Source: Leucoraja ocellata
Lineage: Eukaryota
Direction of reading: 5' to 3'
Length of the DNA: 55,488 nt
Assembly: GCA_036785375.1 (NCBI GenBank)
Contig: JAWMAR010004271.1
Coordinates: forward strand, 1-55,488
Shown piece by piece: positions 1 to 55,488 of the stretch; position 1 is the first letter of the stretch, and each line of letters opens with the position of its first letter. Both the position numbers and the translations under genes were made by a program. Under the pieces are notes generated by a model. It was not told where the DNA came from, did not search any database, and was given only the letters and a program-made list of their open reading frames with translations.

Positions 1-74
1 CACATCAACTGGCTCTGCCTTTTCCATTCTACTTGTTACATCCTCAAAAGTATCAGATCCAGGAAAAATCATGT

Positions 75-365
75 AAAATCCAGAACCAGGGGCCGCAGTC
101 TAAGAATTTAAAACTGAGAGGAAAAAAAACTTTCACCTGGAGAGTTGTGAATTTGCGAAATACTCGGCAACAGAAGGCAGTAAAGTCCCATTCACGGGAT
201 GATTTTATAAGAGCTAGATAGAGGTCTCGGTGCTAACGGAATCAAGGGATATGGGGAGAAGGCAGCAAGGGTTACTGATTGTGGATGATCAGCCATGATC
301 ACGATGAATAGCGGTGCAGGCTCGAAGGGCCAAATGGCCTCCTCCTGCACCTATTATCTATGTTT
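75..365 (+). mobile_element. CR1 LINE 3' end fragment (paralogues about 22780-23085, 33690-33988)
   Basis: Decayed ..TWRVVNL.. ORF2 end, 3' UTR GCTCGAAGGGCCAAATGGCCTCCTCCTGCACC and TCTATG tail. Confidence 0.75.
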
Positions 366-514
366 ATATCTCACTTGGTCACATCGAATTCATCAACGTT
401 ATTCATTTGTAGGATGATCGCGTCTCTGGGAACGCAGTATTTATTGCCCATCCAAATATGGGAACACAGAGGCACAAGGAACTGCGGATGCTGGAATCAT
501 GATAAAACAGAAAG

Positions 515-1445
515 TGCTGGAGTAACACGGGGTGTGCCTCAGGGTGCGGTGTTGGGCCCGTTAACGTCTGTCATCTATATCAATGATTTGAATGGGATCA
601 TACTTGGTAAGATTAGCAAGTTTGCAGATGATACAAACGTGGGAGGTGTTGCAGATAGTGGAGATGGTTGTGAAAAAGTGCAGCAGGATCTGGATCAATT
701 GGCCAGGTAGGCTGAGGAATGGTTGATGGAATATAATGCACAGAAATGTGAAGTGTTTTATTTTGGGAAGCTTAACATGGGGAGGACCTATGCAGTCGAG
801 GTAGATCGGGTGGTCAAAAAGGCTTTGGCACATTGGCCTTCATCAGCCCGTGTAATGAGTATAGAGATTGGGAGGTCTTGTTGCAGATGTATAAGAAGTT
901 GGTGACATCACATTTAGATTATTGTGTTCAGTTTGGGCACCATCCTATAGGAAAGATTTCGACAAGCTGGAAAGGGTACAGAGAAGATTTACGAGGATGT
1001 TGCCGTGACTAGAGGGTCTGAGGTATAGGGAGGGGTTGAATAGGCTGGGATTATTCCTTGGAGCGCAAGAGGATGAGGGGAAATCTTATAGAGGTGTATA
1101 GGGTCGTGAGAGGAATAGATCGAGTAGATGCACAGTCCCTTGTCCAGAGTAGGTGAATCGAGGACCAGGTTTATGGTGACAGGGCAAAGATTCAATAGGA
1201 ATCTGAGGGGTAACTTTTTCTCAGCGGGTGGTGGGTGTATGGAACAAGCAGCCAGAGGAGGTAGTTGTGTCAGGGACTATCTCAACGTTTAGCAAAACAG
1301 TTAGACATCTACATGGATATGACAGATTTGGAGGGATATGGACCCAATACGGGCAGGTGGGACTAGTGTAGATGGGACATGTTGGCCGATGTGGGAAAGG
1401 TGGGCCGAAAGGCCTGTTTCCACTCTCTATGATTCTATGACCCTC
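515..1445 (+). mobile_element. Decayed CR1 LINE ORF2 3' half (paralogues about 23235-24165 and 34138-35075)
   Basis: GVPQGAVLGP, SKFADDT, QQDLDQL, NAQKC motifs with stops and frameshifts; CTATGA tail. Confidence 0.85.
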
Positions 1446-1712
1446 TTTGACTCTATGGGGCATCATGCAGCTTCTGCGGATCGGCGTTTGGGGAGGTAAT
1501 AATGAGCAGCCATGAGCCAGTGCAATCTTTCGCGTGTTCACGTTGCAAAGTTTAAAACGTGCAGCAGTGAGATAAGGATGAGGACGGTGAGAGCAGGGAC
1601 CAGTGTAAATAAACATTAGGTAAACTTGCTTATCGTAGTGACATACCGACGTTCAGAGTGGCTTATGCGCGCAATTACAGCTCATTCTGTAGATGGTACA
1701 TATTGTAGTCAC

Positions 1713-1912
1713 TTTAGTTTAATTTGGAGATACAGCGCCTAAACAGGCCCTTCTACCCACTGATCACCAGTCCCCGCACATTAACATGATCCTACACACT
1801 TTAGGGACAATATATAATTTGCCCAAGCCAATGAACCTACCAATCTGTCTTTGTGGTGTGGGAGGAAACCGGAGATTCCTGGGAAATCCCAGGCAGGTCA
1901 TGGGGAAAACGT
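1713..1912 (-). mobile_element. Truncated V-SINE/HE1-like SINE (paralogues about 12575-12725, 24434-24632, 40161-40360, 51725-51880)
   Basis: TGTGGGAGGAAACCGGAG..GCAGGTCATGGGGAAAACGT core and (TTTAG) tail recognised from fish/shark SINEs; tRNA head absent. Confidence 0.55.
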
Positions 1913-2893
1913 AGTGGTGAAAGCATGAACGGTTAAGTTAATGGATCGCTGACCAGTCATGTTCACTGCTAAACTAATCTAGTTTCATGACACTTTAAGG
2001 ACAATTATTCATGGTAATTCTTTATCTCACACGCTATTTCCCGAAAACCGCTCTTCGCGTTTCTCCCTTGTCAGTTTTGCCAGATAGCTGGAGTGCTGGA
2101 GTGCCCGTGTTCTATACAACTTTAATTGAATATGGATGTGCTCTATGTAGAATTCCTGTCGTCCTGTCGTACTACAAAATCGAAAGAACTCTGGAAGTGG
2201 TCGGTGAGAGCCAATATGACCCCTTTTACTTCACTCATACATGCATTAATTTGGTACAGGCAACCTTTCAACTTTGAGTCGAGGCAAGTCTCGTGAATTA
2301 CTGCGTATTACAATACGAGAGTATTACAGACCGTTTTTCCAAGCGCGACACACATCGGGTAGTCTAAGTTGCCTCCAAAACTGCAACTTTACTGACATCT
2401 GTAGTGATGTTCTTTCTCCCCAGGTCCTTTCTAAATGATCTGATACACAAGTAGAAGGGCAGCCTGTGGGGTTTATCATTTCTAAAATGACAAAGATATC
2501 TAAATATAGATTCAATGTGCGTTTTAATAAAACAATGCTGATGCTGTGACTGTGATCATGTTATGTTCAGCGATACGGAGGTAGACAAAAATGCTGGAGA
2601 AACTCATCGGGTGAGGGAGCGAAGGAAATCAGCGATACGGATTCAGTTGGTCCGTTTAGATAAAATATTTCTATTCCGTTTTCATTTTTGATTAAACAGT
2701 TACCGAATATAATATTTAAAACTCGCAATCTGTTTAGTATATGTACGCGGAGGGCTCATACAGAACATTATAGATTGTTTGTTTATCCTTTTCATTCTGC
2801 TGGATGTATGAAGCTTTTTAGAAACACAAGTCTCTAAAATAAGACCTGCGTGTTTCACAGGGGCGAATATTTTGAGGAAGAATCTGGCAATTT

Positions 2894-2975
2894 CTGATTG
2901 GCTTCGACGAGCATACCGGTTTGATTGGTTTGGATAATTAAACACACGGTGGCATATCGTCATCCCATTTATAAA
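2894..2975 (+). promoter_or_regulatory. Cluster 1 promoter: two inverted CCAAT boxes (CTGATTGG 2894, ATTGG 2924), CGTCA half-CRE 2958, TATAAA 2970
   Basis: Motifs read directly; TATA about 70 nt 5' of leader ATG. Confidence 0.65.
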
Positions 2976-3045
2976 GAGAGCCAGAGAGCAAGATTACACG
3001 CCACTTGTCCTGGAAACTGCCGCCCCATCGGAGCTCAGTCGGTTA

Positions 3046-3100
3046 ATGAACATGTCTTATTGGATCCGTGTGGTCGGTGCGTTGGTGTTTTGCGCAGTTT
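3046..3100 (+). CDS. IGL: Ig light chain cluster 1, leader exon (MNMSYWIRVVGALVFCAV; alternative ATG 3052)
   Basis: Hydrophobic signal peptide, phase-1 donor T|GTGAGT at 3101, TATA box about 70 nt upstream. Confidence 0.9.
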
Positions 3101-3219
3101 GTGAGTATTTTACTTTCCTGGACATTATACTTATTTCTGTTCACCATTAATTTGGGATTACCTCCCACACTTCAACAAACTTAATATTTTCTTTTTTTCT
3201 GATATTTCTCCTTTCTCAG

Positions 3220-3564
3220 ACTTAAGCGCGGCTGTTACAGTAACTCAGCCGCCTTCGATGTCCACCTCTACGGGACAGAACATACAAATACCCTGCACCA
3301 TATCGGGTACCAGTTCGGGCGCTAACTATGTCTCGTGGTACCAACAGATTCCTGGCAAAACTCCCAAGTTTCTATTCGTCCATACTTACAGCGGCAGCAT
3401 TTATAAAGGCACGGACATTCCAGACCGTTTTTCCATCTCGGTGTCAGGCAGCTCTGTAACATTCGCAATATCTAGCGTTCAATCGGTGGATGCTGCTGAC
3501 TATTACTGTGCCAAATGGGATAGTGGTTTACATTTCGGTAAAGGAACGAGGCTGGGTATTGGTG
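3220..3564 (+). CDS. IGL: Ig light chain cluster 1, germline-joined V-J exon (lambda/type II-like)
   Basis: Polypyrimidine+AG acceptor; VTVTQPPS..C..WYQQ..DYYC-AKWDSGLH-FGKGTRL in one frame, no RSS between V and J; donor G|GTAAGT at 3565. Confidence 0.95.
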
Positions 3565-4545
3565 GTAAGTAAAATATATTCTTCGAACAGCGCGCTGTTT
3601 TCTTTTTGTTTTAATGCAGATATTGCTTGATTTAATGTCCTGAGTTCACAGGATACGTGATTGGGCCAGTTGTATTTCAGTGCAGATGGTGCGATCTTGC
3701 TGTACAGATGTTCCGAGTTCACTTGGCCATAACTCAGTGAAATGACTGGGAAAGCGAGCTAATGCTTTGTCTTGAGCTTCGTTCAATAAATTGCGGAAAT
3801 ATTTGCAGTGATTGTCCAGATATGAAAGGAAATTGCTTGAGTAACGGGTTTCGCCAACGTCAATATTCAACACTGTCAAAAATCCGGTTGACGGGTTGAA
3901 CAAGGATATCAAAATGCCAAATGCGAAAGGAGAAAGTTTCGCACATTTCCTTCAGAAATTGTGTTTAATACGTAGAGCAGCTTTTCGTGGACGCAGCCGT
4001 GTATTTCAAATTTAAATGGACATTCGAACTACAATGTAATTCTTGCTTGTGAACTATATCTGCGAATCGGTGACCGTGGCCTTCCATATATTTTTGCCGA
4101 ACTTAAGTAGCGTCACCCTCCATCTCAATGGTGCCGACAATTAAATAAGTTTAAATCTGTTATTATAAATGTCGCGACCGCGAATCGTTTATATCTGCTG
4201 ATATATTTAAATAAATGTAAATCCGGAAATGTGCAGTAAAATGAACATTATAAAAGTTATAATAATGTATTCAGTTTTATAAAATACTGCAGCCATGATC
4301 TATCACAGATGGTTTCCCGGTGTTTATACAGAGGGTAGACGGGATCTATTTTAGTTGCTTTCACGCACTTTATTTATTGTTCACCCAATTAAAATAAACA
4401 CACTATAATGGTTTGAAATAGGTCGAGAATGAAACGGCATTTCTATAAATGAATAAATGAGTGCTTTAATGAGATGTATTTTCGGTAAATAATGATATCT
4501 CAACGACAGCATTTCTCCAATTAAATGTGACTTCTTATTAAACAG

Positions 4546-4868
4546 ATCCTCGGGCACCGATCGTGACGGTCCTGCCGCCTTCAGCCGATGAAGTTACTTC
4601 AAAGGGCACCGCCACCCTGGTGTGTTTGGTGAACGGCTTTAATCCGGGCTCGGTGGCTGTTGAATGGACAGTCGACGGCAGTGCAAGAAATAGCGACGTT
4701 GAGACCAGCCCGATCCAGCAGGATAAGGGCAACACGTTCAGTCTCAGCAGTTACCTGACTCTGACAGCCTCAGACTGGAACTTACACGACCTTTACTCCT
4801 GTGTGGTTACACACCAGGCTCAGGCAAACCCACTTAAGACAGATATCATGAGATCCAGCTGTATCTGA
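4546..4868 (+). CDS. IGL: Ig light chain cluster 1, constant exon
   Basis: Acceptor AACAG|; DPRAPIVTVLPPS..ATLVCLV..EW..SSYLTL..YSCVVTH..RSSCI*; C1-set motifs and penultimate Cys for the H-L disulfide. Confidence 0.95.
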
Positions 4869-5131
4869 TGTTGGAAACGTGAGGCTGACCTGACTAAGTT
4901 AGTTTATCATCATTGGGTTCGTCCATGTGACAAAGTTAGTAATGTATTGGACTTCAGTGTTTTCGTTCAGAAATGCCATTTGTAGTTGAAACTTCGATTT
5001 TTATGACGTTCACTTTAAATGTAGTTCTTTCGAAATAATGTCGTTCTTGAATGAAGCATCAAGTAGATTCAATTGCGTTATCCAACAGCATGGATGTTGT
5101 TATTGTACCCATGGTATCTTTGTAGCCGTTC

Positions 5132-5137
5132 AATAAA
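5132..5137 (+). terminator. Polyadenylation signal AATAAA of cluster 1 (paralogues 15828, 27892, 43611, 54987)
   Basis: AATAAA about 265 nt after the C stop, followed by G/T-rich sequence, present in all five copies. Confidence 0.7.
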
Positions 5138-5981
5138 GTTTAAAAAAACGCATTTCAAATGCATTGTTGATTCCCTCTGGTTTATTTCTGACCCGAACCA
5201 AAGAACCGTACAAACCAAGCAGGGCAAAGGTGGTCTTAAACCCCAAATTATCACAGAAATAAACAGAAAATACTGTTCATACTCAGTAAGTCGGGCGGTA
5301 TGTGGGAAGTGAGAAATAGATTAGACGTTTCAGGCTGTTTAAAAAAAATCAAAAACGTCCCTATCAGCCACGTGCGTTCAGGGTTTGTTAAATATGTCTT
5401 TGTTCACAAGGTGTACCGCTACATAATTAAATAAAATACGTGGCCATACGTGGAAATCTGGAAATTTGGAAACGCCATAAACTCCTTCATCACAGAAGGC
5501 CGTGACCTTCACACTAATCGGTGACGGGGTTTGTATTTAAATATTTACAAACATTACTCCTTATTTCTTCTTTATTTCTTCTGATTGTCAGCTTTAAAGA
5601 CACGGGGTGATTATTGGCGTTAGCGGAACTGCCACTGAGTTTGTATGTGGCGTGCACGTGTCTCACGGTGGTATTACACTAGAACTGGGCAACAACACTC
5701 TCAATAAAGCAAGATAATATCTACAGAAAGATGCGATGAGTGCACGGCAGCTTCATATAGACACCTGCAGAAAGAGAGAGGGGGGGGGGGGGGGGGGTGA
5801 GAATAGGACGGGGGCAGGGTTAATAGCGAACAATGAGGGAACTATATGCTATAGTTAGAGGACAACCAGTCACGGACAAACCCCTGACCTCTGTCACAAA
5901 TCGCCTTTCGCTTATTCCAAGCTTTATTCCCAATTATTTTCACGTTACATGAGCAACCTGTGCTTGAGTCTGAAAGAATGG

Positions 5982-6190
5982 GAAGGAGCTGCAGATGCTG
6001 GTTTAAAGCAAAGATAGACACAAAGATCTGGAGTAAATCAGCGGGTCAGAAAGCATCTCTGGAGAAAATGAATCGGTGACGTTTTGGGGCGAGACCCTTC
6101 TTCAGACTGTTTGAAGAAAGGTCTCGATCCGAAATGTCACCTATTCATTTTCTCCAGAGATGCTGGCTGACCCGCTAATTTACTCCAGCT
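5982..6190. mobile_element. Palindromic non-autonomous repeat, Penelope-like terminus (paralogues about 16944-17150, 28444-28650, 44720-44927; related copy 7864-8075)
   Basis: About 75-bp imperfect arms 6028-6104 / 6111-6188. Confidence 0.6.
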
Positions 6191-6191
6191 T

Positions 6192-6590
6192 TATAGAAAC
6201 ATAGAAACATAGAAACTTAGAAAATAGGTGCAGGAGTAGGCCATTCGGCCCTTCGAGCCTGCACCGCTATTCAATATGATCATGGCTGATCATCCAACTC
6301 AGTATCCTGCACCAGCCTTCTCTCCATACCCCGTGATCCCTTTAGCCACAAGGGCCACATCTAACTCCCTCTTACATATAGCCAATGAACTGGCCTCAAC
6401 TACCTTCTGTGGCAGAGAATTTCAGAGATTCCAGAGATGTGTGAAAACATGTTTTCCTCATCTCGGTCCCAAAAGATTTCCCCCCCTTTCCTTAAACTGT
6501 GACCCCCTGTCCTGGACCTCCCCAACGTCGGGAACAATCTTCCTGCATCTACCCTGTCCAACCCCCTAAGAATTTTGTAAGTTTCAGCCA
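6192..6590 (-). mobile_element. CR1 3' end on minus strand (paralogues about 17155-17480, 44930-45320)
   Basis: (ATAGAAAC)n tail; ETYKILRGLDRVDAGRLFP..RTGGHSL on minus strand. Confidence 0.8.
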
Positions 6591-7028
6591 TGATCTCATT
6601 ATGTGTCTTATCTTTTCTAAATGATCCGGTTTGTATGCATTTTGGCTGATTCGAATAAATGGTCACATATCTGCAATAGCTCATCTGATGGTTAGTTATT
6701 TTGGAAATTCCTCTAAATCTGTAAATACTGAGCCTACTTTCACTCGGAAAAAATGGTCAATTAAAACGCCTTGACTATGCCCCTCATTCAAATCACCATT
6801 ATACCTTCCCTGTTCAAAGGGACCAATTCCGGTTATTCTCGGGCTGCCATTATCATGCCCATTTTCTTCCCAATTTCTTCTGCGGCTTGTATTGAAGGAG
6901 CCAAAAACAAAGATTTGAGTCTTCCCGGCCTTGCCTTTTCCTTCCGTTCCCGTAGTGTCCTGGTTATCCATTGTGAGCTCCACCTTTCCCTGGTCATCGA
7001 TATCGGTTCTCATTTGTTCTGAATCTTT

Positions 7029-7243
7029 TCATAGAGACATAGAAACATAGAAAGTAGGTGCAGAAGGAGGCCATTCGGCCCTTCGAGCGAGCACCGCCAT
7101 TCAATGAGATCATGGCTGATCGTCCCCAATCAATAACCCGTGCCTGCCGTCTGCCCATATCCCTTGATTCCACTAGCCTCTAGAGCTCTAACTCTCTCTT
7201 AAATCCATCCAGTGATTTGGCCTCCACTGCCCTCTGTGGCAGG
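7029..7243 (-). mobile_element. Second CR1 3' end on minus strand (paralogues about 17840-18045, 28655-28860, 45760-45972)
   Basis: Same tail and 3' UTR. Confidence 0.8.
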
Positions 7244-8094
7244 TACTGACCCAAAAGGCCGCATTTTCTCCTGTCTCGTAATGTCATTACAATATTTTAC
7301 CGTTGCCTTTCGAAGATGTCTATGTGTGAGCGCCAGGACCGGCGAGAAAATCATGCACTTACGCTCATGCCATGTATAAATGCTGTCGGCCTCTCTCGCT
7401 CATCATCCGCGTGAATGCTGTTAAACACGATGTCAGTGTCATAACTTCAGATCTATCCACGATGGCCCACAATGTCTGTGCGAACCTAATGCCAATGTCA
7501 TCTGCCTGCCATATATAATGTTTATATCCCTCCATTCCCTATCTGTTCACGTGTTTGCCTAAATGCCTCTTGAACCTTGCTGGGTATCTACTTACACCGC
7601 TTCTTCTAGCAAAGCGTTGCACACTTTCTGTTTAAAAAAGACATGCAAAGTGTGCCCCCTTCAAACGCCCCCTCGCCTACTTTAATAAACTATATTATAT
7701 AATACTTCGGCCCTGGACTCCTAAGTAAAGCGACTTATCTTCACTAAGGGTATTAGAGCAATAGATAGGGATAGGAAATCGATGCAGTTTCTGGCCAACA
7801 ACACATTAATCCCCAAAATAAATCAATGGATAGGGATTCAATAAACCGACAGTGTTAGTTAACGTGTAGGAAGGAACTGCAGATGCTGGTTTAAATCGCA
7901 GATCGATACAAAATGCTCGAGTAACGCAGCGGGACAGGAAACGTCTCTAGATAGAAGAAATGGGTGACGTTTCGGGTCTGAAACAGGGTCTCGACCGGAA
8001 AGGTCACAAATTCCTTCTGTCCAGAGATGTTGCCTGTCCCGCTGAGTCAGTCCAGCATGTTGTATCAAATGTTGGTTAAGGTCTGTTTCGTTTT

Positions 8095-8375
8095 GGAGAA
8101 CTCGGAAAATTGCTGAAAATGCTGAAACCTCCAAGGTGGTTATCTTCGGTTTGCTTCCAGTTCCTCATGCTGGCGAGTGCAGGAACAGGGAGATACGGGA
8201 CCTGAATGTATGGCTGAGGAACTGGTGCAGGGGCAGGGATTTAGATTCCTAGACCACTGAGATGTGTTTTGGAGTAAGGGGGAACTGTACAAAAGGGACG
8301 GATTGCACTTTAACAGACGGGGGACCAGCATTCTGGCAGGCAGGCTTGCCACTGCTGAACAGGTGGTTTTAAATT
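8095..8375 (+). mobile_element. CR1 ORF1 SGNH-esterase C-terminal fragment
   Basis: Translates, with lesions, as KVVI.GLLPVPHA..RNREIRDLNVWLRNWC..GFRFLDH..LYKRDGLHFNRRGTSILAGR. Confidence 0.75.
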
Positions 8376-8378
8376 AAA

Positions 8379-9400
8379 CTAGACGAAATGCAGACCCGTT
8401 GGGGGGGGGGGGGGGGGGGGGGTGGAGAAGGAATTTATTTAAAATTTGTACATAAACACGACGAAATTTAATCAGGAGTGGATACTTGGAATGAAAAATG
8501 AAATCTCTACCGAAATGGAAACATTCTGGGCATTTGTGGGTCTGGTGTTGGCGTAGCAACGAATCAAGGCTGACAGCCACAGGCTGGGAACCACGAGTCA
8601 GGCAGAAACACAGCCAGCCAGCAGCCAGCCACATAGTTTTAATATTATGCTAGACCAAGTGCAGACCCGTTGGGTCTGTTTCCCCAACGCGCGTTTGCGG
8701 GGGAAGAGGGGGGGGGCTGGGGCATCACACTCACACTAACCACTAACCAGGGGTAGGGGGTAGAGAGGGGGGAAAGTGTGGAGGGAGTGGGAGAGCGGAG
8801 AGAGGGGGAAGAGTGGGAGGGAAAGAGAAGGGAGGGGGAGAGAGGGGTGGGGGAGGGAGATGGGGAGGAGTGGGGGATGGGGGGTGGGGGGAGATAAGTG
8901 TAAGACTGCGGAGGGAGGGGAGGAGGGAGATGGGGTAGGGGAGGGAGGGGGAGAGTATGGAGTGAGGGGGAGAGGGGTGGGGGGAGAGAGGGGAAATAGT
9001 GGGGAGGGAGAGTGGAAGGGGGAGGGGTAGGGAAGTCCATCTGTTCCCCATTCCCTATCACCCCCAACCCTCTGTCTCTATTCCCACACACGTGATGACG
9101 CGCTTCGACACAAGCTGCGGGGGTGGGGGGAGGGGCTGGGGCTGGGGCTGCTGCAAAGGCATATGTAAATTGATCCATTCCGATTGGACATCTGTGAGCA
9201 TTGGGAATTGTGACATCACACGATGGAAAGTTCAACAACATTCTATGGGTGAGAGCTGTTTTTTTTAATTGTCGGGGCGGGGGGGGGGGGGGGGGGAGAA
9301 GGATTTTATTACAAATGTGTTCATAAACACGACGAAATTTATGGAGTGGATACTTGGAATGAAAAGTGAATTTTCTACCGAAATGGAAAAAATCTGGGCG
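8379..9400 (-). mobile_element. Tandem non-autonomous Helitron-like units with G-rich core (units end at CTAG 8379 and 8650)
   Basis: Minus-strand 3' end: hairpin CAGACCC-AAC-GGGTCTG, 8 nt, CTAG; repeated 5' module. Confidence 0.65.
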
Positions 9401-10563
9401 CACTGGTGATCATTTTAAAATGTTCAATAGATTGAGGATCAGTTCCTGTGGATTGGAGGATTGCTAATGTTATCCCACTTTTCAAGAAAGGAGTGAGAGA
9501 GAAAACTGGGAATTACAGACCAGTTAGCCTGACGTCGGTGGTGGGAAAGATGCTGGAGGCAATTATTAAATATGTAATAATGGGGCATTTGGATAGCAGT
9601 AAAAGGATTAGTCCAAGTCAACATGGATTTCTGAAAGGGAAATCATCCTTGACTAATCTTCTGGAATTTTTTGAGGATATGACAAGTAAAATGGATTAAG
9701 GGGAGCCAGTGGATTTAGTATATCTAGCCATTCAGAAAGCCTTTGATAATGACACAAAGCTGGGTGGCAGTGTGAACTGTGAAGAGGATGTTAGGTGGTT
9801 GCAGGGTGACCTGGACAGGTTGAGTGAGTGGGCAAATGCGTGGCAGATGCAGTATAATATAGATAAATGTGAGGTTATCCACTTTGGCGGCAACAACAAG
9901 GGAGAAGATTATTATCTGAAGGGGTTAGGTTAGGTAAAGGGGAGGTGCAGCGAGACCTGGGCGTCTTTGTACACCAGTCACTGAAAGTTGGCGTGCAGGT
10001 ACAGCAGGCAGTGAAGAAAGCTAATGTTGGCCTTCATAACAAGAGGATTTCAGTATAGGAGTAAAGAGGTTCTTCTGCAGTTGTATAGGGCTCTGGTAAG
10101 ACCACATCTGGAGTATTGCGTACAGTTTTGGTCTCCTAATCTGAGGAAGGACATCCTTGTGATTGAAGCAATGCAGCGTAGGTTCACGAGATTGATCCCT
10201 GGGATGGCGGGACTGTCCTATGAGGAAAGATTGAAAATACTAGGCTTGTATTCGCTGGAGTTTAGAAGGATGAGGGGGTATCTTATAGAAACATATAAAA
10301 TTATAAACAGGACTGTACAAGCTAGATGCAGGAAAAATGTTCCCAATGCCGGGCCAGTCCAGAACCAGGGGCCACAGTCTTGGAGGCCATTTAGGAGTTA
10401 GATAGAGCTCTAGAGGCTAGTGGAATCAAGGGATATGGGGAGAAGGCTGGCACGTGTTATTGATTGGGCACGATCAGCTAAGATCGCAATGAATGGCGGT
10501 GCTGGCTCGAAGGGCCGAATGGCCTCCTTCTGCACCTAGTTTCTATGTTTCTATGTTTCTATG
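9400..10563 (+). mobile_element. Internally deleted CR1 ORF2 and 3' tail (paralogue 48557-49716)
   Basis: [43 protein letters not shown], (TTTCTATG)3 tail. Confidence 0.9.
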
Positions 10564-10971
10564 AAAAGATTCAGAACAAATGAGACCCGAAATCGACGAT
10601 CAGGGAAAGGTGGAGCTCACAATGAACAACCAGGACACTAGGGAATCTGGAGAAAAAGGCATGGCCGGGAAGACTCAAATGTCTGCTGTTGGCTCCGTCA
10701 GAAAAATTACAAGCCGCAGAAGAAATTGAGAAGAAATTGGGCATGATCATGGCAGCTCGAGAGTAACGGAATTGGTTCCTTTGAACAGGGAAGGTATAAT
10801 GGCGATTTGAATGAGGGACATAGTCCGCTCACCCAACCTATAGAGTATTGAATTCAGTCTAGAGGTGTATAGGGTCGTGAGAGGAATAGATCGGGTGGAT
10901 GTATAGTCCCTTGCCCAGAGGAGGACCGGGTTCATGGTGACGGGCAAAGATTTAATAGGAATCTGAGGGGT

Positions 10972-11623
10972 TCCTATTCAATGTGTGCAAGACACGCTTT
11001 GATACAAGTCAAGGTGGTTCACATAGCTCATATGTCAAAAGATAAGTTATCTCGTTTTTATGGTCATATGAATCCTACCTGTGACAGATGTAAATCTGAA
11101 GTGGCCTCACTGACCCATATGTTTTGGTCTTGCCCTTCTTTGGAAAAATATTGGAAATAATTTTTTGTTACTATTTCTGTAGTCTTAGGCATAGGTTTAC
11201 AAACTGGAATTACTGCAATTTTTGGGCTGCCAATGTTAGATCCTAATCATTTGTCCCGCTCCGCCCATGGGTTGATTGCTTTTACCACATGAATCGCCAG
11301 AAGATCTATTTTATTCAAATGGAAAGACTCCCAACCCTCCGACCACACTCCAGTGGTATTCGGAAACGATATAATGTTTAAATTTTGAAAAAATCAGCAG
11401 TGACACTGTTGAACCCTTGGTTAAATTTGATAAGACTTGGGTAAAATGTATTGAAAATTTTCATACAACATAAATTGCTCCCTCTTTAACCGTTATAAAA
11501 AATATTTTATCTCTATTGGGTGGAACAGACATGACGACAAACAGACTTACATTGTTGAAATTCTCAGTTCAGATTCGGGTTTGCTTTGCTTTGTTTTTTT
11601 AAACTATTTTATTTTTATGCGTA

Positions 11624-11716
<93 letters not shown>

Positions 11717-12029
11717 CAATTTTTCTCTTTTTTTTCTTTCTTTATTTTAGGGGGGGCTTTTTTTGTCTATTTCTTTTTGTGCTTTTTTTACATTTATAAG
11801 TTTCCTTTTAAAGATTTAACTATATTAACATAGAGACCTGGAGGTCTATATGCATTGTGTATTTTGACATTGGTCTCATATCAGGTTATATCTGTTATTA
11901 ATGTAATCCTGATACCTATGTATCAATACCATTGTTATGTTTATCATTATTCTTTTTGTTCTGTTTTTTATGTTTTATTTTTGCTTTTTTTGGAAAAAAA
12001 ACAATAAAAAGATTTGTTTTTAAATAGAA
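10972..12029 (+). mobile_element. 5'-truncated L1/Tx1-clade LINE with target-site duplication (paralogue 50124-51181)
   Basis: CDRCKSEVASLTHMFWSC zinc knuckle from frame at 10981; T-rich 3' UTR, AATAAA 12003; TSD AGGAAT(C/A)TGAGGGGT 10957-10971 / 12030-12044. Confidence 0.8.
11626..11716. repeat. (TTA)n microsatellite, about 30 units (paralogue about 50777-50866)
   Basis: Direct reading. Confidence 0.97.
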
Positions 12030-13709
12030 AGGAATATGAGGGGTAACGTTTTCCCACAGAGGGTGGTGGGAGTATGGAACAAGCAGCCAGAGGAGATAGT
12101 TGTGCCAGGGACTATCACAACGTTTAAAAACCAGTTAGACAGGTAAATGGATATGACGGATTTGGAGGGATATGGACCCAATACGGGCAGGTGGGACGAG
12201 TGTAGATGGGTCGGTGGTCGATGTGTGAAAGTTGGGCCGAAGGGCCTGTTTCCACACTCTATGACTGACTCTCATTGACTCTATGGGGCATCATGTAGCA
12301 TCTGCGGATCGGCATTTGCGGTGGTAATAATGAACAGCCACGAGCCAGTGCAATCTTTCGCGTGTTCACGTTGCAAAGTTTCTCCCTTGTCAGTTTTGCC
12401 CGTGCCCGTGCTGGAGTGCCCGTGTTCCATTCAACTTTAATTGAATATGGATGTGCTGTATATAGATTTCCTGTCGCCCTGTCGTACTTCAAAGCCGAAA
12501 GAACTCTGGAAGTAGGCGGTGAGAGCCAATATGACCCCTTTTACTTCACTCATTCATTAAGACACCCCTTTTACTTCACTGATCAACAGTCCCCGCACAT
12601 TAACATTATCCTACACACTTTAGGGACAATATATAATTTTACCAAGCCAATGAACCTACTGTCTTTGTAGTGTGGGAGGAAACCGGAGCTACTTGGGAAA
12701 TCCCAGGCAGGTCATGGGGAAAACGTAGTGGTGAAAGGATGAACGGTTAAGTTAATGGATCGCTGACCAGTCATGTTCACCGATAAACTAATCTAGTTTC
12801 ATGACAATTTAAGGACAATTATTAATTGTAATTATTTTTCTCACCCGCTATTTCCCGAAAACCGCTCTTCGCGTTTCTCCCTTGTCAGTTTTGCCAGATA
12901 GCTGGAGTGCCCGTGTTCTATACAACTTTAATTGAATATGGATGTGCTGTGTGTAGAATTCCTGTCGTCCTGTCGAACTACAAAGTCGAAAGAACTCTGG
13001 AAGTGGTCGGTGAGAGCCAATATCACCCCTTTTACTTCACTCATATGTGCATTAATTTGGTAAGGCGACCTTTACACTTTGAGTCGTGAATTACTGCGCA
13101 TTACAACAGGATAGTATCACATACCACTTTTACAAGCACGACTCACGTCGGGTAGTCAAAATAGCCCCCAAAAACGGCTACTTTACTGACATTTGTAGTG
13201 ATGTTCTGTCCCCTCAGGTCTTTTCTAAATGATCTGATACACAAGTAGAGGGGCAGCCTGTGGGGTTTATCATTTCTAAAATGACAAAGATATCTAAATA
13301 TAGATTTAATGTGCTTTTTAATAAAACAATGCTGATGCTGTGACTGTGATCATGTTATGTTCAGCGATACGGAGGTAGACAAAAATGCTGGAGAAACTCA
13401 GCGGGTGAGGGAGCGAAGGAAATCAGCGATACGCATTCAGTTGGTCCGTTTAGATAAAATATTTCTATTCCGTTTTCATTGTTGATTAAACAGTTACCGA
13501 ATATAATATTTAAAACTCGCAATCTGTTTAGTGTATATCTGCGGAGTGTTCATACCGAACATTATAGACTGTTTGTTTATAAAGAAGGGACAACTGTGAC
13601 AATCCTTTTCATTCTGCTGGATGTATGAAGCTTTTTAGAAATACAAGTCTCTAAAATAAGACCTGCGTGTTTCACAGGGGCGAATATTTTGAGGAAGAAT
13701 CTGGCAATT

Positions 13710-13791
13710 CTGATTGGCTTCGAGGAGCATACCGGTTTGATTGGTTTGGATAATTAAACACACGGTGACATATCGTCATTCCATTTATAAA
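13710..13791 (+). promoter_or_regulatory. Cluster 2 promoter (CCAAT x2, half-CRE, TATA)
   Basis: Paralogous to 2894-2975. Confidence 0.6.
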
Positions 13792-13861
13792 GAGAGCCAG
13801 AGAGCAAGATTACACGCCACTTGTCCTGGAAACTGCCGCCCCATCGGAGCTCAGTCGGTTA

Positions 13862-13916
13862 ATGAACATGTCTTATTGGATCCGTGTGGTCGGTGCGTTG
13901 GTGTTTTGCGCAGTTT
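13862..13916 (+). CDS. IGL: Ig light chain cluster 2, leader exon
   Basis: Identical peptide to cluster 1 leader; GTGAGT donor at 13917. Confidence 0.9.
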
Positions 13917-14037
13917 GTGAGTATTTTACTTCCCTGGACATTATACTTATTTCTGTTCACCATTAATTTGGGATTATCTCCCACACTTAAACAAACTTAA
14001 TATTTTCTCTTTTTTCCTGATATTTCTCCTTTCTCAG

Positions 14038-14379
14038 ACATAAGCGCGGCTGTTACAGTAACTCAGCCGCCGTCGATGTCCACCTCTACGGGACAGAACA
14101 TACAAATACCCTGCACCATATCGGGTTCCAGTACAGGCACTTACTATGTCTCATGGTACCAACAAATTCCTGGCAAAACTCCCAAGTATCTATTCTACTA
14201 TTATACCGGCACCATTTATAAAGGCACGGACATTCCAGACCGTTATTCCATCTCGGTGTCAGGCAGCTCTGTAACATTCGCAATATCTAGCGTTCAATCG
14301 GTGGATGCTGCTGACTATTACTGTGCCAAATGGGATAGTGGGTTACATTTCGGTAAAGGAACGAGGCTGGGTATTGGCG
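14038..14379 (+). CDS. IGL: Ig light chain cluster 2, germline-joined V-J exon
   Basis: Open V-J frame, CDR1 SSTGTYY, CDR2 region YYYTGTI, CDR3 AKWDSGLH, intact splice sites. Confidence 0.95.
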
Positions 14380-15239
14380 GTAAGTAAAATATATTCATCG
14401 GACAGCGCGCTGTTTTCTTTTTATTTTAATGCAGATATTGCTTGATTTAATGTCCTGAGTTCACAGGATACGTGATTGGGCCAGTTGTATTTCAGTGCAG
14501 ATGGTGCGATCTTGTTGTACAGATGTTCCGAGTTCACTTGGACATAACTCAGTGAAATGACTGGGAAAGCGAGCTAATGCTTTGTCTTGAGCTTCGTTCA
14601 ATAAATTGTGGATTCTGCAGTGATTGTGCAGATATGAAAGGAAATTGCTTGGGTAACGGGGTTCACCAACGTCAATATTCAACACTGTCAAAAATCCGGT
14701 TGACGGGTTTAACAAGGATATCAAAATGCCAAATGCGAAAGGAGAAAGTTTCGCACATTTCCTTCAGAAATTGTGTTTAATACGTAGGGCAGCTTTTCGT
14801 GGACGCAGCCGTGTATTTCAAATTTAAATGAACATTCGAACTATAATGTTATTCTTGCTTGTGAACTATATCTGCGAATCGGTGACCGTGGCCTTCGAAG
14901 ACTAGTTTCCTTTTTTTTTGCCGAGTGTAGTAAAATGAACATTATAAAAGTTAAAGTAATGTATTCAGTTTTATAAAATACTGCAGCCATGATCTATCAC
15001 AGATGGTTTCCCGGTGTTTATACAGAGGGTAGACAGGATCTATTTTAGTTGCTTTCACGCACTTTATTTATTGTTCACCCAATTAAAATAAACACACTGT
15101 AATGGTTTGAAAAAGGTCGAGAATAAAACGACATTTCTATAAATGAATAAATGAGTGCTTTAATGAGATGTATTTTCGGTAAATAATGATATCTCAACGA
15201 CAGCATTTCTCCAATTAAATGTGACTTCTTATTAAACAG

Positions 15240-15562
15240 ATCCTCGGGCACCGATCGTGACGGTCCTGCCGCCTTCAGCCGATGAAGTTACCTCAAAGGG
15301 CACAGCCACCCTGGTGTGTTTGGTGAACGGCTTTAATCCGGGCTCAGTGGCCGTTGAGTGGACAGTCGACGGCAGTGCAAGAAATAGCGACGTTGAGACC
15401 AGCCCGATCCAGCAGGATAAGGACAACACGTTCAGTCTCAGCAGTTACCTGACTCTGACAGCCTCAGACTGGAACTTACACGACCTTTACTCCTGTGTGG
15501 TTAAACACCCGGCTCAGGCAAACCCACTTAAGACAAATATCGAGAGATCCAGCTGTATCTGA
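15240..15562 (+). CDS. IGL: Ig light chain cluster 2, constant exon
   Basis: Open C1-set frame ending IERSSCI*. Confidence 0.95.
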
Positions 15563-18500
15563 TGTTGGAAACGTGAGGCTGACCTGACTAAGTTAGTTTA
15601 TCATTATTGGGTTCGTCCATGTGACAAAGTTAGTAATGTATTGGACTTCAGTGGTTTCGTTCAGAAATGCCATTTGTAGTTGAAACTTCGATTTTTATGA
15701 CTTGTTCACTTTAAATGTAGTTGTTTCGAAAGAATGTCGTTCTTGAATGAAGCATCAAATAGATTCAATTGCGTTATCCAACAGCATGGATGTTGTTATT
15801 GTACCCATGGTATCTTTGTAGCCGTTGAATAAAGTTTAAAAAACGCATTTCAAATGCATTGTTGATTCCCTTTGGTTTATTTCTGACCCGATCCATGATG
15901 GCTTAACACGGGTTGCGTTGCCTCGTAGATTTGAGCTAGCAACACTGATTTTGATTCTCTATTTCGATCACTAATTACAATCGTACAACAGTCGTGGGCG
16001 ACTCGTCCATTTATACCATGCGTTCTACAGCGTTTTGTCAGTTCTTGTGCAACATGATTCAGCCAAAGAACCGTACAAAACCAAGCAGGGCAAATGTGGT
16101 CTTAAACCCCAAATTATCACATAAATAAACAGAAAATACTGTTCATACTCAGTAAGTCGGGCGGTATGTTGGAAGTGAGAAATAGATTAGACGTTTCAGG
16201 CTGTTTAAAAAAATAATTCAAAAACGTCCCTACCAGCCTCGTGCGTTCAGGGTTTGTTAAATATGTCTTTGTTCACAAGGTGTACCGCTACATAATTAAA
16301 TAAAATACGTGTGCATACGTGGAAATCTGGAAATTTGGAAACGCCATTAATTCCCAACATATCAGCAGGTTTCTGTAAACTGTTGGGTTGTTCGCACCTG
16401 CACTTTACACCCCTCGCACTAAGCATGGCACCTCCATCCTTCATCACAGAAGGCCGTTCACAATAATCGGTGACGGGGTTTGTATTTAAATATTTACAAT
16501 CATTAAACTTTATTTCTTCTTTAGTTCTTCTGATTGTCAGCTTTAAAGAAACGGAGTGATTATTGGCGTTAGCAGAACTGCCACTGAGTTTGTATGTGGC
16601 GTGCACGTGTCTCCCGGTAGTGTTACACTGGAACTGGGCAACAACACTCTCAATAAAGCAGGATAATATCTACAGAAAGATGCGATGAGTGCACGGCATC
16701 TTGCAGAAAGAAAGAGAGAGAGGGGAGGGGGGGGGGGGGGGGGTGGGGAGGGGGGGAGAGAGAATAGGACGGGGGCGGGGTTATTAGCGAACAATGAGGG
16801 AACTATATGCTATAGTTAGAGGACAATCAGTCCCGGACAAACCCCTGACCTCCGTCACAAATCGCTTTTCACTTATTCCAAGCTGTATTCCCAATTATTT
16901 TCACGTTACATGAGCAACCTGGGCTTAAGTCTTAAGGAATGGAAAGGAGCTGCAGATGCTGGTTTAAAGCAAAGATAGACACAAACATCTGGAGTAACTC
17001 AGCGGGGTAAGAAAGAATCTCTGGAGAAAAGGAATCGGTGACGTTTTGGGGCGAGACCCTTCTTCAGACTGTTTGAAGAAAGGTCTCGATCCGAAATGTC
17101 ACTTATTCATTTTCTCCAGAGCTGCTGTCTGACCCGCTAATTTACTCCAGCTTGATAGAAACATAGAAACATAGAAAATAGGTCCAGGAGTAGGCCATTC
17201 TGCCCTTCGGGCTTGCACCGTATTCAATATGATCATGGCTGATCATCCAACTCAGTATCCTGTACCTGCCTTCTCTCCGTACCCTCTGATCCATTTAGCC
17301 ACAAGGGCCACATCTAACTCCCTCTTACATATAGCCAATGAACTGGCGTCAACTACCTTATGTGGCAGAGAGTTCCAGAGATTCCAGAGATGTGTGAAAA
17401 CATGTTTTCCTCATCTCGATCCCAAAAGATTTCCCTCCTTTCCTTAAACTGTGACCCCCTATCCTGGACCTCCCCAACGTCGTTCACCTGATCGTTAGTT
17501 ATTTTGGAAATTCCTCTAAATCTGTAAATACTGAGCCTGCTTTCACTCGGAAAAAAATGGTCAATTCAAACGCCTTGACTATGCCCCTCATTCAAATCAC
17601 CATTATACCTTCCCTGTTCAAAGGAACCAATTCCGATAACTCTCGAGCTGCCATTATCATGCCCATTTTCTTCCCAATTTCTTCTGCGGCTTGTAATTTT
17701 TATGAAGGAGCCAAAAACAAAGGTTTGAGTCTTCCCGGCCTTGTCTTTTCCTTCCGATCCCGTAGTGTCCTGGTTATCCATTGTGAGCTCCACCTTTCCC
17801 TGGTCATCGATATCGGGTCTCATTTGTTCTGAATCTTTTCATAGAAACATAGAAAATAGGTGCAGACGGAGGCCTTTCGGCCCTTCGAGCCAGCACCGCC
17901 ATTCAATGAGATCATGGCTGATCGTCCCCAAACAATAACCCGTGCCTGCCTTCTGCCCATATCCCTTGATTCCACTAGCTTCTAGAGCTCTAACTCTCTC
18001 TTAAATCCATCCAGTGATTTGGCCTCCACTGCCCTCTGTGGCAGGTACTGACCCAAAAGGCCGCATTTTTTCCTGTCTCGTAATGTAATTACAATATTTT
18101 ACCGTTGCCTTTCGAAGATGTCTATGTGTGAGCGCCAGGACCGGCGAGCGAATCATGCACTTACACTCATGCCATGTATAAGTGCCGTCGGCCTCCCTCG
18201 CTCATCATCCGCGTGAATGCTGTTAAACACGATGTCAGTGTCATAACTTCAGATCTATCCACGATGGCCCACAATGTCTGTGCGAACCTAATGCCAATGT
18301 CATCTGCCTGCCATATATAATGTCTATATCCCTCCATTCACTATCTGTTCACGTGTTTGCCTAAATGCCTCTTGAACCTTGCTACTTACACCGCTTCTTC
18401 TAGCAAAGCGTTGCACACTTTCTGTTTAAAAAAGTAATGCAAAGTGTGCCCCCTTCAAACGTCCCCTCGCCTACTTTAATCAACTATATTATATAATACT

Positions 18501-18764
18501 TCGGCCCTGGACAGAAAACTTTACTCCTAAGTAAAGCGACTTATCTTCACTAAGGGTATTAGAGCAATAGATAAGGATGGGAAATCGATGCAGTGTCTGG
18601 CCAACAACACATTAATCCCCAAAATAAATCAATAGACCCCCACGGGAGACGCGGGCCTCCATCTCAAGCCGTTCAGGACTCAGCAGTGCGGATGTTTTTA
18701 AATGGCGCCTTTGAGGCGAGATGCGGGCGACAGCAGCCGTTATGGTCGCTGTTAGTGGAGGTGA

Positions 18765-19813
18765 GAAGGGTTTTATTAAAACTATCTACATAAACACGGC
18801 GAAATTTAATCAGGAGTGGATACTTGGAATGAAAAGTGAAAACTGTACCGAAATGGAAACATTCTGGGCGTTTGTGGGTCTGGTGTTGGCGTAGCAACGA
18901 ATCAAAGGCTGGCAACCACAAGTCAGGCAGAAATACAGCCAGCCAGCAGCCAGCCAGCAGCCAGCCACAGATTTTTACTATTATACTAGACCAAGAGCAG
19001 ACCCGTTGGGTCTGTTTCCCCAACGCGCGTTTGCGGGGGGGGGGGGGGGGGGCTGCAGGGGGGAGAGGGGGTAGGGGCGTGGTGGAAGAGGGACAGGGGT
19101 AGGGGGCGGGGGGAGAGATTGAGGGGGGTGGGGGGAGAGAGGGATGGGGGGTGGGTGCAGGGGGTGAGGGGGTGGGGTGAGGAGAGGGAGATGAAGAGGG
19201 AGGAGGAGAGAGGGGTGGTGAGGAGAGGAGAGAGGGGAGGGGGAGAGAGTTGTGGGGGAGGGAGATGGGGTAGGGGAGGGAGGGGGAAGAGTATGGAGGG
19301 AGGGGGAGAGGGGTGGGGGAGAGAGGGGAAATCGTGGGGAGGGAGAATGGAAGGGGGAGGGGTAGGGACAGTCCATCCCTTCCCCATTCCCTATCACTCC
19401 CAATCCTCTTTGTCTATTCCCACACACGTGATGACGCGCTTCGACACAGGCTGCGGGGGTGGGGGGAGGGGCTGGGGCTGAGGCTGCTGCAAAGGCATAT
19501 GTAAATTATCCATTCCGATTGTACAACTGTGAGCATTGGGCATTGTGAACGTTCAACAACATTCTATGGGTGAGAGCTGTTTTTTTTTTAATTGGGGGGG
19601 GGCGGGGGGAGAAGGATTTTCTTAATAATGTGTACATAAACACGACGAAATTTATGCAGTGGATACTTGGAATGATGAGTGAAATCTCTACCGAAATGGA
19701 AAACATCTGGGCGTTTCAGCGTCTGGTGTTGGCGTAGCAACGAATCAAAGGCTGGCAACCACAAGTCAGGCAGAACACACACAGCCAGCCTGCCACAGAG
19801 TTTTAAATATAGA
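18765..19813 (-). mobile_element. Tandem Helitron-like units; complete unit 18986-19813
   Basis: Minus strand begins TCTATATTTAAAAC and ends hairpin + CTAG|T. Confidence 0.7.
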
Positions 19814-19844
19814 TAGATAGATATAGATATAGAATATAGATATA

Positions 19845-22081
19845 GATGAGCTTGAGGCTCAGTTAGAGGTTAGTAGATATGACATTGTGGGGATTACTGA
19901 GATGTGGCTGCAGGAGGATCGGGTCTGGGAACAATATTCAGGGTTATACATCCTATGGAAAAGAAAGGAGAGGCACGTGGGCAGAGGAGGGGTGGGGTAA
20001 CTCTGCTGCTGAGGGATGGGATTCAGTCCCTTGCGAAGGAAGACATTGGCACTGTGGATTGAGTTGAGGAATTGTAAAGGCCAGAAGACACTAATTGATG
20101 TTATCTACAGACTCCCATACAGTAGCCCGGATGTAAGGTGTAAGTTGCAGCAGGCGTTAAAACTGGCATGTAACAAAGGTAATGCCACTGTGGTGATGGG
20201 GGATTTCAATATGCAGATAAACTGGGGAAATCAGGTTGGTTCAGGATCCCAAGAAAGAGAGTTTCTGCAAACTCTCTCCGAGTGCCTCCGAGATGGATTC
20301 TAAGCGCTCTTGTAATGGAGACGACCAGAAAAACGGCAATTCTGGATTTACTGTTGTATAATGACCAGATTTGATAAGAGAACTCGAGGTAAAAGAACCG
20401 CTTGGAGGTCGTAATCATAATATGATTAGTTTTAATCTGCAATTTGAGAAGGAGAAGGTTAAATTGGAAGTGTCAGTGATGCAGTTGAACAAAGGGGACC
20501 ATGAAGGCATGAGAGAGGAGCTGGCCAAGGTAGACTGGAAAGGAATCCAAACAGGTCTGCATCCCAGGTTCCTCAGGGAGGTGGCTCTAGAAATAGTGGA
20601 CGCACTGGTGATCATTTTCCAATGTTCAATAGATTGAGGATCAGTTCCTGTGGATTGGAGGATAGCTAATGTTATCCCACTTTTCAAGAAAGGAGTGAGG
20701 GTGAAAACGGGAATTACAGACCAGTTAGCGTGACTTCGGTGGTGGGAAAGATGTTGGAGTCAATTATTAAAGATGTAATAATGGAGCAATTGGATAGCAG
20801 TAAAAGGATTAGTCCAACTCAACATGGATGTATGAAAGGGAAATCATGCTTGACTAATCTTCTGATTTTTTTTGAGGATATGACATGTAAAATGGATGTA
20901 GGGGAGCCAGTGGATTTAGTGTATCTAGACTTTCAGAAAGCCTTTGATAAGGTCCCGCACGGGAGACTGGTGACTAAAATTAGAGCACATGGTATTGGTG
21001 ATAGGGTGTTGACATGGATAGAAAATTGGTTGGCAGACAGGAAACAAAGAGTAGGAATGAACGGGTCCTTTTCAGAATGGCAGGCAGTGGCGAGTGGAGT
21101 GCCGCAAGGCTCGGTGTTGGGGCCGCAACTGTTTATCATATATAGTAATGATTTGGAAGCGAGAATTAGGAGCAACACTAGCAAGTTTGTGGATGACAGA
21201 AAGCTGGGTGGAACTGTGAAGAGGATGTTAGGTGGTTGCAGGGTGACCTGGACAGGTTGAGTGAGTGGGCAGATGCGTGGCAGGTGCAGTATAATATAGA
21301 TAAATGTGAGGTTATCCACTTTGGCGGCAACAACAAGGGAGAAGATTATTATCTGAATGGGGTTAGGTTAGGTAAGGGGGAGGTGCAGCGAGACCTGGGC
21401 GTCCTTGTTCACCAGTCACTGAAAGTTGGCGTGCAGGTACAGCAGGCGGTGAAGAAAGCTACTGTTGGCCTTCATAACAAGAGGATTTCAGTATCGGAGT
21501 AAAGAGGTTCTTCTGCAGTGGTATAGGGCTCTGGTAAGACCACATCTGGAGCATTGCGTACAGTTTTGGAAGGACATCCTTGTGATTGAAGCAATGCAGC
21601 GGAGGTTCACGAGATTGATCCCTGGGATGGCGGGACTGTCCTATGAGGAAAGATTGAAAATACTAGACTTGTATTCGCTGGAGTTTAGAAGGATGAGGGG
21701 ATATCTTATGGAAATATATAAAATTATAAAAAGGACTGCACAAGCTAGATGCAGGAAAAATGTTCCCAATGCTGGGCCAGTCCAGAACCAGGGGCCACAG
21801 TCGTGGAGGCCATTTAAGACTGAGGTGAGAAAAAACGTTTTCACCCAGAGAGTTGTGAATTTGTGGAATTCCCTGCCACAGAGGGCAGTGGAGGCCAAAT
21901 CACTGGATGGATTTAAGAGAGAGTTAGATAGAGCTCTAGAGGCTAGTGGAATCAAGGGATATGCGGAGAAGGCAGGCACTGGTTATTAATTGGGGACGAT
22001 CAGCCATGATCGGAAAGAATGGCGGTGCTGGCTCGAAGGGCTGAATGGCTTCCTTCTGCACCTATTTTCTATGTTTCTATG
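19845..22081 (+). mobile_element. Decayed CR1 ORF2 (APE endonuclease + RT) and 3' tail
   Basis: YDIVGITE.W, MGDFN, NYRPVS, YLDFQKAFDKVPH, GVPQGSVLGP, KFVDD; many frameshifts. Confidence 0.92.
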
Positions 22082-22369
22082 AAAAGATTCAGAACAAATG
22101 AGACCCGAAATCGACGATCAGGGAAAGTTGGAGCACACAATGAACAACCAGGACACTGGGGGAACGAGAGAAAATGGCAAGGCCGGGAAGACTCAAATGT
22201 CTGCTGTTGGCTCCTTCAGAAAAATTACAAGCCGCAGAAGAAATTGAAAAGAAATTGGGCATGATCATGGCTGCTCGATTGTAATCGGAATTGGGCCCTT
22301 TGAACAGGGAAGGTATAATGGCGATTTGAATGAGGGACGTTAGTCCGCTCACCCAACCTATATCCAAGT

Positions 22370-22752
22370 CACCCTACAGCCCCATACCACCTTCCTCACA
22401 GCTCACACTGTCACCCAACTTTGTGTCATCCGCAAACTTGGAAATGTTACTTATAATTCCCTAATCAAGATCGTTAATATACATTGTAAATAACTGGGGA
22501 TCCAGCACGGAGCCTTGCGACACCCCACTAGTCACTGCCTGCCATTCTGAAAAGGACCCATTAATTCCTTCTCTTTGCTTCCTGCCAGCCAACCAGTTCC
22601 TTATCCATGTCAATACCCTACTCCCAATACCATGTACTCTAATTTTTCACACTCATCTCTCGTGTGGGACCTTGTCAAAGGATTCTTGAAAGTACAGATA
22701 CAACACATCAACTGGCTCTGCCTTTTCCATTCTACTTGTTACATCCTCAAAA
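22370..22752 (-). mobile_element. CR1 RT fragment, minus strand (paralogues about 33280-33661 and 1-48)
   Basis: Reverse complement encodes YFKNPLTRSH/DKVP-like, SGVSQGSVLDP and KFADDTK motifs. Confidence 0.75.
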
Positions 22753-25637
22753 GTTTCAGATCCAGGAAAAATCATGTAAAATCCAGAACCAGTGGCCGCA
22801 GTCTAAGTATAAAAGGGAGGCCATTTAAAACTGAGAGGGAAAAAAACTTTCACCTGGAGAGTTGTGAATTTGTGAAATACTCGGCAACAGAAGGCAGTAA
22901 AGTCCTTTTCACGGGATGATTTTATAAGAGCTAGATAGAGGTCTCGGTGCTAACGGAATCAAGGGATATGGGGAGAAGGCAGCAAGGGTTACTGATTGTG
23001 GATGATCAGCCATGATCACGATGAATAACGGTGCAGGCTCGAAGGGCCAAATGGCCTCCTCCTGCACCTATTATCTATGTTTCTATCTCACTTGGTCACA
23101 TCGAATTCATCAACGTTGTTCATTTGTAGGATGATCGCGTCTCTGGGAACGCAGTATTTATTGCCCATCCAAATATGGGAACACAGAGGCACAAGGAACT
23201 GCGGATGCAGGAATCATGATAAAACAGAAAGTGCTGGAGTAACACGGGGTGTGCCTCAGGGTTCGGTGTTGGGCCCGTTAACGTTTGTCAACTATATCAA
23301 TGATTTGAATGGGATCATACTTGGTAAGATTAGCAAGTTTGCAGATGATACAAACGTGGGAGGTTTTGCAGATAGTGGAGATGGTTGTGAAAAAGTGCAG
23401 CAGGATCTGGATCAATTGGCCAGGTAGGCTGAGGAATGGTTGATGGAATATAATGCACAGAAATGTGAAGTATTTTATTTTGGGAAGCTTAACATGGGCA
23501 GGACCTATGCAGTCGAGGTAGATCGGGTGGTCAAAAAGGCTTTTGGCACATTGGCCTTCATCAGCCCGTGTAATGAGTATAGAGATTGGGAGGTCGTTTG
23601 GCAGATGTATAAGACGTTGGTGACATCACATTTAGATTATTGTGTTCAGTCTGGGCACCATCCTATAGGAAAGATTTCGACAAGCTGGAAAGGGTACAGA
23701 GAACATTTACGAGGATGTTGCCGTGACTAGAGGGTCTGAGGTATAGGGAAGGGTTGAATTGGCTGAAACTCTATTCCTTGGAGCGCAAGAGGATGAGGGG
23801 AAATCTCATAGAGGTGTATAGGGTCGTGAGAGGAATAGATCGAGTAGATGCACAGTCCCTTGTCCAGAGTAGGTGAATCGAGGACCAGGTTTATGGTGAC
23901 AGGGCAAAGATTCAATAGGAATCTGAGGGTTAACCTTTTCTCAAAGCGTGTGTGGGTGTATGGAACAAGCAGCCAGAGGAGGTAGTTGTGCCAGGGACTA
24001 TCCCAACGTTTAACAAAACAGTTAGACATGTACTTGGATATGACAGATTTGGAGGTATATGGACCCAATACGGGCAGGTGGGACTAGTGTAGATGGGACA
24101 TGTTGGCCGATGTGGGAAAGGTGGGCCGAAGGGCCTGTTTCCACTCTCTGTGATTCTATGACTCTCTTTGTCTCTATGGGGCATCATGCAGCTTCTGCGG
24201 ATCGGCGTTTGGGGAGGTAATAATGAGCAGCCATGAGCCAGTGCAATCTTTCGCGTGTTCACGTTGCAAAGTTTAAAACGTGCAGCAGTGAGAGAAGGAT
24301 GAGAACGGTGAGAGCAGGGATCAGTCTAAATAAACATTAGGTAAACGTGCTTATCGTAGTGACATGCCGAACTTCAGAGTGGCTTATGCGCGCAATTACA
24401 GCTCATTCTGTAGATGGAGCACGTTGTAGTCACTTAAGTTTAATTTGGAGATACAGCGCCTAAACAGGCCCTTCTACCCACTGATCACCAGTCCCCGCAC
24501 ATTAACATGATACTACACACTTTAGGGACAATATATAATTTTCCCAAGCCAATGAACCTACCAATCTGTCTTTGTGGTGTGGGAGGAAACCGGAGCTTCC
24601 TGGGAAATCCCAGGCAGGTCATGGGGAAAAGGTAGTGGTGAAAGGACGAACGGTTAAGTTAATGGATCGCAGACCAGTCATGTTCACCGATAAACTAATC
24701 TAGTTTCATGACACTTTAAGGACAATTATTCATGGTAATTCTTTATCTCACACGCTATTTCCCGAAAACCGCTCTTCGCGTTTCTCCCTTGTCAGTTTTG
24801 CCAGATAGCTGGAGTGCTGGAGTGCCCGTGTTCTATTCAACTTTAATTGAATATGGGTGTGCTCTATGTAGAATTCCTGTCGTCCTGTCGTACTACAAAA
24901 TCGAAAGAACTCTGGAAGTGGTCGGTGAGAGCCAATATGACCCCTTTTACTTCACTCATACATGCATTAATTTGGTACAGGCAACCTTTCAACTTTGAGT
25001 CGAGGCAAGTCTCGTGAATTACTGCGTATTACAATAGCAGAGTATCACAGACCGCTTTTCCAAGCGCGACACACATCGGGTAGTCTAAGTTGCCTCCAAA
25101 ACTGCAACTTTACTGACATTTGTAGTGATGTTCTTTCTCCCCAGGTCCTTTCTAAATGATCTGATACACAAGTAGAAGGGCAGCCTGTGGGGTTTATCAT
25201 TTCTAAAATGACAAAGATATCTAAATATAGATTTAATGTGCTTTTTAATAAAACAATGCTGATGCTGTGACTGTGATCATGTTATGTTCAGCGATACGGA
25301 GGTAGACAAAAATGCTGGAGAAACTCAGCGGGTGAGGGAGCGAAGGAAATCAGCGATACGGATTCAGTTGGTCCGTTTAGATAAAATATTTCTAATCCGT
25401 TTTCATTGTTGATTAAACAGTTACCGAATATAATATTTAAAACTCGCAATCTGTTTAGTGTATATATGCGGAGGGTTCATACAGAACATTATAGATTGTT
25501 TGTTTATAAAGAAGGGACAACTGTGACAATCCTTTTCATTCTGCTGGATGTATGAAGCTTTTTAGAAACACAAGTCTCTAAAATAAGACCTGCGTGTTTC
25601 ACAGGGGCGAATATTTTGAGGAAGAATCTGGCAATTT

Positions 25638-25719
25638 CTGATTGGCTTCGACGAGCATACCGGTTTGATTGGTTTGGATAATTAAACACACGGGGACATA
25701 TCGTCATTCCATTTATAAA
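25638..25719 (+). promoter_or_regulatory. Cluster 3 promoter (CCAAT x2, half-CRE, TATA)
   Basis: Paralogous to 2894-2975. Confidence 0.6.
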
Positions 25720-25789
25720 GAGAGCCAGAGAGCAAGATTACACGCCACTTGTCCTGGAAACTGCCGCCCCATCGGTGCTCAGTCGGTTA

Positions 25790-25844
25790 ATGAACATGTC
25801 TTATTGGATCCGTGTGGTCGGTGCGTTGGTGTTTTGCGCAGTTT
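25790..25844 (+). CDS. IGL: Ig light chain cluster 3, leader exon
   Basis: Same leader, GTGAGT donor at 25845. Confidence 0.9.
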
Positions 25845-25964
25845 GTGAGTATTTTATTTCCCTGCATATTATACTTATTTCTGTTCACCATTAATTTGGG
25901 GTTACGTCCCACAGTTCAACAAACTTAATATTTTCTTTTTTTTCTGATATTTCTCCTTTCTCAG

Positions 25965-26309
25965 ACTTAAGCGCGGCTGTTACAGTAACTCAGCCGCCTT
26001 CGATGTCCACCTCTACGGGACAGAACATACAAATACCCTGCACCATATCGGGTACCAGTTCAGGCGCTAACTATGTCTCGTGGTACCAACAGATTCCTGG
26101 CAAAACTCCCAAGTATCTATTCCACCATGGTACCGGCGGCAGCATTTATAAAGGCACGGGCATTCCAGACCGTTTTTCCATCTCGGTGTCAGGCAGCTCT
26201 GTAACATTCGCAATATCTAGCGTTCAATCGGTGGATGTTGCTGACTATTACTGTGCCAAAGGGGATAGTGGTTTACATTTCGGTAAAGGAACGAGGCTGA
26301 GTATTGGCG
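25965..26309 (+). CDS. IGL: Ig light chain cluster 3, germline-joined V-J exon
   Basis: Open frame, CDR2 region HHGTGGSI, CDR3 AKGDSGLH, FGKG motif, intact splice sites. Confidence 0.95.
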
Positions 26310-27303
26310 GTAAGTAAAATATATTATTCGAACAGCGCGCTGTTTTCTTTTTGTTTTAATGCAGATATTGCTTGATTTAATGTCCTGAGTTCACAGGATA
26401 CGTGATTGGGCCAGTTGTATTTCAGTGTAGATGGTGCGATCTTGCTGTACAGATGTTCCGAGTTCACTTGGACATAACTCAGTGAAATGACTGGGAAAGC
26501 GAGCTAATGCTTTGTCTTGAGCTTCGTTCAATAAATTGCGGAAATATTTGCAGTGATTATCCAGATATGAAAGGAAATTGCTTGGGTAACGGGGTTCACC
26601 AACGTCAATATTCAACACTGTCAAAAATCCGGTTGACGGTGTGAACAAGGATATCAAAATGCCAAATGCGAAAGGAGAAAGTTTCGTACATTTCCTTCAG
26701 AAATTGTGTTTAATACGTAGAGCAGCTTTTCGTGGACGCAGCCGTGTATTTCAAATTTAAATGAACATTCGAACTATAATGTAATTCTTGCTTGTGAACA
26801 ATATCTGCGAATCGGTGACCGTGGCCTTCGAAGACTAGTTTCCATATATTTTTCCCGAACATAAATAGCGTCACCCTCCATCTCAATGGTGCCGACAATT
26901 AAATAAGTTTAAATCTGTTATTATAAATGTCGCGACCGCGAATCGTTTATATCTGCTGATATATTTAAATAAATGTAAATCCGGAAATGTGTAGTAAAAT
27001 GAACATTATAAAAGTTGTAATAATGTATTCAGTTTTATAAAATACTGCAGCCATGATCTATCACAGATGGTTTCCCGGTGTTTATACAGAGGGTAGACAG
27101 GATCTATTTTAGTTGCTTTCACGCACTTTATTTATTGTTCACCCAATTACAATAAACACGCTATAATGGTTTCAAATAGGTCGAGAATAAAACGACATTT
27201 CTATAAATTAGTAAATGAGTGCTTTAATGAGATGTATTTTCGGTAAATAATGACATCTCAACGACAGCATTTCTCCAATTAAATGTGACTTCTTATTAAA
27301 CAG

Positions 27304-27626
27304 ATCCCCGGGCACCGATCGTGACGGTCCTGCCGCCTTCAGCCGATGAAGTTACCTCAAAGGGCACCGCCACCCTGGTTTGTTTGGTGAACGGCTTTAA
27401 TCCGGGCTCGGTCGCCGTTGAGTGGACAGTCGACGGCAGTGCAAGAAATAGCGTCGTCGAGACTAGCCCGATCCAGCAGGACAAGGACAACACGTTCAGT
27501 CTCAGCAGTTACCTGACTCTGACAGCCTCAGACTGGAAATTACACGACCTTTACTCCTGTGTGGTTAAACACCCGGCTCAGGCAAACCCACTTAAGACAA
27601 CTATCGAGAGATCCAGCTGTATCTGA
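27304..27626 (+). CDS. IGL: Ig light chain cluster 3, constant exon
   Basis: Open C1-set frame ending IERSSCI*. Confidence 0.95.
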
Positions 27627-29644
27627 TGTTGGAAACGTGAGGCTGACCTGACTAAGTTAGTTTATCATCATTGGGTTCGTTCATGTGACAAAGTTAGTCA
27701 TGTATTGGACTTCGATGTTTTCGTTCAGAAATGCCATTTGTAGTTGAAACTTCCATTTTTATGACTTGTTCACTTTAAATGTAGTTCTTTCGAAAGAATG
27801 TCGTTCTTGAATGACGCATCAAGTAGATTCAATTGCGTTATCCAACAGCATGGATGTTGTTATTGTACCCATGGTATCTTTGTAGCCGTTGAATAAAGTT
27901 TAAAAAACGCATTTCAAATGCATTGTTGATTCCCTTTGGTTTATTTGTGACCCGAACCTCTATTTCGATCACTAATTGCAATCGTACAACAGTCGTGAGC
28001 CGCTCGTCCATTTATACCACGCGTTCTACAGCGCTTTGTCAGTTCTTGTGCAACATGAATCAGACAAAGAACCGTATAAACCAAGCAGGGCAAACGTGGT
28101 CTTAAACCCCAAAATATCACAGAAATAAACAGAAAATACTATTAATACTCTGTAAGTCGGGCGGTATGTGGGAAGTGAGAAATAGATTGGACGTTTCAGG
28201 CTGTTTAAAAAAATAAATAAAAGAAACGTCCCTACCAGCCTCGTGCGTTCAGGGTTTGTTAAATATGTCTTTGTTTATAATGTGCCCGGTTACATAATTA
28301 AATATAATACGTGTGCATACGTGGAAATCTGGAAATTTGGAAACGCCATTAATTCCCAAATCGCTTTTCACTTATTCCAAGCTTTATTCCCAATTATTTT
28401 CACGTTACATGAGCAACCTGGGCTTAAGTCTTGATGAATGGGTAGGAGCTGCAGATGCTGGTTTAAAGCAAAGATAGACACAAAAATCTGGAGTAACTCA
28501 GCTGGTCTGAAAGCATCTCTGGAGAAAAGGAATCGATGACGTTTTGAGGCGAGACCCTTCTTCAGACTGTTTGAAGCAAGGTCTCGATCCGAAATGTCAC
28601 CTATTCATTTTTTCCAGAGATGCTGTCTGACCCGCTAATTTACTCCAGCTTTATAGAAACATCGAAACATAGAAACATAGAAAATAGGTGTAGACGGAGG
28701 CCTTTCGGCCCTTCGAGCCAGCACCGCCATTCAATGAGATCATGGCTGATCGTCCCCAAACAATAACCCGTGTCTGCCTTCTGCCCCAATCCCTTGATTC
28801 CACTAGCCTCTAGAGCTCTAACTCTCTCTTAAATCCATCCAGTGATTTGTCCTCCACTGGGAACATGTTTCCTGCGGGGGGGGGGGGGATGGGGGGGGGG
28901 CTAATCTGACAGAAGCTGATACTGACCCAAAAGGCCGCGTTTTCTCCTGTGTCGTAATGTCATTACAATATTTTACCGTTGCCTTTCGAAGATGTCTATG
29001 TGTGAGCGCCAGGACCGGCGAGTAAATCATGCACTTACACTCATGCCATGTATAAATGCTGTCGGCCTCTCTCGCTCATCATTCGCGTGAATGCTGTTAA
29101 ACACGATGTCAGTGTCATAACTTCAGATCTATCCATGATGGCCCACAATGTCTGTGCGAACCTAATGCCAATGTCATCTGCCTGCCATATATAATGTCTA
29201 TATCCCTCCATTCACTATCTGTTCACGTGTTTGCCTAAATGCCTCTTGAACCTTGCTGGGTATCTGCTTACACCCCTTCTTCTAGCAAAACGTTGCGCAC
29301 TTTCTGTTTAAAAAAGTAATGCAAAGTGTGCCCCCTTCAAACGTCCCCTCGCCTACTTTAATCAACTATATTTATATAATACTTCGGCCCTGGACAGAAA
29401 ACTTTACTCCTAAGTAAAGCGACTTATCTTCACTAAGGGTATTAGAGCAATAGATAGGGATGGGAAATCGATGCAGTGTCTGGCCAACAAAACATTAATC
29501 CCCAAAATAAATCAATGGACCCCCACGGGAGACGTGGTCGTCCAACTCCAGCCGTTCAGTACTCAGCAGTGCGGATGTTTTTAAATGGCGTCTTTGAGGC
29601 GAGATGCGGGCGCCAGCAGCCGTTATGTTTGCTGTTAGTGGAGG

Positions 29645-30709
29645 GGAGAAGGGTTTTATTAAAACTATGTACATAAACACGACGAAATTTAATCAGGAGT
29701 GGATACTTGGAATGAAAAGTGAAAACTGTACCGAAATTGAAACATTCTGGGCGTTTGTGGGTCTGGTGTTGGCGTAGCAACGAATCAAAGGCTGGCAACC
29801 ACAAGTCAGGCAGAAATACAGCCAGCCAGCAGCCAGCCACAGAGTTTTAATATTATACTAGACCAAGTGCAGACCCGCTGGGTCTGTTTCCCCACTAAGG
29901 GTATTGCGGGGGGGGGGGGGGGGGGGGCTGCAGGGGGGGAGAGGGGTGGGGGCGTGGTGGAAAAGGGACAGGGGTAGGGGGCGGGGGGAGAGATTGTGGG
30001 GGGTGGGGGGAGAGAGGGATGTGGGGTGGGTGCAGGGGGGGGGTGGGGTGAGGAGAGGGAGATGAAGAGGGAGGAGGAGAGAGGGGCGGTGAGGGGAGGA
30101 GAGAGGGGAGGGGGAGAGAGTTGTGGGGGAGGGAGATGGGGTAGGGGAGGGAGGGGGAATAGTATGGAGGGAGGGGGAGAGGGGTGGGGGAGAGAGGGGA
30201 AATAGTGGGGAGGGAGAGTGGAAGGGGGAGGGGTAGGGACAGTCCATCCCTTCCCCATTCCCTATCACCCCCAATCCTCTTTGTCTATTCCACACACATG
30301 ATGGCGTGCTTCAACTCAGGCTGCGGGGGTTGGGGGAGGGGCTGGGGCTGGGGCTGGGGCTGGGGCTGCTGCAAAGGCATATGTAAATGATCCATTCCGA
30401 TTGGACAACTGTGAGCATTGGGCATTGTGAACGTTCAACAACATTCTATGGGTGAGAGCTGTTTTTTTTTTAATTGGGGGGGGGGGGGGGGGGGGGGGCG
30501 GGGAGAGAAGGATTTTATTAATAATGTGTACATAAACACGACGAAATTTATGCAGTGGATACTTGGAATGATAAGTGAAATCTCTACCGAAATGGAAAAC
30601 ATCTGGGCGTTTCTGCGTCTGGTGTTGGCGTAGCAACGAATCAAAGGCTGGCAACCACAAGTCAGGCAGAACACACACAGCCAGCCTGCCACAGAGTTTT
30701 AAATATAGA
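29645..30709 (-). mobile_element. Tandem Helitron-like units; complete unit 29858-30709
   Basis: Same termini as 18986-19813. Confidence 0.7.
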
Positions 30710-30739
30710 TAGATAGATATAGATATAGAATACAGATAT

Positions 30740-32991
30740 AGATGAACTTGAGGCTCAGTTCGAGGTTGGTAGTTATGACATTGTGGGGATTACTTTGATG
30801 TGGCTGCAGGAGGATCGGGTCTGGGAACAATATTCAGGGTTATACATCCTATGGAAAAGAAAGGACAGGCACGTGGGCAGAGGAGGGGTGGGGTAACTCT
30901 GCTGGTGAGGAATGGGATTCAGTCCCTTGCGAAGGAAGACATTGGCACTGTGGATTGAGTTGAGGAATTGTAAAGGCAAGAAGACACTAATTGATGTTAT
31001 CTACAGACCCCCATATAGTAGCCCGGATGTAAGGTGTAAGTTGCAGCAGGAGTTAAAACTGGCATGTAACAAAGGTAATGCCACTGTGGTGATGGGGGAT
31101 TTCAATATGCAGGTAGACTGGGGAAATCAGGTTGGTTCAGGATCCCAAGAAAGAGAGTTTCTGCAAACTCTCTACGAGTGCCTCCGAGATCGATTCTAAG
31201 AGCTCTTGTAATGGAGACGACCAGAGAAACAGCAATTCTGGATTTAGTGTTGTCTAATGAACCAGATTTGATAAGAGAACTCGTGGTAATGGAACCGCTT
31301 GGAGGTCGTAATCATAATATGATTGGTTTTAATCTGCAATTTGAGAAGGAGAAGGTTAAATTGGAAGTGTCAGTGTTGAACAAAGGGGACCATGAAGGCA
31401 TGAGAGAGGAGCTGGCCAAGGTAGACTGGAAAGGAATCCAAGCAGGTCTGCATCCCAGGTTCCTCAGGGAGGTGGCTCTAGAAATAGTGGACGCACTGGT
31501 GATCATTTTCCAATGTTCAATAGATTGAGGATCAGTTCCTGTGGATTGGAGGATAGCTAATGTTATCCCACTTTTCAAGAAAGGAGTGAGAGTGAAAACT
31601 GGGAATTACAGACCAGTTAGCCTGACTTCGGTGGTGGGAAAGATGCTGGAGTCAATTATTAAAGATGTAATAATGGAGCATTTGGACAGCAGTAAAAGGA
31701 TTAGTCCAACTCAACATGGATGTATGAAAGGGAAATCATGCTTGACTAATCTTCTGGAATTTTTTGAGGATATGACAAGTAAAATGGATGTAGTGGAGCC
31801 AGTGGATTTAGTGTATCTAGACTTTCAGAAAGCTTTTGATAAGGTCCCGCACGGGAGACTGGTGACTAAAATTAGAGCACATGGTATTGGTGATAGGTTG
31901 TTGACATGGATAGAAAATTGGTTGGCAGACAGGAAACAAAAAGTAGGAATGAACGGGTCCTTTTCAGAATGGCAGGCAGTGGCGAGTGGAGTGCCGCAAG
32001 GCACGGTGTTGGGGCCGCAACTGTTTACCATATATATTAATGATTTAGAAGCGAGAATTAGGAGCAACACTAGCAGGTTTGTGGATGACAGAAAGCTGGG
32101 TGGAACTGTGAAGAGGATGTTAGGTGGTTGCAGGGTGTCCTGGACAGGTTGAGTGAGTGGGCAGATGCGTGGCAGATGCAGTATAATATAGATAAATGTG
32201 AGGTTATCCACTTTGGCGGCAACAACAAGGGAGAAGATTATTATCTCAATGGGGTTAGGTTAGGTAAGGGGGAGGTGCAGCGAGACCTGGGCGTCCTTGT
32301 TCACCAGTCACTGAAAGTTGGCGTGCAGGTACATCAGGCAGTGAAGAAAGCTACTGTTGGCCTTCATAACAAGAGGATTTCAGTATCGGAGTAAAGAGGT
32401 TCTTCTGCAGTGGTATAGGGCTCTGGTAAGACCACATCTGGAGCATTGCGTACAGTTTTGGTCTCCTAATCTGAGGAAGGACATGCTTGTGATTGAAGCA
32501 ATGCAGCGGAGGTTCACGAGATTGATCCCTGGGATGGCGGGACTGTCCTATGAGGAAAGATTGAAAATACTAGACATGTATTCGCTGGAGTTTAGAAGGA
32601 TGATATCTTATGGAAACATATAAAATTATAAAAAGGACTGCACAAGCTAGATGCAGGAAAAATGTTCCCAATGCTGGGCCAGTCCAGAACCAGGGGCCAC
32701 AGTCTTGGAGGCCATTTAAGACTGAGGTGAGAAAAAACGTTTTCACCCAGAGAGTTGTGAATTTGTGGAATTCCCTGCCACAGAGGGCAGTGGATGCCAA
32801 ATCACTGGCTGGATTTAAGAGAGAGTTAGATAGAGCTCTAGAGGCTAGTGGAATCAAGGGATATGGGGAGAAGGCAGGCACTGGTTATTAATTGGGGACG
32901 ATCAGCCATGATCGGAATGAATGGCGGTGCTGGCTCGAAGGGCTGAATGGCCTCCTTCTGCACCTATTTTCTATGTTTCTATGTTTCTATG
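30740..32991 (+). mobile_element. Decayed CR1 ORF2 and 3' tail (duplicate of 19845-22081)
   Basis: Same motifs and shared lesions. Confidence 0.92.
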
Positions 32992-35323
32992 AAAAGATTC
33001 AGAACAAATGAGACCCGACATCGACGATCAGGGAAAGCTGGAGCTCACAATGAATAACTAGGACACTGGGGGAATGGGAGAAAAAGGCAAGGCCGGGAAG
33101 ACTCAAATGTCTGCTGTTGGCTCATTCAGAAAAATTACAAGACGCAGAAGAAATTGAAAAGAAATTGGGCATGATCATGGCTGCTCGAGAGTAATCGTAA
33201 TTGGTTCCTTTGAACAGGGAAGGTATAATGGCGATTTGAATGAGGGACGTAGTCCGTTCATCCAACCTATATCCAAGTCACCCTACAGCCCCATATCACC
33301 TTCCTCACAGCTCACACTGTCACCCAGCTTTGTGTCATCCGCAAACTTGGAAATATTACTTATAATTCCCTAATCAAGATCGTTAATATACATTGTAAAT
33401 AACTGGGGATCCAGCACTGAGCCTTGCGACACCCCACTAGTCACTGCCTGCCATTCTGAAAAGGACCCATTAATTCCTTCTCTTTGCTTCCTGCCAGCCA
33501 ACCAGTTCCTTATCCATGTCAATACCCTACTCCCAATACCATGTGCTCTAATTTTTCACACTCATCTCTTGTGTGGGACCTTGTCAAGGGATTTTTGAAA
33601 GTACAGATACAACACATCAACTGGCTCTGCCTTTTCCATTCTACTTGTTACATCCTCAAAAGTTTCAGTTCCAGGAAAAATCATGTAAAATCCAGAACCA
33701 GGGGCCGCAGTCTAAGAATACAAGGGAGGCCATTTAAAACTGAGAGGAAAAAAAAACTATCACCTGGAGAGTTGTGAATTTGTGAAATACTCGGCAACAG
33801 AAGGCAGTAAAGTCCCATTCACGGGATGATTTTATAAGAGCTAGATAGAGGTCTCGGTGCTAGCGGAATCAAGGGATATGGGGAGAAGGCAGGCTGATTG
33901 TGGATGATCAGCCATGTTCACAAAGAATAGCGGTGCAGGCTCGAAGGGCCAAATGGCCTCCTCCTGCACCTATCATCTATGTTTCTATCTCACTTGGTCA
34001 CATCTAATTCATCAACGTTATTCATTTGTAGGATGATCGCGTCTCTGGGAACGCAGTATTTATTGCCAATCCAAATGTGGGAACACAGAGGCACAAGGAA
34101 CTGCGGATGCTGGAATCATGATAAAACACAAAATGCTGGAGTAACACGGGGTGTGCCTCAGTGTTCGGTGTTGGGCCCGTTAACGTTTGTCATCTATATC
34201 AATGATTTGAATGGGATCATACTTGGTAAGATTAGCAAGTTTGCAGATGATACAAACGTGGGAGGTTTTGCAGATAGTGGAGATGGTTGTGAAAAAGTGC
34301 AGCAGGATCTGGATCAATTGGCCAGGTAGGCTGGGAATGGTTGATGGAATATAATGCAGAGAAATGTGAAGTGTTTTATTTTGGGAAGCTTAACATGGGC
34401 AGGACCTATGCAGTCGAGGTAGATCGGGTGGTCAAAAAGGCTTTTGGCACATTGGCCTTCATCAGCCCGTGTAATGAGTATAGAGATTGGGAGGTCTTGT
34501 TGCAGATGTATAAGACGTTGGTGACATCACATTTAGATTATTGTGTTCAGTCTGGGCACCATCCTATAGGAACTATTTCGACACGCTGGAAAGGGTACAG
34601 AGAAGATTTACGAGGATGTTGCCGTGACTAGAGGGTCTGAGGTATAGGGAGGGGTTGAATAGGCTGTGATTATTCCTTGGAGCGCAAGAGGATGTGGGGA
34701 AATCTTATAGAGGTGTATAGGGTCGTGAGAGGAATAGATCGAGTAGACGCACAGTCCCTTGTCCAGAGTAGGTGAATCGAGGACCAGGTTTATGGTGACA
34801 GGGCAAAGATTCTATAGGAATCTGAGGGGCAACTTTTTCGCAGAGAGGGTGGTGGGTGTATGGAACAAGCAGCCAGAGGAGGTAGTTGTTTCAGGGACTA
34901 TCCCAACGTTTAACAAAACAGTTAGACATGTACATGGATATGACAGATTTGGAGGGATATGGACCCAATACGGGCAGGTGGGACTAGTGTAGATGGGACA
35001 TGTTGGCCGATGTGGGAAAGGTGGGCCGAAGGGCCTGTTTCCACTCTCTATGATTCTATGACTCTCTTTGACTCTATGGGGCATCATGCAGCTACTGCGG
35101 ATCGGCGTTTGGGGAGGTAATAATGAGCAGCCATGAGCCAGTGCAATCTTTCGCGTGTTCACGTTGCAAAGTTTAAAACGTGCAGCAGTGAGATAAGGAT
35201 GAGGGCGGTGAGAGCAGGGACCAGTGTAAATAAACATTAGGTAAACTTGCTTATCGTAGTGACATGCCGACGTTCAGAGTGGCTTATGCGCGCAATTTTA
35301 CTTCGGAGTCACGTGAGTGACTT

Positions 35324-35358
35324 CGTGAAGAAGCCCGCTCAGGGCGCAGGTGCGGCAT
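35324..35358. repeat. DIRS left ITR core, perfect 35-bp inverted match to 40016-40050
   Basis: cgtgaagaagcccgctcagggcgcaggtgcggcat reverse-complements 40016-40050. Confidence 0.92.
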
Positions 35359-35490
35359 TACGCCAGCAAGTGCAACAGCGGCGGCAGCTGGAGTCAGGCT
35401 CTCCAGCTGCACTTTAAAAGCGCACTTTCAGGTAAGTGAAGGGTGCGTTGGGAACGGAGCGAGTAGGAGTTGGTTTTGTTTCAGGAAAAC

Positions 35491-36716
35491 ATGTCCCAAC
35501 GTAAGAAACTCGCGACTAGAGCTGCCCGAGCTTTAACTCCGCCAGAGGAGTCTATTCCAGCGGGGCAGCAGCCAGCGGCACTACCGCTGGAACAGCGGTT
35601 TGAGATTCCTCAGACCGAGCCGGGCCCAGTCACGCCAGAGCCTACACGGCGGGCTGGGAAAGCCACCCGTAAAACTAACCGGCGGGTCGATTCCGATTCG
35701 TCGGAGGAGGACGTGTCCACCCCGAAGCGGGGGAGAGACAGCCGCTTAAGCTGCATCATGCAGCTGTTGGAGGGGATGGTTTACCGGGAGCAGCAGCGCT
35801 CTCGGTCAGACAGGACAGGCGCCCCCTCCATGGTGCTGAGTCCGGCACCCCCCTTTGCGACCTCGGACCAGGACTGGGAGGTCAGCATCGGTGACCAGGA
35901 GCAGGCTGGTCTGAATATGGGGCAGGCGGAAGGTACCGACAAAGAGCAGGGTGTGCAGGAAGAGCTGCTAGGGGTAGTAACCCGATTCGTTGCTACCCCA
36001 CGGGTTGGAGCACCACTGCAGCCTAGAATGGCTGCAAGTATAAATCATCTATCCAACAAGCCATTGCAGGAAAAGGTGCTCGCCCAAGTGCTGGACGAGC
36101 ACATCGCCCCGGATAACTGTGAAGCCCTGAAGGTCAAGAGCCTCAACCGTCAGATCTGGGGTAACGTGGGTGGACCTATTCGCACACAGGAGGTCAAACT
36201 CCAGCGCGTACTGCGCCTCCTGATGGCGGCGATAACAGCATACGCACGGGGAGTCGAGACCACAGAAATGACAGCTCATCAACAGGATGTCTTGGCACCA
36301 CACAATACGAGCTGAACAATCTCAGGAGAGATAACATTAGGCCGGCACTGAATCCTAAATTTGCAGGATTGTGCAAAGCTCCCACTGTAGAGACCGACTC
36401 ATTTCTTTTTGGAAAAGACTTAAATAAACAACTGAAAGAAATGGAGGAGGCTTCAAAAACCTTTAGCCTCATGAGGGCAACACCGCCAGCACCTATACCG
36501 AAGCTCTTCATAACACCAAGGCGGCAGCACACCGCTGCATCCACCAGTCGGCATCATCCATATGCGACTGGTCAAAGCTTGGGGCCGCACTATCCCCAGA
36601 AACCTTTTTTAGGTCAGGGCCTGCAGCGGACCCCCTGGAAAATGCGCCTCCCGCCAACATCGCCAGCTCGTCGACAGAGAACATCCAAAAAGAGAAAACC
36701 TCAACCCCGCCAATAA
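35491..36716 (+). CDS. DIRS ORF1 gag-like protein, interrupted by a frameshift near 36295-36305
   Basis: ORF from ATG 35491 to 36315 continues in another frame as QYELNNLRRDNIRPALNPKFAGLCK..FLFGKDL; position upstream of RT. Confidence 0.7.
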
Positions 36717-36718
36717 CC

Positions 36719-37591
36719 ATGGAGGTAGGTGGATCTGGTTCCTACCCGCATATTGTGAATAAGGGTGAATTACTAACAGGGGGAAGGTTACACTTATTTA
36801 AAAAAGCATGGGGGAGGATCACAGATGATAAATATATACTTAATAGTATTCAAGGTTATAAAATAGAGTTTATTTCGAATATACCGCCAGTTCAACACAT
36901 GCCTAAGAGGACATTTGTACTCTCCAACAAACAACAACTGGAGGGACAAGCTGAACTGGTAAGGCTTATAAACAAAGGGGTCATAGGAAAAACAATTCAT
37001 GAGCCCTTGGAATTTGTTTCCAACATATTTACTAAATGTAAAAAGGATGGTGGATGTCGCATCATCATTGACTTAACATCCTTGAATGTGTTTGTTAAGT
37101 ATATACATTTCAAAATGGAAACATTTGCGACTGCTAGACAATTGATTTTCAAAGGATACTATATGGCCAGCATCGATCTCAAAGATGCTTACTATCTAGT
37201 ACCAATACATAAAGATTATAGCAGATATCTTAAATTTATCTGGATGGGGGAGCTTTGGCAGTATAAAGCACTGCCTAATGGGCTTACTTCAGCTCCAAGA
37301 CTATTCACTAAAATATTGAAGCCAGCCATGGCAATGTTAAGGAAACAAAACCATATAGTCATGGCATATTTGGACGACATCCTCATAGTTGGGAAAACTA
37401 TGGAATTGGCTGTAGCAGCAGTATCAGCTACAAAACAGCTCCTAGAAACTCTAGGCTTTGTCTTACATCCAGATAAATCCAAGTTAAATCCATCCACAAT
37501 TACGGACTACTTGGGGTTCACAATTAACTCAGTCCAAATGACGATTACCATGCCAATGGAAAAAAATGATTGCATTAACACAATCATGTGA
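36719..37591 (+). CDS. DIRS reverse transcriptase domain (5' part of ORF2)
   Basis: ASIDLKDAYY, LPNGLTSAPRLFTK, AYLDD, YLGF motifs; frame breaks in A7 run 37560-37566. Confidence 0.93.
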   Translation: MEVGGSGSYPHIVNKGELLTGGRLHLFKKAWGRITDDKYILNSIQGYKIEFISNIPPVQHMPKRTFVLSNKQQLEGQAELVRLINKGVIGKTIHEPLEFVSNIFTKCKKDGGCRIIIDLTSLNVFVKYIHFKMETFATARQLIFKGYYMASIDLKDAYYLVPIHKDYSRYLKFIWMGELWQYKALPNGLTSAPRLFTKILKPAMAMLRKQNHIVMAYLDDILIVGKTMELAVAAVSATKQLLETLGFVLHPDKSKLNPSTITDYLGFTINSVQMTITMPMEKNDCINTIM

Positions 37592-38651
37592 AAACTTAAA
37601 AATAAAGGAAAAACCAACTATTCGACAAGTGGCAGCAGTAATTGGCAAAATGGTAGCAGCATTTCCAGCTATCCAATTTGGACCTTTGCACTATCAAAAT
37701 TTGCAAAGAGCAAAATTAATAGCATTAAAATGGCACAGAGGTCATTATGATCGGATCATGACTATACCCCCTGAAGCAATAGCAGAGCTACAGTGGTGGA
37801 TTCAATATATTTGGCACGGTTATAGTCCTATAGTTATCACTAATCCTACGTTAGTACTCCAAACCGATGCTAGTGCTCAAGGCTGGGGAGCAACTAACTC
37901 CATATCCAGCACAGGTGGTAGATGGACTAACTCAGAATCCTCATTACTATCTACACTGGGCATTAACACTTTGGAAATGTTGGGCGCCTTTTATGGTTTG
38001 AAAGCATATGCGTCTGATATGCGTCACTTGCATGTTAGATTAGAAATAGATAATACAACGGTGGTGGCTTATATTAACCATATGGGCGGCATCAAATCTT
38101 TATCATGCGACAAATTGGTTAATATGATTTGGCAATGGTGTGTCGAAAGACATATTTGGCTTTCAGCTACCTATCTACCAGGTAAGCTAAACATAGTGGC
38201 GGACACCAGGTCACGGAAATTCAATGATAACATCGAATGGATGTTAAATCCTAAAACATTTGCTAAAATTGTAAAGCAATATGGGAAGCCAGATATAGAT
38301 TTATTTGCATCAAGACTGAATCACCAACTACCAGTCTATGTCGCGTGGGAACCAGATCCGGAGGCAGCAGCGGTAGACGCTTTTACGTTAGATTGGGGAA
38401 AGTTTGTGTTTTATGCTTTTCCCCCCTTCTGCCTCATTAGTCGGGTGCTTCGAAAAATCCAGACGGATTCAGCGTCTGGAGTTTTGGTGGTGCCCGACTG
38501 GCCTACACAGCCATGGTTCCCAATTCTCCAGGACATGGTGGTGGAAACACCTATGGTATTCCCCAGTCATCCAGGGTTACTGACTCACCCAGTATCAGGC
38601 ATCAGCCACCCATGCCACAAAGATATGAATCTCTTGGGTTGCAGATTTTAG
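37566..38651 (+). CDS. DIRS RNase H plus DNA N6-adenine methyltransferase-like domain (3' part of ORF2)
   Basis: TDASAQGWG, INTLEM, DNTTVVAYINHMGG, NIVADTRSR (RNase H); DIDLFAS, DAFTLDW, YAFPPF, VPDWPTQPWF (DIRS MT domain). Confidence 0.88.
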   Translation: MIALTQSCENLKIKEKPTIRQVAAVIGKMVAAFPAIQFGPLHYQNLQRAKLIALKWHRGHYDRIMTIPPEAIAELQWWIQYIWHGYSPIVITNPTLVLQTDASAQGWGATNSISSTGGRWTNSESSLLSTLGINTLEMLGAFYGLKAYASDMRHLHVRLEIDNTTVVAYINHMGGIKSLSCDKLVNMIWQWCVERHIWLSATYLPGKLNIVADTRSRKFNDNIEWMLNPKTFAKIVKQYGKPDIDLFASRLNHQLPVYVAWEPDPEAAAVDAFTLDWGKFVFYAFPPFCLISRVLRKIQTDSASGVLVVPDWPTQPWFPILQDMVVETPMVFPSHPGLLTHPVSGISHPCHKDMNLLGCRF

Positions 38652-39622
38652 ACCGACCTTACCTGGATCTGGGGCTATCCGAACAAACCATCGCCACCAT
38701 GTCAGCATCCCTACGGATATCCACGAAGAGGCAGTACCTAACCTGCATCAGGAAATGGGAAACGTACTGCCAGAAAACCGGGATTGCTTATAAAACAGCC
38801 ACAGTAGCGGATGTTCTGGAATTCCTGGCAGACTTACATCATCGTGAAGATTTGAGCTACAGTGCCATCAACACGGCACGTAGTGCTCTTTCAAATTACC
38901 TCAAACCTGCGGGACATCAGGCCATGGGAGCCCATCCGCTGGTGGTAAAACTGATGAGGGGCATATTTAACAGCAAGCCCCCCACCCCTAGATATACAAA
39001 AATCTGGGATGTCAGTATTGTACTCACATACCTTCGGGACAGACCACCAGCTAGATCTCTCAGCTTAGAGCAGTTGACTTTAAAAACACTCATGCTCATG
39101 GCGCTAGTATCTGCACAGAGGGTCCAGTCCTTACATAAACTTCGACTGGACAACATGGACGCTACATCGGATCAGATCACATTCACTATTCAAGGTCTGA
39201 TAAAACAGTCCAGGCCAGGAACATCCAACACGCTAGTGGCATTCCGGGCATACCCACTAGAGCCACGATTGTGTGTGGTGACCCACATAAATATTTACAT
39301 AGACACAACCCATAACATCAGAGGAAGTGAGAGAGCCTTATGGGTCAGCCACAGGAAACCACATGGCAGGGTAACAAGTCAAACCATTTCAAGGTGGTTA
39401 AAACAGGTTTTGGAAGCTGCTGGAATTAACATTAATCTATTTAAATCTCATTCCACCAGGGCAGCATCAACATCATCGGCAGCCAGAATGGATGTGTCTG
39501 TGGACTTAATCCTCAACAAAGCAGGATGGTCACGGGAAGCCACATTCCGAACATTTTATAATAAGCCGTTGGTGGAACCTGATATATTTGCAGTCAGCAT
39601 TTTAGAAACTGCAAATGTTTAA
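38513..39622 (+). CDS. DIRS tyrosine recombinase (integrase), intact, overlapping end of ORF2
   Basis: SAQR, KQSR, HSTR, AGWS, FRTFY = R-K-HxxR-W-Y catalytic set; N-terminal SAM-like region with YSAINTARSALS. Confidence 0.93.
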   Translation: MVPNSPGHGGGNTYGIPQSSRVTDSPSIRHQPPMPQRYESLGLQILDRPYLDLGLSEQTIATMSASLRISTKRQYLTCIRKWETYCQKTGIAYKTATVADVLEFLADLHHREDLSYSAINTARSALSNYLKPAGHQAMGAHPLVVKLMRGIFNSKPPTPRYTKIWDVSIVLTYLRDRPPARSLSLEQLTLKTLMLMALVSAQRVQSLHKLRLDNMDATSDQITFTIQGLIKQSRPGTSNTLVAFRAYPLEPRLCVVTHINIYIDTTHNIRGSERALWVSHRKPHGRVTSQTISRWLKQVLEAAGININLFKSHSTRAASTSSAARMDVSVDLILNKAGWSREATFRTFYNKPLVEPDIFAVSILETANV

Positions 39623-39786
39623 TTTAAAGCCCGGGGGAGCTATTTTTCTTTTGTTATTGTTAATAAATACCGTTTTGTTTTCAAAACAGATTCATTGGTT
39701 GATTACAATAACACTTCCTTCCTCAAGAGCTTTCGGTAGTGAGTGTATAAAACTGTTACACGGTTTGAAATCACAGAGCTTTGAAA

Positions 39787-39899
39787 TCTTCACGAAGTCA
39801 CTCACGTGACTCCGAAGTAAAATAGTAAGATTAAACGAGAACTTACCAGTTTGAAGTTTGATCTGTATTTTATGAGGAGTTACGATGAGGGATTACGTG
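39787..39899. repeat. DIRS internal complementary region (ICR)
   Basis: 39787-39820 = reverse complement of 35298-35331; 39821-39899 = reverse complement of 40047-40125. Confidence 0.93.
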
Positions 39900-41357
39900 C
39901 CCTCCGCTCCCACCCTCATTACATGGATCAAACCGATAAACTGATGTCTCTTTGTTCTTTACTATGTTACTTCAAATACGTGTCTGTCTGTGATTCCACA
40001 CCGCTGCTTGGAAGCATGCCGCACCTGCGCCCTGAGCGGGCTTCTTCACGTAATCCCTCATCGTAACTCCTCATAAAATACAGATCAAACTTCAAACTGG
40101 TAAGTTCTCGTTTAATCTTACTATTACAGCTCATTCTGTAGATGGTACACATTGTAGTCACTTTAGTTTAATTTGGAGATACAGCGCCTAAACAGGCCCT
40201 TCTACCCACTGATCACCAGTCCCCGCACATTAACATTATCCTACACACTTTAGGGACAATATATAATTTGCCCAAGCCAATGAACCTACCAATCTGTCTT
40301 TGTGGTGTGGGAGGAAACCGGAGCTACCTGGGAAATCCCAGGCAGGTCATGGGGAAAACGTAGTGGTGAAAGGATGAACGGTTAAGTTAATGGATCGCTG
40401 ACCAGTCATGTTCACTGCTAAACTAATCTAGAGTAATGACACTTTAAGGACAATTATTCATGGTAATTCTTTATCTCACACGCTAATTCCCGAAAACCGC
40501 TCTTCACGGTCCTCCCTTGTCAGTTTTTCCAGATAGCTGGAGTGCCCGTGTTCTATTCAACTTTAATTGAATATGGATGTGCTGTGTGTAGAATTCCTGT
40601 CGTCCTGACGTACTACAAAGTCGAAAGAACTCTGGAAGTGGTCGGTGAGAGCCAATATGACCCCTTTTACTTCACTCATACATGCATTAATTTGGTACAG
40701 GCAACCTTTCAACTTTGAGTCGAGGCAAGTTTCGTGAATTACTGCGTATTACAAGAGCAGAGTATCACAGACCGCTTTTCCAAGCGCGACACACATCGGG
40801 TAGTCTAAGTTGCCTCCAAAACTGCAACTTTACTGACATCTGTAGTGATGTTCTTTCTCCCCAGGTCCTTTCTAAATGATCTGATACACAAGTAGAAGGG
40901 CAGCCTGTGGGGTTTATCATTTGTAAAATTACAAAGATATCTAAATATAGATTTAATGTGCTTTTTAATAAAACAGTGCTGATGCTGTGACTGTGATCAT
41001 GTTATGTTCAGCGATACGGAGGTAGACAAAAATGCTGGAGAAACTCAGCGGGTGAGGGAGCGAAGGAAATCAGCGATACGGATTCAGTTGGTCCGTTTAG
41101 ATAAAATATTTCTATTCCGTTTTCATTGTTGATTAAACAGTTACCGAATATAATATTTAAAACTCGCAATCTGTTTAGTGTATATACGCGGAGGGTTCAT
41201 ACAGAACATTATAGATTGTTTGTTTATAAAGAAGGGACAACTGTGACAATCCTTTTCATTCTGCTGGATGTATGAAGCTTTTTAGAAACACATGTCTCTA
41301 AAATAAGACCTGCGTGTTTCACAGGGGCGAATATTTTGAGGAAGAATCTGGCAATTT

Positions 41358-41439
41358 CTGATTGGCTTCGACGAGCATACCGGTTTGATTGGTTTGGATA
41401 ATTAAACACACGGTGACATATCGTCATTCCATTTATAAA
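41358..41439 (+). promoter_or_regulatory. Cluster 4 promoter (CCAAT x2, half-CRE, TATA)
   Basis: Paralogous to 2894-2975. Confidence 0.6.
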
Positions 41440-41509
41440 GAGAGCCAGAGAGCAAGATTACACGCCACTTGTCCTGGAAACTGCCGCCCTATCGGAGCTC
41501 AGTCGGTTA

Positions 41510-41564
41510 ATGAACATGTCTTATTGGATCCGTGCGGTCGGTGCGTTGGTGTTTTGTGCAGTTT
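41510..41564 (+). CDS. IGL: Ig light chain cluster 4, leader exon
   Basis: MNMSYWIRAVGALVFCAV, GTGAGT donor at 41565. Confidence 0.9.
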
Positions 41565-41685
41565 GTGAGTATTTTACTTTCCTGGATATTATATTTATTT
41601 CTGTTCACCATTAATTTGGGATTATCTCCCACACTTCAACAAACTTAATATTTTCTCTTTTTTTCTGATATTTCTCCTTTCTCAG

Positions 41686-42027
41686 ACATAAGCGCGGCTG
41701 TTACAGTAACTCAGCCGCCTTCGGTGTCCACCTCTACGGGACAGAACATACAAATACCCTGCACCATATCGGGTGCCAGTTCGGGCGCTAACTATGTCTC
41801 GTGGTACCAACAGATTCCTGGCAAAACTCCCAAGTATCTATTCTACTATGAATCCGGCAGCATTTATAAAGGCACGGACATTCCAGACCGTTATTCCATC
41901 TCGGTGTCAGGCAACTCTGTAACATTCGCAATATCTAGCGTTCAATCGGTGGATGCTGCTGACTATTACTGTGCCAAATGGGATAGTGGTTTACATTTCG
42001 GTAAAGGAACGAGGCTGGGTATTGGCG
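41686..42027 (+). CDS. IGL: Ig light chain cluster 4, germline-joined V-J exon
   Basis: Open frame, CDR2 region YYESGSI, CDR3 AKWDSGLH, intact splice sites. Confidence 0.95.
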
Positions 42028-43022
42028 GTAAGTAAAATATATTCTTCGAACAGCGCGCTGTTTTCTTTTTGTTTTAATGCAGATATTGTTTGATTTAATG
42101 TCCTGAGTTCACATGATACGTGATTGGGCCAGTTGTATTTCAGTGTAGATGGTGCGATCTTGCTGTACAGATGTTCCGAGTTCACTTGGACATAACTCAG
42201 TGAAATGACTGGGAAAGCGAGCTAATGCTTTGTCTTGAGCTTCGTTCAATAAATTGCGGAAATATTTGCAGTGATTGTCCAGATATGAAATGAAATTGCT
42301 TGGGTAACGGGGTTCACCAACGTCAATATTAAACACTGTCAAAAATCCGGTTGACGGGTTGAACAAGGATATCAAAATGCCAAATACGAAAGGAGAAAGT
42401 TTCGCACATTTCCTTCAGAAATTGTGTTTAATACGTAGAGCAGCTTTTCGTGGACGCAGCCGTGTATTTCAAATTTAAATGAACATTCGAACTACAATGT
42501 AATTCTTGCTTGTGAACTATATCTGCGAATCGGTGACCGTGGCCTTCGAAGACTAGTTTCCATATATTTTTTGCCGAACTTAAATAGCGTCACGCTCCAT
42601 CTCAATGGTGCCCACAATTAAATAAGTTTAAATCTGTTATTATAAATGTCGCGACCGCGAATCGTTTATATCTGCTGATATATTTAAATAAATGTAACTC
42701 CGGAAATGTGTAGTAAAATGAACATTATAAAAGTTGTAATAATGTATTCAGTTTTATAAAATACTGCAGCCATGATCTATCACAGATGTTTTCCCGGTGT
42801 TTATACAGAGGGTAGATAGGATCTATTTTAGTTGCTTTCACGCACTTTATTTATTGTTCACCCAATTAAAATAAACACATTATAATGGTTTGAAATAGGT
42901 CAAGAATAAAACGACATTTGTATAAATGAATAAATGAGTGCTTTAATGAGATGTATTTTCGGTAAATAATGATATCTCAACGACAGCATTTCTCCAATTA
43001 AATGTGACTTCTTATTAAACAG

Positions 43023-43345
43023 ATCCTCGGGCACCGATCGTGACGGTCCTGCCGCCTTCAGCCGATGAAGTTACCTCAAAGGGCACCGCCACCCTGATGT
43101 GTTTGGTGAACGGCTTTAATCCGGGCTCGGTCGCCGTTGAGTGGACAGTCGACGACAGTGCAAGAAATAGCGACGTTGAGACCAGCCCGATCCAGCAGGA
43201 TAAGGACAACACGTTCAGTCTCAGCAGTTACCTGACTCTGACAGCCTCAGACTGGAATTTACACGACCTTTACTCCTGTGTGGTTACACACCAGGCTCAG
43301 GCAAACCCACTTAAGACAACTATCGAGAGATCCAGCTGTATCTGA
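43023..43345 (+). CDS. IGL: Ig light chain cluster 4, constant exon
   Basis: Open C1-set frame ending IERSSCI*. Confidence 0.95.
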
Positions 43346-46300
43346 TGTTGGAAACGTGAGGCTGACCTGACTAAGTTAGTTTATCATCATTGGGTTCGGC
43401 CATGTGACAAAGTTAGTAATGTATTGGACTTGAGTGTTTTCGTTCAGAAATGCCATTTGTAGTTGAAACGTCGATTTTAATGACTTGTTCACTTTAAATT
43501 TAGTTCTTTCGAAAGAATGTCGTTCTTGAATGAAGCATCAAGTAGATTCAATTGCGTTATCCAACAGCATGGATGTTGTTATTGTACCCATGGTATCTTT
43601 GTAGCCGTTCAATAAAGTTTAAAAAACGCATTTCAAATGCATTGTTGATTCCCTTTGGTTTATTTCTGACCCGAACCATGATGGCTTAACACGGGTTGTG
43701 TTGTCTCGTAGATTTGAGCTAGCAACACTGATTTTGATTCTCTATTTCGATCACTAATTGCAATCGTACAACAGTCGTGGGCCACTCGTCCATTTATACC
43801 ACGCGTTCTACAGCGCTTTGTCAGTTCTTGTGCAACATGATTCAGCCAAAGAACCGTATAAACCAAGCAGGGCAAACGTGGTCTTAAACCCCAAAATATC
43901 ACAGAAATAAACAGAAAATACAGTTCATACTGATATTAGTCGGGCGGTATGTGAGAAGTGAGAAATAGATTAGACGTTTCAGGCTGTTTAAAAAAAATCA
44001 AAAACGTCCCTACCAGCCTCGTGCGTTCAGGGTTTGTTAAATATGTCTTTGTTCACAAGGTGTACCGCTACATAATTAAATAAAATACGTGTCCATACGT
44101 GGAAATCTGGAAATTTGGAAACGCCATTAATTCCCAACATATCAGCAGGTTTCTGTAAACTGATGGGTTGTTCGCACCTCCCCTTTACACCCCTCGCACT
44201 AAGCATGGCACCTCCATCCTTCATCACAGAAGGCCGTGACTTTCACACTAATCGGTGACGGGGTTTGTATTTAAATATTTACAAACATTAAACTTTATTT
44301 CTTCTTTAGTTCTTCTGATTGTCAGCTTTAAAGACACGGAGTGATTATTGGCGTTAGCAGAACAAGTCACTGAGTTTGTATGTGGCGTGCACGTGTCTCA
44401 CAGTGGTATTACACTAGAACTGGGCAACAACACGCTCAATAAAGCAAGATAATATCTACAGAAAGATGCGATGAGTGCACGGCAGCTTCATATAGACACG
44501 TACAGAAAGAGAGAGAGAGAGAGGGGAGGGGGGAGAGAGAACGGGGCGGGGGGCGGGGTAATAACGAACAATGAGGGGACTATATGCTATAGTTAGAGGA
44601 CAATCAGTCACGGACAAACCCCTGACCTCTGTCACAAATCGCTTTTCACTTATTCCAAGCCTTATTCCCAATTATTTTCACGTTACATGAGCAACCTGGG
44701 CTTAAGTCTTAATGAATGGGAAGGAGTTGCAGATGCCGGTTTAAAGCAAAGATAGACACAAAAATCTGGAGTAACTCAGCGGGTCAGAAAGAATCTCTGG
44801 AGAAAAGGAATCGGCGACGTTTTGGGGCGAGACCCTTCTTCAGACTGTTTGAAGAAAGGTCTCGATCCGAAATGTCACCTATTCATTTTCTCCAGAGATG
44901 CTGTTTGACCCGCTAATTTACTCCAGCGTTATAGAAACATAGAAACATGGAAAATAGGTCCAGCAGTAGGCCATTCGGCCCTTCGAGCCTACACCGCTAT
45001 TCAATATGATCATGGCTGATCATCCAACTCAGTATCCTGTACCTGCCTTCTCTCCGCACCCTCTGATCCCTTTAGCCACAAGGGCCACATCTAACTCCCT
45101 CTTACATATAGCCAATGAACTGGCCTCAACTACCTTATGTGGCAGAGAGTTCCAGAGATTCCGGAGATGTGTGAAAACATGTTTTCCTCATCTCTGTCCC
45201 AAAAGATTTCCCCCCTTTCCTTAAACTGTGACCCGCTGTCCTGGACCTCCCCAACGTCGGGAACAATCTTCCTGCATCTAGCCTGTCCAACCCCCTAAGA
45301 ATTTTGTAAGTTTCAGCCATGATCTCATTATGTGTCTTATCTTTTCTAAATGATCCGGATTGTATGCATTGTTGGTTGATTCGAATAAATGGTACATATC
45401 TGCAATTGCTCACCTGCTGGTTAGTTATTTTGGAAATTCCTCTAAATCTGTAAATACTGAGCGTACTTTCACTCGGAAAAAATGGTCAATTAAAACGCCT
45501 TGACTATGCCCCTCATTCAAATCACCATTATACCCTCCCTGTTCAAAGGGACCAATTCCGGTTATTCTCAGGCTGCCATTATCATGCCCATTTTCTTCCC
45601 AATTTCTTCTGCGGCTTGTAATGAAGGAGCCAAAAACAAAGATTTGAGTCTTCCCGGCCTTGCCTTTTCCTTCCGTTCCCGTAGTGTCCTGGTTATCCAT
45701 TGTGAGCTCCACCTTTCCCTGGTCATCGATATCGGGTCTCATTTGTTCTGAATCTTTTCATAGAGACATAGAAACATAGAAAATAGGTGCAGAAGGAGGC
45801 CATTCGGCCCTTCGAGCCAGCACCGCCATTCAATAAGGTCATGGCTGATCGTCCCCAATCAATAACCCGTGCCTGCCTTCTGCCCATATCCCTTGATTCC
45901 ACTAGCCTCTAGAGCTCTAACTCTCTCTTAAATCCATCCAGTGATTTGGCCTCCACTGCCCTCTGTGGCAGGTACTGACCCAAAAGGCCGCATTTTCTCC
46001 TGTCTCGTAATGTCATTACAATATTTTACCGTTGCCTTTCGAAGATGGCTATGTGTGAGCGCCAGGGCCGGCGAGAAAATCAAGCACATACACTCATGCC
46101 ATGTATAAATGCTGTCGGCCTCTCTCGCTCATCATGCGCGTGAATGCTGTTAAACACGATGTCAGTGTCATAACTTCAGATCTATCCACGATGGCCCACA
46201 ATGTCTGTGCGAACCTAATGCCAATGTCATCTGCCTGCCATATACAATGTCTACAACCCTCCATTCACTATCTGTTCACGTGTTTGCCTAAATGTCTCTT

Positions 46301-46694
46301 GAACCTTGCTGGGTATCTACTTACACCGCTTCTTCTAGCAAAGCGTTGCACACTTTCTGTTGAAAAAAGACATGTAAAGTGTGCCCCCTTCAAACGTCCC
46401 CTCGCCTACTTTAATAAACTATGTTATATAATACTTCGGCCCTGGACTCCTAAGTAAAGCGACTTATCTTCACTATGGGTATTAGAGCAATAGATCGTGA
46501 TGGGAAATCGATGCAGTGTCTGGCCAACAACACATTAATCCCCAAAATAAATCAATGGATAGGGATTAATTTAGCCAAAGAACCATAAACCGACAGTGTT
46601 AGTTAACGTGTAGGAAGGAACTGCAGATGCTGGTTTAAATCGAAGATCGATACAAAATGCTCGAGTAACGCAGCGGGACAAGAAACAGGAAGTG

Positions 46695-48552
46695 TTTTAT
46701 TTAAAATTTGTACATAAACACGACGAAATTTAATCAGGAGTGGATACTTGGAATGAAAAATGAAATCTCTACCGAAACGAAAACATTCTGGTCATTTGTG
46801 GGTCTGTTGTTGGCGTAGCAACGAATCAAGGCTGGCAGCCACAGGCTGGGAACCACAAGGCAGGCAGAAACACAGCCAGCCACATAGTTTTAATATTATA
46901 CTAGACCAAGTGCAGACCCGTTGGGTCTGTTTCCCCAACGCGCGTTTGCGGGGGAAGAGGGGGGGGGGGGGGGGGGGGCTGGGGCATCACACTCACACTA
47001 CTCACCCCCCAAACACACAGGTGGGGGGAGGGGGAGACGGGGTGGGGAGAGGGGGTGGTGAGAAGAGGGGAGGGAGGGGAGGGAGGGGAGTGAGCGGAGG
47101 GAGGGGAGGGAGGGAGGGAGGGGAGAGGGGGAGGAGGAAACGGGAGAGATTTGGGAGGAAGAGCAGAGCGGGGTAGGGGGAGAGAGAGGGGGATGGGAAG
47201 GGGAGGAGAGTGGGGAGTGGGAGGAGAGCGGGGAGGTCAGGAAGGGGGGAGGGGTGGGAGAGGGGTAGCGGGGATTGGTGCAAGAGAGAGGGGGTGGGGG
47301 GGAGATGGGGGTGAAGAGAAGTGAGGAGGAGGTGGGAGGGGAGGAGGGAGAGGGTGAGGAGAGAGGGGGGAAGGGGAGGAGGAGAGTAGGGTGGGGGAGG
47401 GGATGAGAGACGGGTGGGGGAGGGGGAGAGAGGGGTGGGGGAAGGGGAGAGAGGAGGAGGAGGGAGGAGGAGAGGAGGGAGAGGAAGGAGGAGGGAGAGG
47501 GGAAGAGTGTGGAGGGAGGGGAGAGTGGTAGGGGGGCTGTATTGTTTTCTCTGCGTTGTATTGTTAATTCGTAACTGGCTTGTCGCTTACGTCTCTTATC
47601 CTCTCTCTCACCACTCTCACGTCACCCCCCCCCCACTTCGTTCTCCCCGGTGGAAGAGGCAGAGGTGGGTGGGGGAGAGGTGGGGGGAGAGAGGGGTGGG
47701 GTTGGCGTTGGAGGGGAGGAGGTAGAGCGGTGACGAGAGAGGGAGAGGGGAAAGGAGGAGGAGAGTGGTGTGGGAGGGGTGAGAGATGGTGGGGGGGGAG
47801 AGGGGGAATATGGTGGGGAGGCGGAGAGAGGAGAGATAGGGGAGAGGATGCAGGGGAGGGAGGAGGGAGAGGTGGAAGAGTGTGGAGGGAGGAGGAGAGG
47901 GGTAGGGGTAGAGAGGGTGGAAGTGTGGAGGGAGAGGAGAACGGAGAGAGGGGGAAGAGTGGGGAAGGAGAGAGAAGGGAGGGGGGAGAGAGAGGGGGTG
48001 GGGGAGGGAGATGGGGAGGAGGAGTGGGGGATGGGGGGTGGGGGTGAGATAATGTGTAAGGACTGGGGAGGGAGGGGAGGAGGGAAAATGGGGTAGGGAG
48101 GGAGGGGGAGAGTATGGAGTGAGTGGGAGAGGGGTGGGGGGGAGAGAGTGGAAATAGTGGGGAGGAGGTGGAAGGGGGAGGGGGAGGGAAGTCCATCTGT
48201 TCCCCATTCCTATCACCCCCAATCTCTGTCTCTGTTCCCACACACGTGATGACCGCTTCGACACAGGCTGCGGGGGTGGGGGGAGGGGCTGGGGCTGCTG
48301 CAAGGCATATGTAAATTGATCCATTCCGATTGGACATCTGTGAGCATTGGGCATTGTGACATCACACAATGTGACATCACACATAGTTCAACAACATTCT
48401 ATGGGTGGGAGCTGTTTTTTTAATTGTCGGGGCGGGGGTGGGGGGGGGGGGGAAGGATTTTATTAAAAATGTGTTCATAAACACGACGAAATTTATGGAG
48501 TGGATACTTGGAATGAAAAGTGAAATCTCTACCGAAATGGAAAAATTCTAGG
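46695..48552 (-). mobile_element. Tandem Helitron-like units with expanded G-rich core (CTAG at 46901)
   Basis: Same 3' hairpin/CTAG; 5' end deleted as at 9400. Confidence 0.6.
46950..48190. repeat. G/A-rich low-complexity tract (shorter paralogues 8700-9035, 19035-19370, 29905-30240)
   Basis: Near-continuous G runs with A/T spacers. Confidence 0.9.
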
Positions 48553-50773
48553 CGCAACGGTGATCATTTTCCAATGTTCAATAGATTGAGGATCTGTTCC
48601 TGTGGATTGGAGGATAGCTAATGTTTTCCCACTTTTCAAGAAAGGAGTGAGAGAGAAAACGGGGTATTACAGACCAGTTAGCCTGACTTCGGTGGTGGGA
48701 AAGATGCTGGTGTCAATTATTAAATATGTAATAATGGGGCATTTGGATAGCAGTAAAAGGATTAGTCCAAGTCAACATGGATTTATGAAAGGGAAATCAT
48801 GCTTGACTATCTTCTGGATTTTTTTGAGGATATGACAAGTAAAATGGATCAAGGGGATCCAGTGGATTTAGTATATCTAGACATTCAGAAAGCCTTTGTT
48901 AATGACACAAAGCTGGGTGGCAGTGTGAACTGTGAAGAGGATGTTAGGTGGTTGCAGGGTGACCTGGACAGGTTGAGTGAGTGGGCTGATGCATGGCAGA
49001 TGCAGTATAATATAGATAAATGTGAGGTTATCCACTTTGGCGGCAACAACAAGGGAGAAGATTATTATCTGAAGGGGTTAGGTTAGGTAAAGGGGAGGTG
49101 CAGCGAGACCTGGGCGTCTTTGTACACCAGTCACTGAAAGTTGGCGTGCAGGTACAGCAGGCAGTGAAGAAAGCTAATGTTGGCCTTCATAACAAGAGGA
49201 TTTCAGTATAGGAGTAAAGAGGTTCTTCTGCAGTTTGTATAGGGCTCTGGTAAGACCACATCTGGAGTATTGCGTACAGTTTTGGTCTCCTAATCTGAGG
49301 AAGGACATCCTTGTGATTGAAGCAATGCAGCGTAGGTTCACGAGATTGATCCCTGGGATGGCGGGACTGTCCTATGAGGAAAGATTGAAAATACTAGGCT
49401 TGTATTCGCTGGAGTTTAGAAGGATGAGGGGGTATCTTATAGAAACATATAAAATTATAAACAGGACTGCACAAGCTAGATGCAGGAAAAATGTTCCCAA
49501 TGCTGGGCCAGTCCAGAACCAGGGGCCACAGTCTTGGAGGCCATTTAGGAGTTAGATAGAGCTCTAGAGGCTAGTGGAATCAAGGGATATGGGGAGAAGG
49601 CTGGCACGTGTTATTGATTGGGCACGATCAGCTAAGATCGCAATGAATGGCGGTGCTGGCTCGAAGGCCGAATGGCCTCCTTCTGCACCTAGTTTCTATG
49701 TTTCTATGTTTCTATGAAAAGATTCAGAACAAATGAGACCCGAAATCGACGATCAGGGAAAGGTGGAGCTCACATGAACAACCAGGACACTAGGGAATCT
49801 GGAGAAAAAGGCATGGCCGGGAAGACTCAAATGTCTGCTGTTGGCTCCGTCAGAAAAATTACAAGCCGCAGAAGAAATTGAGAAGAAATTGGGCATGATC
49901 ATGGCAGCTCGAGAGTAACGGAATTGGTTCCTTTGAACAGGGAAGGTATAATGGCGATTTGAATGAGGGACATAGTCCGCTCACCCAACCTATAGAGTAT
50001 TGAATTCAGTCTAGAGGTGTATAGGGTCGTGAGAGGAATAGATCGGGTGGATGTATAGTCCCTTGCCCAGAGGAGGACCGGGTTCATGGTGACGGGCAAA
50101 GATTTAATAGGAATCTGAGGGGTTCCTATTCAATGTGTGCAAGACACGCTTTGATACAAGTCAAGGTGGTTCACATAGCTCATATGTCAAAAGATAAGTT
50201 ATCTCGTTTTTATGGTCATATGAATCCTACCTGTGACAGATGTAAATCTGAAGTGGCCTCACTGACCCATATGTTTTGGTCTTGCCCTTCTTTGGAAAAA
50301 TATTGGAAATAATTTTTGTTACTATTTCTGTAGTCTTAGGCATAGGTTTACAAACTGGAATTACTGCAATTTTGGGCTGCCAATGTTAGATCCTAATCAT
50401 TTGTCCCGCTCCGCCCATGGGTTGATTGCTTTTACCACATGAATCGCCAGAAGATCTATTTTATTCAAATGGAAAGACTCCCAACCCTCCGACCACACTC
50501 CAGTGGTATTCGGAAACGATATAATGTTTAAATTTTGAAAAAATCAGCAGTGACACTGTTGAACCCTTGGTTAAATTTGATAAGACTTGGGTAAAATGTA
50601 TTGAAAATTTTCATACAACATAAATTGCTCCCTCTTTAACCGTTATAAAAAATATTTTATCTCTATTGGGTGGAACAGACATGACGACAAACAGACTTAC
50701 ATTGTTGAAATTCTCAGTTCAGATTCGGGTTTGCTTTGCTTTGTTTTTTTAAACTATTTTATTTTTATGCGTA

Positions 50774-50866
<93 letters not shown>

Positions 50867-52865
50867 CAATTTTTCTCTTTTTTTTCTTTCTTTATTTTAG
50901 GGGGGGGCTTTTTTTTTGTCTATTTCTTTTTGTGCTTTTTTTACATTTATAAGTTTCCTTTTAAAGATTTAACTATATTAACATAGAGACCTGGAGGTCT
51001 ATATGCATTGTGTATTTTGACATTGGTCTCATATCAGGTTATATCTGTTATTAATGTAATCCTGATACCTATGTATCAATACCATTGTTATGTTTATCAT
51101 TATTCTTTTTGTTCTGTTTTTTATGTTTTATTTTTGCTTTTTTTGGAAAAAAACAATAAAAAGATTTGTTTTTAAATAGAAAGGAATATGAGGGTAACTT
51201 TTTCCCACAGAGGGTGGTGGGAGTATGGAACAAGCAGCCAGAGAGATAGTTGTGCCAGGGACTATCACAACGTTTAAAAACCAGTTAGACAGGTAAATGG
51301 ATATGACGGATTTGGAGGGATATGGAACCCAATACGGGCAGGTGGGACGAGTGTAGATGGGTCGGTGGTCGATGTGTGAAAGTTGGGCGAAGGGCCTGTT
51401 TCCACACTCTATGACTGACTCTCATTGACTCTATGGGGCATCATGTAGCATCTGCGGATCGGCATTTGCGGTGGTAATAATGAACAGCCACGAGCCAGTG
51501 CAATCTTTCGCGTGTTCACGTTGCAAAGTTTCTCCCTTGTCAGTTTTGCCCGTGCCCGTGCTGGAGTGCCCGTGTTCCATTCAACTTTAATTGAATATGG
51601 ATGTGCTGTATATAGATTTCCTGTCGCCCTGTCGTACTTCAAAGCCAAAAGAACTCTGGAAGTAGGCGGTGAGAGCCAATATGACCCCTTTACTTCACTC
51701 ATTCATTAAGACACCCCTTTTACTTCACTGATCAACAGTCCCCGCACATTAACATTATCCTACACACTTTAGGGACAATATATAATTTTACCAAGCCAAT
51801 GAACCTAGCAACCTGTCTTTGTAGTGTGGGAGGAAACCGGAGCTACCTGGGAAATCCCAGGCAGGTCATGGGGAAAACGTAGTGGTGAAAGGATGAACGG
51901 TTAAGTTAATGGATCGCTGACCAGTCATGTTCACCGATAAACTAATCTAGTTTCATGACAATTTAAGGACAATTATTAATTGTAATTATTTTTCTCACCC
52001 GCTATTTCCCGAAAACCGCTCTTCGCGTTTCTCCCTTGTCAGTTTTGCCAGATAGCTGGAGTGCCCGTGTTCTATACAACTTTAATTGAATATGGATGTG
52101 CTGTGTGTAGAATTCCTGTCGTCCTGTCGAACTACAAAGTCGAAAGAACTCTGGAAGTGGTCGGTGAGAGCCCAATATGACCCCTTTTACTTCAACTCAT
52201 ATGTGCATTGATTTGGTACAGGCGACTTTACACTTTGAGTCCTGAATTACTGCACATTACAACAGGATAGTATCACATACCACTTTTACAAGCACGACTC
52301 ACGTCGGGTAGTCAAAATAGCCCCCAAAACGGCTACTTTACTGACATTTGTAGTGATGTTCTGTCCCCTCAGGTCTTTTCTAAATGATCTGATACACAAG
52401 TAGAGGGGCAGCCTGTGGGGTTTATCATTTCTAAAATGACAAAGATATCTAAATATAGATTTAATGTGCTTTTAAATAAAACAATGCTGATGCTGTGACT
52501 GTGATCATGTTATGTTCAGCGATACGGAGGTAGACAAAAATGCTGGAGAAACTCAGCGGGTGAGGGAGCGAAGGAAATCAGCGATACGCATTCAGTTGGT
52601 CCGTTTAGATAAATATTTCTATTCCGTTTTCATTGTTGATTAAACAGTTACCGAATATAATATTTAAAACTCGCAATCTGTTTAGTGTATATCTGCGGAG
52701 TGTTCATACCGAACATTATAGATTGTTTGTTTATAAAGAAGGGACAACTGTGACAATCCTTTTCATTCTGCTGGATGTAATGAAGCTTTTTAGAAACACA
52801 AGTCTCTAAAATAAGACCTGCGTGTTTCACATGGGCGAATATTTTGAGGAAGAATCTGGCAATTT

Positions 52866-52947
52866 CTGATTGGCTTCGAGGAGCATACCGGTTTGATTGG
52901 TTTGGATAATTAAACACACGGTGACATATCGTCATTCCATTTATAAA
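52866..52947 (+). promoter_or_regulatory. Cluster 5 promoter (CCAAT x2, half-CRE, TATA)
   Basis: Paralogous to 2894-2975. Confidence 0.6.
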
Positions 52948-53017
52948 GAGAGCCAGAGAGCAAGATTACACGCCACTTGTCCTGGAAACTGCCGCCCCAT
53001 CGGAGCTCAGTCGGTTA

Positions 53018-54719
53018 ATGAACATGTCTTATTGGATCCGTGTGGTCGGTGCGTTGGTGTTTTGCGCAGTTTGTGAGTATTTTACTTCCCTGGACATTAT
53101 ACTTATTTCTGTTCACCATTAATTTGGGATTATCTCCCACACTTAAACAAACTTAACAATTTCCTTTTTTTCTGATATTTCTCCTTTCTCAGACATAAGC
53201 GCGGGCTGTTACAGTAACTCAGCCGCCGTCGATGTCCACCTCTACGGGACAGAACATTCAAATACCCTGCACCATATCGGGTTCCAGTACAGGCGCTAAC
53301 GATGTCTCGTGGTACCAACAGATTCCTGGCAAAAACTCCCAAGTATCTATTCTACTATTATACCGGCACCATTATAAAGGCACGGACATTCCAGACCGTT
53401 ATTCCATCTCGGTGTCAGGCAGCTCTGTAACATTCGCAATATCTAGCGTTCAATCGGTGGATGCTGCTGACTATTACTGTGCCAAATGGGATAGTGGTTT
53501 ACATTTCGGTAAAGGAACGCGGCTGGGTATTGGCGGTAAGTAAAATATATTCATCGGACAGCGCGCTGTTTTCTTTTTATTTTAATGCAGATATTGTTTG
53601 ATTTAATGTCCTGAGTTCACATGGTACGTGATTGGGCCAGTTGTATTTCAGTGCAGACGGTGCGATCTTGCTGTACAGATGTTCCGAGTTCACTTGGACA
53701 TAACTCAGTGAAATGACTGGGAAAGCGAGCTAATGCTTTGTCTTGAGCTTCGTTCAATAAATTGTGGATTCTGCAGTGATTGTCCAGATATGAAAGGAAA
53801 TTGCTTGGGTAACGGGGTTCACCAACGTCATATTCAACACTGTCAAAAATCCGGTTGACGGGTTTAAACAAGGATATCAAAATGCCAAATGCGAAAGGAG
53901 AAAGTTTCGCACATTTCCTTCAGAAATTGTGTTTAATACGTAGGGCAGCTTTTCGTGGACGCAGCCGTGTATTTCAAATTTAAATGAACATTCGAACTAT
54001 AATGTTATTCTTGCTTGTGAACTATATCTGCGAATCGGTGACCGTGGCCTTCGAAGACTAGTTTCCTTTTTTTTTGCCGAGTGTAGTAAAATGAACATTA
54101 TAAAAGTTAAAGTAATGTATTCAGTTTATAAAATACTGCAGCCATGATGTATCACAGATGGTTTACCGGTGTTTATACAGAGGGTAGACAGGATCTATTT
54201 TAGTTGCTTTCACGCACTTTATTTATTGTTCACCCCAATTAAAATAAACACACTGTAATGGTTTGAAAAAGGTCGAGAATAAAACGACATTTCTATAAAT
54301 GAATAAATGAGTGCTTTAATGAGATGTATTTTCGGTAAATAATGATATCTGAACGACAAGCATTTCTCCAATTAAATGTGACTTCTTATTAAACAGATCC
54401 TCGGGCACCGATCGTGACGGTCCTGCCGCCTTCAGCCGATGAAGTTACCTCAAAGGGCACCGCCACCCTGGTGTGTTTGGTGAACGGCTTTATCCGGGCT
54501 CGGTGGCCGTTGAGTGGACAGTCGACGGCAGTGGCAAGAAATAGCGACGTTGAGACCAGCCCGATCCAGCAGGATAAGGACAACACGTTCAGTCTCAGCA
54601 GTTACCTGACTCTGACAGCCTCAGACTGGAACTTACACGACCTTTACTCCTGTGTGGTTAAACACCCGGCTCAGGCAAACCCACTTAAGACAAATATCGA
54701 GAGATCCAGCTGTATCTGA
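53018..54719 (+). pseudogene. IGL: Ig light chain cluster 5 (leader 53018-53072, V-J 53193-53535, C 54397-54719), frameshifted as assembled
   Basis: +1 G at about 53203 puts V out of frame with the leader (stop in CDR1 region); further +1/-1 pair around FR2/CDR2 and -1/+1 pair in C. Indels lie mostly in short homopolymers so may be sequencing error. Confidence 0.6.
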
Positions 54720-55488
54720 TGTTGGAAACGTGAGGCTGACCTGACTAAGTTAGTTTATCATCATTGGGTTCGTCCATGTGGACAAAGTTAGTAATGTATT
54801 GGACTTCAGTGTTTTCGTTCAGAAATGCCATTTGTAGTTGAAACTTCGATTTTTATGGACTTGTTCACTTTAAATGTAGTTGTTTCGAAAGAATGTCGTT
54901 CTTGAATGAAGCATCAAATAGATTCAATTGCGTTATCCAACAGCATGGATGTTGTTATTGTACCCATGGTATCTTTGCAGCCGTTGAATAAAGTTTAGAA
55001 AACGCATTTCAAATGCATTGTTGATTCCCTTTGGTTTATTTCTGACCCGATCCATGATGGCTTAACACGGGTTGCGTTGCCTCGTAGATTTGAGCTAGCA
55101 ACACTGATTTTGATTCTCTATTTCGATCACTAATTACAATCGTACAACAGTCGTGGGCGACTCGTCCATTTATACCATTTATACCATGCGTTCTACAGCG
55201 TTTTGTCAGTTCTTGTGCAACATGATTCAGCCAAAGAACCGTACAAAACCAAGCAGGGCAAATGTGTCTTAAACCCCAAATTATCACATAAATAAACAGA
55301 AAATACTGTTCATACTCAGTAAGTCGGGCGGTATGTTGGAAGTGAGAAATAGATTAGACGTTTCAGGCTGTTTAAAAAATAATTCAAAAACGTCCCTACC
55401 AGCCTCGTGCTTTCAGGGTTTGTTAAATATGTCTTTGTTCACAAGGTGTACCGCTACATAATTTAAATAAAATACGTGTGCATACGTA

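Follow-up and report, generated by a model that had tools for sequence, protein, structure and literature searches.

The window analysed here is the forward strand of contig JAWMAR010004271.1 of Leucoraja ocellata over 55,488 nt, to which all positions refer. It carries five leader-VJ-C units (U1–U5) on the plus strand, each beginning at its ATG (Table 1). The start-to-start distances of 10816, 11928, 15720 and 11508 bp given in an earlier, sequence-only reading are exactly reproduced, as is the reduction of the third to 10892 bp once a DIRS1-like retrotransposon, whose insertion adds 4828 bp net, is left out. Every unit is built from a 55-bp leader exon, a GT/AG intron, a single 342–345-bp VJ exon, a VJ–C intron of 860–995 bp and a 323-bp C exon followed by a poly(A) signal, the shorter intron (860 bp) of U2 being common to U5. 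Pfam detects V-set and C1-set, both above cut-off, and the features of an Ig light chain are present throughout: leader, one V-set, one C1-set, FGXG J motif, terminal Cys and canonical splice sites. The reading frame is open in four of the five units. Five genes had been claimed; five units are indeed there, but only U1–U4 encode intact chains (239–240 aa), while U5 is frameshifted as written. An Rfam search gave no match.

V and J are fused in frame, and the claim that no recombination signal sequence (RSS) separates them holds, with 0 RSS-like sites between the ATG and a point 190 bp beyond J in all five units. Across the whole window, 12 loose RSS-like sites were counted versus 6.5 ± 3.0 in 60 shuffles, several of the 12 being copies of a single site. 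We rejected somatic rearrangement as the source of the VJ joins because the same junction is present in other assemblies, in 19 of 19 relatives.

The array had also been suggested to continue in both directions. Bases 1–3045 are 95.9 % identical to the spacer that precedes U3, and on the right the window stops inside the shared 3′ flank. Both ends are compatible with continuation, but terminal units would present the same picture.

Table 1. Features of the window; promoter offsets are counted from the ATG.
Feature	Position	Strand	Details
U1 promoter	2897..2975	+	inverted CCAAT boxes at −149, −122; TATAAA at −76
U1	3046..4868	+	leader 3046–3100, VJ 3220–3564, C 4546–4868; intact, 240 aa; CDR2 HTYSGSI; poly(A) signal 5132
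Spacer U1–U2 (type B)	4869..13861	.	retroelement fragments, zf-RVT match 10873–11157; purine-rich tract ~8.7–9.1 kb; (TAT)n 11622–11716
U2	13862..15562	+	leader 13862–13916, VJ 14038–14379, C 15240–15562; intact, 239 aa; CDR1 GSSTGTYY, CDR2 YYTGTI
Spacer U2–U3	15563..25789	.	3′ part type A, shared with 28668–35297 and window bases 1–3045
U3	25790..27626	+	leader 25790–25844, VJ 25965–26309, C 27304–27626; intact, 240 aa; CDR2 HGTGGSI; CDR3 AKGDSGLH (W to G)
Spacer U3–U4 (type A)	27627..35297	.	LINE-type reverse transcriptase fragments, RVT_1 31529–32149
DIRS1-like retrotransposon	35295..40125	+	ATT at both ends; termini: left 35295–35358, right 40016–40125; internal complementary region 39787–39899; RT 36467–37591 and tyrosine recombinase 38441–39622, both above Pfam cut-off; 37542–38651, weak RNaseH-like (E=0.012) and Dam (E=0.02) matches below cut-off
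U4	41510..43345	+	leader 41510–41564, VJ 41686–42027, C 43023–43345; intact, 239 aa; CDR2 YESGSI
Spacer U4–U5 (type B)	43346..53017	.	purine tract ~47.0–48.2 kb
U5	53018..54719	+	leader 53018–53072, VJ 53193–53535, C 54397–54719

Gene count and growth of the array

The frame of U5 is broken by three one-base indels in VJ and two in C. Private 1-bp indels number 14 in U5, all of them in homopolymers, versus 0–1 in each other unit. The closest unit to U5 is U2 (1.2 % substitutions), and when the block from 48.9 to 55.5 kb is compared with the block around U2, 6547 aligned bases hold 43 substitutions and 38 one-base indels, 36 of the latter in homopolymers. The ratio of indels to substitutions is 0.6–1.5 in the U5 block and 0.05–0.06 in all four other comparisons. 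This is the signature of consensus errors: 6.6 kb around U5 looks like unpolished long-read sequence, and the coding indels of U5 are probable consensus errors.

That U5 and its upstream 4 kb represent the second U2 allele, or a mis-join of low coverage at the purine tract at ~47–48 kb, with a true local count of four, is a serious possibility if somewhat short of an even chance. The left part of the U4–U5 spacer is 4.0 % diverged from the U1–U2 spacer, and across the low-complexity tract this value falls to 0.36 % substitutions over 3640 bases, a stretch that is yet rich in the homopolymer indels described above; moreover, U2 and U5 are grouped together by 27 of the 46 informative sites. U5 nevertheless has real-looking substitutions, its CDR1 ending in an “AND” variant that also occurs in Leucoraja XP_055511141 and Amblyraja XP_032899432, it has two informative sites in common with the adjoining U4, and a recent unequal crossover would yield the same pattern. 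Since U5 is probably error-laden and maybe an allele of U2, we count four secure genes plus one doubtful one; the allelic explanation leaves U1–U4 standing. Collapse of the whole array to alleles was rejected for U1–U4: they differ pairwise by 2.7–3.6 %, and the type A upstream spacer precedes three of them, one too many for a pair of alleles. Paralogy is also seen independently of this assembly: the subfamily has 5 proteins in Leucoraja and 13 in Amblyraja, each set encoded on one long contig.

The array has a period of ~11 kb with two spacer types, and its spacers can be aligned over kilobases at 94–97 %. The proposed expansion by tandem duplication is borne out by these alignments, and growth via duplication of whole ~11-kb segments of gene plus spacer is strongly indicated by sequence comparison. 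The copies have probably exchanged tracts as well, giving gene-conversion mosaicism: the best tree is contradicted by 11 of the 46 informative sites, whereas 1.2–3.0 are expected from homoplasy simulated with rate variation absent or moderate, and none of 1000 simulations reached 11. The signal is weaker under extreme rate variation (p=0.022 at gamma 0.2, p=0.10 at gamma 0.1).

The DIRS1-like element ends 1385 bp upstream of the ATG of U4. It has inverted terminal repeats (ITRs), overlapping internal complementary regions (ICRs) and NTT termini, and a single ATT, one trinucleotide, stands at the unoccupied positions upstream of U1 and U3; the insertion is young. ATT termini, overlapping ICRs, RT and YR ORFs, a putative MT-like ORF and a length of 4.8 kb are shared with DIRS1-like elements as described in PMC3266345, from which the window copy differs in that gag and pol are each spread across two frames.

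Isotype and relation to known systems

We consider the units very probably to be skate Ig lambda (type II) mini-loci of one subfamily with germline-joined VJ that evolve in the mode outlined above. The best matches of the C domain are RefSeq light chains of Leucoraja (93 %) and Amblyraja (91 %), and U1–U4 at full length are 95.0–97.1 % identical to the closest Leucoraja protein. Identity of the C domain is 64–70 % to three depositor-named sandbar shark lambda chains and, in an identity comparison made outside the tree, 66–69 % to Pristis XP_051887747, labelled IgLL and read here as lambda (PMC12227049). In a C tree of 63 rows, the units fall inside a skate clade (SH-aLRT 99) within a batoid clade (99), which sits in a 54-row clade (100) that includes the sandbar lambdas. 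The C part of the V and C phylogeny proposed in the sequence-only reading places the units with lambda-labelled chains; kappa, sigma and sigma-2 references are absent from it, so the isotype call rests on nesting among lambda-labelled sequences. Labelled kappa, sigma, sigma-2 or lambda-2 references were not among the matches listed in the protein searches (in one, the best 120 of 1158). One reference search yielded a separate lambda-linked group. Searches of solved structures returned mostly multi-domain mammalian antibodies, which are uninformative on isotype.

Chondrichthyan lambda chains are described with a CDR1 of 3–9 and a CDR2 of 3–7 residues (PMC5985310), a range that includes the units with CDR1 of 8 and CDR2 of 6–7 (IMGT style, delimited by hand). 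These lengths exclude kappa, sigma and lambda-2, not sigma-2. Sigma-2 (type I) is the other all-joined isotype of skates, its genes being numerous (PMC2192082, PMC5192425), and U1 and U3 match its lengths with a CDR1 of 8 and a CDR2 of 7. We regard this assignment as extremely improbable: the C domain nests among labelled lambdas at the identities given above, and CDR2 has six residues in U2, U4 and 13 of 23 family proteins, whereas in sigma-2 it is reportedly always seven, so that U2 and U4 depart from the sigma-2 pattern of 8 plus 7 in all members.

The lambda reading agrees with the organisation of related loci. An L-VJ-C mini-locus with fused VJ, no RSS and a C domain 62–70 % identical is shared with sandbar shark, nurse shark NS3 and little skate type II lambda. 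Unlike the sandbar chains and AAA59379, which we take to be the published skate lambda record L25566, the window units have a V of the long-CDR2 family, with V identities of only 44–52 %. RefSeq already annotates the same subfamily in two skates, as “lambda-1 light chain-like” of Leucoraja erinacea (XP_055511137, 139–142) and as 13 proteins of Amblyraja radiata (e. g. XP_032899424–433); these are 77–97 % identical, with the same CDR3 and the same CDR2 length polymorphism, and none is identical to U1–U4.

This gene type has been known for about thirty years. That lambda chains are germline-joined, as the sequence-only reading held, is correct and already review-level knowledge, every lambda gene studied being joined (PMC4279169, PMC5192425). 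The literature also covers RAG-independent light-chain repertoires in skates and the puzzle of one gene per cell, and the reading overstated the novelty; with gene type and puzzle both old, a specialist would therefore be unsurprised. A precedent is the type I (sigma-2) system of Raja erinacea from 1995, likewise a RAG-independent multigene repertoire with CDR-focused replacements, but of another isotype and with at least 89 joined clusters recovered by library screening and PCR, the abstract giving no spacing (PMC2192082). Nurse shark is credited with just six lambda loci (PMC5192425); the window copies lie ~11 kb apart. Shark IgH mini-loci are likewise organised in clusters and pose the same problem of exclusion, but they rearrange and are spaced 120 to >200 kb apart (PMC5192425, PMC2435157), making the window about ten times tighter. 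No description of a joined-lambda array with ~11-kb spacing was found in the literature searched, a scope outside which most subscription papers lie. What the window adds is the ~11-kb period, two spacer types, probable gene-conversion mosaicism, CDR-focused diversity, an octamer-less promoter, CpG-undepleted genes and a young DIRS1; its practical value is that it resolves how the units of a joined-lambda array are physically arranged.

CDR diversity, promoters and choice among units

Sequence change is unevenly distributed along the chains. CDR1 and CDR2 together give pN 0.221 and pS 0.072 (pN/pS about 3, from few synonymous sites and non-independent pairs among four genes), versus 0.026 and 0.029 in the frameworks and 0.025 and 0.076 in C. 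Variable residues make up 9 of 15 positions in CDR1 and CDR2 versus 8 of 88 (Fisher p=3e-5). The 23 family proteins contain 16 distinct CDR2, 12 CDR1 and 6 CDR3; in all 23, from three skate genera, CDR3 is 8 aa long and reads AKWDSGLH or a close variant. A focus of amino-acid change on CDR1 and CDR2 around a near-fixed CDR3 is strongly indicated by these patterns. Raw densities of AID motifs are 14–16 per 100 nt in CDR1/2 and 5.6–10.8 in the frameworks.

The promoters are, as claimed, near-identical at ~11-kb distances (diversity 0.023), with CCAAT and TATA offsets that are identical throughout U1–U5. No octamer is found within one mismatch from −700 to −1 of the units, the identities of these motifs being assumed from consensus sequences. 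The site resembling that of NF-kB which each unit carries near −1170 goes back to a single inherited copy and is about as frequent as chance predicts (10 vs 8.4), a scan for EBF, PU.1, E-box and CTCF gave counts at or below chance, and we take no regulatory motif count as evidence of function. CpG observed/expected is 0.91–1.02 in gene bodies and 0.47–0.55 in spacers. Germline hypomethylation of the genes was set aside, as CpG transitions between copies do not differ significantly between genes and spacers (5/254 vs 14/320, p=0.16); nor is there a clear excess of CpG transitions in the spacers.

Each unit has promoter elements, canonical splice sites and a poly(A) signal of its own. Its predicted product, a signal peptide, V-set and C1-set with a penultimate Cys, would not require RAG. 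By what is established for such chains, they may pair with IgM/IgW heavy chains via this Cys and be diversified further by AID hypermutation. The question of how light-chain exclusion works with no rearrangement to enforce it has long been open, and the array bears on it. The sequence-only reading had offered stochastic promoter choice or co-expression; nothing in the window shows stochastic promoter choice, and this DNA does not decide between the two. Our best guess, which we hold with even confidence, is that a B cell switches on one or a few units in a probabilistic and leaky manner, with heavy-chain pairing selecting the surface product. The leaky step leans on a study said to have addressed light-chain exclusion in nurse shark.

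Frank co-expression, with several units used together and the family serving as a semi-invariant partner chain, appears rather unlikely. It would be tolerable because CDR3 is near-fixed in all 23 family proteins and the heavy chain holds most of the specificity, and octamer-less promoters are consistent with it, but the excess of replacement change in CDR1/CDR2 suggests that individual specificities matter, and clonal IgM expression is reported for nurse shark heavy chains (PMC2435157). Strict singular choice, in which exactly one unit per B cell is opened epigenetically as for olfactory receptors or protocadherins, we judge unlikely. The promoters are near-identical and no rearrangement breaks their symmetry, and olfactory-receptor-like, one-at-a-time activation was hypothesised earlier for skate Ig genes, as cited in PMC2435157; its authors, however, doubted that the two systems are mechanistically connected, and several light chains are co-transcribed in trout B cells (PMC8188548). 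The CTCF site per promoter typical of protocadherin and olfactory loci is matched by no unit, with 0 CTCF-like sites in the window versus 2.8 expected (consensus motif, one mismatch allowed; a weak test), and CpG-undepleted gene bodies would be easier to reconcile with units that are open by default than with silent ones.

Leaky activation filtered by pairing stays our preferred guess. Quite improbable, by comparison, is a RAG-free singular-choice locus of octamer-less, CpG-island-like units used one per B cell, in which gene conversion between neighbouring units, in the germline and perhaps by AID in B cells, would shuffle CDR1 and CDR2 around a fixed CDR3. If true, it would be directly measurable through unit-specific CDR2 tags: CDR2 is unique to each intact unit, and single-cell sequencing could therefore count the units used per B cell.

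Organization of the array

The array is genuine and well formed: the window holds at least four skate lambda genes joined in the germline. All five L-VJ-C units (U1 to U5, left to right) lie on one strand at exactly the spacings given by the sequence-only reading. In each, a leader exon of 55 bp is followed by one VJ exon and, across the J-C intron, by a C exon, and a poly(A) signal closes the unit; splice sites are GT/AG, and Pfam assigns V-set and C1-set domains. The absence of recombination signal sequences (RSS) between V and J was likewise borne out, with no RSS-like site in or near the VJ exon in any of the five units; elsewhere in the window, 12 loose RSS-like sites compare with 6.5 ± 3.0 in shuffles, several being copies of one site. 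As their sequence shows, these units encode a light chain without having to rearrange. U1 to U4 translate into intact chains of 239–240 aa, while U5 is frameshifted, so four of the five proposed genes stand and the fifth is in doubt as a separate locus. The array plausibly extends past the window ends.

Features of the light-chain array and their positions
Feature	Position	Remark
ATGs of U1 to U5	3046, 13862, 25790, 41510, 53018	all + strand
U1 promoter	2897–2975	two inverted CCAAT boxes and TATA; equivalents in other units
U3 VJ exon	25965–26309	
(TAT)32 microsatellite	11622–11716 and 50772–50866	both type B spacers
DIRS1-like element	35295–40125	ATT at both ends
G/A-rich tracts	8.4–9.4, 18.7–19.8, 29.6–30.7, 46.7–48.4 kb	one per spacer
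CpG o/e ~1	~2.0–5.3, 13.0–16.0, 25.0–28.0, 40.5–44.0, 52.5–55.0 kb	one per unit
Homopolymer-indel region	47000–55488	

Isotype and relatives

The proposed lambda identity is upheld by C domains 64–70 % identical to three sandbar-shark chains that their depositors named lambda and 66–69 % identical to Pristis XP_051887747 (labelled IgLL in PMC12227049, taken here as lambda), and by a C-domain tree of 63 selected rows in which the units nest within sandbar-shark lambdas (quick method, midpoint root, few columns, rows without labelled kappa, sigma or sigma-2). CDR1 of 8 and CDR2 of 6–7 residues fall inside the lambda ranges of PMC5985310; these lengths rule out kappa, sigma and lambda-2, and sigma-2 in part only. 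The V domain belongs to a long-CDR2 family only 44–52 % identical to the V domains of the sandbar-shark chains and of AAA59379. Across a pattern-based, redundant set of lambda-like proteins, CDR3 measures 8–9 residues in 60 of 61 long-CDR2 sequences and from 5 to 12 in 81 short-CDR2 sequences; the narrow range may reflect few ancient joining events.

Among named proteins, the nearest are light chains annotated in RefSeq for Leucoraja erinacea and Amblyraja radiata, with U1 to U4 up to 95–97 % identical to Leucoraja proteins and none identical, which suggests a skate near Leucoraja. As the same-subfamily proteins (5 Leucoraja, 13 Amblyraja) each lie on one long contig per set, the expansion is also seen outside the present assembly. 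Outside the window, proteins P0061, P0063, P0064 and P0109-P0119 form their own light-chain clade (SH-aLRT 100), ~45–51 % identical in C to the window genes; in several sharks and rays their genes lie on the same contigs as lambda genes.

Every lambda gene so far studied in chondrichthyans is joined (PMC4279169, PMC5192425), as are these units, and the array is a further case of a known gene type, not a new system. Its 11-kb period contrasts with shark heavy-chain clusters 120 to >200 kb apart (PMC5192425, PMC2435157). A Callorhinchus lambda gene cluster lies on one scaffold (PMC10751288), and the VGP preprint PMC13320880 surveys fish light-chain loci with types not separated. The literature searched, most subscription papers aside, yielded no description of an 11-kb period of joined lambda genes.

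Duplication, exchange and diversity

The spacers align over kilobases in two types, ordered A-U1-B-U2-A-U3-A(+DIRS)-U4-B-U5, DIRS being a retrotransposon insertion; whole gene-plus-spacer segments were therefore duplicated, in line with the postulated tandem expansion. While 27 of 46 informative sites unite U2 and U5, others support conflicting splits (U1+U4 8, U3+U4 5, U1+U3 4, U4+U5 2), and 11 are incompatible with the best tree. Simulations with no or moderate rate variation gave 1.2–3.0 incompatible sites and reached 11 in 0 of 1000, whereas extreme rate variation gave p=0.022 and 0.10. Gene conversion or unequal crossover has probably acted among the units. A degenerate tract rich in G and A, strongly GC-skewed, also lies in each spacer and is a candidate site for G-quadruplexes and recombination breakpoints.

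Among U1 to U4, pN and pS were 0.221 and 0.072 in CDR1+2, 0.026 and 0.029 in frameworks and 0.025 and 0.076 in C, few synonymous sites making these ratios rough. Variable positions are concentrated in CDR1/2 (9/15 versus 8/88 in frameworks, p=3e-5), resembling the CDR-biased replacements described in 1995 for the joined type I clusters of skate, which number at least 89 (PMC2192082). The 23 proteins of this subfamily from three skate genera comprise 16 distinct CDR2, 12 CDR1 and 6 CDR3 sequences, CDR3 having 8 residues in all 23. This pattern reads as a single old join copied many times, with diversity shifted into CDR1 and CDR2. In U3, Gly replaces the conserved CDR3 Trp, the sole case among the 23, which may alter heavy-chain pairing.

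Status of U5

Five coding 1-bp indels break the U5 reading frame. In all, 14 one-base indels are private to U5, every one of them in a homopolymer, where each other unit has 0–1. From ~48.9 kb to the window end, comparison with the U2 block gave 43 substitutions in 6547 bases, yet 38 one-base indels, where four other inter-copy comparisons show ~20 substitutions per 1-bp indel. The pattern resembles an unpolished long-read consensus, and U5 is therefore neither an established pseudogene nor an established separate locus. The indel-rich stretch starts abruptly, directly after a purine-rich tract, and 47000–55488 is probably a low-coverage consensus or mis-join. U5 is nevertheless real sequence, since its CDR1 variant is also present in other skates. 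That it is an allele of U2 is a tentative but serious reading, the alternative being a very recent duplicate; the microsatellite, which is given as equally long in the two type B spacers, fits very recent common origin or allelism. U1 to U4 cannot all be alleles, as they differ pairwise by 2.7–3.6 %.

Promoters and gene choice

All five promoters combine two inverted CCAAT boxes with a TATA box, and sandbar-shark lambda promoters are probably of the CCAAT/TATA type as well. No Ig octamer (≤1 mismatch) was found within 700 bp upstream of any unit; the octamer-like words with one mismatch all lie past the ATG, among them one near the start of the J-C intron in every unit. Joined nurse-shark kappa genes, in contrast, retain the octamer (PMC2193156). 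CpG o/e is 0.91–1.02 in gene bodies versus 0.47–0.55 in spacers, a periodic CpG-island-like pattern despite a unit GC of only 36–55 %. This suggests low germline methylation, for which a mutation-spectrum test gave no significant support (p=0.16). CTCF-like sites numbered 0 in the window versus 2.8 expected.

From family knowledge, the units would be expressed in B cells, their chains disulfide-paired with heavy chain and diversified by hypermutation. By count, CDR1/2 have the higher density of AID motifs. A B cell may choose among near-identical units through leaky activation, in which one or a few are switched on probabilistically and heavy-chain pairing acts as the filter, the model we favour at about an even chance of being right. 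Co-expression of several units appears unlikely, and strict choice of one unit per cell unlikelier still. A nurse-shark study reportedly found lambda mRNA in kappa-positive cells. This order of likelihood draws on that study together with the limiting-factor and pairing model (PMC2435157) and on trout B cells, which transcribe several light chains at once (PMC8188548); the window sequence itself is neutral. For skate Ig, Eason and co-workers had proposed that genes are activated one at a time (cited in PMC2435157). Spacing, unit-specific CDR2 tags and promoter features are useful here and render this old question testable.

DIRS1-like insertion

The element before U4 is a young insertion; the corresponding empty sites, upstream of U1 and U3, carry ATT once. 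Between its internal complementary regions and its termini the match is perfect over 37 and 79 bases, as is typical of DIRS1-like retrotransposons (PMC3266345). Reverse transcriptase and tyrosine recombinase score above Pfam cut-offs, the recombinase ORF being open; the gag and pol regions each spread over two frames, through either real change or consensus error. The insertion may be polymorphic and, with its right end 1.4 kb upstream of U4, could affect that unit.
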